Shown here: piece after piece, positions 1 through 64,000 of the stretch | How positions within the stretch are numbered: the stretch's first letter is position 1 | How the letters are laid out: each line of letters starts with the position of its first letter | Origin: Ignavibacteriota bacterium | GTDB lineage: Bacteria; Bacteroidota; Ignavibacteria; UBA10030; CAVZMI01 | Direction of reading: 5' to 3' | NCBI GenBank assembly: GCA_963776275.1 | Contig: CAVZMI010000014.1 | Span: 1 to 64,000, forward strand | DNA length: 64,000 nucleotides | Program-made: the position numbers and the translations under genes | The notes under the pieces: generated by a model | What the model was told of the DNA's origin: nothing | Databases searched by the model: none | Seen by the model: the letters and a program-made list of their open reading frames with translations, nothing else

Positions 1-2021
1 GAATGATAACCGGGATACCGCGGAAATATCTTCCGGACCATGGAAAGTTGTCAATCGTTATGGTATTGATGAGAAGTTTGCCATTCCCTGAAATATGAAC
101 GGCCAGATTTGCTTGTCCGGAAAGTCCGAAATAGTTCTGGATCTGTTGACGGAGAATGGATGGTCGTCGTTCAGCAAAAGCTCTTACAGAATCTACATTA
201 GTGTTCCATTGCCGTCACGGTGTTATTCCATTTTGCTACGTCCGCCGGGATTTCAGCCTCAATATGATCGGCCAGAGAATCGATTATTGCTATCACATTT
301 TCAGGTAAGAATGTTGTATTCAGAAGATCGGATATCCTGTTGATGAACTTGATTCTGTACGATTGATTCTGCAGTAATTTTTTCGTGATAAGCGTATCGA
401 GATAGGTATCGATGGGATTATACCGCGTGGTAAATCCGTTCCAATTAACTTCGGAATAGGAGCGATCCGGATCCCATATCGTCCATTCCCATCGTCCATT
501 TTCGGTTTTCTGACGGTAAGCGAAAGTACCATAAGCATACGACTTGTACTCGGTGGCGTGAATTAACGCCAGCAGGTCCGTATAATTGTCAAGATCGAGA
601 AGTTGGGAAGCTTCGGTGATCTTCGAGTCGCTGACAAACGAGTTCCCCCGGAACAACGTAACTACATCATCCCATTTGACCCTGTCTCCGTGTACAGTCT
701 CGAGCGAATCCCAGCGTGTGCGAAAGATATCGACATCGGTATATCCCGTATGATCGCGTATGTATGTCTCGCTAATACTTTCTTTGAGATCGTAAATACC
801 GTGGTAGTTATTGTTGAGATACAGAACGGCAAAACGATCGCAGGGAGAAAGTTCGCCCATCGTTCGCCAGAGCTTGCCAACCAGCGGATCCCGGATGAGC
901 GTCCCTTTATACTGTAACGGTTCCATGTCATCATCGTATCCGGAGCGAAGGACAAGTTCCGAGAATGAAGTGACGGGGTCACCGGGGAACAATGGATAAA
1001 CCAACCTCTCACTGCCATACCCCTTCCGGAAATATGCTCGTAACGATTTTTTATTGTAACCAACCGGTCCCGTGTTGCCCTGAAGCCGCAATCCCGCGGG
1101 GATATGGAAAGCAAGCAATCCATTGTCAAAATATTCCAGCTCACCGAATCGTTCCCATGCACGGCCGTCCCGGTCATTTACATAAATTCCTGTGACCGGA
1201 TCATAAAGGTTTTTAGGATCGGTGATGAGGGTAAGAACCGGCAGGGTGTGTGTGGTCAGGAAAAAAGCCTTTGAAGTTATTTGGCTCGGCATTGAACCCG
1301 ATCGGAACGATCTTGCTTTGACGATCGGAGTCTGAGTTATCCCGATGGGTGATGTGTACTGTGGTGATTCTTCACCGGGATCGGAACCATTTAGCGTATA
1401 ACGAATTGTATCGCCCGCGGCAGCAGGTTGAATGGAAACAGATACGTTGTTATAAAAACCCGCTTCCTGATCTATTGTCGGAGGTAATACGAATGTAATG
1501 AAACCTTGTTTGTTGGATGCGCCTGGAGTGAAACTGGGCATATACATCCATTGTTCTCCGCCATCGGGGAATCTTCCATACGAAATATCACGGAATTGAT
1601 GTCCATAGGATAACGAATCAAGTATCGTCGTACCATCTATATCAATCAATACGATCTTCCCATGGTCACTACTTAGCTTGAAACCAAGGTGATTTGCTCC
1701 AAGTTCTGTCATTTTATCTGCAAACAATACCAGATATCCTTTTGCAGAAATCGTTGTCCTTGATGGCTGTCCGCCTGGAACTTGCCAGTAAGTATTTGTA
1801 TCAAGATCGCCTGTTAAATAGAAACCGGCCAGGTCAATAGCTGTGTTACTGGAATTATAAATTTCTATCCAATCAGCGTAATCGCCATTGGTATTTTCAT
1901 AGGCGAGGACATTTGAAGTCATGAACTCGTTAATCCACAAAGGCGAGTGCTGGGCAAATGCTGCATTCAGAAATGTGAGGGAAAAAATTATATGAAGAGA
2001 AAAATATTTTACCGTCAACAT
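1..2021 (-). CDS. CotH kinase-family secreted protein (lamin-tail domain + Fn3/chitobiase-like + CotH domain); frameshift near 210, continues past the window start
   Basis: Signal peptide; LTD motif INEFMTSN...DWIEIYN; IRYTLNGSDP; CotH motifs LRLQGN, KKSLR, YLNNNYHGIY, WDPD. After the TAA at 198-200 another frame continues with CotH-like sequence WNTNVDSVRAFAERRPSILRQQIQNYFGL...FPWSGRYFRG to position 1. Confidence 0.8.
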
Positions 2022-2098
2022 TCAAGCGCTCCTTCAATAACCGATGGCTTCGATATCCAAAGCACTCCTTGAGAACCTGATGTCTTACCCTCTCATTA

Positions 2099-2348
2099 CT
2101 ACTTGATTAATACCATGCTCTTGGTTTCAGTAAAGTTCTCTGTGCTTAAGCGATAGAAATAGACTCCGCTTGACAAGTCTGTTGCATCAAATGATGCTTC
2201 ATAGTTGCCTGCTGCTTTTCTCTCATTGTCCACAAGTGTTGTGATCTCGCGTCCCGTGGGATCATACACTTTCAGTGTGACGGTGCTTGCCCGCGGCAGG
2301 GAGTACGAGATCGTGGTATGCGGATTGAACGGATTCGGATAGTTCTGA
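2099..2348. repeat. Near-identical T9SS CTD-coding direct repeat, copy 1 (copy 2 at 4291-4540)
   Basis: Long identical runs, e.g. TCTGTGCTTAAGCGATAGAAATAGACTCCGCTTGACAAGTCTGTTGCATCAAATGAT, in both copies, with scattered substitutions. Confidence 0.9.
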
Positions 2349-4075
2349 TATAATTCAAACTGATTAACAACGCCGATGCTTCGATCGCTTTTCATGGCCA
2401 GCATGTGCTCGCCGGGTTCTATCAATATATATTGCACGGATCGGGGGGGCGATATGAACCTGATTTCATCACCTATGGAATAAGCCCACGCGGGTATTTC
2501 CTCCAGATCTTTGATCGGCCCACCGGTTGCATTAGTCGGACCGTTTTCATTTACGTACACTGCCTGTGAAAAATCGCCGTTATCGCTGCCGCCTTTCAGT
2601 GAATACACGTAATACCGTTCGCCGAAGCCGTAATACATCGGCTCCAATTTCACGACCTGTTCAGTCGTCCCTTTGTTTACGACAACAACGCCGGCATGGC
2701 CGGAAAAGAACCTGGACGCATAGGCAAGTACCTTGCTGCTCCCCGTAACGGCCGAACTTACAATGTGATCCCCAAAACATTTCTGAAAATAGTACATGTA
2801 AAAGAAAGGGGGACGCGGATTCCATTTGGGCACGCCGCCGGGCTCATCGCCATTGTTGAACATGCCTTGATCGTTTCCGTTGTCATACCCGTTGGCCAGA
2901 TCCCACCGGCTCGACATGCTGTATCCGTTCTTCGCCAGTTCTCCCAGTACGATAGCGGAGTGCATACCGTTAATGAATGAACACGCCTGTTTGGATCCTA
3001 TGGCAAAAATGTTCCACTCGGTAAGAGCGATCGGCTTTAATAGCACTTCGTTATCACTGGTGGTTTTTTTCATGTACCGCATCATATTGGTCGTCCCGGC
3101 GGTAGCGGAATCCAGAATGGTTGCCGCCGAAGTATTTTCATTATAGTTAGTGTAGTATGTATGTATGATGAAAAAATCGGCTGCATCGCCTGCCTGACTG
3201 AAGAAGCCGCTGTTCCACGTTCGTTCTGGTATATTCCAGGAGTAGCGTGTGTCATACTGCATCAACTGTGCGCCGATATATATAATAACACCGACTTCAT
3301 CTGCTGCCTTGCGCATGGAATCGGCAAACACCTTGAAATGTTTACCATAGAGTTCCCCGCTAATGATTTTAGGCTGTCCGTCTTGATTGAATGATGTGTC
3401 GATTATAAACCCGGCCTGCCAGGGTCCGTGGTTTTCGTTACCGATCTCCCAGAATTTCGTGCGTCCGTAATCGTAGCGAACCCATTCGGCGGCATAGTGT
3501 GCTGCTGCAGCAACGGGGTCGGGACCTGTTCCATATCGGGCATAACTATAATTGATGGTTATCATACCCGTGTTAGATGTCATATCGAGTATATTATAGT
3601 AATTATCTACCGAAATTGTCCAGCTGTTGATGTTTTTACCGTACCAGTAAGAAGCCGGTCCTTTGTTTCCTGTATAACCATCAACCAAGGTGTCTGGGGC
3701 ATCGGCCGGTGGTGAACCGGGGAGTGCGTCCCAGAAGAAAATACTGCTCAAATTACCACCCGGGAAACGAATTACCCTGGGTGATAGTAGGGTGATATAT
3801 GTGATTAAATCTGGCTGGTCGACCATTTGTGTCATGTAGGTATTTGCATTGTTGCCGTAGATATACTTGGATACCTTTCCAAGTGTATCGTGGGCATTGA
3901 ATGTAACCGTGACGGTTGGTGTTGACGTTGTTTTTACCTTTACCTGATATGGAGGAAGAGTAGCGAACTTCACCTCAAAATCTTCAAGAAAACCATTCCC
4001 ACTATCCTGTCCGAAAAGTGGGAACGCTGCAAACAGCCACATACCGCTGACCAGCAAACGGTAACCAATTTTCAT
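2099..4075 (-). CDS. Secreted clan GH-A glycoside hydrolase (GH44/GH51/GH79-like, family unresolved) with T9SS type-A CTD
   Basis: Signal peptide; RFPGG; acid/base motif WEIGNE; nucleophile motif IALTEWN; C-terminal QNYPNPFNP...SGVYFYRL...KSMVLIK. Confidence 0.7.
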   Translation of the reverse strand: MKIGYRLLVSGMWLFAAFPLFGQDSGNGFLEDFEVKFATLPPYQVKVKTTSTPTVTVTFNAHDTLGKVSKYIYGNNANTYMTQMVDQPDLITYITLLSPRVIRFPGGNLSSIFFWDALPGSPPADAPDTLVDGYTGNKGPASYWYGKNINSWTISVDNYYNILDMTSNTGMITINYSYARYGTGPDPVAAAAHYAAEWVRYDYGRTKFWEIGNENHGPWQAGFIIDTSFNQDGQPKIISGELYGKHFKVFADSMRKAADEVGVIIYIGAQLMQYDTRYSWNIPERTWNSGFFSQAGDAADFFIIHTYYTNYNENTSAATILDSATAGTTNMMRYMKKTTSDNEVLLKPIALTEWNIFAIGSKQACSFINGMHSAIVLGELAKNGYSMSSRWDLANGYDNGNDQGMFNNGDEPGGVPKWNPRPPFFYMYYFQKCFGDHIVSSAVTGSSKVLAYASRFFSGHAGVVVVNKGTTEQVVKLEPMYYGFGERYYVYSLKGGSDNGDFSQAVYVNENGPTNATGGPIKDLEEIPAWAYSIGDEIRFISPPRSVQYILIEPGEHMLAMKSDRSIGVVNQFELYQNYPNPFNPHTTISYSLPRASTVTLKVYDPTGREITTLVDNERKAAGNYEASFDATDLSSGVYFYRLSTENFTETKSMVLIK

Positions 4076-4091
4076 ATCTCATCCTTTCTTA

Positions 4092-4282
4092 CCTTTACCG
4101 GTGATCCTGAAATGAATTAAATTTTCTGCGTATGGCACTAAAGTTCCTTCTTCATCCAAAACCTTTATGGTATTAAAGGAAATATCTTTGTCGTCTACCT
4201 TAATCACATTTGTATCCGCCTAAAGAATCTTCTTTGGAGGACTCCCGGCTGTCTTGATTTCCCGGATCAGAATTTCATTCCC
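4092..4282 (-). pseudogene. Degenerate duplicate fragment of the GH2 C-terminal region (matches 5883-6073)
   Basis: Colinear match at offset 1791 (GGCACTAAAGTTCCTTCTTCATCCAAAAC, GGACTCCCGGCTGTCTTGA). CAG of the GH2 is TAG at 4220-4222 in the copy. Confidence 0.85.
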
Positions 4283-4290
4283 TCGAGTTG

Positions 4291-5640
4291 CTACTTAATT
4301 AATACCATACTTTTAACTTCAGTAAAATTCTCTGTGCTTAAGCGATAGAAATAGACTCCGCTTGACAAGTCTGTTGCATCAAATGATACTTCATAGTTGC
4401 CTGCTGCTTTTCTCTCATTGTCAATAAGTGTCGCGATCTCGCGTCCCGTGGGATCATAAATTCTCAAAGTGACACTGCTTGCCCGCGGCAGGGAGTAAGA
4501 GATCGTAGTCTGCGGATTGAACGGATTCGGATAGTTCTGACTCAAGGAATACCGGCCTGGGATTTTATCGGTTTGATTTATTCCGGATGCCTCCTTCGGT
4601 GTTCGAAAAGTTCTCTGTGATGTGCTCGAGGTTGTATCAATTCCATCTGTTGCCTTGACAGACCATGTGTAGTAGGTAAGGGGGAGAAGACATTTGCTCG
4701 CATCAAAGTATAGACTATCGTCAAATAATTGTGTAATTGTTGTGTCTAAATTTGAGCCGGAAAGGTGGAAGATATATTCAACAGGATCGGCATTACCATC
4801 GACAGATGTCTGCCATCGGAATGGAATACCCCATGAAGTTAATGATTTATTGTTTGAAGGATATATCAGATTAAAGGGAGTGGGTGCAAAATTATCCGTG
4901 AAAGAACCCGGTATGACCGTAGCCGAGTACTCAAGCGTCGCAAGTCCCTGTCCGTTGCGCCATAACTCAAAGCCCGCTTCCATATTATGGAGATACCAGG
5001 TGGTATATATATATCCGCGTGTCAGGGCGTCACGGAGGAAATCTTTCAGATCGAGGCTGACGCTGTCGGTTGGGACGGTCAATTTATATGCGATATAATT
5101 CCAGTCCCATAAAGCATAATAGACTTCCCAGTTGCGTCCTCCGATCTCCACAGTGCCTTGTAATGAGCCTCCCGGACCGGCACCGCCGCCGTAGTTGATC
5201 CAGATCATCAATTCGGCTTTGTAATTGGACCCCGTTGATAAATCACTGAAAAAGGATTCATAAGCACAGTTATAGGTGCCGGAGACGCCGGTTGTATCGA
5301 TGATCCATGTGAATGGCGCGCTGTCGATTTCGTCAATCCTTATAGGCATTGGATTGTTTTTTGTGGTGCCCGTACCCCAGTGGTTACCTTTGTAAATGGC
5401 AGGATAAGCAGCCGGAGTACCACCTGTGTTGTTGTGTTCGGATAGAACTACTCTAAAGTAGGTTCCATTCAAATCCACCTCCAGACTCTGTGCAGTTGAT
5501 GCTCCCCATACATTGTTCATTACATTGTATTCTCCTCCCATGACTGATGTTGAATTCGGTGCAGGAAGTGGGGTGTACTGAGCAGTCAGGCCCAGGGGAA
5601 GGAAGGAGAATACCAGACCAATCAAAAATTCTTTTTTCAT
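4291..5640 (-). CDS. GH12 endoglucanase/xyloglucanase with Fn3/Ig-like linker and T9SS type-A CTD
   Basis: GH12 motifs YNVMNNVWGA, AELMIWIN, MEAGFELW; CTD QNYPNPFNP. Start placed at ATG 5640 (MKKEFLIG signal peptide) rather than the track's 5718. Confidence 0.88.
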   Translation of the reverse strand: MKKEFLIGLVFSFLPLGLTAQYTPLPAPNSTSVMGGEYNVMNNVWGASTAQSLEVDLNGTYFRVVLSEHNNTGGTPAAYPAIYKGNHWGTGTTKNNPMPIRIDEIDSAPFTWIIDTTGVSGTYNCAYESFFSDLSTGSNYKAELMIWINYGGGAGPGGSLQGTVEIGGRNWEVYYALWDWNYIAYKLTVPTDSVSLDLKDFLRDALTRGYIYTTWYLHNMEAGFELWRNGQGLATLEYSATVIPGSFTDNFAPTPFNLIYPSNNKSLTSWGIPFRWQTSVDGNADPVEYIFHLSGSNLDTTITQLFDDSLYFDASKCLLPLTYYTWSVKATDGIDTTSSTSQRTFRTPKEASGINQTDKIPGRYSLSQNYPNPFNPQTTISYSLPRASSVTLRIYDPTGREIATLIDNERKAAGNYEVSFDATDLSSGVYFYRLSTENFTEVKSMVLIK

Positions 5641-5698
5641 TGTAGGTTCCTTTATTTTGACCATGCGGTTTTTATATCGCCGCATTTCTTGAATCGGT

Positions 5699-8151
5699 TC
5701 ACTTTGAGTCAATGACAATTGTCGCTTCCTTCAAACCGTCTGATTTTGCGCTTAGGATAATCCGGCCGGCTTTTTCATTGGACTGTATCACAGCCAAACA
5801 CAGACCGTTAAATGCTTTACGGTAATTTGCCTTGAAAGATTCGTCGCTTGTCTGGAGACCGTTGTCGACACCGATAATCCTTCCTTCGCCGGTAATACTG
5901 AATTGAATTATATTATCGGCATGGGGCACTAAAGTTCCTTCTTCATCCAAAACTTTTACGGTAATAAATGAAAGATCTTTGCCGTCTGCCTTAATCACAT
6001 TTCTATCGGCCTGAAGAAATATCTTTGCGGGACTCCCGGCTGTCTTGACTTCCTGTGTCAGAATTTCTTTCCCGTTGGTGCGGCCGATGGCTTTCAAAAT
6101 GCCGGGTGTAAAAGGCAATCGCCACATCATATGTAGATCATCGCCGTTTTTTTTCTTGGAACCAAACGACTTGCCGTTCAATAATAATTCGACCTCTTTA
6201 CAATTGGTATAAGCCCATACATCGATCGTATCTCCGTTATTCCAGTTCCAATGAGGAAAAACATGCAATACAGGTTTGTTTGTCCACTCGCTCTGGTACA
6301 TATAATAAGCATCTTTCGGGAAACCCGCCAGATCCACGATGCCGAAATAAGAACTGCGGGATGGCCAGCCGTAAGGTGTGGGTTCTCCGAGATAATCAAA
6401 ACCGGTCCAGATATACATACCGGATAGGAAATCGTATTTCTTCATGATCTTCCATGTTTCTTCGTGAGTAGAACCCCATGGTGCACTGCAATTATCGTAT
6501 GACGAGCACGTCTGATCTGCATTTCCATAAACGAGGGGTAGATCCCACCGGGGTGGCCATCGCCGGATGCTGTCTGAAGGCATGTCATAACTCCCGCGTG
6601 TGGCCAGGGCCGATATGGTTTCGGTGGCGATGAATTTCTTTCCCGGATATTTTTTGGGAAACTCAGGATATGTTTTCTGAGCGTAATTATATCCGATCAA
6701 ATCGAGAGCACCCGAACGAATGATCGGATTCAACGTGTCCTGGTCGTTGCATGCCGAAGTAATCGGTCGGGTTGTATCGAGAGATTTGATAATTTCCGCT
6801 AATTCTCTGGCAATCACTGTACCGCTGCTGTCTTTCTTGTCCCATTGTTCGCTGACTTCATTTCCGATACTCCAGATAAAAACGCTGGGATGATTCCGGT
6901 CGCGTAACACCATATCATGCAGATCCTGCCGATGCCATTTTTCCCAATCCATTGAATAGTCGAAATCGGTTTTCTTCTTTTTCCACATATCGAATGCTTC
7001 ATCCATTACGATGAATCCCATCCGGTCGCATAAATCCAGAAGCTCCGGAGCCGGCGGGTTGTGAGAGGTTCGGATTCCGTTGACACCCATCTCCTTCATG
7101 ATTTCGAGCTGACGCTCCAGCGCGCGGTTGTTGATCGCTGCTCCAAGATATCCCAGATCGTGATGGTTGCACACGCCTTTGATCTTTATCGGTTTGCCGT
7201 TTAAAAAAAAGCCTTTATCGACATCGAAAGTAAATGTACGGATGCCGAAATTCGTTTTATAGTCATCGCACACACGGCCGCCAGCTTCAATCGTTGTGAC
7301 AGTTTTATAAAGGTGTGGATTTTCAACCGACCACAACACAGGATTCTCGATGGTCAATTCCTGAAAGATATCGCAGGCCGAATCTTTCGATACCACGCTC
7401 TTTGACTCTGCGGCAGCGATTTTCTTGCCTGTCCTGTCGAGCACGACTGTTTTCAGTGTTATTTGTTGATTCTTTATCGACGCATTCCGTACTTTAGTCC
7501 GACCGATATCTTAGCAAACCGCCCGGTCACTTCCGGCGTCGTGATAAAAGTCCCCCAGTGATCCACGAAGATCTTTCCGGTAGTCACCAGCCATACATTC
7601 CTATAAATTCCCGAACCGGAGTACCAGCGTGAATTGGGCTGTTGTGAATTGTCAACCTTGACTGCAAGCACATTCTTGTCTTTCCCATACTTCAGGAACG
7701 GAGTCAACTCGTACTGGAACGATATATACCCATACGGACGCTTCCCGAGAAAATGGTCGTTGATCCACACTTCACTGTTTTTGTAGATACCGTCGAACTC
7801 GATAAAAACCAGTCGTCCTTTTTCAGACTCCGACAAGGTAAAATTCTTGCGATACCACCCGATACCTCCCGGCAAAGCGCCGCCTCCGGGAGTTGCCGGA
7901 TGCTTCTCGCTGAATTCCCCTTCGATACTCCAGTCGTGAGGTAAATTAAGTTCACGCCACCGGGAATCATCGAGGCTGGGTTTCTGACCGTTTGGGATGT
8001 TGCCCAGATTAAATTTCCAATTCCTACAAATATTTTCGGTTCTTCTGAGATCCGATGAAAAAGCTGCATGCGAGATTAAAAAAAGAACTGAGAAAGTGAA
8101 AAAATAAAAGTAGAGGAACCGACTTCCAGTTTTTTGTTTTGGTATGGTCAT
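5699..8151 (-). CDS. GH2 beta-galactosidase, split by a 1-nt frameshift near 7500
   Basis: N-part 7474-8151 (LPHDWSIE, GWYRK, SRWYSGSGIYR) and C-part 5699-7444 (RTSHNPP, WSIGNE, IWTGFDYLGEP). Adding one base at ~7500 gives a continuous ...ISVRTKVRNASIKNQQITLKTVVLDR. Confidence 0.88.
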
Positions 8152-8212
8152 AGGTCATCTTTCCTTAATATTTTAAAAGGCTATATTCTGTTATCGCAGT
8201 ACTTGACTATTG

Positions 8213-10636
8213 CTATGAACCAGATTCTACTGCATTGTAAAGATTTTTATCCAGATGCACCGATTTGCCGGTCTTAAGACGGAGTTTGACGCTCTGTTGT
8301 CCATAACGTACTCTGCAATCAACCCCCGTAATGCTCTTGATCGTTGCATGATTAAGTTTACCCTGCTCCCATGCAATGTCAACCTCAAAGCCGCCTCTGG
8401 CTCTCAGTCCCTTAACATTACCTGTAGGCCAAGCTATTGGTAATGCAGGAAGCAGATGAATCTCGCCGGTGTGTGATTGCAATAGCATTTCAGTAATACC
8501 GGATGTCGCCCCAAAATTTCCATCTATCTGGAATGGCGGGTGGGCATCGAATAAGTTGGGATAGACGCCTCCGCTGCTGCGATTGACCTCTTTAGAAAAA
8601 ACCGGCGTTAGAGCCTTTTGTAATAGCATGTACGCGTGATCGCCGTCGAGAAGTCTTGCCCAGAGGTTGATTTTCCAGGCCAGACTCCATCCCGTACCGA
8701 CATCGCCACGGAGTTCCAGTGTCCTTTTTGCTGCTGAAAATAAATCGGGTGTTTCTTGTTGAGTAATTTGATTGCTCGGATACAAACCGTAAAGATGTGA
8801 CACATGACGGTGCTGTTGTTCCGGTGCTTCTATGTCCCAATCCTCAAGCCATTCCTGCACCTGCCCAGCCTTACCGATTTGCGTCGGTGCGAGGCGCGAA
8901 CGCATAGAGGCCAGTTTTGTACTTAACTCGCTGTCGATTCCTAGAATTTTCGCGGCCTTGATGCAATGGGAAAATAGGTCACGTAGTATCTGCATGTCCA
9001 TCGTCGGCCCGGCGCAGATAGCAACGCCGCCGGGGTGGACATTTTCAGGCGAGATTGAGGGACACGTAACAAGCCAATTATGTTTCGGTTCCTCCACAAG
9101 TGTATCGACGAAGAACTGCGCGGCACCCTTCATGACAGGGTAGACTCTCGACAGAAATTTTCTGTCGCCGCTGAACTCGTAATGATTCCAGAGATGCGTA
9201 CACAGCCATGCTCCTCCTGTGGGCCAGAAACCCCACAGCGGACCGTCGATCGGTGCCGTAGCGCGCCAGAGATCTGTGTTGTGGTGACATACCCAACCGC
9301 CGGCGCCGTATTGTATTTCCGCTGTTCTGCTTCCTTGCTCGACGAGTTCTGTGACCATTCGAATCAGCGGTTCATGACATTCCGAAAGGTTTGTGGATTC
9401 TGCAGGCCAGTAGTTCATCTCGGTGTTGATATTGACCGTGTATTTGCATTCCCACGGTGGTGTCATGGACTCGTTCCACAGTCCTTGCAGATTTGCAGGC
9501 TGAGTCCCCGCACGTGAAGACGAGATCAAGAGATACCGGCCGTACTGGAAGTACAATGTGGCTAATTGCGGGTCGCTGCCTTCCAGAAAATTTGTAAGCC
9601 GCTGGTCGGTGGGCAGAATCGCGGCATCGGTCGTTCCAAGGTCAAGGTGAACGCGACGAAACAGCCGCTGATGTTCTCGCACGTGGGCCTGTCGCAATTG
9701 TGCAAACTGCCTGGCAGTAGCTTTGGCCAAATACGACTTTGTCATCTCTTCCGGGTCACCGCTGACATCTTTATAGTTCCTATAACTTGTGGCGGCGGCA
9801 ATCAATAACATTACCGTATCTGCGTTGCTGACGTTTATTCTCTCTTTTTCGGCGACGGTTTTTCCGCCCTGTGCGAGTACGCGCACACGAACCTGGAATT
9901 TCAAATCACCCTTAATGCCGGAGGCTTCTCCATTCTGACCGCGCATAACCAGCGTATCGGCCGACTCCATTTCAACGGTTGCTTTTTGTGGGGTGGACAT
10001 CGCCGCGTTGAAGGTGATTTTTCCGGGACTCCCGGCCGTCAGATGAAGCACGATTACCTGATCGACGGGACTTGAAAAAATCTCGCGTGTGAAAATAATT
10101 CCGTCGTTGAGATAGGAGACTTTCGTAATCGCGGTATCAAGATCCAGTTCACGGCGGAAATCTGATGCGGCATTGTGACCGGGAAAATTCAGCAGCAGAT
10201 CGCCGACCGGTTCATAGGGCATCTGTTTGATAGGCCGTGCCATCATTTTTTCACCGATAAGATCGTGGGCTTCCTTATACTTGCCCTCGAATATCAGCCG
10301 CCGCGCTTCAGGTAGAGCTTTCAACGCATCCGGATTATTCGGCTCGTACGGTCCGCCGGCATAGAGTGTGTCTTCGTTGAGCTGTATGCGTTCGTTCTCC
10401 GTACCTCCAAAGATCATTGCACCCAGGCGTCCGTTGCCGATCGGAAGGGCTTCGACCCACTCGGCAGCCGGTTTGGTGTACCAGAGTACCAAAGGACTTG
10501 GCGAGGCGGCCGGCGTGTTGCTGAGAGACAATTTCTTTCGATTGAAAACATGCGAACGGAAAAAGGGAAATGGTAACGCTGCGCCGATCAGTGCTGTGTA
10601 CTTGAGAAATTTTCGGCGACTGGTAATATGCTTCAT
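8213..10636 (-). CDS. GH95 alpha-1,2-L-fucosidase with Tat signal peptide
   Basis: Tat motif SRRKFLK; [51 protein letters not shown]. Confidence 0.93.
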
Positions 10637-10721
10637 GTTCTAAGTTGCCAATATCAGAATATAATTAGCCGCGATGAATTCGAATTTGTTGCTACTATTG
10701 AATAAGTTATTTCTTCTTTGA

Positions 10722-10945
10722 CTACTTTGCAAAGTTGAAAGAAACTTTCATGCCGAAGTAAATCTTCCGAGGATCCAAAAACCAGAAAGTGGAAGCCTTC
10801 GGCATATCAATATAAGCTTTTTCTTCCAGAATTTTATTGATTCTTGCTGGATCTACTTCTTCCCAACTATTTCCTTGTGGATCTTTGATAGCCCGCCAGT
10901 ATCGCCCGGTTTCCTGTAATTACCCACCTTGTCACCTTCAGGATA
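10722..10945 (-). pseudogene. C-terminal remnant of a fourth TonB-dependent receptor of the same family as the three intact ones
   Basis: Not in the ORF track. Manual translation gives YPEGDKVGNYRKPG / ETGRYWRAIKDPQGNSWEEVDPARINKILEEKAYIDMPKASTFWFLDPRKIYFGMKVSFNFAK*, matching ...KAYIEMPRSSTFWFLDPRKIFFGVRLSFDFTD of 27791-31075. Confidence 0.88.
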
Positions 10946-10995
10946 ATTAATCCTTTTTTATATTGGCTGCTCTTTCGTCAAGACTGCTTGTTCTA

Positions 10996-13839
10996 TTATT
11001 TCATCTTAATCAACTGTTGCGTACCGTCATACATTACAGTTACATCCGGTTCCGATTGGAAATCGAGCCCTGAGAGTTTCCCTTTACCAATCCAGACAAT
11101 TTCAAAAATTCGCTTTTTCAGCATTCCCAGAAATTCGCCTTGTCGTCTTCCGATAGTCAGGGTATGGTTCTTCTCGCTGTAGTTCAGCATGATTGTTGAG
11201 AAATTACCTTTTTCATAATTATAGTTGATGTTCTCATCTTCATACAGCGTAAAAGAGCCGTCGTTACCGGTGTAGACGAATAAACGAATGGGATCGGCAG
11301 GTTTTTCATCCGTGTACTGAATGTTCGGACCGCAAACAAGAATAGATCCTTCCTTCACAAAAATAGGAATATCCGTATAGGGAGCATCCGCCTGAATTGA
11401 CCGGCCGCCTTTGTAATATCGACCGGTCCGCAGATCATACCAGCCTGTTCCGGAAGGAAGATACACAGGCCTTGTTCGGTCTTTAAAATTGGTCACTGGA
11501 TTAATGAGCAGTGCAGGCCCGAACATGAATTGATCACCGATATTGAAGACGTTTTTATCATGACCGAAATCCATGACCAATGCACGCATAATCGTATAGT
11601 CTTTCTGTGTGACCATGCCCGTTAGTGAATAAATATACGGCATCAAACGATAACGCAACTTGTCATAGGCCAGCATGGATTGATACGCAGGATGAGTGTC
11701 AGGAGCGATATGGAACATTTCTCTGTAAGGATATTGACCATGTACGCGTAAAAGTGGACAGAACGTTCCGAACTGAAACCAGCGGGTATTTAGTTCTCGC
11801 CATTCGTCCAGATCGGATTCGTTCGGATGTTCATATCGCGACTCCACCGCGTAGCCGCCTATATCTGAGGTCCAGTATGGGATACCTGAAAGAGAAAAAT
11901 TCAGCCCGGCTGAAATCTGGGCTTTCAAGTCATACCAGCGTCCCGCGACATCACCACTCCATGTCGCAACAGGATAACGCTGCTGTCCTGCAAAAGCGGA
12001 ACGAGTTAAAATAAATACCCGCTGATCGGGTTTGATCTGCCGTTGTCCCTCGCAGACGGCTTTAGCGTTCAGAAGGGTATATGTATTGAGGTAGCGTGCA
12101 GCGGTTCCAATTGCAGTCGGACCCTGACGTAATATTGTTTCTGTCCTCGATAAATTGGATTGGATATCGGGTTCCGTGCAATCCAGCCACCAGGCGTCGA
12201 TTCCTTTGCTGAACAGCTTCTCATTTATTTGTTTCCAGTATAATTCGCGGGCTCCTTCGCTGTACGGATCATAGAACGTTGAGACATATCCGGGGCCAAC
12301 CCAGTCTCTTTGTCCCTGTTCAACGTTTCGCATGTACAGCCACCCCTTTTTTATAAACTGCTCGTAGTTCTTTGTACCGACATAGAATTTGGGCCAGACT
12401 GAAATCATGATACGGGCATGAAGATCGTTGTGGAGTGTTTGGATCATGCCTTCCGGATCCGGGTAACGTGTAGAATCGAATTCATGATCTCCCCATTTAT
12501 CTTCTTTCCAGTAAAACCAATCCTGAACGATATTGTCGAGCGGAATCTGTCGTGCGCGAAATTCTTTGACGACTGAAAGCACCTCCTCCTGTGTCCGATA
12601 GCGATCACGAGATTGCCATAGGCCCATCGCCCATTTGGGCATCATGGGAGCATTACCGGTGATCTTACGATACCCATGAATAACCTGATCCAGATTATCG
12701 CCTCGGATAAAGTAGTATTCGATTTGATCTGCAACTTCGGAGTAAAGCGAGAAGCTGTTCTTGCTCTTTTCCTTTTCGGGAGTGAGGCATTTCAGTCCGA
12801 TGTAACCGCCGGTATGTATCCACTCGATCTTAATTTGATGCCGCTTTCCGTTTTTCATCTCCAGGTTCAGTAAATACGTCCAGGGCAGCCAGTTCTGCCT
12901 CCATGAGTCCACGACAAGTTTCCCATCCAGCCACATTTTAGTGTAACCGCAGCAATAGAGTCTGAACTTGTGGATGCCCGGTTCACGGCATTCTATCTCC
13001 CCGGTTCAGCGCACTGCGGCCACACTCTGAAGGAATCCTTCTGGGAATTTGTCATTCACATCGCTGAACTCGTGTTCGATCCTCGACTCGGAACGCGATG
13101 TAAACAGAGAGTCGAAATCCGAGTCTTTAAAATATTCTGTGGTGAGTCCGCCCTCGATGCCCTCTCTATTAAATAATTTGAGTACGGACAGGGATTGATA
13201 CTCCCTGATGTCTCCGAATTTCGTGCGCGAGTTATTATCCCACAAAATTCCATAGTTTTTGCTTGAAACCAGAAATGGAATCACATCGACTATGTTATAT
13301 TGCCACAGATCCACGTCGTGCCCTTTATAGTTCATGATGGAACTCTGATGTGCGCCTAATCCGTAAAACGCTTCATCTTTGGGGGAATTAAAAAGCTGCT
13401 GTATATGAAATGTGTGTTCTCCCATTACTTCTGCGGTTGTGATAATTTTACCACGGCCCGCTTTCTCCTGTAAAAGCAGCTGTTCATTTATATTGTAAAA
13501 TGAAATGGCTCCGTTTTTCGGCTTTACACGGACAATGATTTTCGATGTGGAGATTTCCACCAGTTCTTTTTTCTCTTTTACAGACCAGGGCACAGGTTCC
13601 CAGACAATTTTATCGACCATCAGACTTGGACGATTTGAGAAAGATTTCTCCTGTGCCGCTATGACTCGAATAATATCCTCGGTGCATACCTGAATCTTCA
13701 TCCATCGGGCATCGGTTTCTTTTTGTTTTTTCAATTCAAAAAGAACACCATCCGACTGTTTCTCGATGGTATAAGAGTACTGGACACAGAGAAAAAGACA
13801 TAAAACAGTGAACATGATTTGCCTTCGTCTAAATTTCAT
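10996..13839 (-). CDS. GH31 alpha-xylosidase with PA14 insertion; interrupted by in-frame TGA at 13006-13008
   Basis: Track ORFs 13006-13839 and 10996-12936 are in the same frame, linked by AAVR*TGEIECREPGIHKFRLY (PA14 'VRWTG' Trp position). Catalytic motifs WWLDCTEPD and WSGD; YWTSDIGG. Confidence 0.88.
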
Positions 13840-13875
13840 TGCATGTCCTTTCGGTTATAAAGAACTGAGCTATAA

Positions 13876-13912
13876 TAAAAAGGGTCGGTCCCCAAGCCAC
13901 AGGGCCGACCCA
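13876..13912 (-). terminator. Rho-independent terminator ending TBDR module 1
   Basis: Stem GGGTCGGCCC/GGGACCGACCC followed by TTTTT on the minus strand, just downstream of the IPT/TIG gene. Confidence 0.7.
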
Positions 13913-13948
13913 AGATTCAAGTAAAAGCTTAATCTCCCAACCGCTATA

Positions 13949-15208
13949 TTACGGAGCGCCCACCGTAGCTCCCATGTTAACCCGATAGATGGTCCATTTC
14001 TGCGATTGGCTCGTGTTACCACGAACCATATAAAGGTAATTTCCCGAGCCCCAATTTAAGTGTCTGCAATAGGACGGAAGAATACCCCTATAGAAATAAT
14101 CGACTATCTTTGTATTGAGATCGAGAATCAGTATCGGATCCGCGGAAGCATCGGTTCCAATAAACATATTTCCTTTTGAAGAAAAGGCAATACCTCGTAT
14201 GCTGCGGGACGCTAAACCCCCTGTTGTGGTCCAGTCGACCACCAAATCCCTGGAGCCCAGGTTGCCGTTTGCATCAACCGAATGGCGCCAGATGGCTGTA
14301 GCAGGATTATTTGCAGCCGGGGCTGACGTTCTCACCACAAGATAGATGTATCCTTTGTACACACGCATAGCGAGGATCGTATCCTTTGCGTACACACCTG
14401 CGTATGTGATTGCCTTAACATCATAATTGGGCTGTTTGAGCACAAGCAGATCGGTCCGCGTGCCACCGGCGTAGAAATTTCCGCTGGAGTCGAAATCACA
14501 GAATCTAACCGTTTTCCCTGTGGGGAGTTTGACCCATGTCGCTATCGCTCCGGTTGCCAGATTCACCGTGTCGACATTCACATTGGTTCCCGTTATATAG
14601 AGTGCACCGTTGCGAATTCTTGCATCCGTCGGCGGAAATTTGGCCGGAGTTGGAAGAGTCGAATTAGTTTGATCTGTCGTAACTTTGTGAATATTTCTGG
14701 TCGTTGTTTCTATGACATACAGATTCTCTGCATCGTCAACGGCGACAGTATTCAATGGTACGTTGTTGTTAAAGTTGCCGTATTCATCTGTGACCGGATC
14801 GACTTTGTAGAGTTGGCTATATTTTACAACGGTAAGTGACTTGGGTGGAGCCACCATCACCGTACATGAATCACTCGCTAGATTGGGCCGGCGCACCGTG
14901 ACCGATGTCGTAGAGGTCGCGACAACTTCTGCAGTCACTGCGACAAGACTCTTTTTCGCATTATCAAAATAACTGAAATAAACGGCGTTGGTATCCGGCG
15001 GTGTAGAGAAGTTTGTACCCGTAACCGTAATTGTATTCACCCCGGGGGTCGCCTGGGACGGATCGACTTGTGTGATAGTCGGCGTTGGCGGTACTTCATA
15101 GGGTTGATCCCACGCGGGTTCCGCAACGTCGTATTTGCACCCTGACATGACCACCATCAATACCGCCATGAAGAGGAATACAATCGTTAAAAAGCTGCAG
15201 ACTTTCAT
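13949..15208 (-). CDS. IPT/TIG-domain + beta-propeller lipoprotein (module 1)
   Basis: Lipobox MSGC; IPT/TIG start PTITQVDPS...ITVTGTNF; NHL/SMP-30-like repeats (VAVDDAENLYV, DFDSSGNFY, IAFSSKGNMFI). Confidence 0.75.
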   Translation of the reverse strand: MKVCSFLTIVFLFMAVLMVVMSGCKYDVAEPAWDQPYEVPPTPTITQVDPSQATPGVNTITVTGTNFSTPPDTNAVYFSYFDNAKKSLVAVTAEVVATSTTSVTVRRPNLASDSCTVMVAPPKSLTVVKYSQLYKVDPVTDEYGNFNNNVPLNTVAVDDAENLYVIETTTRNIHKVTTDQTNSTLPTPAKFPPTDARIRNGALYITGTNVNVDTVNLATGAIATWVKLPTGKTVRFCDFDSSGNFYAGGTRTDLLVLKQPNYDVKAITYAGVYAKDTILAMRVYKGYIYLVVRTSAPAANNPATAIWRHSVDANGNLGSRDLVVDWTTTGGLASRSIRGIAFSSKGNMFIGTDASADPILILDLNTKIVDYFYRGILPSYCRHLNWGSGNYLYMVRGNTSQSQKWTIYRVNMGATVGAP

Positions 15209-15229
15209 AATCTCTCTCCTTCTTCAATA

Positions 15230-16285
15230 TTATAATGAAAACCGTGCGGTCAACCGCTGTACCTTGTCGAATACTCCAAAAGGCGTATAGGAGTAATCAA
15301 AGGCAAAACCGAATTTGGATAAACCAACCCCAAACGAAAAACCGTTCCCCAAATCGGTAGCCGACATGTATCCTCCGCGCAGCGAAAGCGCGTTCAATAA
15401 CCGGTATTCCAGTCCGACCTTGACTTGCTCCGGATGATCACGATAATGAGTTGCATCGATACTCATGTAAAGCGATTGATCCAGCGGAAGCTCCCCGATG
15501 AGATCCATCAGATTCATCGAGATACCAAGGTTGAACACCAATGGTGCCTGAAATCCTTCATCGACGTATTTCAATTCCTGTGAAAAATTCCGCACCGACA
15601 TCCCAAATACCAGACTCTTGATACCCGTCTTGAACTGCGTCCCAAAATCAAATATTAACGGCGTTAACTTATTCGACCTGGCCGTCTTACTGGTATCGGG
15701 AAAAGTATGTATAGCTCCCGAACTATCAATCTCCTGTCGCTGACCAATCACAGGTACTGAACTCTCCCCAAGGTCTTGCCGTACCCACCGTATCTGTCCG
15801 CCAATACTAAACTGATCCGTCAACTGCTTGGCATATCCGACACCCACAGCGATGGCGCTCAGTTTGAATATGCCGATATCCTCATACCCGAGATCACTCG
15901 CCTTGTTCACACGCGTACCGTAAAATTCTCCATAATCCACACTCTGGACACTGAATCCAATGACACCGTAATTACCGTTGGCTGGATTGATGGCCAGACT
16001 GAATGTGTAGTGCTTGATGTCAGCTATCCATTGGTTGCTGCTGGCCGTCATATCGAGAAAATTGGACATCTCGGCCATTCCTGCAGGATTGAAAAACAGC
16101 GCGCTTGAACCCATCCGAAGACTCGTCATCGCCTCTGCCATGGCAGATGCACGCGCGTCCGAGACTACACTCAAAAATTGAAGCCCCGTCTGGGCTAATT
16201 TCTGATTCTCCTGGGCATACCCGCTGCTCATCAACAGGCATCCCACGAGAAACACAACAATAAACTTACCTATCGTCTTTTTCAT
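15230..16285 (-). CDS. PorV/PorQ-family outer-membrane beta-barrel (module 1)
   Basis: Signal peptide, then the family N-terminal motif AQTGLQFLSV..DARASAMAEA..LFFNPAG; amphipathic strands, LSLRGGY, FDYSYTPFG. Confidence 0.8.
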   Translation of the reverse strand: MKKTIGKFIVVFLVGCLLMSSGYAQENQKLAQTGLQFLSVVSDARASAMAEAMTSLRMGSSALFFNPAGMAEMSNFLDMTASSNQWIADIKHYTFSLAINPANGNYGVIGFSVQSVDYGEFYGTRVNKASDLGYEDIGIFKLSAIAVGVGYAKQLTDQFSIGGQIRWVRQDLGESSVPVIGQRQEIDSSGAIHTFPDTSKTARSNKLTPLIFDFGTQFKTGIKSLVFGMSVRNFSQELKYVDEGFQAPLVFNLGISMNLMDLIGELPLDQSLYMSIDATHYRDHPEQVKVGLEYRLLNALSLRGGYMSATDLGNGFSFGVGLSKFGFAFDYSYTPFGVFDKVQRLTARFSL

Positions 16286-16296
16286 TGATTATCTCC

Positions 16297-19005
16297 TTAC
16301 CTGATGACGACAAACTTACGGAATACAGAGCCGACTCCGGGAGCTTCAACATAGAGAATGTAAATACCGCTGGCTATTATCTGTCCTGATGAGGTCATCG
16401 AATCCCAGAGCTCATCGCCCGTGCCATTGGTATGATTTTTCTCCCAGATCAGATCACCTCGTTCAGTGAAGATCTTCAGGTTGCACTGGCCCGGTAGCCC
16501 GAAGAAAGCTATCCGGTCGTATTGAGATTGATCGCCAAATTGGAACATACGGGCTCGGATATCGTAGGGGTTCGGTACGACGCGTACTAAATCCAACCAT
16601 GTGCCGCCAGAAACAGCAAATTTGGCAACATAACTATAACCATGAAAAGATACTGCGTCAGCACCGAAATATATAATATTTGAATCCCAATCTCCTTTCG
16701 ATTCTATCAATTTCCAGAGTCTGTGATCTGCATCTGGAGGTGGTCTTCTCATTTTAAGGGAATCAGTCAGCACACAAAGATAACGTGAACCGTTATAAGT
16801 TACAATATCATTACGAATGTAGATTTTTAATTCAGCCCATTCTTCTTTAGCTATATTCAACTTCCATATACTTGCATCAACATCTGGAGTTGTTTTGCCG
16901 CCCAGATTACCAAGTATGCAAACATAACTTGAACTGTCATATGATACTCCGTCATAACCAACATATCTAGAATGGGCATTCCATTCGCCTTTTGACGCCA
17001 TCAATTTCCAATGATCAGTATCAGCATCTGGAGTTTTTTTGCTGCCGGAAGTATCAAGTATGCAAACATAACTTGAACTGTTATAGGTCACAGAATTATA
17101 AGCAACATAACCAGAATCGGAAATCCAATTGCCTTTTGATACCAGCGGTTTCCAATGGCCGATGTCAAGGTTTGGAGACGTTTGTGAAACAGCCGGTCTC
17201 TGCAAATTGGCGGCAGCATCGGTTAATGTCCAGAACATACTGCTGTAAAGGGGAACACCGGGATGAACGTCGTTCTGTGTGCCGTCGTCCTTGGATTGAA
17301 TATAATAGTAGTAATCATAGCCTCGAATTGCAGTAACATCATCGAAGCCGTGGACAACATTAGATTGGTTACATTCAAAAATCTTCTCATATTCTGTTCT
17401 ATAATTAAGAACATTACCTCTCGACCTGTAAATCACATATCCGCCGAAGTGAGGAGCGGCATCAGCGTTGTCGGCCCATGAGAGTTGAATTCTATCTCCG
17501 CCGGATGCAACGGAAAAGGTTCGAGGAGGAGGCGGAGGCATCGGGATTTTATATCCGACCTTGTAATTCTGTACCGCACTGCGAAAAGTCTGCATGATAG
17601 AGTCTTTTCCCGTTTCACACCACCGACGCTTATAAAGATTATGGTCGGTTGTTGTGCTTCCGTCGGGCATGACAAGAGTCGGCGTTCCGGTTTTCTTAAA
17701 CCACTGAAGCCAGTTATGGCCGACCTCACGATTCTTTTCCATACTCATTCCGGCCACTCCTTCACCCGTGACGATGTGAATGCTATCACCGGGAGCCATC
17801 GTATAGGGACCACACGCGTAATGTGAATGGGGGCCACCAAAGGTATTTCTTATCGGGTCCTGAAAGTTGATCGGGTAATCTTCGCCGCAGATTTCATCAA
17901 GTTGTTTACCTGGAGCTGGATGGCCATCCTTTATTGCTATATTATAGCGGTCGTTCATGAAATTTTCGTCGTACTGACTTGCGACCGTACTGAAGATTGA
18001 AAGGTCCGAGCCGATGAAATTGTTTGTTCTAGGCTGCCATGGGTCATCCGACGGATCCGTTGCACTCTTGTCTGCATGAAGGATGACAACGCCTACGTAT
18101 TTAGCATTCGACATATACCCATCTTCCAGTTGATTTGGACAACCCCAATCTTCTGCATATGTGACCGCGCGTTCCTTGTTAGGGCCGTACCACTGATAGA
18201 GGGCTCTCATTTCAAAATCTGGTGCAGTCGGATCTGCGCCAATCGAATGAATGAGGTCACTGTTTCCCCAATTCGAGCTCCATGCTCCCCATCCCTGACC
18301 GTATCCAGGAACACTCACTCCGCAAAACGTACAGCGATCTACGAAATAGAACCAGACTGAATCCAATGTCTGTATCGGTTGTTGTACATCCCCCTCCGCA
18401 TCGTATATTCCTGTATTCTTAAAGACCCAGTCTTTAATATAGTAATTGTCGTGGTTCGATTGATCGAAACACATGGTCTTTTGTGTGACCGAGACTCCTA
18501 TGGAAGTGTTGAACTTCACCAGCATAATGCGATCAGATTCCAGATTTGGGTCCTGGACATCTAATTTGTCATAAATATTCAATTGAGAAGCAGGTTGATC
18601 ATCGACGAGCACGATAGGATGATAATTTTTTCCGAGCAGCTTATGTTCTAGCGGAAATACTTGAGTAGTCCAGTTAGATCCATCCCTCGGCCCCGCACCG
18701 ACGACCTTAACTGTTCTATGCTTACCATCTGCGGGATCATCGAAACTCCTGCAGCCAATCCAAAAGCCCTTGGATCTGTAAGTGGTTTGTTCGATGCTAT
18801 ATTGGGCCGGCCACGATTGGAAGTTTTTATTTTCTCCAAGTTCACTTTCATACATTACGCCGATTTCAGTGATGGGCGCCTGCAGCGGTGTCACGCGGAG
18901 CCATTTGAGTCGTTGAGCGTAAGAAGTATTGATACCGCACAAGACCCAAATACTCACGGTAATTACCAAATACCGGATTGATGATTTAATTATTTGTTTT
19001 TTCAT
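16297..19005 (-). CDS. Large secreted TBDR-partner protein: unknown N-terminal domain, Fn3-like domain, 4 CBM5/12-like repeats, variant T9SS/FlgD-Ig-like CTD (module 1)
   Basis: Signal peptide; PPPPP..SGGDRIQLSW...GYVIYRS (Fn3-like); repeats KGxW...Y...D.VxYxxSSYVC; C-terminal VVPNPY...KIFTERGDLI...WD...GQIIASGIYI...RKFVVIR. Confidence 0.7.
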   Translation of the reverse strand: MKKQIIKSSIRYLVITVSIWVLCGINTSYAQRLKWLRVTPLQAPITEIGVMYESELGENKNFQSWPAQYSIEQTTYRSKGFWIGCRSFDDPADGKHRTVKVVGAGPRDGSNWTTQVFPLEHKLLGKNYHPIVLVDDQPASQLNIYDKLDVQDPNLESDRIMLVKFNTSIGVSVTQKTMCFDQSNHDNYYIKDWVFKNTGIYDAEGDVQQPIQTLDSVWFYFVDRCTFCGVSVPGYGQGWGAWSSNWGNSDLIHSIGADPTAPDFEMRALYQWYGPNKERAVTYAEDWGCPNQLEDGYMSNAKYVGVVILHADKSATDPSDDPWQPRTNNFIGSDLSIFSTVASQYDENFMNDRYNIAIKDGHPAPGKQLDEICGEDYPINFQDPIRNTFGGPHSHYACGPYTMAPGDSIHIVTGEGVAGMSMEKNREVGHNWLQWFKKTGTPTLVMPDGSTTTDHNLYKRRWCETGKDSIMQTFRSAVQNYKVGYKIPMPPPPPRTFSVASGGDRIQLSWADNADAAPHFGGYVIYRSRGNVLNYRTEYEKIFECNQSNVVHGFDDVTAIRGYDYYYYIQSKDDGTQNDVHPGVPLYSSMFWTLTDAAANLQRPAVSQTSPNLDIGHWKPLVSKGNWISDSGYVAYNSVTYNSSSYVCILDTSGSKKTPDADTDHWKLMASKGEWNAHSRYVGYDGVSYDSSSYVCILGNLGGKTTPDVDASIWKLNIAKEEWAELKIYIRNDIVTYNGSRYLCVLTDSLKMRRPPPDADHRLWKLIESKGDWDSNIIYFGADAVSFHGYSYVAKFAVSGGTWLDLVRVVPNPYDIRARMFQFGDQSQYDRIAFFGLPGQCNLKIFTERGDLIWEKNHTNGTGDELWDSMTSSGQIIASGIYILYVEAPGVGSVFRKFVVIR

Positions 19006-19020
19006 GGCTGTCTCTATTTG

Positions 19021-22000
19021 TTATTCGTTGAAATCGAATGAAATTCGTATGCCGAAAAAGATTTTCCGTGGATCTAAGAACCAGAACAAGGACGTATTCG
19101 GCATATTGATATAGGCTTTGTCTTTATTAATTTGGTCGATCTCCGATTGAGATACCGGATCCCACACCTGTATAGTTTTTAGAGGATCCTGAGGATCAGT
19201 TTTATTAATGACACGCCAGTATCTTGCGGAGTGATTCTCTACAGTCACAGGTTTGCTGGGGTCATAAGTAGGTGTTTCAGGTTCATAAAAAACCGCTCGT
19301 AAATCATTTGGTGCCGGTTGTCCTTCGACTTGGCTCTGGAACACTTCGGGCTGCCATTCGACACCCGGTGTTCGATAATCACCTACTTTATCGCTTCCGG
19401 GAATATTATCATATGCACCGCTCTTTGGAAGATGGAGGGACATCATATAATTTGTAGTGTTAAAATCGTTGGGAAGATACAACCGGAGCGTATTCAACAC
19501 GTTGCTCATATCCACAAAGAGTTGCACTTTGAATTTTCCTATGGCTATTGCTTTGTCCACCCGCAGGTTTGTGTTGAAGTAATCCACACCTTGCACGTTG
19601 TATCCTGTGGAAGGAAGAAGTTTTGGATTCCAGGTAGTCCAAAATCCGGCCTGCCAATCTAAAATTATGTTCGCCCTGAATCCACCAAGTATCTTATGTC
19701 CAAATATTGAAGGTCCGAAATCTTCAGGTGTAAACAGACTCAGGTTAAGTCTGGCATAGGGTTGTGGAATCGGGCGATCCTGATACAGATTGACGGTGGC
19801 CTGATTCCACTGTTTTTGATCCGATGGGTTGTCATAAATGCGCGAACTGCCAAAATGCCCAGAAGTGTTTACTTGATAGGTATAGTTGGCGAAGCCGGAC
19901 CACCAGCGTCCCGATGTTTTACGAAGGGTCAGTTCAAATCCCCTGATATCTTCATAATTATTGGGAGTAGATTTTGTGTATTCAAAACCGGCAGCTGTGG
20001 AAGTATACCGGGTGAAATCTTGCTGGTCGGAGATATCGTTGTAAAAGGCAGCCACTTGCAGTAAATAATCCTCGAACAGGATGTGATCATACCCAAGTTC
20101 ATAGGAGATGGTTTTCGCCAGAGTGAGATTGGGATCTCCGAAGCTCGTCATCATGTGCTTGTCATCCCGCTCGAGTCTGAACAGACTCTCGTATTGAGGT
20201 ACTTGTCTGAAATGACCGTAGTTGAAGAATAACTTGGAATTCTCCGAGATTGGATGTGCAATGCCGAGTCTGGGACTTAATTGCCACTGAGGATCGAGCG
20301 ATCGTTTCGGGAACGTGTCGGCCTCGGGATTGTAGTTCGACGAGAAAAAATTCCCGTCGAATGATTTTAAATCATACCACTTGGTATTTGAATTGCAGTA
20401 GTCAACGCGCAATCCAAGGTTAACGGTAAATCCTTCGGCTTCTAGTTTATCCTGGAGATAGGCAGCACCCTGCACCGGGAAGACCTCCTGCTGAACATGG
20501 TAGGCATATTTTTTCCCCTGTGTCGCCATAAGGGTAACGCCATAATCGAAATTCAGATCGTTGTAAACAAATTCAACACCCGCCTTTACCAAATTCTGGA
20601 AATTTACCTGGCTGGTAAAATCAGCCTTCAGAGTTGACGATTGAACGACCGTGTTGTCACGTGCTTTACATATATGCATCACGTCGGCTGTAATCCCCAC
20701 GCTTTTAGAATAATTATCGGGCCAATAGCCGAATGGATTACTATCCTCAAAATAGCCGGGGATAACTTCATATTGCTGCGATGTGTCTCGCAAATCCGGA
20801 GGACGTGTATAATAATCACGCCGTAAGTTTTCCACCGATACCTCATAGAAAGTAGTGGGATTGATAACGCCGGTCAACTTTGCGGCGAGTGATCGCTGAC
20901 CTATATCAGATAGACTAAAGTTGAAATCGGAAAAAACATTCTTTAAATCGGAAACCTTTTCGACTGTACTCAATACATTCGCGACCTCATTTGGATAATG
21001 AGGATAGAAATAATTGCCGGCAGCGTTGGATGCATCCCAGTTGTGCCTGATTGTAAACTGTTTGCCCGAGAGTGCGGAAAGTTTCAATTTCAGTGAAGGG
21101 GAAATATCTGAAGTTACCTGAACTGTCCAATCGTAATCAGTGTAATCCGGTCTCGTAAGCGGGACGATCAGCAGATCACGAGTTCTTCGATATGAGGCGT
21201 AGAATCTCAGGTCGCCGAGTGACGAACCGATAACCGGTACCGGACCGCCGAAACCGGCGTCTATATCATAATCTGGCTGGTCGTTGATCTGTTTTTTGCG
21301 TGTCTCGTATTCGAAAATCCGCTGCGCCCCTGACGGCGTTATATCGTTGGTCGGATCGCTGTCTGAGCATAGTGAGTTCGAAACTTTGTTCCAACCATTG
21401 AAATCGGGATATTTTTTTCGTGTATATTGATCATATTGTGTTGGATCGATAGGGGCTTGTGTGCCAGTCCAGCACACATTAGGATCGAAGAAAGGGCGTA
21501 AGATATAAGAATATGGATCTTGAAGATCCTTTATACCGCCGCCTCTATAATATTTTGGCGCAGGGGGACTTATCCTTATCTGGAAACTTCCCGAATAATT
21601 TCTTTTGCCCCCTTCTCGAGTTACGACATTAACAACGCCCGATCGAACCTGACCGTATTCCGCATTGAATCCACCCCGCTCAACAGAAACTTCTTTTATG
21701 GCACTCAATGCTATTGCCGTTATCGGTTCGCTGTTTCTGGGATCACGCATCGTAATGCCGTCCATCATGAAAAGAATATTATCGCCTTCGCCGCCGCGGA
21801 TATTCAATCCTCCTCCAACACTCACTTTTCCACGCTTGTAACTATTCATAAAAGTCGGTTGGTAAGCATAGTTGGGATTGGAACCCCATCCTCCTCGGAC
21901 ACCAGCCTGCAACCCAACAGCACTCACTACGTTGTTGATTGGTAAGTTTGCAACTTCCTTGTCGGACATTGCAGCGACACTTGTGGCGACATCCGGCTTA

Positions 22001-22374
22001 ATTGATAATCTTTCGCCGAGAACGACCGACACGCTCAACTCAATCTCTTGCACTTCCAAAGAAAAATCGATGCGTGCAGTCTGATCAATGTACACCCGGA
22101 CATCATTCATAGTAATCTTTCGGTATCCGATGAAAGATACTTGAACATTGTAAGTCCCTGGCGGTACGTACAAAATGGTATAGTGACCATTGAGGTCTGT
22201 TGCCGCGCCTAATGATGTCCCAGCAACAACGATATTGGCTCCGGGTACAGGCTCACCGCTTGCCTTATTGATCACAGTGCCGGCGATTTTTCCTGTCGTT
22301 CCGGACCAAAGTGGTAACGCCGATACAACCACCAACAACAGAATCGGTATTATCACCCTTTTCAGTTGTTTCAT
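19021..22374 (-). CDS. TonB-dependent receptor, non-SusC type (module 1)
   Basis: Signal peptide; CarboxypepD_reg-like N-domain (TTGKIAGTV...PGTYNVQVSFIGY); plug motif VERGGFNAEYGQVRSGVVNVVT; LSPRLGIAHP; SYELG. Start set at ATG 22374 behind GGAGG rather than the track's 22536. Confidence 0.9.
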   Translation of the reverse strand: MKQLKRVIIPILLLVVVSALPLWSGTTGKIAGTVINKASGEPVPGANIVVAGTSLGAATDLNGHYTILYVPPGTYNVQVSFIGYRKITMNDVRVYIDQTARIDFSLEVQEIELSVSVVLGERLSIKPDVATSVAAMSDKEVANLPINNVVSAVGLQAGVRGGWGSNPNYAYQPTFMNSYKRGKVSVGGGLNIRGGEGDNILFMMDGITMRDPRNSEPITAIALSAIKEVSVERGGFNAEYGQVRSGVVNVVTREGGKRNYSGSFQIRISPPAPKYYRGGGIKDLQDPYSYILRPFFDPNVCWTGTQAPIDPTQYDQYTRKKYPDFNGWNKVSNSLCSDSDPTNDITPSGAQRIFEYETRKKQINDQPDYDIDAGFGGPVPVIGSSLGDLRFYASYRRTRDLLIVPLTRPDYTDYDWTVQVTSDISPSLKLKLSALSGKQFTIRHNWDASNAAGNYFYPHYPNEVANVLSTVEKVSDLKNVFSDFNFSLSDIGQRSLAAKLTGVINPTTFYEVSVENLRRDYYTRPPDLRDTSQQYEVIPGYFEDSNPFGYWPDNYSKSVGITADVMHICKARDNTVVQSSTLKADFTSQVNFQNLVKAGVEFVYNDLNFDYGVTLMATQGKKYAYHVQQEVFPVQGAAYLQDKLEAEGFTVNLGLRVDYCNSNTKWYDLKSFDGNFFSSNYNPEADTFPKRSLDPQWQLSPRLGIAHPISENSKLFFNYGHFRQVPQYESLFRLERDDKHMMTSFGDPNLTLAKTISYELGYDHILFEDYLLQVAAFYNDISDQQDFTRYTSTAAGFEYTKSTPNNYEDIRGFELTLRKTSGRWWSGFANYTYQVNTSGHFGSSRIYDNPSDQKQWNQATVNLYQDRPIPQPYARLNLSLFTPEDFGPSIFGHKILGGFRANIILDWQAGFWTTWNPKLLPSTGYNVQGVDYFNTNLRVDKAIAIGKFKVQLFVDMSNVLNTLRLYLPNDFNTTNYMMSLHLPKSGAYDNIPGSDKVGDYRTPGVEWQPEVFQSQVEGQPAPNDLRAVFYEPETPTYDPSKPVTVENHSARYWRVINKTDPQDPLKTIQVWDPVSQSEIDQINKDKAYINMPNTSLFWFLDPRKIFFGIRISFDFNE

Positions 22375-22628
22375 TTTCAATTCCTCCTTCCAGTTTAAGA
22401 AACCGCTTTCGCCTGAAGGCGAGGTTTTTTCTGCCATTCCCCAATTGAGATTATATAAAGAGCGAGTTACATTCCCCCGATATATTAAGATCGAGAAAAA
22501 AAGTGGATAGGATAGAACTTCGGAAACCAGCACCAAATATATTTAAACTGCCCTTGATAAATTTCAAGAGCTCAAATTGGGTTTCTGATTCTTGAAATAG
22601 ATTGTATTAAATTGAATCGATTAAGAAG

Positions 22629-22675
22629 TTATTGAAACGGTTAAAACAATATAAATACTTTTTTCAAAAAGTCAA
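22629..22675 (-). promoter_or_regulatory. Putative sigma70 promoter of module 1 with a LacI-type operator just downstream of the -10
   Basis: Minus strand TTGACT-16-TATATT (22675-22648), followed by a site reading TTATTGAAACGGTT on the plus strand (22629-22642) that is identical to part of the palindrome at 57569-57590. Confidence 0.55.
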
Positions 22676-22993
22676 GTTTTTTTACCTCTATTATATATAA
22701 GTAGATAAGCATGAAGGAAGAAAAAACCTTAATATAAAGAGAGGATAATAATTAGGATTCCTCCCCAATCAGTGCTTCAAGTTTTCAATAACCTGATTAT
22801 TTTATTCGATTGCTCTTAGCGGAATCTCGTGAACGAAGCAGACGAACCTGAACTAGCGATCTCATCTATATATTGCACTACACCGCCAGGGAACGGACGG
22901 GTAGGTATAGAATCGAATAATAAAAAGGGTCGGTCCCCAAGCCACAGGGCCGACCCAAGATTCAAGTAAAAGCTTAATCTCCCAACCGCTATA

Positions 22994-24253
22994 TTACGGA
23001 GCGCCCACCGTAGCTCCCATGTTAACCCGATAGATGGTCCATTTCTGCGATTGGCTCGTGTTACCACGAACCATATAAAGGTAATTTCCCGAGCCCCAAT
23101 TTAAGTGTCTGCAATAGGACGGAAGAATACCCCTATAGAAATAATCGACTATCTTTGTATTGAGATCGAGAATCAGTATCGGATCCGCGGAAGCATCGGT
23201 TCCAATAAACATATTTCCTTTTGAAGAAAAGGCAATACCTCGTATGCTGCGGGACGCTAAACCCCCTGTTGTGGTCCAGTCGACCACCAAATCCCTGGAG
23301 CCCAGGTTGCCGTTTGCATCAACCGAATGGCGCCAGATGGCTGTAGCAGGATTATTTGCAGCCGGGGCTGACGTTCTCACCACAAGATAAAGGTATCCTT
23401 TGTACACACGCATAGCGAGGATCGTATCCTTTGCGTACACACCTGCGTATGTGATTGCCTTAACATCATAATTGGGCTGTTTGAGCACAAGCAGATCGGT
23501 CCGCGTGCCACCGGCGTAGAAATTTCCGCTGGAGTCGAAATCACAGAATCTAACCGTTTTCCCTGTGGGGAGTTTGACCCATGTCGCTATCGCTCCGGTT
23601 GCCAGATTCACCGTGTCGACATTCACATTGGTTCCCGTTATATAGAGTGCACCGTTGCGAATTCTTGCATCCGTCGGCGGAAATTTGGCCGGAGTTGGAA
23701 GAGTCGAATTAGTTTGATCTGTCGTAACTTTGTGAATATTTCTGGTCGTTGTTTCTATGACATACAGATTCTCTGCATCGTCAACGGCGACAGTATTCAA
23801 TGGTACGTTGTTGTTAAAGTTGCCGTATTCATCTGTGACCGGATCGACTTTGTAGAGTTGGCTATATTTTACAACGGTAAGTGACTTGGGTGGAGCCACC
23901 ATCACCGTACATGAATCACTCGCTAGATTGGGCCGGCGCACCGTGACCGATGTCGTAGAGGTCGCGACAACTTCTGCAGTCACTGCGACAAGACTCTTTT
24001 TCGCATTATCAAAATAACTGAAATAAACGGCGTTGGTATCCGGCGGTGTAGAGAAGTTTGTACCCGTAACCGTAATTGTATTCACCCCGGGGGTCGCCTG
24101 GGACGGATCGACTTGTGTGATAGTCGGCGTTGGCGGTACTTCATAGGGTTGATCCCACGCGGGTTCCGCAACGTCGTATTTGCACCCTGACATGACCACC
24201 ATCAATACCGCCATGAAGAGGAATACAATCGTTAAAAAGCTGCAGACTTTCAT
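22994..24253 (-). CDS. IPT/TIG-domain + beta-propeller lipoprotein (module 2)
   Basis: One-residue difference from 13949-15208; lipobox MSGC. Confidence 0.75.
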   Translation of the reverse strand: MKVCSFLTIVFLFMAVLMVVMSGCKYDVAEPAWDQPYEVPPTPTITQVDPSQATPGVNTITVTGTNFSTPPDTNAVYFSYFDNAKKSLVAVTAEVVATSTTSVTVRRPNLASDSCTVMVAPPKSLTVVKYSQLYKVDPVTDEYGNFNNNVPLNTVAVDDAENLYVIETTTRNIHKVTTDQTNSTLPTPAKFPPTDARIRNGALYITGTNVNVDTVNLATGAIATWVKLPTGKTVRFCDFDSSGNFYAGGTRTDLLVLKQPNYDVKAITYAGVYAKDTILAMRVYKGYLYLVVRTSAPAANNPATAIWRHSVDANGNLGSRDLVVDWTTTGGLASRSIRGIAFSSKGNMFIGTDASADPILILDLNTKIVDYFYRGILPSYCRHLNWGSGNYLYMVRGNTSQSQKWTIYRVNMGATVGAP

Positions 24254-24274
24254 AATCTCTCTCCTTCTTCAATA

Positions 24275-25330
24275 TTATAATGAAAACCGTGCGGTCAACC
24301 GCTGTACCTTGTCGAATACTCCAAAAGGCGTATAGGAGTAATCAAAGGCAAAACCGAATTTGGATAAACCAACCCCAAACGAAAAACCGTTCCCCAAATC
24401 GGTAGCCGACATGTATCCTCCGCGCAGCGAAAGCGCGTTCAATAACCGGTATTCCAGTCCGACCTTGACTTGCTCCGGATGATCACGATAATGAGTTGCA
24501 TCGATACTCATGTAAAGCGATTGATCCAGCGGAAGCTCCCCGATGAGATCCATCAGATTCATCGAGATACCAAGGTTGAACACCAATGGTGCCTGAAATC
24601 CTTCATCGACGTATTTCAATTCCTGTGAAAAATTCCGCACCGACATCCCAAATACCAGACTCTTGATACCCGTCTTGAACTGCGTCCCAAAATCAAATAT
24701 TAACGGCGTCAACTTATTCGACCTGGCCGCCTTACTGGTATCGGGAAAAGTATGTATAGCTCCCGAACTATCAATCTCCTGTCGCTGACCAATCACAGGT
24801 ACTGAACTCTCCCCAAGGTCTTGCCGTACCCACCGTATCTGTCCGCCAATACTAAACTGATCCGTCAACTGCTTGGCATATCCGACACCCACAGCGATGG
24901 CGCTCAGTTTGAATATGCCGATATCCTCATACCCGAGATCACTCGCCTTGTTCACACGCGTACCGTAAAATTCTCCATAATCCACACTCTGGACACTGAA
25001 TCCAATGACACCGTAATTACCGTTGGCTGGATTGATGGCCAGACTGAATGTGTAGTGCTTGATGTCAGCTATCCATTGGTTGCTGCTGGCCGTCATATCG
25101 AGAAAATTGGACATCTCGGCCATTCCTGCAGGATTGAAAAACAGCGCGCTTGAACCCATACGAAGACTCGTCATCGCCTCTGCCATGGCAGATGCACGCG
25201 CGTCCGAGACTACACTCAAAAATTGAAGCCCCGTCTGGGCTAATTTCTGATTCTCCTGGGCAAACCCGATGCTCATCAACAGGCATCCCACGAGAAACAC
25301 AACAATAAACTTACCTATCGTCTTTTTCAT
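24275..25330 (-). CDS. PorV/PorQ-family outer-membrane beta-barrel (module 2)
   Basis: Near-identical to 15230-16285; same family motif. Confidence 0.8.
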   Translation of the reverse strand: MKKTIGKFIVVFLVGCLLMSIGFAQENQKLAQTGLQFLSVVSDARASAMAEAMTSLRMGSSALFFNPAGMAEMSNFLDMTASSNQWIADIKHYTFSLAINPANGNYGVIGFSVQSVDYGEFYGTRVNKASDLGYEDIGIFKLSAIAVGVGYAKQLTDQFSIGGQIRWVRQDLGESSVPVIGQRQEIDSSGAIHTFPDTSKAARSNKLTPLIFDFGTQFKTGIKSLVFGMSVRNFSQELKYVDEGFQAPLVFNLGISMNLMDLIGELPLDQSLYMSIDATHYRDHPEQVKVGLEYRLLNALSLRGGYMSATDLGNGFSFGVGLSKFGFAFDYSYTPFGVFDKVQRLTARFSL

Positions 25331-25341
25331 TGATTATCTCC

Positions 25342-27771
25342 TTACCTGATGACGACAAACTTACGGTATACAGAGCCGACTCCGGGAGCTTCAACATAGA
25401 GAATGTAAATACCGCTGGCTATTATCTGTCCTGATGAGGTCATCGAATCCCAGAGCTCATCACCCGTACCATTGGTATGACTTTTCTGCCAGATCAGATC
25501 ACCTCGTTCTGTGAAGATCTTCAGGTTGCACTGACCCGGTAGCCCGAAGAAAGCTATCCGGTCGTATTGAGATTGATCGCCAAATTGGAACATGCGGGCT
25601 CGGATATCGTAGGGGTTCGGTACTACACGGACCTGTTCCAATAACGCGCCCTGGGCAACCTCGCTATAGCAATAGTAATTTACACCGTTATAGGTTACAA
25701 CATTATATTTATTATAACCGGAACCTGAAACCCAGGCTCCTTTCGATACTTCCGGTTTCCAGCTTTTCGTCGTATCTAGATTTGGGGATGTTCGACTGCC
25801 AGAATCCCGTCGTACGCACACATAACTTAACGCACCAAAGGTCACTTCGTCATTCGGAACGTAGTTAGAACCCGAAACCCAGGCTCCTTTCGATGTTATC
25901 GGTTTCCAATGGGTCGTATCAATATCCGGAGTTGTCGGTGGTTCGGTGACAGCCGGTCGCTGCAGAGTAGCAGGCTGGTTTGTTACCGTCCAGAACAGAC
26001 TGCTGTAAAGGGGAACACCGGGATGAACGTCGTTCTGTGTCCCGTCGTCTTTAGACTGGACATAATAGTAATAGTCAAAGCCTCGGATTGCAGTGATATC
26101 ATCGAAGTTGTGGACAACATTCGATTTGCTGCATTCGAATATCTTTTCGTATTTTGTATTCCGATCTAGGACATTCCCACGAGAACGGTATACCACGTAT
26201 CCGTCGAAGTGGGGGGCCGCGTCCGCATTCGATGACCATGAAAGCATAATCCGATCGCCGCCGGAGGCGACCGAGAATACATCAGGTGGCGGTGGAGCTT
26301 TAAGGATTTTATATCCGGAGTTATAGTTTTTTATTGCATTGCGGAATGTTTGCATGATGGAATCTTTTCCTGTCGCAACCCATTGATACTTATAAAAATT
26401 ATGGTCAGTTGTTGTGCTTCCGTCGGGCAGGATAAGAGTCGGTGTTACTCCCGTATTTTTATAATATTGAAGCCAGTTACCACCTACCTCGCGTCCCTTT
26501 TCCCACGAGATTCCTGCTATTCCTGCAGCAAATACGATATGAATACTATCGCCAGGCTCCAATGTATAGGGGCCAAACCCTTCGCCGTTTTGCACGTTTC
26601 CACCTGATGCTGCACCTGGATATGTATATGTCGTCGGATAGGTGTCATTGTAGCCGCCTCCAACGATTGCATCATGTTGTATGGCCGGATAGCCTGAACT
26701 CATTACATCGTATCGGCTTTTCATGAATGATTCTGTGTACTGATCCGCACTGGCATTAAGGGGAGCCATGTCGGCCTGTATAAAGTTGTTGGTTTTTGGC
26801 TGATACAAATCATCCGATGTGTCTTTCGAGCTTTTGTCGGCGTGTAATATTACACTTCCCCCGTATTTAGCCGAAGCGAGCTGACCGTCTTGGTCCTGGG
26901 CGGGATTTCCCCAAACCTCTTTATATGAAAGGGTCGTACGCTTAACATCGGCACCGGTCCAACAAATTACACCCCTCATATCAAATCCGGGCGCAGTCGG
27001 ATCTTGGCCAAACGAGTGAATGATATTACTCTCACCCCATGTAGATTCCCATGATCCCCATCCCGTGCCGTAACCCGTATTACTTACACCTGCCCAGGCA
27101 TACCGATCTGCAAAGAAGAAATAGACGTCGGTAAGTGTTTGTTGTTTAACGTTGCCTGCCGCATTATAGATTCCTGTATTTTTGAAGACCCAGTCGTTGA
27201 TGTAGTAATTATCGTTATTCGATTGGTCGAACACCATCACTTTTTTCGTAACCGAGACCCCTATGGATGTATTGAAATTCACCTGGACAACACGGTCTGC
27301 TTCAAGATCCGGATTTGTCTCATCCAATATGTCGTATGTGTCAAGGTCGGATGCGGGTTTGTCGTCGACTCTCAAAACGGGATGTGGGCCCCTCCCAATC
27401 ATTTTAAGTTTTACTGGAAATATCATACCAATCCGGTTTGAGCCATCCCGTGTGCCAACACCGATAACCTTATAGCTTAAAACCTTATTTGCTACCGGAT
27501 CGTCGAAATTCTTACATCCGATCCACATGGCTCTCATACGACATGTATTCTGACCGGTACCATATTGAGTGGGCCAGGAGAGGTAGTTGGTATTACCGGC
27601 ACTCCATTCACCCTCGTATTCTGCACCTATTTCATTAACTGGTCCCTGTAATGGTGTGATACGGAGCCATTTGGCTTGTTGCGCATAACTGGTGTGGAAA
27701 CCAACAGCGATCGTAAAGATTATCGCAAGCACCAGAAATGGGATTCCTATTTTCATTGCATGTTTTTTCAT
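25342..27771 (-). CDS. Large secreted TBDR-partner protein with 2 CBM5/12-like repeats and variant CTD (module 2)
   Basis: Colinear homolog of 16297-19005; two KGAWVSGSxY repeats; near-identical C-terminal domain. Confidence 0.7.
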   Translation of the reverse strand: MKKHAMKIGIPFLVLAIIFTIAVGFHTSYAQQAKWLRITPLQGPVNEIGAEYEGEWSAGNTNYLSWPTQYGTGQNTCRMRAMWIGCKNFDDPVANKVLSYKVIGVGTRDGSNRIGMIFPVKLKMIGRGPHPVLRVDDKPASDLDTYDILDETNPDLEADRVVQVNFNTSIGVSVTKKVMVFDQSNNDNYYINDWVFKNTGIYNAAGNVKQQTLTDVYFFFADRYAWAGVSNTGYGTGWGSWESTWGESNIIHSFGQDPTAPGFDMRGVICWTGADVKRTTLSYKEVWGNPAQDQDGQLASAKYGGSVILHADKSSKDTSDDLYQPKTNNFIQADMAPLNASADQYTESFMKSRYDVMSSGYPAIQHDAIVGGGYNDTYPTTYTYPGAASGGNVQNGEGFGPYTLEPGDSIHIVFAAGIAGISWEKGREVGGNWLQYYKNTGVTPTLILPDGSTTTDHNFYKYQWVATGKDSIMQTFRNAIKNYNSGYKILKAPPPPDVFSVASGGDRIMLSWSSNADAAPHFDGYVVYRSRGNVLDRNTKYEKIFECSKSNVVHNFDDITAIRGFDYYYYVQSKDDGTQNDVHPGVPLYSSLFWTVTNQPATLQRPAVTEPPTTPDIDTTHWKPITSKGAWVSGSNYVPNDEVTFGALSYVCVRRDSGSRTSPNLDTTKSWKPEVSKGAWVSGSGYNKYNVVTYNGVNYYCYSEVAQGALLEQVRVVPNPYDIRARMFQFGDQSQYDRIAFFGLPGQCNLKIFTERGDLIWQKSHTNGTGDELWDSMTSSGQIIASGIYILYVEAPGVGSVYRKFVVIR

Positions 27772-27790
27772 GGCTGTCTCTATTTGTTTG

Positions 27791-30700
27791 CTAGTCTGTG
27801 AAATCGAATGAAAGTCGAACGCCGAAGAAGATTTTCCGTGGATCTAAAAACCAGAATGTAGAAGATCTCGGCATTTCGATATACGCCTTGTCATTGTTGA
27901 TCTGGTTAATTCTGGCCTGATCAACTTGGGACCAATTCTGTTCAACTGTATTGGTTGTAGTAATCGGATTATCGACGTACTGCCAGTATGAGCCTGTGCT
28001 CCTTTCAAAATAAATTGGACGTGTTTCCCCCGGATGCGTTCGGTCAATAGTATTCTGATACACTTCGGGCTGCCATTCAACGCCAGGTTTCCGATACGCG
28101 CCCACCTTATCACTACCCGGGATATTGTCATACTGGTCGCTCGCAGGAAGATGGAGCGATGCTAAATAATAGGCTTGGCCGGTATTCCACAGTCGGAGTG
28201 TATTTAAAACATTGTTTATGTCCATAAACAATTGCAGCTTAAATTTTCCGATCTGTACAATCTTGTCCACCCGCAAAGCTGTATTATAGTAATCTAAGGA
28301 CTGTACGTTGTACGCCAGCGAAGCAATATTTTTTGGATTATACGTTGTCCAGTAACCGGCTTGCCAATCCACAGTTGCATTTACTCTCCACCCGCCGAGA
28401 ATCTTATGTCCGAATATATCAGGGCCCCAATCTTCCGGAGTATAGAGACTTAGATTAAGTCTAGCATACGGCTGAGGAATCGGGCGGTCCTGGTACATAT
28501 TGACAGTCGCTTCATTATATCTTTTCTGAGCAGAAGGATCGTCGGTTAACAAACCTTCACCAAAATGCCCCGTAGTGTTCACCTGATATGTATAATTTGC
28601 GAAGCCGGACCACCATCGTCCGGTTGTTTTGCGAAGGGTTAACTCAAATCCTCGTGTATCCTGATAGTAGTTAGATGAGGATTCGACGTAATCAACATTT
28701 TTGACTATTGATTGATATTCAGTGAAATTTTGTACGTCGGAAATATCGTTATAGAATGCGGCAATTTGAACCAGGTAATCATTAAACAGAATGTGATCGT
28801 ATCCTAGCTCATAGGAAATGGTCTTGGCCAGAATGAGGTTTGGATTACCAAGGCTCGTTACCTGCCTTGAATCGTTCCGCTGAACGCGGAATAAACTCTC
28901 GTATTGTGGTACCTCTCTGAAATGCCCGTAGTTAAAGAATAATTTTGAATCCTCACTAACGGGGTGTGCAATACCCAGACGCGGACTCAATTGCCACTGT
29001 GGTTTAGGCGTCTCCATTGTAAAGGTCTTTACGTCGGTGGTAGCAGGAGCGAAGAAGTCGATATTATACGGATCCAAACTCCACCATGACGATTTCGGGT
29101 CGCTGTAATCCAGACGCAATCCGAGATTTACGGTGAATCCCTTCTCTTCCAGTTTATCCTGAGCGTAAGCGGCAGCTCTGATTGGGAAGACGCGCATTTG
29201 AACACGGCTTGAGTATAATTTTCCTTCTGTACCTGAATTTATGGTTCCATAGTCAAAGTTCAGATCGTTGTAATTAAACTCGATTCCGCCTTTCACCAAA
29301 TTTTGGAAATTGACCTGACTGGTAAAATCGGCTTTTAAAGTTGTCGAGCTAACAACAGTCCAGTCTCGAGCTTTGGAGGCATGCATATTCCCGTTTATTA
29401 CGACACCATTAGTCGTCCCGGGCCAGTAACCGAATGGATTTGAATCCTCGAAAAATCCAGGGATGATTTCATAATGTACTGATGTATCTCGCAGTGCGAA
29501 GGGTTCCGTATCGTAATCCCTTCTGAAGTGTTCCAGAGATACTTCATAAAATGTACTGGGACTTATAGCATGCGTCAATTTAGCGGCAAGTGATTGCTCT
29601 CCGACTTGGGATGGTGTGAAGTTGAAGTCCGAGAAAAAGAAGAATAAATCGGCTAGACTGCTAAAATTGTTAGCCGTAACATCGGCAATTTGGTTCGGAT
29701 AATGTGGATAGTAATATGAGCCTGTGCCATCCCAATTATGCCTGATTGTAAATTGTCTTCCGATCATGCCTGAGAGACGTAGTTTCATCGTGGGTGTGAT
29801 ATCCGATATCATCTGCATCATCCAGTTATAATCTTTGTAATCGGATCTTGTCAGGGGCCATACCAGCATATCGCGTGTACTGCGATAGGAAGTGAAGAAC
29901 CGAAGATCCCCGAGATACCGACCGATGAAAGGAACCGGGCCGCCAAAGCCTGCATCGATGTCATAATCCGCCTGATCGTTGGCTTGAATTTTTCGAGTCT
30001 CGTATTCGAAAGCCCTCTGTGCCCCGGTTGGCGTTAGATCGTTGTTTAGATCGTTATCTGTGCAGAGCTCTTTTGAGACTTCATTCCATCCCTTGAATGC
30101 GACATACTGTCTAGACGTATATTGATCCCACGCTCCGTTCGCAGTCCCCGTCCAGCATACTGTAGGGTCGAAGAAGGGACGCAAGACGAAGGAATTAGGA
30201 TCTTGAATATCCAGAACGCCGGCTTCCCTTGCGTACTTCGGTCCAGGAGGACTGAGCCGCAACTGGAAACTTCCAGAGTAACCGCGTTTGGCACCTTCTC
30301 GTGTCGTTACATTGATTACACCGGATCGAACCTGACCATATTCCGCGTTGAATCCGCCTCGTTCCACCTCTATATCTTTCACTGCGCTTAACGCGACTCT
30401 GGTTGATGGCTCGTTGTTTCTGGGATCACGCATCGTAACGCCGTCGACCATAAAAAGGATTTCGTCGCCTTCGCCGCCGCGGATATTTATTCCGCCCTGG
30501 ACACTGACTTTTCCTCTAAGACTACCCAGGCCACCTGTACTTTTATCTACCCATGCCCCTTGCTGAGCACTGTTGAGATTACCGCTCCAACCGCCACGAA
30601 CACCCGCCTGTAATCCAACTGCGCTCACCACGTTGTTGATTGGCATGCTCGCTATTTCTTTATCTGAGACTGCAGCGACGCTGGTTGCGACATCCGGCTT

Positions 30701-31075
30701 GATAGTCAACTGTTCGCCGAGAACGATCGACACGCTTAACTCAATCTCTTGCACTTCCAAAGAAAAATCGATGCGCGCAGTCTGATCGATGTACACCCGG
30801 ACATCATTCATAGTGATCTTTCGGTATCCGATGAAAGATACCTGAACGTTATAAGTCCCTGGCGGTACATACAAAATGGTATAGTGACCATTGAGATCTG
30901 TCGCCGCGCCTAATGATGTCCCAACAACAACGATATTGGCTCCGGGTACAGGCTCACCGTTTGCCTTATTGATCACAGTGCCGGCGATTTTTCCTGTCGT
31001 TCCGGACCAAAGTGGTAACGCCGATACAACTACCAACAACAGAATCGGTATTATCACCCTTTTCAGTTGTTTCAT
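27791..31075 (-). CDS. TonB-dependent receptor, non-SusC type (module 2)
   Basis: Same architecture as module 1; plug VERGGFNAEYGQVRSGVINVTT; ATG at 31075 behind GGAGG. Confidence 0.9.
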   Translation of the reverse strand: MKQLKRVIIPILLLVVVSALPLWSGTTGKIAGTVINKANGEPVPGANIVVVGTSLGAATDLNGHYTILYVPPGTYNVQVSFIGYRKITMNDVRVYIDQTARIDFSLEVQEIELSVSIVLGEQLTIKPDVATSVAAVSDKEIASMPINNVVSAVGLQAGVRGGWSGNLNSAQQGAWVDKSTGGLGSLRGKVSVQGGINIRGGEGDEILFMVDGVTMRDPRNNEPSTRVALSAVKDIEVERGGFNAEYGQVRSGVINVTTREGAKRGYSGSFQLRLSPPGPKYAREAGVLDIQDPNSFVLRPFFDPTVCWTGTANGAWDQYTSRQYVAFKGWNEVSKELCTDNDLNNDLTPTGAQRAFEYETRKIQANDQADYDIDAGFGGPVPFIGRYLGDLRFFTSYRSTRDMLVWPLTRSDYKDYNWMMQMISDITPTMKLRLSGMIGRQFTIRHNWDGTGSYYYPHYPNQIADVTANNFSSLADLFFFFSDFNFTPSQVGEQSLAAKLTHAISPSTFYEVSLEHFRRDYDTEPFALRDTSVHYEIIPGFFEDSNPFGYWPGTTNGVVINGNMHASKARDWTVVSSTTLKADFTSQVNFQNLVKGGIEFNYNDLNFDYGTINSGTEGKLYSSRVQMRVFPIRAAAYAQDKLEEKGFTVNLGLRLDYSDPKSSWWSLDPYNIDFFAPATTDVKTFTMETPKPQWQLSPRLGIAHPVSEDSKLFFNYGHFREVPQYESLFRVQRNDSRQVTSLGNPNLILAKTISYELGYDHILFNDYLVQIAAFYNDISDVQNFTEYQSIVKNVDYVESSSNYYQDTRGFELTLRKTTGRWWSGFANYTYQVNTTGHFGEGLLTDDPSAQKRYNEATVNMYQDRPIPQPYARLNLSLYTPEDWGPDIFGHKILGGWRVNATVDWQAGYWTTYNPKNIASLAYNVQSLDYYNTALRVDKIVQIGKFKLQLFMDINNVLNTLRLWNTGQAYYLASLHLPASDQYDNIPGSDKVGAYRKPGVEWQPEVYQNTIDRTHPGETRPIYFERSTGSYWQYVDNPITTTNTVEQNWSQVDQARINQINNDKAYIEMPRSSTFWFLDPRKIFFGVRLSFDFTD

Positions 31076-31133
31076 TTTCAATTCCTCCTTCCAGTTTAAG
31101 AAACCGCTTTCGCCTGAAGGCGAGGTTTTTTCT
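30713..31133. repeat. Near-identical repeat of TBDR 5' end plus leader hairpin (other copy ~22012-22432)
   Basis: About 420 bp with few substitutions at offset 8701, covering the N-terminal domain, RBS and the TCGCCTGAAGGCGA hairpin. Confidence 0.9.
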
Positions 31134-31352
31134 ATTATTCACGAAATGAAAAAATAAATAGTTGCGTGAGTCATACTCCACCTTGATTTTTCAGGGTCGA
31201 GTAAAAAGTTTTGGTAAGGATAACCAATTGGAAGCCTTCATATTATGCGCCAAGATGGCCGTTTAAAGACCTAAAAAGGCTACATTGGCTTCCTGATCTT
31301 CGAGAAAAATTATCCTAAATTGAATTGAAATTAAGGTAGACTAACTGCTTGA

Positions 31353-31381
31353 ATAATATAGATGTTTTCTTAAAAAGTCAA
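31353..31381 (-). promoter_or_regulatory. Putative sigma70 promoter of module 2
   Basis: Minus strand TTGACT-17-TATTAT; positionally homologous to the module 1 promoter but without the operator sequence. Confidence 0.5.
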
Positions 31382-31691
31382 GTTCTTTTTCAATTCGTAC
31401 TTATCGGAAAGATAATCAAAAATATTAAAAATCTCGAATTAAAACGGCCTCTGGAATGGCCGGCTGGCTTTTTCAGAACGTCTCATTAGCGGCTTTATCT
31501 TCATCAACCCCTGCTATATTATAGAGAGAGCCACAAGAGGTTAGAATTGAGGGTCTTATTGTCACATTGAATCCTGTATCGATATGAAGCCTGCAGGATC
31601 TAAACGATTCTTACCGACATAAACTTGTAAGTCTGCCAATTACATCTTAGATTGAAAATAGGCATCGATTTTCAGACTGATTAGACTTTTT

Positions 31692-33001
31692 ATGCGAAAG
31701 AGATATATTCTTTTTTTGCTCCTTCTTATTATACCGATAATTATCGGCATAGGCTGGCTTACGACAATTTTCAATGTATTCCACGTGGAAGAAAGGACCA
31801 GCCCGTAAAGTTATATTATGCTGATAACATCTCACCCTCGCATCAGCTCGCGATTGATGAGTTCAATCGCTTGCACAAAGGGAAGATCGAGGTAATTCCC
31901 GTAAATTTGCCGTTTTCTAAATTCAGTACAAACGAACGTAAAGAGCTGCTGGCGCGTTCACTGCGAAGTAAAAGTGAAAAACTCGATATCTTTGCCGTCG
32001 ACCTGATTTGGGTTCCACGTTTTGCGAAATGGAGTGAACCGCTGGATTCCTACTTCAGTGTAGATGAGAAACGGCGCCTACTGCCCGATGCGATGAAATC
32101 GTGCGTGTATGAAGGAACGCTTGTGGCGATGCCGATGTATCTGGATGTAGGGCTTATGTATTATCGCCGGGATATCATTCACAGATTACCTGATGCAAGC
32201 GCAGTCGAGAAGCGGCTCCAGGAATCAATTTCATGGAAAGAATTAGTGCGGCTGCGCAAGCGGCTTGGATATATGAATAAACCGTTCTTTCTGTTCCCGG
32301 CAAAAGACTACGAAGGACTGGTATGTAATTTCTTTGAATTAGCCGTCGGTTATGAACCTGAATTTCTAAAATCCAATACCTTTCGTCTTCTTTCTCCGTC
32401 TGCAGCGAAATCTCTTCAGATGATGGTCGATTTCGTGAAAAATGGGACGACTCCCCAGGTTGTGACGGACTTCGATGAATACCTGTGCGATACATACATG
32501 CTTGATCACGATGCCGTGTTCATGCGTAGTTGGCCCGATTTTGTTCAGAACTTCCGTACATCTTACCCGGATACGGCAAAGCTCAAAAACATCGCGAAAG
32601 CACCTTTACCCCATTTCGAAGGGAGACAATCGACCTCGGTATTCGGCGGCTGGAATTTGATGATATCGAAGTCTTCAACGAAAAAAGCGGCAGCAATTGA
32701 ATTTATCCGGTTTTTTCAGAGTGAAGCAATTCAACGGATGATATTCGAACGTATGGGATATTTACCGGCAATTAATTCTGTTTATGAAGATAGTCTGTTC
32801 CTGCGCACTCATAACGAGCTAATCTTTTTCCATAAATTGCTACGCCGCGGATTTCATCGACCTGCACTTATCGAATATACAAAGGTCTCGGATATTATTT
32901 CCCATTATGCGCACCTGGCAATTAAACGGGAAATTACGGTCGAAGAAGCTCTTACCCGTTCCAATGAATTGATTCGTTCCAGCGAGGTGCTGATCAAATG
33001 A
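31692..33001 (+). CDS. Sugar-type extracellular solute-binding protein with N-terminal membrane anchor; frameshift at ~31770-31800
   Basis: SBP motifs DIFAVDLIWV, GLMYYRRD, VFGGWNLMISKSS. ATG 31692 gives MRKRYILFLLLLIIPIIIGIGW in a different frame from PVKLYYADNISPSHQLAIDEFNRLHKG (track start 31871). Confidence 0.82.
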
Positions 33002-34500
33002 TGGGTACAATAATGAAATATCTTCGACTGTTCCGGGACAGATATCATGAGTATCGTTTCGAGATCCGGCACATTACAGTGCTTGCACTGGTATTAATTG
33101 TCTTCCAATTCTTCGTTCTTTTCATGAATCAGAATTCGCTCAGAAAAGTATTTGTGAAATCCCAGCAATGGTATCAGCAGGATGCTGCCGAGCGTATTGC
33201 CAATCTGACCGCCACTTCAATTGAAATGCTTTTCGAGTCCAAGAGTCCGAAGGCAAGGCTCTTGGAAAGCGAAGAACGAAAGATCATACAGGACTTTAAC
33301 ATCATTTTTAGTCAGCAGTTACTCGATAAGAACGTTCAAAGCGTCTGTATATTGATCCCGTATGAAAACACGATAGTATCAATCGATGATGGTAAACAAT
33401 TGTGTAACTATTTATTTGGAGATACAAAGAGTGTTCGGAATTCGGATAGTGCGCACGCCGAGGCGATTCGTTTGTTCCGATCGGTGCAGGACACAATTCG
33501 TAAGATAGAACAAAACTACACATTGGTGGAACAGCAGCATATATTTCATGTATTTATTCCATTCGTTCCCCGGGGAGAATTTGTCGGTGTAGTGTATATG
33601 AAAACATCTCCGGATCTTACATTTCTTACCGAGGAAATGTCGACCAATTACAATCAAACGGCATTGGTATATTCTGCTCTTATTATTATCGGATTACTGG
33701 CTATGTTTTATATCTCTACGCGGACACTCGCAGAACGCAACGAAGCGCAGCGATTATTGTTTGAAGAACAAAAACAACATCTGACAGAACAGATCAATCA
33801 CCAAAAGGAAATGCTTTTTACCAAGCGTATCTATCACACCCACCATAAGGCTGAAAAGATCGGAGGATTTATCAAAGAAGATTTACGGAATTTAACGGCA
33901 GATAATATTAATATCATCAAGAATCGTATCAGCAGGTATGCCAGTTTCATCGCACGAGTGATCTATGATATGAAGTGGTATGATCCTCCAATTCACACAA
34001 TACGCGGTCCAATGTTTAAAACAAATGTCAACGAGGTTATTAAATTCATTGTCGAAAATATCTTTCAGCGGCTGTCGGATAACCGGCCCGCAACGAAGTT
34101 CAATCTACAGCTTGATCCCCTGCTGCCTGATGTTGCCATCAATGAGTATGTCATCTGGGAGGTGTTTGAACCGATCATCCAGAACAGTATGGATCATGCA
34201 GGGGTGGATAAGAAAGAAATAACAATCAAGACGGAATTCAATCCCGTTCTGAGGCAATCGACTGTTATGATTGCTGATAATGGAAACGGAATCCCCCCCG
34301 GTCTTTTAGAAAGCGATGAGCACGGCGTTAAAAAAATATTCCAGGAACAGGTGACATCAGGCGATGTATCGGGCAAGGAACATTCCGGGTACGGTTGTTA
34401 CATTGCATATGAGATAGCCACGCAACGATTCGGCTGGAAGATAGATGCGGAGAATCTGCCCGAAGGGGGCTGCAGGTTCATGTTTATTATGCAACATTGA
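32998..34500 (+). CDS. Membrane sensor histidine kinase with atypical H-box
   Basis: Two TM segments around a periplasmic domain; HATPase boxes EPIIQNSMDHA, IADNGNGIP, SGYGCYIA; putative H-box RIYHTHHKAEK; start overlaps the SBP stop (ATGA). Confidence 0.82.
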   Translation: MMGTIMKYLRLFRDRYHEYRFEIRHITVLALVLIVFQFFVLFMNQNSLRKVFVKSQQWYQQDAAERIANLTATSIEMLFESKSPKARLLESEERKIIQDFNIIFSQQLLDKNVQSVCILIPYENTIVSIDDGKQLCNYLFGDTKSVRNSDSAHAEAIRLFRSVQDTIRKIEQNYTLVEQQHIFHVFIPFVPRGEFVGVVYMKTSPDLTFLTEEMSTNYNQTALVYSALIIIGLLAMFYISTRTLAERNEAQRLLFEEQKQHLTEQINHQKEMLFTKRIYHTHHKAEKIGGFIKEDLRNLTADNINIIKNRISRYASFIARVIYDMKWYDPPIHTIRGPMFKTNVNEVIKFIVENIFQRLSDNRPATKFNLQLDPLLPDVAINEYVIWEVFEPIIQNSMDHAGVDKKEITIKTEFNPVLRQSTVMIADNGNGIPPGLLESDEHGVKKIFQEQVTSGDVSGKEHSGYGCYIAYEIATQRFGWKIDAENLPEGGCRFMFIMQH

Positions 34501-34523
34501 GAAGACGAAAAAACGGAGTAGAT

Positions 34524-35994
34524 ATGTTTACAGACGATGTTATAGGAGTTTTACTGATCGAGGATGAAGAGTTCGACGTCCGTCGAGTTCGTAGTACACT
34601 CAAACCGTTCGCAGATCAAATACAGATACGCGAAGTCGTCTCGAACGGCGACACGGCATTGGAACTGTTGGCGCAGCACAATGACCAATTCGATGTAATA
34701 ATAATGGATCTCCAGATTGCTGGTGGTGTTATGGGAGAAGCACTCATCCGGGCGATCAAGCGAGTGGCTCCATCGCTGCAAATCATTGTTATTACAAAAA
34801 TGACCGTGAATATTACAGACTTTGATTTTGCGAATCGACTCTTGCAGGCAGGGGCGTTTTGGTATTGTACAAAGTATCCGACTGATATTGAAGGCTATAT
34901 CTATCAGCCGACCGACTTCATATTGAGTATATTCAACGCCTATCAAAGGAAGAGGCTTGAGCGCGAACATTCGCGGTCCGAGAAGAAACTGCTGCACAAC
35001 GTTGAAGGCATGTTGTCACGTACTAGAATTCTTGGAATCTCAGAACAAATGCAAAAGGTTCGCGCACAGATCAAGCAACTGGCCGCGATCGATGCCACAG
35101 TCCTGATTTCGGGTGCTTCAGGCACAGGCAAAGAACTTGTCGCGATAAACATTCATTATGAAAGCAAGAGAAAGCTGGAAAATTTTATTCCCATTAACTG
35201 CGGGAGTATTCCTCATGATTTAATTGAGAGCGAATTATTCGGTTATGAGAAAGGTTCGTTTACGGGAGCAAGCACAAGCAAGCGGGGACTTTTTGAACAG
35301 GCTAATCACGGCACAATTTTCCTGGATGAAGTCGCCGAACTTCCCCTCTCTGCCCAGGTTAAATTACTTAGGGTCATCCAGGACGGTGAGATCGAGAAAA
35401 TTGGGAGGAGCCGAAAAAATCAAAGTGGACGTGCGTCTCATTGCCGCAACGAACAAGGTTCTACAAAAAGAGGTTGCAGCGGGGAGATTTCGTGAAGATC
35501 TATTCTATCGGTTGCATGTCGTGCCCCTTTACATACCTCCGCTTAAGGAAAGACCGGAGGATATTCTCGTGCTATGGGAACACTTTATGCGCCAAATGAG
35601 TATAGATATGATCAGACAGACTCCTACCACGGAAGAAAATGCTTTCAAAATCCTTAAAGAATATACATGGCCGGGTAATGTCAGGGAACTTATGAATGTG
35701 GTTCAACGACTTCTCCTTCGGGAGGAAAATATAATCACTTCGGATATAGTAAAAGAAATGTTTTCTCTTCACCCCTCACTTCAGCTGTCCGCTGGCGGCG
35801 ATGCAATACTATTTCGGGATTTTGAAAATACTCTCTCACTGCGAGAGATGGAACACATCATTCGAAAGAAGTACTTCACCTTTGTCCGCAAAAATTCTTC
35901 ATCAGATGCAGAGGCGGCACGAAAACTCGGCCTGGCTCCTCCGAATTATCATAGAATGTGCAAAGAACTTGGATTGAAAGGCCAATCAACTTAA
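34524..35994 (+). CDS. Sigma54-dependent response regulator (NtrC family), split by a 1-nt insertion at ~35410
   Basis: Receiver (LLIEDEE, DVIIMDL); AAA+ (GASGTGKE, ESELFGYEKGSFTGA, FLDEV). The second frame carries KVDVRLIAATN, FREDLFYRL, WPGNVREL and a C-terminal HTH AARKLGL. Confidence 0.9.
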
Positions 35995-36194
35995 TCTTCT
36001 TCTTGGATTATCATAGCTGACAATAGGCTATTATTAGCATAATAATCATTCAAAAGTCGTATGATGATTTGCATGATAAAAAGCAGGTTTTTTAAAAATG
36101 GCATAGATGTTGTTGAAATTCAATGGATTATCGTATTTTAATGTAAAGTATGAATAGAAATGACGGACTATAGACATAAAAAAAGCGATAACTA

Positions 36195-36222
36195 TTGACA
36201 TTCAAAAAAAAAAGACTATGTT
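36195..36222 (+). promoter_or_regulatory. Putative sigma70 promoter upstream of module 3 with an A10 tract in the spacer
   Basis: TTGACA (36195-36200), 16-nt spacer TTCAAAAAAAAAAGAC, TATGTT (36217-36222). Confidence 0.45.
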
Positions 36223-36602
36223 GGCTTCAAAGCCCGCCGAAATAAGTACCGGTAATAAATTATAAATATTGAGTATTGAATGAGAGGCTCTTTTATTATA
36301 GAAGATATATTTTATCATTCAATTTTTCTTAATTTTCTAATCCCCAATCGTGGATTTCGGTTCATGCCCAAAACTGTTTAACACCTTCACTTTTTTACTG
36401 CAACGATTTTCAACTGTTCGTGTGAGAGGTATGCTTGATTAAAATGTTTTTGCATGCCTTGTATACTGTGGATCCTGGACTAGATATTTCAAAGCAAAAA
36501 TAAAGGGAAATTTCAAATAACAGTTTTACCACTATATGTTACAATCGTCGTATCCAAAGTGTAAAAATTAGACAAGAAAGAATCTACCAAAGGAGAAATT
36601 CT

Positions 36603-39600
36603 ATGTCATCGGGTAAATACCGAATTCTTATTTTTTCTGCCCTATTATTTTCATTGATGGTAAGTGTTATTTTCGCGGGAACCACTGGAAAAATAGCAGG
36701 CAGAGTCGTGGATAAAGAGACTGGTGAACCGCTGATAGGTGTTAATGTCATTATTAAAGGAACAACCCTTGGCACGACCACGAATATAGATGGTTATTAT
36801 GCCATTCTGTATGTACCGCCGGGTGTGCAAACTGTCGTAGCAAGCATGGTTGGGTATTCTGCCGTGACTGTTACAAGAGTGCGTGTTCTTATAGATCAAA
36901 CAGCACCTGTTAATATTGAGATGACGCCACAGGCAATTGAAACAGGAGCCGTTATCATCGTCGCAGAACGAAGCCTCGTAAAAAAGGATGTATCCACAAG
37001 TATCGTTTCAGTTCAGTCGGATGAAATTGAAAGTCTTCCTGTCTCCTCGGTTGGTGATATGATGGGCTTTCAGGCGGGAGTTGATAAAAATTTTGTAGTG
37101 AGGGGTGGCAGTGCGGATCAGTTACTCTTTCAAATCGATGGTGCTACTTTACGTGATCCAAGAAATAACAAACCTATCACAATGGTTGCCCTGAGTTCAA
37201 TCCAGGAAGTTTCCGTAGAACGTGGAGGCTTTAACGCCGAGTACGGACAGGTACGCTCAGGAATAGTCAATATCATTGAAAAGGAAGGGGATATCGCCTC
37301 TTATTCCGGGTCGATAACGGTGAAATACAGCCCTGCACAGCAGAAAAATTTTGGTATTTCTGTGTACGATCCTAATTCCTGTTGGAACCGTCCGTATTTA
37401 GATCCTGATGTCTGCTGGGTGGGAACAAAAAACGGGACATGGAATGAATATACCCAGAGACAGTATCCTAAATTTGACGGCTGGAATTCTATTTCTGAGG
37501 GATTGATGGCAGACAGTGATCCTACCAACGATCTTACACCTGCCGGAGCTCAGCGTTACTGGGAATGGACACATAGAAGAAGGCCTGCGAAGGAGCCCGA
37601 TTATTATATTGACGGAAGCTTCGGCGGTCCAGTGCCGTTTTTAAGCGAAAAACTGGGTAATCTACGATTCTTTACCAGTTTTGTGATGAACAGAGAAATG
37701 CTTCTTATACCTCTCAGCCGCGATGATTATAAAGAATATAACTGGTCATTTAAGCTGAATTCTGATGTAAGAAAGAATATGAAACTGCAGTTAAGTGCCA
37801 CTATGGGTAAAACCTTTACGGTCCCCATCAACTCGGACGATAGACAATTTTGGAATCCTACATTCGGCATCACCGGCGTTCAATTTTGGAATCCCACAGA
37901 CTATATGCGCACACCCCTTGAGATCGCTGAGGTCACGAACGAGGCGAGACCCTCAAGGATTTTCTGTGATTCCTGGTATGGTAAAGCCGAAATCAGTCAC
38001 ATCACCTTTGCTGCGAAACTCACTTCGTTCGTGACTGCGTCGACCGTATATGAGATAAGCATAGAGAATGTTAATCGTAATTACCTTGTCGGCCCCATCC
38101 AGAATCGGGATACAACAAGGCGTTACGAAGTAGTCCCGGGTTATTTTGTCGATGAGGCTCCAAACGGGTATAATCCTTTGCCGAACGCTGATCTTTCAGG
38201 GATGTTCTTCGGCGGTCACAGTGCTACGGCACGTGATTCCAGCAAATTGAAATCATTCACACTAAAGGCAGATTTAACAAGCCAATTGACCAGCGTCCAC
38301 CTGATCAAGACAGGAATTGAATTCTCATATTACGACCTTGATTTGGATTATGGTTGGGTGAAGGTATTTTTCAATGATGTAAATTATGTGAAAGAAAACT
38401 GGAAGCCGTACCGTCTCTCCTTGTACGCTCAGGATAAGATAGAAGCATTAGGATTTATCGCCAATTTAGGCTTAAGAATGGATCTCAGCAATCCAAATAC
38501 TGAATGGGCGGATGTTAATCCTTTCGATAAATTATATTTCTCCAGTTCGTATAATTCGAGTGCCGATTATCTAAAAACAAAAGCAAAAGTCGACGTTGCC
38601 CTCAGCCCTCGTTTGGGCATATCGCACCCGATTACAGAGAATTCAAAATTGTACTTTAATTACGGGCACTTCAAACAAATGCCTGCATATGAGGAGATAT
38701 TCAGAGTGGGTCGCAGTGCGACAGGGGGTATGTCCAATTATGGCAATCCAAATTTAATTCAGGCAAAGACAGTCTCATATGAATTAGGTTATGATCACGC
38801 GTTGTTTGAGTCGTTCCTGCTGCAACTTTCCGCATTTTATCATGACATCACCGATCAACAGGCTTATACCGCTTATTTAAGCGATCAAAAAGGTATTGGT
38901 TACTACGCGGCGAATAACAACAGCTATGCGGATATCCGTGGATTTGAATTAACGTTCAGAAAATCTTCCGGCGACTGGATCCGTGGTTTTGCCAACTTCA
39001 CCTATCAGGTGGTAACCCAGGGTGCTTTTGGGAAACCAACGATCGATGAGGACCCGAGCAAGCAGAAAATTATAGACCAGAATACAGCCCTGCTGTACCA
39101 GCAAAAACCGGTTCCGCAGCCTCGTGCCAATGCAAGTATAACATTCTTGACGCCGAAGGATTTTGGGCCGCAGTTCGCTGCAATCCGTCCTCTTGGTGAC
39201 TGGACTCTGAACTTAATAGCAGAATGGAGAGCCGGTGGATATATTACATATCAACAGAGAGTCATCCCCGAAGAGATCAACAATGTTCAGTTATCGGACT
39301 ACTATAATATAGATCTTCGCCTCAACAAGACTTTCGATTTCAAGATGTTCTCGCTTATGTTCTTTATGGAAGTTCGGAATCTGTTGAATTCACAGTTCCT
39401 GTCGGGCAAGAGTTTTTACGATAGCTACGACTTCCAGTACTACATGGAATCGCTCCACTTACCCGAGAATCGTGCATATGACAATATACCGGGAACAGAT
39501 CGTGCAGGCTCCGTCCGGAAAGAAGGCGTAGAGTTCCAGCCGGTTGAACAAAGCGGAAACGTGAACGGTATGAATACAGCCAATATCAAGACAGGGGTCA

Positions 39601-39812
39601 TTTATTACGACAAACCGACAAAAGAATATATGGTGTATCTCGACAGCAAATGGGAAAAAATGAAGGACAACCCTGATCACCCTGAGTTAGGCAATCGTCT
39701 ACAGCAGGTTTTAGATGATAAAGCGTACATTGATATGCCGAATAATACATCATTCAGCTTCCTGAATCCAAGACAAATTTTTTATGGTATCAATTTATCA
39801 TTTAAATTTTAA
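36603..39812 (+). CDS. TonB-dependent receptor, non-SusC type (module 3)
   Basis: Homologous to modules 1 and 2 (TTGKIAGRV, VERGGFNAEYGQVRSGIVNII, LSPRLGISHP); ends in LSFKF. Confidence 0.92.
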   Translation: MSSGKYRILIFSALLFSLMVSVIFAGTTGKIAGRVVDKETGEPLIGVNVIIKGTTLGTTTNIDGYYAILYVPPGVQTVVASMVGYSAVTVTRVRVLIDQTAPVNIEMTPQAIETGAVIIVAERSLVKKDVSTSIVSVQSDEIESLPVSSVGDMMGFQAGVDKNFVVRGGSADQLLFQIDGATLRDPRNNKPITMVALSSIQEVSVERGGFNAEYGQVRSGIVNIIEKEGDIASYSGSITVKYSPAQQKNFGISVYDPNSCWNRPYLDPDVCWVGTKNGTWNEYTQRQYPKFDGWNSISEGLMADSDPTNDLTPAGAQRYWEWTHRRRPAKEPDYYIDGSFGGPVPFLSEKLGNLRFFTSFVMNREMLLIPLSRDDYKEYNWSFKLNSDVRKNMKLQLSATMGKTFTVPINSDDRQFWNPTFGITGVQFWNPTDYMRTPLEIAEVTNEARPSRIFCDSWYGKAEISHITFAAKLTSFVTASTVYEISIENVNRNYLVGPIQNRDTTRRYEVVPGYFVDEAPNGYNPLPNADLSGMFFGGHSATARDSSKLKSFTLKADLTSQLTSVHLIKTGIEFSYYDLDLDYGWVKVFFNDVNYVKENWKPYRLSLYAQDKIEALGFIANLGLRMDLSNPNTEWADVNPFDKLYFSSSYNSSADYLKTKAKVDVALSPRLGISHPITENSKLYFNYGHFKQMPAYEEIFRVGRSATGGMSNYGNPNLIQAKTVSYELGYDHALFESFLLQLSAFYHDITDQQAYTAYLSDQKGIGYYAANNNSYADIRGFELTFRKSSGDWIRGFANFTYQVVTQGAFGKPTIDEDPSKQKIIDQNTALLYQQKPVPQPRANASITFLTPKDFGPQFAAIRPLGDWTLNLIAEWRAGGYITYQQRVIPEEINNVQLSDYYNIDLRLNKTFDFKMFSLMFFMEVRNLLNSQFLSGKSFYDSYDFQYYMESLHLPENRAYDNIPGTDRAGSVRKEGVEFQPVEQSGNVNGMNTANIKTGVIYYDKPTKEYMVYLDSKWEKMKDNPDHPELGNRLQQVLDDKAYIDMPNNTSFSFLNPRQIFYGINLSFKF

Positions 39813-39820
39813 TTCTGAAA

Positions 39821-42017
39821 ATGAAGGGTAGTATTCACATGATTAAAAAATATCTATTGAAAGTGATAATTGGTTTTTCGCTTTGCAGTGCATTCGGTAT
39901 TAATACAATATATGCTCAGGTTACAGGCCCTCAGGAGATCAAGTGGGTATGGGTAAGCCAGCTTCGAAACTGGTTTTCGAACGGCGGTGCTGAGATCGAA
40001 TACGGTAGACGTTCCAGGGCATTCACTACGACGGACCAGCTGGATGGATTAAAATGGCCGGCAGAAAACATCAATCAGGATGTCCTTGTCGGCCAGTCGG
40101 TCTGGATCGGAACGACGAATTTCGTCGATCCGGTTGACGGACGAACATATCCGCATAAGGTAGCCTGTTCGGGCCGTCTATTCACGTATATCGGCTCGGA
40201 GATATTTCCCGAATCATTCTCGCTGGTGGGTAAATTTAATCATCCGTCAGTCCTGGTTGATGGAATGCACGCATCTGATCTTGATCCCAACGATGTATTA
40301 GATGATGTCCAAGACACTTTGAAAGCGGACCGTATGATCTATAATAAGATCCATACCTCCATCGGTGTATCAATGACCAGAAAAGTGCTCGCATTCACAC
40401 AACAGTACAATGATAATTACTACATCTATGAATATGTCTTTAAAAATAACGGCATCATCGACGGCAGTGGTCAGAGGAAATTAAATAAAACACTTACCGG
40501 TGTGATATTCCACTTTCAGTTCCGTTTAGGATTTGCAGGTGAATCGTACCATCAGGGTTGGGCCCCGACAGGTGCCTCATGGGGATTGAATACTATTAAT
40601 GATGGATTCGGTCAGGATGCAGCTCATCCATGTCCATTCCCCGATGCATTCGCTGCTCAATGGGAATACTACGGCCCGGTTTCGGCATCTCCGGGAGTGT
40701 TGGTGGATATCGGACTTCCTCATTATACCGGTCAGGAAATCATGCCCGGATCAGTAATGGCTGGGACGAAGTTCGCAGGCGTTGCGGTTCTTTATGCCGA
40801 CAAATCGCCTCAGGAACATATCAATGATCCGGCACAACCTTTTGATACACAATATATGGGCTCGGATCAGGACGGTCAGGGTGTTAATCAGTATGATATG
40901 GCTTTGATGGACAGTAAGTATAAGTTCATGTCAAAAGGACATCCGGCCCAGACTCATGCTGAATATGTTGGAAAAGATGCAAATGGCTGGCCAGCACGTT
41001 TCCCCACAACGGTAGGATTGGGAGATCCGGGGGGGTATGCAAGTGCCCAGGGATACGGTCCGTATACACTGAACCCTGACGATAGTATTCGGATTGTCAT
41101 CGCAGAAGGAATCAACAGTATAAACCGACGCCTGAACAGAGAAATTATCAGGAATTACATCGCCAATACCCCTCCGTTCATACTGCCAAACGGATCCACG
41201 ACGACCGATAGAAATACTTATAAAAATACTTGGGTATTTTCCGGGAAAGATTCCTTATTCCAGACTTTTCGGAGAGCGAGAGACAACTATCAGAGCGGAT
41301 ATGCAATACCCGCCCCTCCACAGCCGCCAAAGACATTCCAGGTGACATCCGGTGGCAATAAGATTACTCTTATATGGGAACCCCCCGAGAAAATAGAGTC
41401 GAACTTCGACGGATACAGACTCTACAGGGCAGAAGGCAGAGCGGATACGACATACGATATGATCTTTGAGTGCAATAAAAATAATCTGGCGAATAGTTAC
41501 GAAGACAGGAATGCGCGACGAGGATTTAATTATTTTTATTATATACAGTCGAAAGATGACGGTACGACGAATCCCGGATCGGCCGCTCTGAATATCCCGG
41601 CCGGTGAACCTCTTGTCAGTAGTAAATTTTATACGATGACGAACCATGAGGCATTTTTAACACGTCCTTCCGAGAAGCAACTCTCAGAAATACGAGTGGT
41701 TCCTAATCCTTATAATATTAGAGCAAAGTGACCTCCAATTTGGGAAGGATACGCCTGACAGACTCGCCTTTTTGGGTCTGCCTGCGTATTGTGTGATAAA
41801 AATTTATACCGAAACCGGGGATTTGATACAGACAATAAATCATATCAGCGGAAGCGGCGATGAAATTTGGAATTCGGCGACTTCTTCCGAACAGATCGTG
41901 GTCAGTGGATTATATATTGCGTATTTCGAGGTTACACAAGACATCTATTCGGATTCAGGGGAATTGATCTTTAGGAAGGGCGACAATACCTTCCGGAAAT
42001 TTATAATCATCAGATGA
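39821..42017 (+). CDS. Large secreted TBDR-partner protein (module 3), no CBM-like repeats; 1-nt insertion at ~41726 splits off the CTD
   Basis: Homologous to 16297-19005. Removing one A in GCAAAGT joins VVPNPYNIRA to SDLQFGKDTPDRLAFLGLPAYCVIKIYTETGDLI...FRKFIIIR (track ORF 41772-42017). Confidence 0.75.
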
Positions 42018-42039
42018 CTTTAATCATTTGGAGAACGAA

Positions 42040-42729
42040 ATGTACCGACAATGTCAGAAAAAATATGCTTCTTTTTTAAAACTATTTCTGGTAGGAATTG
42101 TGGTAATGATCGGTATCGGGTGCGACAGCATCCTACCGGAAAAATTTAAAAATAAGGAATATACTATTGCGGATATCGATAGTAGGGCCTGTATAATTCT
42201 TTCCGATACGACAGGAAAGTCAATTCAGACAATGACTCTACAAGGTTTTGTGGACACTGCAACGTGGCGAAAATTTACACAGGATAGCCTGACCGAAAAT
42301 CAAGTTTTATATCCGAAATTCAGCGTGCTGGTCGATAGTCTGCCGCAACTTGTCCGGGACTCATTGATGGTGGTAGGATATCCTAAAGGCGAGAACACCA
42401 CGTACTCGGTATTAAGAGTATTACCCGGAGAATCGAAAGATATTTACATTTATACAAGCTTGTTCTATAACGCGGATAATGTCAACGAGTACATTTCGGT
42501 CCGGCTGATGAAAAGCGATACGATCGAAGTAAATTATTCGAATGATATGCTCGGCGAAACCGTCTCCGGCAGTACTCAGACGATCCTGGTGCAGTCTCAG
42601 GAACGTATTGTACCAACCATAAGATCGCGCAACAAGATTCATGTCGAAGAGGGTGTCTATCTCGTACGATTTGGGATGAGCAATCCCGTGACAATCAACA
42701 AATTTAAAATTCTAATTTTATCACTCTAA
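42040..42729 (+). CDS. Hypothetical lipoprotein specific to module 3
   Basis: Basic N-terminus, hydrophobic stretch, lipobox IGIGC; lies in-operon between the partner and the PorV-like gene. Confidence 0.7.
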   Translation: MYRQCQKKYASFLKLFLVGIVVMIGIGCDSILPEKFKNKEYTIADIDSRACIILSDTTGKSIQTMTLQGFVDTATWRKFTQDSLTENQVLYPKFSVLVDSLPQLVRDSLMVVGYPKGENTTYSVLRVLPGESKDIYIYTSLFYNADNVNEYISVRLMKSDTIEVNYSNDMLGETVSGSTQTILVQSQERIVPTIRSRNKIHVEEGVYLVRFGMSNPVTINKFKILILSL

Positions 42730-42834
42730 TACAATTTAGTATAATGTCTTTGAGGTACTGTACCTCTTTATTTGTATAATTAATTAGTTGTGGGGGCGTC
42801 AGTAAGTGTGCAATTCCAAAAGGAGAATAAAAAA

Positions 42835-43854
42835 GTGAATCGGTTTATAATCACGTGCTTAACTGCAATTGTCATAATCGGGATGCTTTCATCTCTATCC
42901 TATTGTCAGGTAAAATGGGCACAAACGGGATTCAATTTTCTCAGTGTATCGTCTGATGCGAAGGCAGGTGCTATGGGCGATGCTGTAAACTCCCTTGTCG
43001 GCTATTCAGGCGCGTTGTACCATAATCCGGCAACCATGGCTGAAATGCCCTCTCTGCTCAACGCCAACTTCAGCATTAATTCCTGGATTGCCGATATTAA
43101 GTATCTCACTTTCAGCATGATTGTCTCACCGGCTTCCGGAAATTATGGTGTAGTTGGCATCAGTGTGCAATCGGTCGATTATGGCGATGTGCAGGGAACG
43201 ATGGTATGGAACAACAGTAAAGGTTATATCGATACCGAAGTGATGAAACCTTCAGCATTAGCCGTCGGTGTCGGTTATGCCATTATGCTTTCGAATCAAT
43301 TTGGTGTGGGCGGTCAAATCCGATTTGCATATCAATCACTGGGCAAGAGTGTTGTTCCGGTTACCGGCACCAATTCGTACACGACGAAACAAAATGTTGC
43401 CAACACGGTAGCGTATGATTTCGGGACTATCTATAAAACTGGTATAAAGAGTCTGGCTTTTGGTATGTCTATAAGGAATTTTTCTAAAGATGTAACCTAT
43501 GAACAAGAAGCGTTTCAAATCCCGTTGCTCTTTACATTGGGTATTTCGGCAGACCTTTTCGATTTCATAGGATCAGCCGGACCAAATCACTCGCTCATGC
43601 TCTTTTTGGACAGCACGCATCCACGGTCCCATCCGGAGCAAATTAAAATCGGGGCCGAATATCAATTTCATAAATTGATATCATTACGAGCAGGGTACAT
43701 CAGCAGCGACAGTGAGGATGGCGTTACGTATGGATTTGGCGTTTCTTCTTCCGGCCTTGGTGTTTCTCCCGTTAATTTTGATGTCGATTACTCCTACACG
43801 CCGTTCGGTGTGTTTAATAACGTTCATAGAATATCAGTAAGTCTTACAATGTAA
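42835..43854 (+). CDS. PorV/PorQ-family outer-membrane beta-barrel (module 3)
   Basis: AQTGFNFLSVSSDAKAGAMGDA..LYHNPA; shared YKTGIKSLAFGMS, HPEQIKIG, DYSYTPFGVF. GTG start at 42835 behind AGGAG. Confidence 0.8.
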   Translation: MNRFIITCLTAIVIIGMLSSLSYCQVKWAQTGFNFLSVSSDAKAGAMGDAVNSLVGYSGALYHNPATMAEMPSLLNANFSINSWIADIKYLTFSMIVSPASGNYGVVGISVQSVDYGDVQGTMVWNNSKGYIDTEVMKPSALAVGVGYAIMLSNQFGVGGQIRFAYQSLGKSVVPVTGTNSYTTKQNVANTVAYDFGTIYKTGIKSLAFGMSIRNFSKDVTYEQEAFQIPLLFTLGISADLFDFIGSAGPNHSLMLFLDSTHPRSHPEQIKIGAEYQFHKLISLRAGYISSDSEDGVTYGFGVSSSGLGVSPVNFDVDYSYTPFGVFNNVHRISVSLTM

Positions 43855-43873
43855 AATGATAGAGTGGACTACT

Positions 43874-45112
43874 ATGAAAAATAAAAAATCTGTTTATCAT
43901 CTTCTTACAGCAACTGTTATTATACTCTTCTCGATCAGTGCATGCAATGAGTATAATGAACCGGGGATCATTTATACCCCCGATGTATCATCGTACCCGG
44001 TAAATCCGATTATCACCAGTATCTCACCTTCTGATTCTATGATTGCCGGGATCAGGGAGTTTACGATTGCCGGACAGAATTTCACCACGAATACCGATTC
44101 ACTTCATGTATTCTTTGGTTCGCAGCAGGCGATGATAAAAACTGCTACACCTACGAGCTTAGTCGTCTATCGGCCGCCAAATTCCGGAAATCTTGTGGTC
44201 AAGGTCGAAATCCCCGCGGCCCTCGGAATACCGAAGGTACCTTACAAAGTCGAAGTTCCGATTGTGAAATTTGGCGACTTCAAACTCTTTGCACGTGCTT
44301 TTTATGCCATGGAAATAGATAAAAACGAATACCTATGGATAGGAAGCGCTAGATATCTCTATAAAGTAACACCGGATGGGCTCTACACAACCACATTTAT
44401 GAAAAACGACAAATCTGCCTTTAACGAACCAACAGACTTACGGTTCGGCCCCTCGGGATTACTATATATTGCTTTGAAAAATCAAAAAATTATCTATTCT
44501 ATTAACCCGGAAGACTCTACACAGGCACCTGTCGCCTATGCGACGTTTCCAAATAATGCGGAAAAGATGGATTTTGACGAAAATGGGAACCTATTTGCAG
44601 GGAAAGCCAACGGACTCTATAGGGTGGATCACGTGACGAAGGCTGTTACCGCCACGGGTCATTACATAAATAATTTTACAATAGTTGACATTCATATATT
44701 TAATCATTATGTTTACGTGGCAAGTGGTTCACGCATTTCGAAAACGATTATTAATACCGATGGTTCGTTGGGAAGTACCGATGAACTTGTTGTTGATATT
44801 CTTAGTAATCCCGCTGTTAGTCAGTGTACAATAAGCTCGTTTAGTATTGCTGTAGATGGTACGGTTTGTACGGTTTATTTATGTCTGAAAAACCATCCGC
44901 AATATTCAATTTTTGTTCTTGAGAACGACGGTTCAGTAACTCCATTCTATGTTGAAGACATATTACCTCAGAGAGTCGACCAGATGTTCTGGGGGAATGG
45001 AAGATATTTATTCCTCAATAAAGGTATGGGTCAGGCGAATGATTTACTCCGCGGCGTGTATAAAATGGGATTAGATAAGAATGGTGCGCCATATCTTGGA
45101 AGAACTCTTTAA
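43874..45112 (+). CDS. IPT/TIG-domain + beta-propeller lipoprotein (module 3)
   Basis: Lipobox ISAC; PIITSISP...TIAGQNF; DFDENGNLF; WGNGRYLF; distant homolog of 13949-15208. Confidence 0.72.
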   Translation: MKNKKSVYHLLTATVIILFSISACNEYNEPGIIYTPDVSSYPVNPIITSISPSDSMIAGIREFTIAGQNFTTNTDSLHVFFGSQQAMIKTATPTSLVVYRPPNSGNLVVKVEIPAALGIPKVPYKVEVPIVKFGDFKLFARAFYAMEIDKNEYLWIGSARYLYKVTPDGLYTTTFMKNDKSAFNEPTDLRFGPSGLLYIALKNQKIIYSINPEDSTQAPVAYATFPNNAEKMDFDENGNLFAGKANGLYRVDHVTKAVTATGHYINNFTIVDIHIFNHYVYVASGSRISKTIINTDGSLGSTDELVVDILSNPAVSQCTISSFSIAVDGTVCTVYLCLKNHPQYSIFVLENDGSVTPFYVEDILPQRVDQMFWGNGRYLFLNKGMGQANDLLRGVYKMGLDKNGAPYLGRTL

Positions 45113-45278
45113 TAGAATTTTTTTGGTATTAAAATATAAAGCAAGATGTACTTATACTAACTAATTGCTCGTAGTAAGTAATTCAAAATTTATTATTCAA
45201 AAAAGGAGGGATTCTATGTAAAGAAAAACAGCTATCTTTTTTACCAAACAATTTTTTATTTTTAAAAAGGAGGATGTA

Positions 45279-47033
45279 ATGAAAAAGCTCGTTACAATTC
45301 TTGTATTATTGTTGATAGTTGTCATCTGTCTCTCTTCGGTGTCGTTTGCGAAGGGTAAAAGAATCCGGACAATGGTCGGTAGTACCCTGCAAATACCGAA
45401 AGCTTCAGCAGCTCCTATCATTGATGGTGAGATGGATGATATATGGTTTAACGTTACAGCAGTTCCGTGCCTGAAAGTTGAATGCTCATTAACGGATCGG
45501 ACGACGGATTCAATGTGTGTGCGTGCTTATGACGATTTTGCTGTAACTGCCCGCACCATGTGGGATGCAGATAATTTCTATATATTTATTAATGTAGTCG
45601 ACGACTCATTATACGCGGCAAATGTGAGTTCACCATGGATGAACGATAACATTGAAATATTCTTCGACGGCGGTAACGATAAAGCCACCACCTATGATGA
45701 TAATGATCTCCAGGTTCACTGGAACTATGGTGAGACTCCGGAAAGTCATCCAATAACGGCCGGTTCAATAGGTACCTGGGTATGGAAGACAACTCAGGCT
45801 GGTTACAATTGGGAGATTGCGATACCTAATAGTCAACTTGTGAAAACAGTGGGGGGCGCACCTCTATTCGATTTTGTAGCTGACAAAGAAATCGGGTACG
45901 AAATTTCGGTTGGTGATGAGAATAGCGCTAGTAGTCCGCAGTATAATCTTCACTGGTGGACAAACAATAACCTCACATGGCAGCAGCCGAATACGTTTGG
46001 AACAGCGGTTTTATCTCCTATAGAAGTTAGCCCGACATTGGAGATTCCACACGTCGACAATGCACCTATCATTGATGGAGACATGACTGAAGGCGAAGGT
46101 TGGGAATTGGCTCCTGAAATCACCAATAACAAATGTGAAGGCCCTATGGCCACAACCGATATTTATGCTCAAAAGGGTTTCAATACTGATGGGACGAATT
46201 CAAAATTGTGGAATGACTTTATGATTTCCAGTTGGACATTGTGGGATGCAGATAATTTCTATGTGTTCATTAAAGCCACCGACGACTCATTATACGCGGC
46301 AAATGTGAGTTCACCGTGGATGAACGATAACATTGAATTATTCTTCGATGGCGGTAACGATAAAGCCACAACCTATGATGATAATGATCTCCAGGTTCAC
46401 TGGAACTATGGTGAGACTCCGGAAAGTCATCCAATAACGGCCGGTTCATTAGGTACCTGGGTTTATAAGCCATGGACGGACGCTGCTACCCAATCCAGTG
46501 GCTACAATTGGGAGATTGCGATACCTAATAGTCAACTTGTGAAAACAGTGGGGGGCGCGCCTATATTCACCTATGCAGCTGACAAAGAAATCGGGTACGA
46601 AATTTCAGTAGGTGATGAGGATAACGCTGCTCCTTCACGGCAGAAAAATCTTCACTGGTGGACACAAAATAACCTTACATGGCAGCAGCCGAATACATTT
46701 GGAACAGCAGTACTAGTTATGGCACGGACGGGTGCAAATGCAATTAACACACAGGATAACGGCGTAGTTACCAATTACAGACTTGAACAAAACTACCCGA
46801 ATCCATTCAATCCGTCAACACAGATTTCCTACTCCATTCCAAAGAGTGAGAGAGTAAAACTCACAGTGTATAATGTGCTGGGAAATCAAATTGCAACATT
46901 AGTTAATGAAACAAAGAGTGCCGGGACTTACCTGGTTAACTTCAACGGTCAGAATCTTGCAAGCGGCATCTATTTCTACAAATTAGAGGCCGGGAGTAAG
47001 ATGCTGGCGAAGAAGATGGTGTTGATCAAATAG
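45279..47033 (+). CDS. Secreted protein with two tandem CBM9/DOMON-like sugar-binding domains and T9SS type-A CTD
   Basis: Two copies of APIIDG...WDADNFY...DD...WMNDNIE.FFDG...NWEIAIP...IGYEISVGD...PNTFGTAVL; CTD EQNYPNPFNP. Confidence 0.78.
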   Translation: MKKLVTILVLLLIVVICLSSVSFAKGKRIRTMVGSTLQIPKASAAPIIDGEMDDIWFNVTAVPCLKVECSLTDRTTDSMCVRAYDDFAVTARTMWDADNFYIFINVVDDSLYAANVSSPWMNDNIEIFFDGGNDKATTYDDNDLQVHWNYGETPESHPITAGSIGTWVWKTTQAGYNWEIAIPNSQLVKTVGGAPLFDFVADKEIGYEISVGDENSASSPQYNLHWWTNNNLTWQQPNTFGTAVLSPIEVSPTLEIPHVDNAPIIDGDMTEGEGWELAPEITNNKCEGPMATTDIYAQKGFNTDGTNSKLWNDFMISSWTLWDADNFYVFIKATDDSLYAANVSSPWMNDNIELFFDGGNDKATTYDDNDLQVHWNYGETPESHPITAGSLGTWVYKPWTDAATQSSGYNWEIAIPNSQLVKTVGGAPIFTYAADKEIGYEISVGDEDNAAPSRQKNLHWWTQNNLTWQQPNTFGTAVLVMARTGANAINTQDNGVVTNYRLEQNYPNPFNPSTQISYSIPKSERVKLTVYNVLGNQIATLVNETKSAGTYLVNFNGQNLASGIYFYKLEAGSKMLAKKMVLIK

Positions 47034-47054
47034 TCCCAATTCATGTTCACGTAC

Positions 47055-47091
47055 AGCGTCTGTGGCAGCAATGCTGCAGACGCTTTTTTTT
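47055..47091 (+). terminator. Rho-independent terminator
   Basis: AGCGTCTGTGGCA-GCAA-TGCTGCAGACGCT followed by a T run. Confidence 0.8.
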
Positions 47092-47131
47092 ACTAATTTA
47101 ACAGACATGCGGCCCATAGGAGCATTTCAGA

Positions 47132-49051
47132 ATGAATCTTCACATCATTGATATCGGAATTATTTTTTTGTATCTGGCTACGACAATTTTCATCGGGTTC
47201 TACATATCGAAAAGAGCTTCAAAAGATATTAGAAACTATTTTCTTGGAGGAAACACACTCCCATGGTATCTTCTTGGGATATCGAATGCTTCAGGGATGT
47301 TTGATATAGCAGGAACAATGCTCCTGGTCTACTGGCTTTCGGTCTACGGTTTAAAAAGTATATGGCTGCCCTGGGTATGGCCGGTGTTCAATCAAATATT
47401 CCTCATGGTCTATTTATCATCATGGCTCCGCAGGTCGAATGTCATGACCGGCGCCGAGTGGATTAAAACACGGTTCGGATCAGGAAAAGGCGCCGCTCTT
47501 TCGCATATTATAGTCGTCATATTTGCTCTCATCAGTGTCATTGGATTTCTTTCCTATGGCTTTAAAGGAATCGGAAAATTTGCGGTGGCTTTTCTTCCAC
47601 CGCTGATAACCGATCCGGTGACTCTTACTCAATACCCTCAGATTAATGCTAACCTTTATGCTCTGATATTGATGGGTCTGACAACGATCTATGTCGTTAA
47701 GGGTGGTATGTTCAGCGTTGTATTAACAGAAGTTGTACAATACGGTATTCTTACAATTTCTTCGATTGCGGTAGGTATTATCGCCATGTATCATGTTTCT
47801 CCTGAAATGATCCGAAGCGTCATCCCCGATGGCTGGACGAATATGTTCTTCGGATCGAGTATGAACCTGGATTGGTCGACCGTACATTCTGCTGTCGCAA
47901 CAAAAGTGGTCGCATTTAACCAATGGATAAAGACAGATGGGTATTCTCTCTTCGGATTATTTTTCGTGATGATGCTTTTTAAAGGAATATTCGTTTCCGC
48001 TGCCGGTCCTGCACCGAACTATGATATGCAGCGAATTCTCTCAACGCGCAATCCGAAAGAAGCGGCAAAAATGAGCTCATTGGTAAGTTTGGTACTTAAT
48101 CCCAGCCGGTATTTCTTGGTTGCCGGTTTAGCGGTTCTTGCGTTGACAAATTTTGATGTACTATATAAAAGCTCGATTGCCAGTCCTGATTTCGAAACGA
48201 TTTTACCTGAAGTTCTGGCTAATTATATGCCGGTCGGCCTTTTAGGCTTTTTGTTGGCCGGTCTGCTCGCTGCTTTTATGAGTAATTTTGCTGCAACGGT
48301 CAATGCGGCGCCTGCCTATATCGTCAATGATATTTATAAGAAATATATCAATCCCAATGCGGAACCCAAAAAATATGTTACCATGAGTTATATTGCTTCA
48401 ATTGCCGTTGTCGCTGTCGGTATAGCGACGGGATTCTTCGTAGAATCGATCAACCAGATCGTCCTCTGGATTGTTGCCTCGTTATGGGGCGGTTATACGG
48501 CGGCAAACGTGCTAAAATGGTACTGGTGGAGATTCAATGGATATGGATACTTCTGGGGAATGGTTTGCGGTATTGCCGCATCGCTGATCTTGCTTTTCCT
48601 GGATAAATTTGGCTTAATACCTTTCCTACAAAATTGGCCCCTGACCAGTAATCCCAGCATGAATTCTTTTCCTGTAATCCTGATTATCTCAATTTTTGGA
48701 TGTATCATTGCTACGTTAATGACTGAACCCGAGAGCGATGAAGTACTTATGAAATTTTACCATAATGTTCGTCCCTGGGGTTTCTGGAAGCCAATTCATG
48801 AAAAAGTCGTCGAAGTGAACCGGCAATTTGTAGCGAACAAAGATTTTAAGCGAGATATGTTCAATATCCTCGTCGGAATTGTATGGCAGATAACATTGGT
48901 CGCTTCGCCTGTATTTCTAGTGATCCGAGAATATAGTTCTTTAATAATTTGTGTTGTGTTGATGGTTGCGACATCAGTAATACTTAAATTCACCTGGTGG
49001 GATAAACTTGAAACCGCGTATGGTGAAAGAAATACCGAATTAAGGATTTAA
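47132..49051 (+). CDS. Sodium:solute symporter (SSS family), probable oligosaccharide/sugar uptake
   Basis: Highly hydrophobic multi-TM protein; YFLGGNTLPW, DMQRILS, LLAAFMS, WYWWRFN. Confidence 0.9.
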   Translation: MNLHIIDIGIIFLYLATTIFIGFYISKRASKDIRNYFLGGNTLPWYLLGISNASGMFDIAGTMLLVYWLSVYGLKSIWLPWVWPVFNQIFLMVYLSSWLRRSNVMTGAEWIKTRFGSGKGAALSHIIVVIFALISVIGFLSYGFKGIGKFAVAFLPPLITDPVTLTQYPQINANLYALILMGLTTIYVVKGGMFSVVLTEVVQYGILTISSIAVGIIAMYHVSPEMIRSVIPDGWTNMFFGSSMNLDWSTVHSAVATKVVAFNQWIKTDGYSLFGLFFVMMLFKGIFVSAAGPAPNYDMQRILSTRNPKEAAKMSSLVSLVLNPSRYFLVAGLAVLALTNFDVLYKSSIASPDFETILPEVLANYMPVGLLGFLLAGLLAAFMSNFAATVNAAPAYIVNDIYKKYINPNAEPKKYVTMSYIASIAVVAVGIATGFFVESINQIVLWIVASLWGGYTAANVLKWYWWRFNGYGYFWGMVCGIAASLILLFLDKFGLIPFLQNWPLTSNPSMNSFPVILIISIFGCIIATLMTEPESDEVLMKFYHNVRPWGFWKPIHEKVVEVNRQFVANKDFKRDMFNILVGIVWQITLVASPVFLVIREYSSLIICVVLMVATSVILKFTWWDKLETAYGERNTELRI

Positions 49052-49169
49052 TAGCCCGAAAAGCTGCTGCAATTGGTCTATCTTATAATAACTCGCTTTT
49101 TACATCGCTTGGCAATCAGAAGGAAGAGAAATAGAATTCATCAATATTATATACAAAAAAGGAAAAGTC

Positions 49170-51608
49170 ATGGGCTACGGATATTTTGACGACAAACAGA
49201 AAGAATATGTGATAACACGCCCCGATACGCCTCTGCCCTGGATAAATTACCTAGGTACGGAAAATTTTTATGGGATAATTTCCAATACCGCCGGGGGATA
49301 TTGCTTCTACCAGGATGCGAGGATGCGTCGATTGACGCGTTACCGTTACAACAATATTCCCATGGATAGCAACGGTCGTTATCTGTATGTTAAAGACGGT
49401 GATTCGATCTGGAATCCGATGTGGAAGCCTATGCGAACGGCTCTTGATCGATACGAATGCCGTCATGGTTTAGGATACACGAAGATAACCGGGATGAAGA
49501 ATGAGCTTGAGGTTTCTTCATTGTTTTTTATTCCGTTGGAGTCCAGGAATGAAATCTGGCATGTGCAGATAACAAATCGTTCAAAATCTCCGAAGAAAAT
49601 CAGATTGTGGAGTTTCGTCGAATGGTGCCTCTGGGAAGCTAATGATGACATGACCAATTTCCAGAGAAATTATTCTACAGGACAGGTCGAAATTGAGAAC
49701 GGCACTATTTTCCATATCACAGAATACAGGGAACGCAGAAATCATTATGCATATTTTACCTCGAGCGAACCCGTCTCCGGTTACGACAGCAGCCGTGATG
49801 CGTTCGTCGGCGTTCATCAGGGACTCGATGCACCCCAGGCCGTCATGCAGGGGAGCTGCAGGAATAGTACCGCGTACGGCTGGCTACCGATCGCCGTCCA
49901 TCAATTTGATATTGAGCTGAAAGCCGGTGAAACAAAGATTATAAATTTTTTATTGGGATACGGAGAAAATCCACCTGAAAAGAAATATCTCGATAATGGA
50001 AAAATCCGGAAGGATGAATTCGAAGCTGTTAGGTCAAAATATATACAAACCGCAGGTGTGCTGAGTGCATTTGAAGCTCACAAAAAATACTGGGATAATT
50101 TGCTTTCATCATATCAGGTTGACACGCCGGATACGATCGTGAACCGAATGGCGAATATATGGAATCAGTATCAGTGCATGGTTACCTTCAATATGTCGCG
50201 CTCAGCATCTCTGTATGAGTCAGGTATCGGCAGGGGATTTGGATATCGCGACAGCAACCAGGACATCCTGGGTTTTGTGCATATTATACCGGCACGCGCG
50301 CGTCAGAGGATTTTGGATCTGGCTGCGACTCAGCTCTCGAACGGTATGTGTTTTCATCAATATCAGCCGCTAACGAAAAAAGGAAACGCCGATATAGGCG
50401 GCGGGTTCAACGATGACCCGCTGTGGCTGATTCTATCCGTCGCGGCATATATAAAAGAAACAGGCGATTACACTATCTTGAGCGATAAAGCCGGTTTTGC
50501 CGATATTCAAAATTCAGAGGCAACCTTGCTCGATCACCTGTATATCTCTCTTCAATACACGCTGAATCACCGTGGACCGCATGGTTTGCCGTTAATCGGT
50601 CATGCCGACTGGAATGATTGCCTCAATCTGAATTGTTTCTCGACAACGCCGGGTGAAAGTTTTCAGTTAGCAGGACATATCGAAAATGATAAAGTTGCTG
50701 AATCAGTCATGATTGCCGGTTTGTTCTGTAAAGCCTGTGATGAGATGGCGGACATTCTTAAGAATATCGGAAAACCCGAGCACGTGAACGATTACCTCAA
50801 CCAGGCCGAAAATATGAGGAAAACGATTCTTGAACATGGATGGGATGGCGAATGGTTCCTCAGGGCTTATGATTCATATGGCAGAAAATTAGGTTCTGCC
50901 GAAAATGAAGAGGGTAAAATCTTCATTGAGAGCCAGGGGTGGGGAGTTCTGGGCAGCGTTGGATTAGAAAATGGTTATGCGTTGAAGGCTCTGGACAGTG
51001 TGCGGAAACATTTATTTACCCCGAACGGCATTATTTTGCAGCAACCGGCTTTTCATACATACTATGTACATCTGGGCGAGGTGAGTTCCTATCCACCCGG
51101 ATATAAGGAAAATGCCGGCATTTTTACACACAATAATACATGGATACAAATTGCCGAGACCATCATTGGCCGGGGAGATCAGGCAATGGAATATTACAAG
51201 AGTATATGCCCTCCGACCAAAGAAGATCAAATCGATATTTATCGTTCCGAGCCTTATGTATACAGTCAAATGACAGCCGGCAGAGACGCCCCGACACCCG
51301 GCGAAGGGAAAAATTCCTGGTTGACGGGTACTGTAGCCTGGTCTTTTGTCACTCTTTCTCAATTTATACTGGGCATCCGTCCCGATTTCGACGGATTAAT
51401 CGTAGATCCATGTATTCCGGGTTCCTGGAAAAAATTTACCGTTGTACGAAAATTTAGAAACAGTGTGTATACGATTACCGTCAATAATCCGAAGGGCGTC
51501 AGCAAAGGTGTAAAGAATCTCTTGCTGGATGGTAAATTAATAAGCGGCAATAGAATCCCGGATCTTCATGACGGAAAGAATCATATTATTGGAGTTGAAC
51601 TCGGTTAG
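49170..51608 (+). CDS. GH94 glycoside phosphorylase, cellobiose phosphorylase-like
   Basis: PDTPLPWINYLG, RRLTRYRYN, GIGRGFGYRDSNQD, ADWNDCL, KENAGIF, NSWLTGT; no signal peptide. Confidence 0.92.
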   Translation: MGYGYFDDKQKEYVITRPDTPLPWINYLGTENFYGIISNTAGGYCFYQDARMRRLTRYRYNNIPMDSNGRYLYVKDGDSIWNPMWKPMRTALDRYECRHGLGYTKITGMKNELEVSSLFFIPLESRNEIWHVQITNRSKSPKKIRLWSFVEWCLWEANDDMTNFQRNYSTGQVEIENGTIFHITEYRERRNHYAYFTSSEPVSGYDSSRDAFVGVHQGLDAPQAVMQGSCRNSTAYGWLPIAVHQFDIELKAGETKIINFLLGYGENPPEKKYLDNGKIRKDEFEAVRSKYIQTAGVLSAFEAHKKYWDNLLSSYQVDTPDTIVNRMANIWNQYQCMVTFNMSRSASLYESGIGRGFGYRDSNQDILGFVHIIPARARQRILDLAATQLSNGMCFHQYQPLTKKGNADIGGGFNDDPLWLILSVAAYIKETGDYTILSDKAGFADIQNSEATLLDHLYISLQYTLNHRGPHGLPLIGHADWNDCLNLNCFSTTPGESFQLAGHIENDKVAESVMIAGLFCKACDEMADILKNIGKPEHVNDYLNQAENMRKTILEHGWDGEWFLRAYDSYGRKLGSAENEEGKIFIESQGWGVLGSVGLENGYALKALDSVRKHLFTPNGIILQQPAFHTYYVHLGEVSSYPPGYKENAGIFTHNNTWIQIAETIIGRGDQAMEYYKSICPPTKEDQIDIYRSEPYVYSQMTAGRDAPTPGEGKNSWLTGTVAWSFVTLSQFILGIRPDFDGLIVDPCIPGSWKKFTVVRKFRNSVYTITVNNPKGVSKGVKNLLLDGKLISGNRIPDLHDGKNHIIGVELG

Positions 51609-53537
51609 ATGAAGGATAGAAGGAAGAAAAAGAAGACAGTTAAACAGATTGCGATAACAGAATTTTCACCGGCAAAGAAGCGTGTTTTTTGGGGAATAAC
51701 GCTTTCACTGCCGCTGTTCCTATTACTCCTTCTAGAAATTGGTCTTCGTATTTTCAATTATGGTGGGAATTTAGATTTATTCATCGGCGGGCCGGAAGGA
51801 TATGAAGAATATCTTCGATGCAATCCTAACGTTGCCCGGCGCTATTTTTCTGTACAATCGATTATCCCGACCCCTCCGAAAAAATTATTTTTGAAACAAA
51901 AGCCCCCCAACGGGTACCGAATATTTGTATTGGGTGAATCCTCTACGGCGGGATTTCCTTTCGAGAATAATGCCTCCTTCCCCAATATTTTGGAGCGGAG
52001 CCTTTCCAGGGCTTTTCCTGATAGGAGGATCGAAGTTATTAATGTGGCTATGTCTGCAATCAACAGTTACGCTCTGTTGGATCTGGTTGATGAAATTTTC
52101 AAACAATCACCCGACGCTTTACTTATTTATACCGGTCACAATGAGTATTACGGTGCGTTGGGAGTAGGGTCTGTTCAATCATTAGGTAATTCGCGATGGT
52201 TGATCACCACATATATTAAACTTCGATCAATAAAAATTTTTATCCTGCTGCGTGATTTTATAGGATGGCTGAAAATTCAATTCACCACAATATTTTATAA
52301 AGGAAGCGAGCTTGATCCGTCGGCTACTCTTATGGAAGGAATTGTGGCTGAACAGACTATTCCATATGGCAGTCCGCTCTATGAAGCCGGGAAAAAACAA
52401 TTTGAGAAAAATATGGATGCCATTCTTCATAAAGCTGCTGAGAACGGTGTGCCTGTGGTTTTAAGTGAATTGGTCAGCAACGTCCGGGATCAAGAACCTT
52501 TTATTTCAGTAGGAGATAATGAGGGGCATTCGGCAAAGTCATTGTATAGTTTTGCTCGACGGTTGGAAGCAAACGATGAATTTGAAAAAGCAAAACAATA
52601 CTATGTTAAGGCGAAGGATCTGGACGCCTTACGTTTCCGGGCACCGGAGGAATTCAATGTCATCTTAAAGGAATTGGCCGGGAAATACTCTGTTACCCTT
52701 GTACCAACGTTATCATATTTCGAAAATGAATCCCCAAACGGAATTATTGGAAGTACCCTCATGATGGAACATCTGCATCCCAATATAAAAGGTTATTTTC
52801 TATTGGCCAAAGCTTTTTATGAGACAATGCAAGATGCACGTATGATTGATAATGTCTGGCCGCCGCCCTGCATTGAGCAAGAACGAAATCAGGGAATAAC
52901 CGAGCTGGATAGTGTCTATGGCACCCTGGTTATACGGCAATTAAAAGGTGGCTGGCCTTTTCAACCTAAATCTCTGCCCAATCGTTTTATACAAAATTTT
53001 CGACCGGCTAATAATGTTGAAGAAATTGCCTTTCGTGTTCTCCAGGGCCGTAATTTTAGCTTGGAATCGGGTCATCTAGCATTAGGTGAGTATTATGAAA
53101 AACAGGGTAATTTTGATAAAGCATTTGCCGAATATAATGCACTTATCACCTCGATCCCGACTGAGATGGATTTTTATCGGAAAGCTGTCACAGTTTTACT
53201 TTCGCAAAAAGAGAATGAGAAAGCTTCGCAGTTGTTACATAAATCTTTAGTCTATAAAGAAAACAATTTTGCTAACAAATGGCTGGGACTCATTGCATTG
53301 ATGAAAGAAAATTATAGAGAAGCTATTTCATGCCTGGTGAAAGCCGACCAAAAAGATATTCAAGTCATATTTAATTTGGGTCGTGCATATTATCTGGCAG
53401 ATCAATGGGTGAATGGAGAGCAATGCTATTTGCGATTGCAGAATTTAGCTCCACAATCCAACTACTTTGCCTCTCTGACACGATTGCGTGCTGCGATTCA
53501 ATCAAAAGGCAGTACGGTAAATCCCCAGTCCCACTAA
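51609..53537 (+). CDS. Membrane-anchored SGNH/GDSL-like hydrolase with TPR repeats
   Basis: N-terminal TM ending LLEIGLRIF; block I FVLGESST; block III GHNE; block V EHLHPN; helical TPR-like C-terminus. Confidence 0.72.
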   Translation: MKDRRKKKKTVKQIAITEFSPAKKRVFWGITLSLPLFLLLLLEIGLRIFNYGGNLDLFIGGPEGYEEYLRCNPNVARRYFSVQSIIPTPPKKLFLKQKPPNGYRIFVLGESSTAGFPFENNASFPNILERSLSRAFPDRRIEVINVAMSAINSYALLDLVDEIFKQSPDALLIYTGHNEYYGALGVGSVQSLGNSRWLITTYIKLRSIKIFILLRDFIGWLKIQFTTIFYKGSELDPSATLMEGIVAEQTIPYGSPLYEAGKKQFEKNMDAILHKAAENGVPVVLSELVSNVRDQEPFISVGDNEGHSAKSLYSFARRLEANDEFEKAKQYYVKAKDLDALRFRAPEEFNVILKELAGKYSVTLVPTLSYFENESPNGIIGSTLMMEHLHPNIKGYFLLAKAFYETMQDARMIDNVWPPPCIEQERNQGITELDSVYGTLVIRQLKGGWPFQPKSLPNRFIQNFRPANNVEEIAFRVLQGRNFSLESGHLALGEYYEKQGNFDKAFAEYNALITSIPTEMDFYRKAVTVLLSQKENEKASQLLHKSLVYKENNFANKWLGLIALMKENYREAISCLVKADQKDIQVIFNLGRAYYLADQWVNGEQCYLRLQNLAPQSNYFASLTRLRAAIQSKGSTVNPQSH

Positions 53538-53750
53538 AATAGCAGCACGTTGAAGCCGGGGTGCCACTAATTGTTGTCCTGCCGAAACCAAATGATGGTT
53601 CCATGTTTTCTGTCGTATTCCTTCTTATATTATCAGCGGGGATGATTATACTATATGGTTGTATATAAAAATAGCATGCTATTCAATAACGGCGTTTCTG
53701 ATATTCAGTCTGGTCCCGAATCTCTCAGCTCAACCATACCCTTATCAAAG

Positions 53751-54380
53751 TGACCTGCCCCTGAATTATGTACCAATGCAAAGTTAGTGATCTCATCAGG
53801 CATTGGCAAGCTGAAGAGGGTAAAAAGATTCTGGTGCCGGAGGACGATAGTCCAAAGCACTATGTGGCCGGATCGTGTTATAATGCTTTCTCCATTGTTC
53901 TGTAATTATTCTTGCTTCTATTATTGTATCAAAGATCTCTCCATTAAGTAATTCATCTTTGAACTTTCCGTTAAACGATTCAATATATCCGTTCTCCCAA
54001 GGACTGCCAGGTTCGATAAAGGCTGTCCGGACTCCCAAGCGCTGCAGCCATTCGCGTACAAGCTGTCCAACAAACTCCGGTCCATTATCCGATCGAATGA
54101 ACTGAGGCGTTCCACGTCTGATGAATATGTCGGCCAGTGTGTCAATAACATCATTGGTTGTGATCCTTCGATCCACGCGAATGGCTAAGCACTCTCTGGT
54201 GTATTCATCGATGATGTTTCAACATACGTATGGCTCGGCCATCACTGGTGCGTTCTGCAACAAAATCATAACTCCAGACGTGGTCTTTTGTGTGTCGTTT
54301 CTTGCCCATTGCTGCCTCCTTTGATCTTTATTATATTTTTCCCTAATATAACACTGGATCGCTTTAAAGGGGGCAGGTCA
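53751..54380 (-). mobile_element. Internally deleted IS3-family element (630 bp) with both terminal inverted repeats
   Basis: Termini TGACCTGCCCC at 53751 and GGGGCAGGTCA ending 54380; integrase core HVWSYDFV, IRSDNGPEF, PGSPWENGYIESFNG, YNTIRPHSAL. No target duplication seen. Confidence 0.88.
53796..54309 (-). pseudogene. Truncated IS3 transposase (orfA start fused to orfB integrase core, 1-nt frameshift ~54219)
   Basis: ATG 54309 behind GGAGG gives MGKKRHT-KDHVWSYDFVAERTSDGRAIRML. An extra A shifts the frame before (N)IIDEYTRECLAIRVDRR. Confidence 0.8.
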
Positions 54381-54514
54381 TTCTTTACTTCTTCTAATGT
54401 CTGGCTAGATTGGATCGTTGCGAACTTGCTACAGTTTATAAATATCACATCGTACGTGTATCACAATCAGCGATTCAATCATTCTCATAGGTATTCTAAG
54501 GAAAGTAGTTATAT

Positions 54515-57343
54515 ATGAAAATAGCAAGCTGCATTATGGTAGCGTTTCTGATATTCTGTGTAGTCCCATATCTATCGGCTCAAACATTCCCTTATCAAGA
54601 CTCCACCTTGTCAGTCGATCAACGTGTGAGCGATTTAATAAGCAGAATGACGATCGATGAAAAGATCGGGCAAATGATGCAAGTTGGATTGACTGATGTC
54701 CAATATGTTCCTTCCCTTCTCACGACGTATAATTTCGGCTCAGTGCTCAGTGCAGGATTCGAAAGTCCGGCCGCGGGTAACAGGCCATTAAATTGGGCAA
54801 ATATGTATGACACGTTGCAGACCTATGCTTTGAAGACTCGGCTAAAAATTCCGATAATCTACGGATTTGATGCTGTCCATGGAGCTAACAATGTGTATGG
54901 TGCTACGATCTTTCCGCACAACATTGGAATGGGATGCACAAGGAACCCTGAGTTAGCAAGAAAAGCCGCAAGAATAACTGCAATGGAAGTTGCAGCAACA
55001 GGTATAGATTGGACATTCGGTCCGTGCATTGCTGTTCCACGAGATGAACGATGGGGCAGGACGTACGAGGGATTTGGAGAAACTCCAGAATTAGCTCAAC
55101 TTTTTGGCTCGTCTGAAATACGAGGATTTCAAGGAGATTCATTATCGGATCCAACAAGTATCCTGGCGTGCGCAAAACATTATCTCGGAGATGGGGGAAC
55201 TACTGGTGGACTAGATCAAGGAGATACTCAAGGAGATAGTGCAACCATAAGAAAACTTTTTTTGCCGGGATATATTTCAGCCGTTGATTCAGGTGTAGGG
55301 AGTATCATGGTATCTTATAGTAGTATCAACGGACAAAAAATGAGTAGTAACAAGCATTGGATTACCGATGTTTTAAAAAATGAATTGGGATTTAAGGGAT
55401 TTGTCGTTTCAGATTGGGGTGCTATCGATCAATTAACAAACAATTATACTGATTGCGTTGAACAATCGATCAATGCAGGAATTGATATGGTAATGTTGCC
55501 CAGTCGATATATTGAATTTAAGAATGACATGGACAGTCTTATCAGCGAACGCAAAATCGATACCGCCCGTGTTGATGACGCTGTGAGAAGGATTCTTACT
55601 ATCAAATTTAAACTTGGATTATTTGAGAGGCCGTTTACTGACAGAACATTCATTGACTCTGTTGGCAGCGCTGGACATCGTGCAGTTGCCCGGCAATGTG
55701 TACGAGAGTCGTTGGTGCTGCTGAAGAAGAAAGACGGTATCCTCCCGCTGCGAAAAACAAATGCAAGAATCTTGGTCGCTGGTTCCAATGCAGATAATCT
55801 CGGAAATCAATGCGGTGGCTGGACTATTTTTGGGCTAGGATTCAGCGGCAATACTCTTACTACCGGTACAACAATCTTGCAAGGGATGAAAAACACAGCC
55901 CCGAGTGTAACGATAGAATATTCTGAAACTGGTACTTTCACAGATACTTCAGCCGATTATTCTGTTGTTGTGATTGGTGAAACACCGTATGCAGAATATT
56001 TTGGAGACAGAACAGACCTGAGTATCTCCCCAACCGATGTGAATTTAGTGAAAAAAATGAAAGGCTATGGTGCGCCTGTTGTCGTTATCCTTGTTTCAGG
56101 CAGACCTCTTATTCTCGAAAAAATATTACACTTTTCCGATGTCATCATTGCTGCTTGGCTGCCCGGAACGGAGGGTGATGGTTTAGCCGAAGTTTTATTT
56201 GGCGATTATCAGCCGAAGGGGCGATTGTCACATACGTGGCCTAAGAGTATGTCACAAATCCCAATCAATTTCGGTGATAATATTTATTCTCCCTTATATG
56301 AATATGGATTTGGAATTGATACTTTAGCGGACTCTCCGCCAGGATCACCGCCAGTGTGCTTGTCAGCTATCATAACCCCGGATGCAAAACATTTCGAACT
56401 GACATTTAATAAGCAGATGAAGGATCCGTCTCTTTCAAGTGCGACATTTGCTATCACCCAGAATCAACTTCCGCTTATGGCAGCGATCACAACCTCCTTA
56501 AAATCGCGCGACAGCACAACACTCATTATAGAATTAGATTCCACCTATTTTACCAAGGTTGATGTTGGTGCAGTATCATATGATGCAGGCAATATTGAAT
56601 CTGCGGATGGGGGAAGGCTTCAGCCTTTTAATCCTATTGATGCGTATAACTGGATAAAACCTGCCGCTGTAACCATCCCGGCGAGAATTGAAGCTGAACA
56701 TTGCAGCGATATGTTCGGTGTACAACGAGAGCCGACAAATGATGTTAACGGCGAATTTGATATCACAAGTTTTGATACTGGGGATTGGCTGGAGTATACA
56801 ATAAACGCGCCGACTGCTGGTAATTACTATTTATCGTTAAGATATGCAAGCGCATCTGCAGGCGGTTCAGTATTGATCTCTTGCGGAGGTAAAAACACAA
56901 CAAAAGCATTGTCAGGAACAGGCAGCTGGCAAACATTGAAAACAACGACGAGCACAAAGATTACACTTACTGCAGGAGAACAGACGCTTAGAATAAAAGC
57001 TATAACAGGTGGTTTCCATCTCAATTGGATATATATTGGTAGCAGTCCAACAGCTGTCGAAGAAGAAAGTCTGGTTCCTCTCGTCAACAAGCTGGACCAA
57101 AACTATCCTAATCCTTTCAATCCGACAACACGGATCAGTTATGAATTAGCGGCTCGCGACCATGTGACCCTCAAAGTGTATGATGTACTTGGAAGAGAGG
57201 TGGCGACTTTAGTAGACGAAGAAAAATCTGCCGGTTTTCATACCGTAATATGGGATGCGACGAATTTCTCGAGTGGAGTTTATTTGTATAAGCTTCAGGT
57301 CGGGAATTTCTGTGATGTAAGGAAGTTGATTTTTATGAAATAG
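54515..57343 (+). CDS. GH3 beta-glucosidase with CBM6/CBM35-like module and T9SS type-A CTD
   Basis: DAVHG, RDERWGRTYEG, CAKHY, nucleophile motif VVSDW, VIGETPYAE; IPARIEAE...GDWLEY; CTD DQNYPNPFNP. Confidence 0.92.
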   Translation: MKIASCIMVAFLIFCVVPYLSAQTFPYQDSTLSVDQRVSDLISRMTIDEKIGQMMQVGLTDVQYVPSLLTTYNFGSVLSAGFESPAAGNRPLNWANMYDTLQTYALKTRLKIPIIYGFDAVHGANNVYGATIFPHNIGMGCTRNPELARKAARITAMEVAATGIDWTFGPCIAVPRDERWGRTYEGFGETPELAQLFGSSEIRGFQGDSLSDPTSILACAKHYLGDGGTTGGLDQGDTQGDSATIRKLFLPGYISAVDSGVGSIMVSYSSINGQKMSSNKHWITDVLKNELGFKGFVVSDWGAIDQLTNNYTDCVEQSINAGIDMVMLPSRYIEFKNDMDSLISERKIDTARVDDAVRRILTIKFKLGLFERPFTDRTFIDSVGSAGHRAVARQCVRESLVLLKKKDGILPLRKTNARILVAGSNADNLGNQCGGWTIFGLGFSGNTLTTGTTILQGMKNTAPSVTIEYSETGTFTDTSADYSVVVIGETPYAEYFGDRTDLSISPTDVNLVKKMKGYGAPVVVILVSGRPLILEKILHFSDVIIAAWLPGTEGDGLAEVLFGDYQPKGRLSHTWPKSMSQIPINFGDNIYSPLYEYGFGIDTLADSPPGSPPVCLSAIITPDAKHFELTFNKQMKDPSLSSATFAITQNQLPLMAAITTSLKSRDSTTLIIELDSTYFTKVDVGAVSYDAGNIESADGGRLQPFNPIDAYNWIKPAAVTIPARIEAEHCSDMFGVQREPTNDVNGEFDITSFDTGDWLEYTINAPTAGNYYLSLRYASASAGGSVLISCGGKNTTKALSGTGSWQTLKTTTSTKITLTAGEQTLRIKAITGGFHLNWIYIGSSPTAVEEESLVPLVNKLDQNYPNPFNPTTRISYELAARDHVTLKVYDVLGREVATLVDEEKSAGFHTVIWDATNFSSGVYLYKLQVGNFCDVRKLIFMK

Positions 57344-57373
57344 TGTTAAAAATAATTGCCTATTGAAGATTAT

Positions 57374-57403
57374 GCCGGAGTCAGAAATGATTCCGGCTTT
57401 TTT
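57374..57403 (+). terminator. Rho-independent terminator after GH3
   Basis: GCCGGAGTCA-GAAA-TGATTCCGGC followed by TTTTTT. Confidence 0.8.
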
Positions 57404-57544
57404 ATGGTTATTATCGTTCGATAGGAGATTTATAATACACTGAAATAAGGCAATATATACAGGCTGGTCAGTCATTTTTCAGAAATTACATGACCGCAGG
57501 TATTGCCGAATGAGTTATTAATCTTCTGCCTGTAATTTTTTCCC

Positions 57545-57590
57545 TTGCCTTTTTGAAATTACCTTTTTATTATTGAAACGGTTCAATAAT
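57545..57590 (+). promoter_or_regulatory. Sigma70 promoter overlapped by a LacI-type palindromic operator, upstream of the xylan genes
   Basis: TTGCCT-17-TATTAT (57545-57573); palindrome ATTATTGAA-ACGG-TTCAATAAT (57569-57590) with central CG. Confidence 0.65.
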
Positions 57591-57743
57591 TCCTAAAATC
57601 GCTAAATATTGAGTAATATCAAGCATTATGCCCGTGGCGTTATATCATCAGGGGGTTTCTCTCTCTATATATATAGAGTAATGGTTGAATAATCCGACCG
57701 AGTGAATCCCCACCGGTTTTTTTGCAGTACAGAGATTACAATT

Positions 57744-59090
57744 ATGAGACATGGAAATATCATTATTCCAATTATCCTTATGAGTATATTCCTGTCTATT
57801 TTCCTGCTTGCCTTGCTTCCGCTTCAGCGAAGCGAGCCGGCAAGGCAGGTCTCTGAAGTATCTTCATCAGGCTTTATAGATTCTGCACAGTCAAAGCTGT
57901 CCGGCTCTTATTTTTCAGGAAAATACAGTAATCTCTTTACTGAGGTATTGAGTGAAGAAGAATCGGCAGTAAAAGCCAAAGTCGATAGTGCGTTTGACCA
58001 ATTATTTTATGGGGACAGTAGTACACAACGTATATATTGCCCTGTTGAGCCTGACATGGCATATATTTACAACATTCTCAATAATGATGTACGTACCGAG
58101 GGTATGTCGTACGGGATGATGATCTCTGTCCAGCTAAATAAGAAAAAAGAATTCGACCGATTGTGGAAGTGGTCAAAAACATACATGCAACAACAGAACG
58201 GACCACATAGAGGTTTTTTTGCATGGCATTGTAAGACAAACGGATCGGTTATCGACTCTAATGCTGCCTCCGATGGTGAGGAATGGTTTGTTATGGCTCT
58301 CTTTTTCGCGTCTGCGCGGTGGGGAAACGGGACAGGAATATACAATTATAGAGCAGAAGCTCAGGCAATTTTAGATGCAATGCTTCATAAAGAAGAAGAG
58401 CCGGATAACAATGGAAGAATAACAAATATGTTTAATAAAAAGGAGAAGCAGGTTGTTTTTGTTCCGATGGTTGGAGTTGCAGGTTTTACGGACCCCTCGT
58501 ATCATCTACCTCATTTTTATGAACTCTGGGCGCGATGGGCAGATAAAGATAACCGGTTTTGGTGCGATGCCGCATTTACAAGTCGTCAATTTCTAAAAAA
58601 AGCCGCCAATCCTTCCACGGGATTAATGCCGGATTATGCTCATTTTGACGGATCGCCTATAAATCCCTGGGGTGGGGGGAATAACGATTTCCGTTTCGAT
58701 GCCTGGCGTGTAGCTATGAATGTTGCCGTCGATTATGCATGGTTTGCTAGAGATGATTGGTCGGTAACTCAAAGTAATCGCCTTCTGAATTTCTTTTATT
58801 CCGAAGGAATGTACAAATACGGTGAGCTGTATACGTTAGACGGGAAAAGGTTAACGGACAATCACAGCAGCGGTTTGATAGCCATGAATGGTGTGGCCTG
58901 TCTTGTCTCTACGAATGAAAATAGGAAAGAATTTCTTAAGGAGTTTTGGAATACTCCCGTTCCAAGTGGGATATATCGATATTATAACGGTATGCTGTAC
59001 ATGCTGGGTCTGCTGCATGTCAGCGGCAATTTTAGAATTTATGATCCGACAGGTGGGCCGGTTCCGGCCTGTTCGGACGGACTACATTAA
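57744..59090 (+). CDS. GH8, reducing-end xylose-releasing exo-oligoxylanase (Rex)-like
   Basis: DVRTEGMSYGMM, ASDGEEWF, FTDPSYHLPHFYELWA, FDAWRV, YRYYNG; N-terminal hydrophobic segment. Start at ATG 57744. Confidence 0.87.
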   Translation: MRHGNIIIPIILMSIFLSIFLLALLPLQRSEPARQVSEVSSSGFIDSAQSKLSGSYFSGKYSNLFTEVLSEEESAVKAKVDSAFDQLFYGDSSTQRIYCPVEPDMAYIYNILNNDVRTEGMSYGMMISVQLNKKKEFDRLWKWSKTYMQQQNGPHRGFFAWHCKTNGSVIDSNAASDGEEWFVMALFFASARWGNGTGIYNYRAEAQAILDAMLHKEEEPDNNGRITNMFNKKEKQVVFVPMVGVAGFTDPSYHLPHFYELWARWADKDNRFWCDAAFTSRQFLKKAANPSTGLMPDYAHFDGSPINPWGGGNNDFRFDAWRVAMNVAVDYAWFARDDWSVTQSNRLLNFFYSEGMYKYGELYTLDGKRLTDNHSSGLIAMNGVACLVSTNENRKEFLKEFWNTPVPSGIYRYYNGMLYMLGLLHVSGNFRIYDPTGGPVPACSDGLH

Positions 59091-59115
59091 AATTGAAATG
59101 AAATGGAGATCGCAT

Positions 59116-62112
59116 ATGCTTTTTATCAGGAATAAAAAACAGAAACAAAATCTGTATGTGCACAAATCATGCCCTCGGATTATGTCTGCCATTCTCATGG
59201 TATTTTTTGCGGTTTTCTTGTTTGCCTCGCCACGGAGTGGATATGCAAATGAAAATGCATTGTATATATCTAAACAAAAAGTGAAAGGGAGTTTTTCACT
59301 TTCCGTAGCTGGCAAAGCCGCTCCCTTATATATCAGTTCCCGGGATTTTCCCGGCGTGATTCGTGTTCTGAAGCACCTTCAGTCCGATATCGGCCGTGTA
59401 ACAAATGTCCTGCCCCGAATTTCGATCGATACCATCCCTGCATCAAAAGAGATTGTCATTGTCGGAACACTGGGTAAGAATTCTTTAATAGATAAATTGG
59501 TACAGCAAAAGAAACTCGACGTTGAGGGTATTACAGGTCGATGGGAGACATTTCTCATTCAGATCGTTGAAAAGCCGTTCCCCGATGTGGACCGCGCTCT
59601 GATAATTACGGGAAGCGATAAGCGGGGTACCATTTATGGTATGTACGACCTCTCGGAAAAGATTGGTGTGTCGCCCTGGTACTGGTGGGCGGATGTACCG
59701 GCAAAGAAAAAATCGAGTCTCTATGTATTGCCGGGACGTTACACACAGGGGGAGCCTAAAGTAAAATACAGAGGCATATTCCTTAACGATGAGGCGCCGG
59801 CATTATCAGGCATGGTCTATGAAAAGTTCGGTGGTTTCAACAGTAAATTCTATGAGCATGTATTCGAACTTATCTTACGATTAAAAGGGAATTATCTCTG
59901 GCCGGCTATGTGGAATAATTCATTCAGCACCGACGACACATTGAATCCCAAACTCGCGGATGCATACGGAGTTGTGATGGGTACTTCACATCACGAACCT
60001 ATGATGAGGGCGTGGAAAGAGTGGGAGTGGGCAGGGAATCGTAAAGGGAGCTGGGATTATTCAAAAAATGCCGATTCATTACGTAGATTCTGGAAAACAG
60101 GCATCCAGCGAACGAAAGATTATGAAAAGATCGTCACACTCGCGATGCGCGGTGATGGCGACGAACCGATGGCCGAAGGTGCCAATATATCCTTGCTCCA
60201 AAGCATTGTTTCAGATCAGCGTAAGATTCTCGGCGAGGTGACCGGAAAAGATGTTACTTCAATACCGCAGGTATGGGCGCTCTACAAAGAGGTACAGGAT
60301 TATTACGATAAAGGAATGCGGGTCCCGGATGATGTTACGTTAATATTGTGCGATGATAACTGGGGAAATATCCGGAGACTCCCGAAGTTGAACGAGAAAC
60401 CCCGCTCCGGCGGATATGGTATTTACTATCATTTCGATTTTGTGGGCGGACCGAGAAACTATAAATGGCTGAACACGACCCAGATCGAACGAGTATGGGA
60501 GCAGATGCATCTTGCCTATGAGTACGGGGCCAGACAGATCTGGATCGTCAATGTCGGTGATCTTAAACCAATGGAGTTTCCGATATCATTCTTCTTAGAG
60601 TATGCATGGGATCCCGGACAATGGCCTGTAGAACGTTTGCCCGAATATACCCGACTGTGGGCAGAACGGCAATTTGGAGCAAAGCATGCAAAGGATATCG
60701 CAGACATCTTGACGAAATACACAAAATATAATTCACGCCGAAAACCCGAAATGCTGGCCCCCGACACCTACAGTCTGGTCAATTACCGGGAAGCCGAAAT
60801 AATCGTTTCCGATTATAACACACTGGCGAAAAAAGCTCAACGTATCTATGAATTAATTCCTCATGAATACAGAGACGCATATTACCAGCTTGTTCTGCAT
60901 CCCGTGCTCGCTTGCTCAAACTTGAACGATCTCTATGTCACTGTCGGGAAAAATCTTCTTTATGCAAAGCAGGGTCGGACAGCGATAAACGCTCTCGCTG
61001 CAAAAGCAAAAAAACTCTTCGATAACGATAGTGCAATTACATACTATTATAATAGAGTAATGGCAAATGGTAAGTGGAACCATATGATGGATCAGACTCA
61101 TATCGGGTACACCTCCTGGCAGCAACCTGATGAGAATTCAATGCCCGAGGTGAAAAAGATTAATACTGACTCTATCAGCGCTGCATCGGAAATGGGTGTT
61201 GCCATAGAAGGCTCAACTGCATGGTGGCCGATGGAAAAGACCGAAGCCGTGCTCCCGGAATTCGATTCGTATAACCGGCAATCGTATTATTTCGAAATAT
61301 TCAATCGCGGGAAAGCTCCGTTTAAGTATTCGATTCAAACCGGAAAACCGTGGATTCAAATCAAACCTGGAAAGTCGGGAATAATTGAGGAAGAGAAACG
61401 GTTGTGGGTAAGTGTCGATTGGAAGAACGTACCGAAGCAAAGTAAGGGGAATGAAAGGATTCCAATCACCATTACAGGACCAAATAAAAGCCCCGTTGTT
61501 ATTCAAGCAGTGATTAATCTTCCTCAATTACCGCATGTAAAAGGTTTTATTGAGAGTAACGGATATGTTTCGATCGAGGCTGAACATTATAGCAAGGTCG
61601 TTGAAACTCCTAATATATCGTGGTTGCGAATTGCAAATTTAGGACGTACGCTATCGGCGATGACCCCTGTTCCTGTCACGGCGTCAACTCAATCTCCCGG
61701 CGGTAACAGTTCTCATATGGAATATCAAATGGTTTTATTCGATACAGGAGAAGTCAGGGTGAAGGCATATCTTTCTCCGACTATGAACCTTCTCGATGGG
61801 CAGGGTCTCCACTATGCCGTTTCTTTCGATGACGAACTGCCGTACATCGTGAATATATATGAAAACGATACAATGCCGGATTGGATATATCCGCCGCAAT
61901 GGTGTCAGGCAGTAGGCGATAATATAAAAATTAAAACCTCTACTCACTCCATCCATAAACCTGGAGAACATGTCCTGAAATTCTGGATGGTGGATCCGGG
62001 TGTGGTGCTGCAAAAATTGGTAATCGAAACCGGCAAAGTCAGGTCAAGTTATTTAGGACCGCCTGAAAGTATTCGTAGCGGATCAAAACCGATTAAGGGG
62101 AGTACAAAATGA
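59116..62112 (+). CDS. GH115 xylan alpha-1,2-glucuronidase
   Basis: GSDKRGTIYG, VSPWYWWAD, YRGIFLNDEAP, NYLWPAMW, GTSHHEPM, MRGDGD, IVNVGDLKPME, SYLGPPES. Start at ATG 59116 behind GGAG. Confidence 0.93.
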   Translation: MLFIRNKKQKQNLYVHKSCPRIMSAILMVFFAVFLFASPRSGYANENALYISKQKVKGSFSLSVAGKAAPLYISSRDFPGVIRVLKHLQSDIGRVTNVLPRISIDTIPASKEIVIVGTLGKNSLIDKLVQQKKLDVEGITGRWETFLIQIVEKPFPDVDRALIITGSDKRGTIYGMYDLSEKIGVSPWYWWADVPAKKKSSLYVLPGRYTQGEPKVKYRGIFLNDEAPALSGMVYEKFGGFNSKFYEHVFELILRLKGNYLWPAMWNNSFSTDDTLNPKLADAYGVVMGTSHHEPMMRAWKEWEWAGNRKGSWDYSKNADSLRRFWKTGIQRTKDYEKIVTLAMRGDGDEPMAEGANISLLQSIVSDQRKILGEVTGKDVTSIPQVWALYKEVQDYYDKGMRVPDDVTLILCDDNWGNIRRLPKLNEKPRSGGYGIYYHFDFVGGPRNYKWLNTTQIERVWEQMHLAYEYGARQIWIVNVGDLKPMEFPISFFLEYAWDPGQWPVERLPEYTRLWAERQFGAKHAKDIADILTKYTKYNSRRKPEMLAPDTYSLVNYREAEIIVSDYNTLAKKAQRIYELIPHEYRDAYYQLVLHPVLACSNLNDLYVTVGKNLLYAKQGRTAINALAAKAKKLFDNDSAITYYYNRVMANGKWNHMMDQTHIGYTSWQQPDENSMPEVKKINTDSISAASEMGVAIEGSTAWWPMEKTEAVLPEFDSYNRQSYYFEIFNRGKAPFKYSIQTGKPWIQIKPGKSGIIEEEKRLWVSVDWKNVPKQSKGNERIPITITGPNKSPVVIQAVINLPQLPHVKGFIESNGYVSIEAEHYSKVVETPNISWLRIANLGRTLSAMTPVPVTASTQSPGGNSSHMEYQMVLFDTGEVRVKAYLSPTMNLLDGQGLHYAVSFDDELPYIVNIYENDTMPDWIYPPQWCQAVGDNIKIKTSTHSIHKPGEHVLKFWMVDPGVVLQKLVIETGKVRSSYLGPPESIRSGSKPIKGSTK

Positions 62113-62289
62113 ATGTAGTAATACGGCGTATTACGATTGGTTCGAGTATCAGGGGAATGACGAAGTGTACAAATAGTACGAATAAAATGGTGTACTGTGA
62201 ACACAAATAAATATACTTTTAAGGATATTGCTTCGTCAAATAATAATATATGAGAAATACATAAAAGCTAAAGGATAGGGAAATTAAAC

Positions 62290-63948
62290 ATGGCACAATT
62301 TATCAAGAAAAATGGACTGATAATCGCTCTTCTGATTTGTCTCCCGATCTTCAATCGAATGGATATTCTTGCAGCAGATGGAAGAGTGAAGGTAAGCGAG
62401 ACCCATCAGACAATGGAAGGCTTTGGAGCTTCGGTAGCATTCTATGTAAACTGGCTCACAAATCATCCGAATAGAGTAGATATTTATGATTTGGTCTGTA
62501 ATGATCTCGGATTGGATATTATCAGGCTTCAGAATGTCTATCGGGGTTCAGGGGGTGATTTTGATCCGGACGCAAAACAGATCGTCGAGCAGATGAATGC
62601 AATTGCGTTGGTCCCTCCTCTAGTCATGCTCTCTTCCTGGTCGCCGCCGGGAAATTTAAAGAGTAATGGGGTTCCTGAAAATGGCGGAACCTTGATTAAG
62701 GAAAACGGCAAATATGTCTATGGTGCCTTTGCACAGTATTGGGTCGATGCCCTGAACGCGTATGCGGCTGAGGGGGTCATACCGAATTATATCGGCATAC
62801 AAAATGAACCCGATTGGTCCTCGTCGTGGGCAACATGCCTCTTTGATGGTGCAGAGAATTCTACTCATGCCGGATATAATCGTGCGCTCGATTCCGTCTA
62901 TTTTGCTCTTCAACAAATGTCGTCGCCTCCGAAAATCATGGGTCCCGAAGTCCTTGGAATCGGATATAACCATTTCCAGAGTTATGCCAACCAATTCAAT
63001 CATGCCCATTTGGATGCATATGCATATCATTTGTATCACGGAGAATCTGACAATGTTAATGATAATCATAATCCGGACCTATTCATCCCGAATCTCTCGG
63101 GGATAGCAGCGAGTTATCCGGGAAAACCGATCTTTCAGACAGAATACGACCGGGGCGATTGGTTTAATACTGTCTGGTTGATAAACAATTGTCTGGTGAA
63201 TGGTAATGTTTCAGCATATTTATATTGGGAATTGACCTGGGATAAGGGCCCCGGGACAGCGTTGATCGGTCTGGAAAACCCTTGGAGCCCGGGAGGTTGG
63301 ACCACAACAGGGGGGTATATTTTAACCAACTATTACTGGGGATTCAGACAGTATTCAAAATATATCGATGCCGGATGGAAAAGAGTAACGACGGAGGTAG
63401 ATGTGGATAGTCTTCGAATGTCCGCTTTCATCAGTCCGGATGGAGATTATCTGACTGTCGTGATTCTGAATATTGCTAGTTCACCCAGGACGATGGCCGT
63501 TGATATTCAGGATTTCAACGTTATCGACGGAATAATTGTACGTACTTCCGACACAGAACAGGGTGTAATGATAAATGGTAGTTATGATGGTAAAGCAGCG
63601 ACAGAATTTCCCGCCCGCACGATTAGTACAATGGCATTTGCAGGTGCATCGACAAATAAGGCGAAAGAGGCGCCGTACAAACCTGCAGAATTCTCATTGT
63701 ATCAGAACTATCCGAATCCATTTAATCCTGTGACGGATATCGATTATTTGATAACGTCGCAAAGTTATGTCCAGATAAAAGTATATGATGTATTAGGACG
63801 TGAGGTAGCGATGTTGGTGAATGAAAAAATGCCGGCTGGAAGGCATACGGTTCATTTTGAAGCGAATGATTTGAATTCAGGAGTCTATTTATACCGGCTC
63901 AAGGCTGGAAACTTCATTCAAACGAAAAAGATGATTCTGATAAAATAG
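62290..63948 (+). CDS. GH30 xylanase-like (glucuronoxylanase subfamily unresolved) with T9SS type-A CTD
   Basis: QTMEGFGAS, SSWSPP, acid/base IQNEPD, nucleophile FQTEY, AYLYW; CTD YQNYPNPFNP. Confidence 0.85.
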   Translation: MAQFIKKNGLIIALLICLPIFNRMDILAADGRVKVSETHQTMEGFGASVAFYVNWLTNHPNRVDIYDLVCNDLGLDIIRLQNVYRGSGGDFDPDAKQIVEQMNAIALVPPLVMLSSWSPPGNLKSNGVPENGGTLIKENGKYVYGAFAQYWVDALNAYAAEGVIPNYIGIQNEPDWSSSWATCLFDGAENSTHAGYNRALDSVYFALQQMSSPPKIMGPEVLGIGYNHFQSYANQFNHAHLDAYAYHLYHGESDNVNDNHNPDLFIPNLSGIAASYPGKPIFQTEYDRGDWFNTVWLINNCLVNGNVSAYLYWELTWDKGPGTALIGLENPWSPGGWTTTGGYILTNYYWGFRQYSKYIDAGWKRVTTEVDVDSLRMSAFISPDGDYLTVVILNIASSPRTMAVDIQDFNVIDGIIVRTSDTEQGVMINGSYDGKAATEFPARTISTMAFAGASTNKAKEAPYKPAEFSLYQNYPNPFNPVTDIDYLITSQSYVQIKVYDVLGREVAMLVNEKMPAGRHTVHFEANDLNSGVYLYRLKAGNFIQTKKMILIK

Positions 63949-64000
63949 GAATGCGACCAATAATTTGAAAAAGTAAGTAACGATAGCAATCGGGGAAAAT

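Follow-up and report, generated by a model that had tools for sequence, protein, structure and literature searches.

A recurrent four-gene module in Ignavibacteriota: a TonB-dependent receptor, a partner with a predicted PorZ-like tail, a PorV/PorQ-family barrel and an IPT/propeller lipoprotein

Gene content of the three modules

In the window, the 64-kb stretch of Ignavibacteriota DNA that was analyzed, the open reading frames fall three times into a single order: TonB-dependent receptor (TBDR), partner, barrel, and lipoprotein. Module M1 lies on the minus strand and comprises the receptor (19021 to 22374; 1117 aa from an ATG at 22374), the partner (16297 to 19005; 902 aa, with a Sec signal, supersandwich head, FN3 domain, CBM5/12-type repeats, and PorZ-like tail), a PorV/PorQ-family barrel (15230 to 16285; 351 aa), and a lipoprotein with IPT and six-bladed-propeller-type domains (13949 to 15208; 419 aa, lipobox at Cys24). 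M2, also on the minus strand, has its receptor at 27791 to 31081 (ATG at 31075; 1096 aa), partner at 25342 to 27771 (809 aa), PorV/PorQ-family barrel at 24275 to 25330 (351 aa), and IPT/propeller lipoprotein at 22994 to 24253 (419 aa). M3 is on the plus strand: its receptor (36603 to 39812; 1069 aa) is followed by a 636-aa partner head and FN3 domain (39821 to 41731), which meets a stop just past the start of the tail; the tail runs on in another frame (41733 to 42017; match 5.0e-25; 46% identical to the M1 tail). This break near 41728-41733 reflects a frameshift or, alternatively, an error in the sequencing. An extra small lipoprotein (42028 to 42729; 233 aa) separates the M3 partner from the PorV/PorQ-family barrel (42790 to 43854; 354 aa) and the IPT/propeller lipoprotein (43856 to 45112; 418 aa). 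The extra protein gave no Pfam or NCBIfam match and has counterparts in two Neomarinimicrobiota loci (L070 and L071). In all three modules, the partner gene starts 8 to 19 bases after the receptor gene. An earlier note on this DNA had placed a threefold four-gene order at these positions, and open reading frames and protein families confirmed it. The note had also reported a fourth receptor remnant at 10722-10945; blastx recovered a C-terminal remnant of the same family on the minus strand at 10727 to 10948, matching residues 1027-1095 of TBDR2 (69 aa, 51% identity, E of 2e-21) together with a 15-aa piece.

M1 and M2 share a 2707-bp cassette (13872 to 16578 and 22917 to 25623; 99.4% identical by blastn, with 15 mismatches and 0 gaps) that spans the lipoprotein, the barrel, and the last 94 partner codons, and its edge coincides exactly with the start of the partner tail. 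The two lipoproteins are 99.8% identical; outside the cassette, identity is 67% for the receptors and 54% for the partners. Receptor and head thus appear to have diverged together between M1 and M2, with tail, barrel, and lipoprotein homogenized. The M3 receptor is 42-43% identical, and its partner 38% identical, to those of M1 and M2.

The three receptors each have CarboxypepD_reg and Plug domains in Pfam (for M1, PF13620 at 70.7 bits and PF07715 at 32.7 bits), and the plug scores of 32.7 to 35.3 bits (cutoff, 23.9) identify them as TonB-dependent receptors. Their barrels gave no PF00593 match at an E value of ≤0.01, and the barrels in other receptor models were matched only in part. We rejected SusC as an assignment: TIGR04056 scored 83.3, 72.4, and 93.7 bits for M1, M2, and M3, respectively, over the N-terminal part only (profile positions 2-227 for M1), against a cutoff of 368.25, and the SusC/RagA signature TIGR04057 had no match in the three receptors at an E value of ≤0.01. 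A SusC encoded at another locus (L080), serving as a positive control, scored 806.2 and 58.8 bits with the two models. Among solved structures, a sequence search with the M2 receptor found no chain of the SusC type at an E value of ≤0.001. Genome-wide, the best TIGR04056 score was 93.6 bits, below the cutoff, so that no SusC was found in the genome, and the SusD families PF07980 and PF14322 had 0 matches in this 96.4% complete genome; no SusD family appeared among the Pfam matches of the partners or lipoproteins. The claim that the modules show neither a SusC signature nor a SusD lipoprotein therefore extends, for TIGR04056 and the two SusD families, from the window to the genome.

The partners carry signal peptides lacking a lipobox and so are not lipoproteins; translations and Pfam bear out their description in the earlier note as non-lipoproteins of 700-900 aa that are not SusD. 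They form an uncharacterized family with a galactose-mutarotase-like supersandwich, an FN3 domain, optional CBM5/12 repeats, and the tail. In the AlphaFold2 (AF2) model of the M2 partner (pLDDT, 78.2), the supersandwich head occupies residues ~31-540, FN3 ~498-600, and the tail 709-809, with two CBM5/12-like repeats. The modeled head aligns with 1lf6_A, the N-domain of GH15 (Z of 18.6; rmsd of 2.9; 235 residues aligned), with similar scores for GH94, GH116, and GH65, and with aldose 1-epimerases at Z of 12-13. A SusD fold was rejected, since the head is predicted to be mostly beta supersandwich rather than alpha-helical TPR and the lipobox is missing. The M1 partner matches CBM_5_12 (37.1 bits; cutoff, 26.2); the M2 and M3 partners gave no Pfam match, and no catalytic family was matched. 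The head is highly conserved: Asp, Trp, Tyr, Arg, and Gln are invariant at many positions along ~570 residues, and identity between phyla is 50-60%. It also occurs in long free-standing proteins, fused to beta-helix/pectinesterase-like or BNR-type domains, 12 of 14 of which have canonical type-A tails; the head may therefore have catalytic activity or function independently.

All three IPT lipoproteins have a Cys lipobox, and that of M3 matches PF01833 (TIG) at 43.4 bits (3.5e-11; cutoff, 20.9). The AF2 model of the M2 lipoprotein (pLDDT, 92.3) consists of an IPT domain and a beta-propeller, the latter aligning with 2p4o_A at a Z of 26.6, and there are whole-length matches to 3hrp_A and 3tc9_B (BT_3476). 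The architecture proposed in the earlier note thus holds and resembles that of Bacteroides PUL lipoproteins such as BT_3476, which share the lipoprotein signal and the IPT plus NHL-type propeller (340-344 residues aligned). Identity to 3tc9 and 3hrp is ~12%, and the whole-length rmsd is 8.8-12.4, so the arrangement of the domains differs. The 3tc9 entry is titled "auxiliary nutrient binding protein"; for both entries, function is read from the title alone.

The partner tail and its co-encoded barrel

The three barrels belong to the PorV/PorQ family NF033709 (161.4, 161.0, and 184.7 bits for M1, M2, and M3, respectively; cutoff, 90). They are neither PorV nor PorQ equivalogs, as they score 61-80 bits with NF033710 and 72-75 bits with NF033711 (cutoffs, 250 and 220); the M1 barrel, at 71.7 bits for PorQ and 61.9 bits for PorV, is under each cutoff. 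A separate canonical PorV (NF033710, 255.7 bits; cutoff, 250) and SprA are present in the genome. The PorV-like barrel that the note had regarded as dedicated to the module is hence an additional PorV/PorQ paralogue beside canonical PorV.

The assumed type IX secretion system (T9SS) tail stood in altered form. Type-A sorting domain models (PF18962 and TIGR04183) match none of the three partners, against 5 other proteins of the window. The modeled M2 tail instead resembles the tail of PorZ (5m11_A; Z of 13.0, rmsd of 2.5, 85 residues aligned, 32% identity), and the PorZ model NF052228 matches the tails locally (2.2e-05 for the M1 partner and 1.7e-07), so that structure prediction and sequence both point to a PorZ-type C-terminal domain. 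The partner is not PorZ itself: it scores 23.1 bits with this equivalog model, in the tail only, against a cutoff of 260.

Structure prediction for the M2 barrel with the partner tail gave a complex score of 0.89, compared to 0.00 for the best of three controls, a mark that 116 of 157 solved complexes and 2 of 215 mismatched pairs also attain; since PorV complexes have already been solved, part of the score may reflect likeness to PorV structures (the barrel profile matches PorV of 6h3i and 8gl6-type entries at 8e-09). Contacts agreed to ≥96% between runs, with a partner pLDDT of ≥79. The predicted interface contains 19 of 24 invariant tail residues (Fisher P = 1e-4) and 14 of 58 invariant barrel residues (P = 0.05). 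The prediction thus favors binding of the tail by the barrel encoded next to it.

When all open reading frames of the genome were searched with a tail profile, the top six (E ≤ 6e-8) were the six with a PorV-family barrel as neighbor; matches further down (E ≥ 1.5e-5) cover only the second half of the tail. Three of these six are unrelated large proteins in further loci of the genome in which a protein X stands between a TBDR and a barrel. Partner-family proteins outside modules have canonical type-A tails (L034, L045, and C26). This tail class is therefore linked to the PorV-family barrel.

The closest precedent is the PorQ-PorZ pair of the Porphyromonas gingivalis T9SS attachment complex, rather than PorV in its role as shuttle. 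As described in passages of two articles, PorZ keeps its tail and binds PorQ through it (PMC10947112; PMC10202324). The module departs from this pair in its scores (23 bits for the partner against a PorZ cutoff of 260, and 72-75 bits for the barrel against a PorQ cutoff of 220), in its different head, in its nutrient-uptake setting, and in that partner and barrel are encoded together with a receptor, several times per genome. Passages of the same articles describe type-B cargo, e.g., SprB-SprF, encoded beside its own small anchoring outer-membrane barrel (PMC10202324; PMC10947112). The principle of cargo placed next to its own barrel is shared, but the module barrels score 29-30 bits with the PorP/SprF model TIGR03519 (cutoff, 90.55), and the tail scores 18 bits with CHU_C (cutoff, 27).

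Occurrence in other genomes and genomic setting

The module order recurs in 74 loci of other genomes (81 partner genes), all found through the partner and many of them kin, with titles that name Ignavibacteriota, KSB1, Calditrichia, and Neomarinimicrobiota. Among evaluable cases, the gene directly before the partner encodes a TBDR in 74 of 77 and the one directly after it a PorV-family barrel in 48 of 52; an IPT lipoprotein follows within 3.5 kb in 45 of 48. This recurrence goes beyond chance, and the gene order is kept elsewhere, as the neighborhood survey called for in the note would have it. Two of the four partners that lack an adjacent barrel (L030 and L062) still have the special tail. 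Across 32 complete modules, receptor and partner head are the best-correlated pair in pairwise distances (Spearman coefficient of 0.83; partial, 0.72-0.82), a correlation that linkage and shared descent alone could explain.

With SusC/SusD (RagA/RagB) systems, the module shares a TBDR of ~1000-1100 aa with a CarboxypepD_reg-type N-domain, a large surface-partner gene directly after it, a CAZyme setting, and further surface lipoproteins. It differs in that its receptors fail the SusC models (72-94 bits; cutoff, 368), its partner is a non-lipoprotein with a beta-supersandwich head and T9SS-type tail, and the unit includes a dedicated barrel gene. Of 27 partner-positive genomes from other classes, 25 also have SusC/SusD, and the module is therefore not confined to SusD-less lineages; TBDR, partner, and barrel stay together in 6 of 6 loci fetched from SusD-bearing genomes, and in L080 the module adjoins a real SusC/SusD pair. 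In the class to which the window belongs, SusD was found in 6 of 48 sampled genomes, and the partner family was found in 24 of 48. Coexistence, the adjacency in L080, and the free-standing heads all count against a strict substitution of SusD by the partner.

The placement of the modules among CAZymes, asserted in the earlier note, is evident in the window and frequent elsewhere: glycoside hydrolases flank 10 of the 16 loci scanned and were not seen in the flanks of the other 6, and GH31 and GH2 directly follow the module in L008, L024, L037, and L042. In two loci of one genome (L082 and L083), most of the flanking genes scanned code for FG-GAP/UnbV_ASPIC or TPR proteins, and none of those scanned belongs to a glycoside hydrolase family. 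Because GH31, GH95, GH2, and GH12 follow M1 on the same strand, its substrate is most likely xyloglucan, judging from gene content. A solute-binding protein, a histidine kinase, and a sigma-54-dependent response regulator (split by a frameshift) at 31871 to 35994 on the plus strand are probable regulators; in Rosettibacter primus (L037), the module is preceded by the same trio.

A proposed surface machine and its alternatives

We consider it probable that the four products make up an outer-membrane machine that captures glycans and imports them through the TBDR, with the partner anchored on its own barrel. The partner would be exported by the T9SS, and its PorZ-like C-terminal domain would not be removed but would stay on the co-encoded PorV/PorQ-family barrel. 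Much as PorQ does for PorZ, this barrel would hold the partner at the cell surface. The head, made up of the supersandwich, FN3, and, in some copies, CBM5/12 repeats, would bind poly- or oligosaccharide beside the receptor encoded upstream and feed that receptor, and the IPT/propeller lipoprotein would act as an accessory surface glycan-binding subunit. We found no description in the literature of a TonB glycan importer arranged with a T9SS-anchored partner. Taken as a whole, the earlier reading keeps its non-SusC/SusD character, the extra barrel, the predicted tail binding, and the conserved order; the 25 of 27 genomes that have both speak against the partner as a strict replacement for SusD.

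A more specific version, in which the barrel-anchored head sits over the extracellular opening of the receptor as a SusD-like pedal-bin lid, seems to us possible but doubtful, its basis being adjacency, covariation, and the cassette boundary only. The genes are 8 to 19 bases apart in the three modules and neighbors in 74 of 77 cases, the receptor has a SusC-like length and N-domain, and the head, at ~500 residues, is about the size of SusD. Receptor and head also covary most of all pairs, they diverged jointly between M1 and M2 while tail, barrel, and lipoprotein were homogenized, and within the window's own class the partner family is found in 24 and SusD in only 6 of 48 genomes. The supersandwich is, however, unlike the TPR fold of SusD, SusC/SusD coexist with the partner in 25 of 27 genomes of other classes and adjoin the module in L080, the head occurs without a receptor in long secreted proteins, and three other module types of this genome have unrelated heads. 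The strong conservation of the head, with its many invariant residues and 50-60% identity between phyla, would suit a somewhat less likely role, that of a surface-anchored enzyme which cleaves or modifies glycans, like the endo-enzyme of a PUL, and supplies oligosaccharides to the receptor. In aldose 1-epimerases, which are among its structural matches (Z of 12-13), the supersandwich has the catalytic role, and long relatives are fused to the beta-helix/pectinesterase-like and BNR-type domains typical of CAZymes. Against such a role, no catalytic family was matched, the GH15, GH94, GH65, and GH116 alignments fall in the N-terminal part of those chains, which is their noncatalytic domain, and separate secreted enzymes with canonical tails are encoded in the same loci.

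It is rather unlikely that the four genes are merely coregulated, with the receptor working alone and partner and barrel forming a self-sufficient adhesin or glycan binder at the surface. Support for a complex is limited to the barrel-tail contact, 4 of 52 partners have no neighboring barrel, and the head exists without a receptor; however, receptor and partner are adjacent in 74 of 77 cases across several phyla, and the TBDR-X-barrel design recurs in the genome with unrelated proteins as X. Least of all do we expect the module to import something other than a glycan or its receptor to serve export. Some loci are free of CAZymes, and the abstract of PMC6434023 reports that a protease depends for its secretion on the TonB-dependent transporter Oar, yet the T9SS-type tail of the partner, the SprA and PorV of the genome, the CBM5/12 repeats, the CAZyme context, and the sugar-type regulators all weigh against these options.

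Only tentatively would we go further and suggest a second, SusD-independent kind of TonB glycan importer across the FCB group, in which a T9SS cargo, instead of a lipoprotein, would be the extracellular lid or loading subunit and would be locked by its own tail class onto a PorQ-like barrel. Heads would be exchangeable on one receptor-barrel platform, and this genome has at least three unrelated ones. In that case, the T9SS would serve to assemble machines for nutrient uptake, and the class of the tail would determine, as a sorting code, which barrel is chosen.

Three co-linear modules in the window

ORFs in the window bore out the proposal of an earlier note that one gene order occurs there three times: M1, M2, and M3 are co-linear sets encoding a TonB-dependent receptor, a large secreted partner protein, a PorV/PorQ-family barrel, and a lipoprotein with an IPT domain and a propeller. 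On the minus strand, M1 comprises the receptor (19021-22374), partner (16297-19005), barrel (15230-16285), and lipoprotein (13949-15208), and M2 the receptor (27791-31081), partner (25342-27771), barrel (24275-25330), and lipoprotein (22994-24253). M3 lies on the plus strand, with the receptor at 36603-39812, the partner at 39821-41731, the barrel at 42790-43854, and the lipoprotein at 43856-45112. The receptor-partner gap is 8 to 19 bases in all three. A fourth receptor remnant, also claimed in that note, proved real: a run of 69 codons on the minus strand aligns with the end of the M2 receptor (51% identity; E, 2e-21).

M1 and M2 share a 2,707-bp stretch of 99.4% identity (13872-16578 versus 22917-25623), which takes in the lipoprotein and barrel genes together with the final 94 codons of the partner, exactly its tail; identity between the receptors is 67%, and between the partners, 54%. 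The genome, 3.70 Mb in 38 contigs and 96.4% complete, is closest to that of "Bacteroidota bacterium isolate SPRUCE 29," whose best partner relative is 92% identical. Two SPRUCE 29 contigs (L001 and L002) stop within ~85 bases past the partner gene, as we infer a repeat would cause in short-read assembly.

The M3 partner ORF stops shortly after its tail begins, and the remainder of the tail continues in another frame to 42017; the gene is split into two ORFs at 41728-41733. Three further genes are split in two: GH2 (5699-8151; break at 7444/7474), GH31 (10996-13839; break at 12936/13006), and a sigma-54-dependent response regulator (34497-35994; break at 35224-35495). All four are either assembly indels or sequencing errors or else real breaks in recent pseudogenes. 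The one DNA match among sequencing runs, a peat metagenome contig, covers only 36603-41419 and ends short of the frameshift near 41728; no RNA runs matching the region were listed. Between partner and barrel, M3 has an extra lipoprotein gene of 233 codons (42028-42729). A small lipoprotein occupies the same place in two Neomarinimicrobiota loci (L070:9548-10276 and L071:6246-6962); identity is 27%, and family matches are absent.

Component families and the partner tail

All three receptors have CarboxypepD_reg and Plug domains; even without the N-domain, the receptor exceeds 940 residues. The SusC model aligned with their N termini only, at 72 to 94 bits against a cutoff of 368, and the SusC signature found no match in them; the true SusC of L080, a locus from another class, served as a positive control and gave 806 bits and a signature match. 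When the M2 receptor was compared by sequence with solved structures, no SusC-type chain was found at an E value of ≤0.001. Neither PF07980 nor PF14322 matched anywhere in the genome (96.4% complete), and no protein scored above the SusC cutoff, which upheld the description of the modules as lacking SusC and SusD.

The barrels score above the cutoff of the PorV/PorQ family model (161 to 185 bits; cutoff, 90) and fall below both the PorV and the PorQ equivalog cutoffs. The genome also encodes a separate canonical PorV (255.7 bits; cutoff, 250) and SprA; the module barrels are therefore extra PorV/PorQ-family paralogues. In all, 11 matches in the genome exceed the family cutoff. The lipoprotein model (pLDDT 92.3) consists of an IPT domain and a beta-propeller (2p4o_A; Z, 26.6; root mean square deviation [rmsd], 2.7; 259 residues aligned). 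Its whole-length structural matches include two Bacteroides thetaiotaomicron entries; BT_3476, titled "auxiliary nutrient binding protein," was matched along the whole length.

The signal peptide of the partner lacks a lipobox. Partner 1 matched CBM_5_12 and, weakly, the PorZ tail model, and partners 2 and 3 matched none of the family models searched. The best 120 of 480 relatives are unnamed or "hypothetical protein," and no Pfam family is common to its nearest ESM Atlas clusters. In the AlphaFold model of partner 2 (pLDDT 78.2), we used VIA-align, which superseded Foldseek, where the whole model gave only low-TM, domain-level matches. The predicted head (residues ~31 to 540) matches galactose-mutarotase-like supersandwich domains, best that of bacterial glucoamylase 1lf6_A (Z, 18.6; rmsd, 2.9; 235 aligned), followed by GH94, GH116, and GH65 chains (Z, 16 to 18) and aldose epimerases (Z, 12 to 13). 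The model also contains an FN3 domain and a pair of small repeats, and the tail (residues 709 to 809) matches that of PorZ, 5m11_A (Z, 13.0; rmsd, 2.5; 85 aligned; 32% identity). The partner had been called T9SS tailed; this holds in that its tail is PorZ-like, but the Pfam type-A tail model misses all three partners while matching five other proteins of the window.

A profile of the module tail, searched against all ORFs of the genome, placed six proteins on top (E ≤ 6e-8): the three partners, plus three large proteins unrelated to them, of 1,142, 1,300, and 1,073 residues. These last have no Pfam family, and each is encoded between a CarboxypepD_reg-type receptor and a PorV-family barrel, at L075 (C14:108135-115811, on the contig whose first 64,000 bases form the window), L076 (C28:82158-89983; LacI-type regulator upstream), and L077 (C23:397187-404405; NHL-repeat protein downstream). 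In hhalign comparisons with the partner profile, the tail alone was shared, plus an FN3-like stretch in one protein; hence, their heads are unrelated to the partner head. Conversely, relatives that share the head can end differently. Canonical type-A tails were found in two loci from other genomes without receptor and barrel (L034 and L045) and in the genome's own fourth gene of the partner family, on contig C26, where the head is joined to FG-GAP and FN3 domains. Among 14 long relatives scanned (1,091 to 1,604 residues), 12 carry PF18962 and the other 2 FlgD_ig. Judged from these sequences, the tail class and the barrel go together, with the exception of L030 and L062, which keep the special tail and lack a barrel in the available sequence; a barrel profile search of the barrel-less loci found none.

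Several related architectures were observed. At the C26 locus (L078; 19849-26581), the head runs, across a frame change, into a 1,792-residue FG-GAP/FN3/TIG protein with the canonical type-A tail, and no receptor or barrel is nearby. Some long relatives (among P0201, P0204, and P0215) have BNR/Sortilin-Vps10-type propeller repeats before the supersandwich head, and in others the head precedes beta-helix, DUF1565, or PMP repeats; every one of them has a type-A tail. At C34:3335-6820, two tandem PorV-family barrel genes follow a 545-residue ORF with a weak tail-profile match (E, 0.065), which may represent another kind of cargo-barrel unit.

Contact between partner and barrel, which the earlier note had postulated, is predicted. 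With barrel residues 25 to 350 (alignment of 44 rows) and a 105-residue tail (30 rows) as input, the complex scored 0.89 (median of three runs) versus 0.00 for the best of three controls, although part of this score may reflect likeness to PorV, since complexes of PorV are already solved and the barrel profile matches the PorV of 6h3i and related entries. In calibration, 116 of 157 solved complexes attained this mark, as did 2 of 215 mismatched pairs. At least 96% of contacts agree between runs, with a partner pLDDT of at least 79, and the predicted interface contains 19 of 24 invariant tail residues (P, 1e-4) and 14 of 58 invariant barrel residues (P, 0.05). We regard binding of the tail by the barrel as likely. 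A precedent is PorZ, whose tail stays on the protein and binds PorQ (PMC10947112; PMC10202324). One review puts forward the hypothesis that cognate PorV-like barrels may shield such tails from cleavage, in the way that PorP/SprF-like proteins may shield type-B cargo tails (PMC10202324).

Occurrence in other genomes and relation to SusC/SusD

A scan for partner relatives, with one genome per species, returned 164 stretches, the best 80 of which gave 74 loci with 81 partner genes; their ORFs were called stop to stop and labeled by BLAST against the window proteins. The loci are labeled Ignavibacteriota, Melioribacteraceae (including the cultured Rosettibacter primus), KSB1/Zhuqueibacter, Calditrichia, Neomarinimicrobiota, and unclassified bacteria. 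Within these best 80 stretches, the receptor is directly upstream of the partner in 74 of 77 evaluable cases (exceptions, L034, L045, and L054), the barrel is directly downstream in 48 of 52 (exceptions, L030, L034, L045, and L062), and an IPT lipoprotein gene follows within 3.5 kb in 45 of 48; these counts describe the family and not independent events, since all loci were found via the partner and many are kin. The gene order is thus conserved outside this genome. Some loci have the lipoprotein upstream of the receptor instead.

PULs are recognized by SusC/SusD gene pairs (PMC13543919). Among 201 sampled genomes of the phylum, as the survey tool defines it, 52 have the partner family (E ≤ 1e-20) and 101 have SusD (E ≤ 1e-10). 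In the window's own class, the partner occurs in 24 of 48 genomes versus SusD in 6, with both in 3; the module could therefore be used to flag glycan-uptake loci in genomes of this kind. Its relatives carry Ignavibacteria-type, KSB1, Calditrichia, and Neomarinimicrobiota labels. In other classes, 27 of 152 genomes have the partner, and 25 of these 27 also have SusD. Six loci from SusD-bearing genomes all keep receptor, partner, and barrel, and three of them keep the lipoprotein too. The module co-occurs with SusC/SusD and is thus a system of its own, not limited to SusD-less lineages. At L080:4804-17551, a true SusC/SusD pair adjoins a receptor-partner-barrel module, forming a mixed locus. We rejected the idea of a SusD replacement confined to SusD-less lineages on the basis of the 25 SusD-bearing carriers and this mixed locus.

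Glycan context and proposed function

The CAZyme surroundings reported for the modules were substantiated. Downstream of M1, on the same strand, are GH31 (split), GH95, GH2 (split), and a GH12 with a type-A tail, a set that presumably suits xyloglucan. The genes behind M3 encode a CBM9 protein, a sodium:solute symporter, GH94, a GDSL esterase, GH3, GH8, GH115, and GH30. Elsewhere, the scan took in 76 of the 92 ORFs flanking 20 chosen loci, and these came from 16 of the loci (L020, L029, and L033 were left out); 10 of the 16 have at least one glycoside hydrolase family, and 6 have none. GH31 and GH2 lie directly behind the lipoprotein in L008, L024, L037, and L042, and GH31 was also found in L019, L060, and L065.

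We consider it probable that the module serves glycan uptake. It would act as a glycan capture-and-import unit in which T9SS delivers the partner to the surface, where it would be held on its own PorQ-like barrel via a retained PorZ-like tail; next to the receptor, the head would bind glycan, with the lipoprotein as a probable accessory binder. A non-glycan or export role is a rival to this reading, and a catalytic head is another. In L082 and L083, two loci of one genome, FG-GAP/UnbV_ASPIC and TPR proteins make up most of the scanned flanks, none of the flanking genes scanned belongs to a glycoside hydrolase family, and neither locus gave an IPT lipoprotein in BLAST. That the head acts as a SusD-like lid is, in our estimate, rather unlikely.

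The four genes could also be a mere co-regulated neighborhood. Across 32 complete modules (M1, M2, and 30 taken from the other loci; split, short, or noncontiguous ORFs and M3 were excluded), pairwise distances of receptor and partner head gave the highest correlation of all pairs (Spearman, 0.83; tail versus barrel, 0.58), and partial rank correlations with barrel, lipoprotein, or tail removed were 0.72 to 0.82; linkage and shared descent can yield such values without contact, and we count this co-variation as weak support for an association of receptor and head.

Full-text searches of a library that lacks most subscription papers gave no account of a receptor with a T9SS-tailed partner and dedicated PorV-family barrel, which is no proof of absence. 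In the accessible portions, a 2026 review of glycoside transporters (PMC13543919) contains no occurrence of PorV, T9SS, or "type IX," and a T9SS review (PMC11205867) no description of the set. Table 1 of PMC6987092 lists for the Rhodothermus marinus xylan locus a TonB-dependent receptor and then three hypothetical proteins, two with a Por sorting domain, with SusC/SusD also there; Rmar_1070 to Rmar_1073 of that locus are candidate members of the module families. The gene content of L082 and L083 differs from that of the published locus.

The pairing of a special tail with a dedicated barrel, known from PorQ-PorZ and SprF-SprB, would be widened by the module to nutrient uptake. The module also defines a tail class overlooked by current type-A models and puts a name to a sizeable uncharacterized family, which comprises 478 representative clusters at E ≤ 0.001, 183 of them at E ≤ 1e-30. 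Rosettibacter primus strain 4148-Me (L037) is a cultured carrier in which the model is testable.

Between M2 and M3 lie genes for a solute-binding protein, a histidine kinase, and the sigma-54-dependent response regulator, a trio also found upstream of the module in R. primus. The sigma-54 promoter consensus matched the window once, at 4133, away from the modules (2.84 expected by chance), and a looser pattern matched 11 times (8.08 expected), in no case in front of a receptor gene. The stretch at 36094-36112, ahead of the M3 receptor, reads TGGCAT...TTGTT; it loosely resembles a -24/-12 promoter and fails the consensus patterns searched. At the edge of the CAZyme island, 198-2021 encodes a CotH kinase protein with lamin-tail and Fn3-associated/CHB_HEX_C domains.
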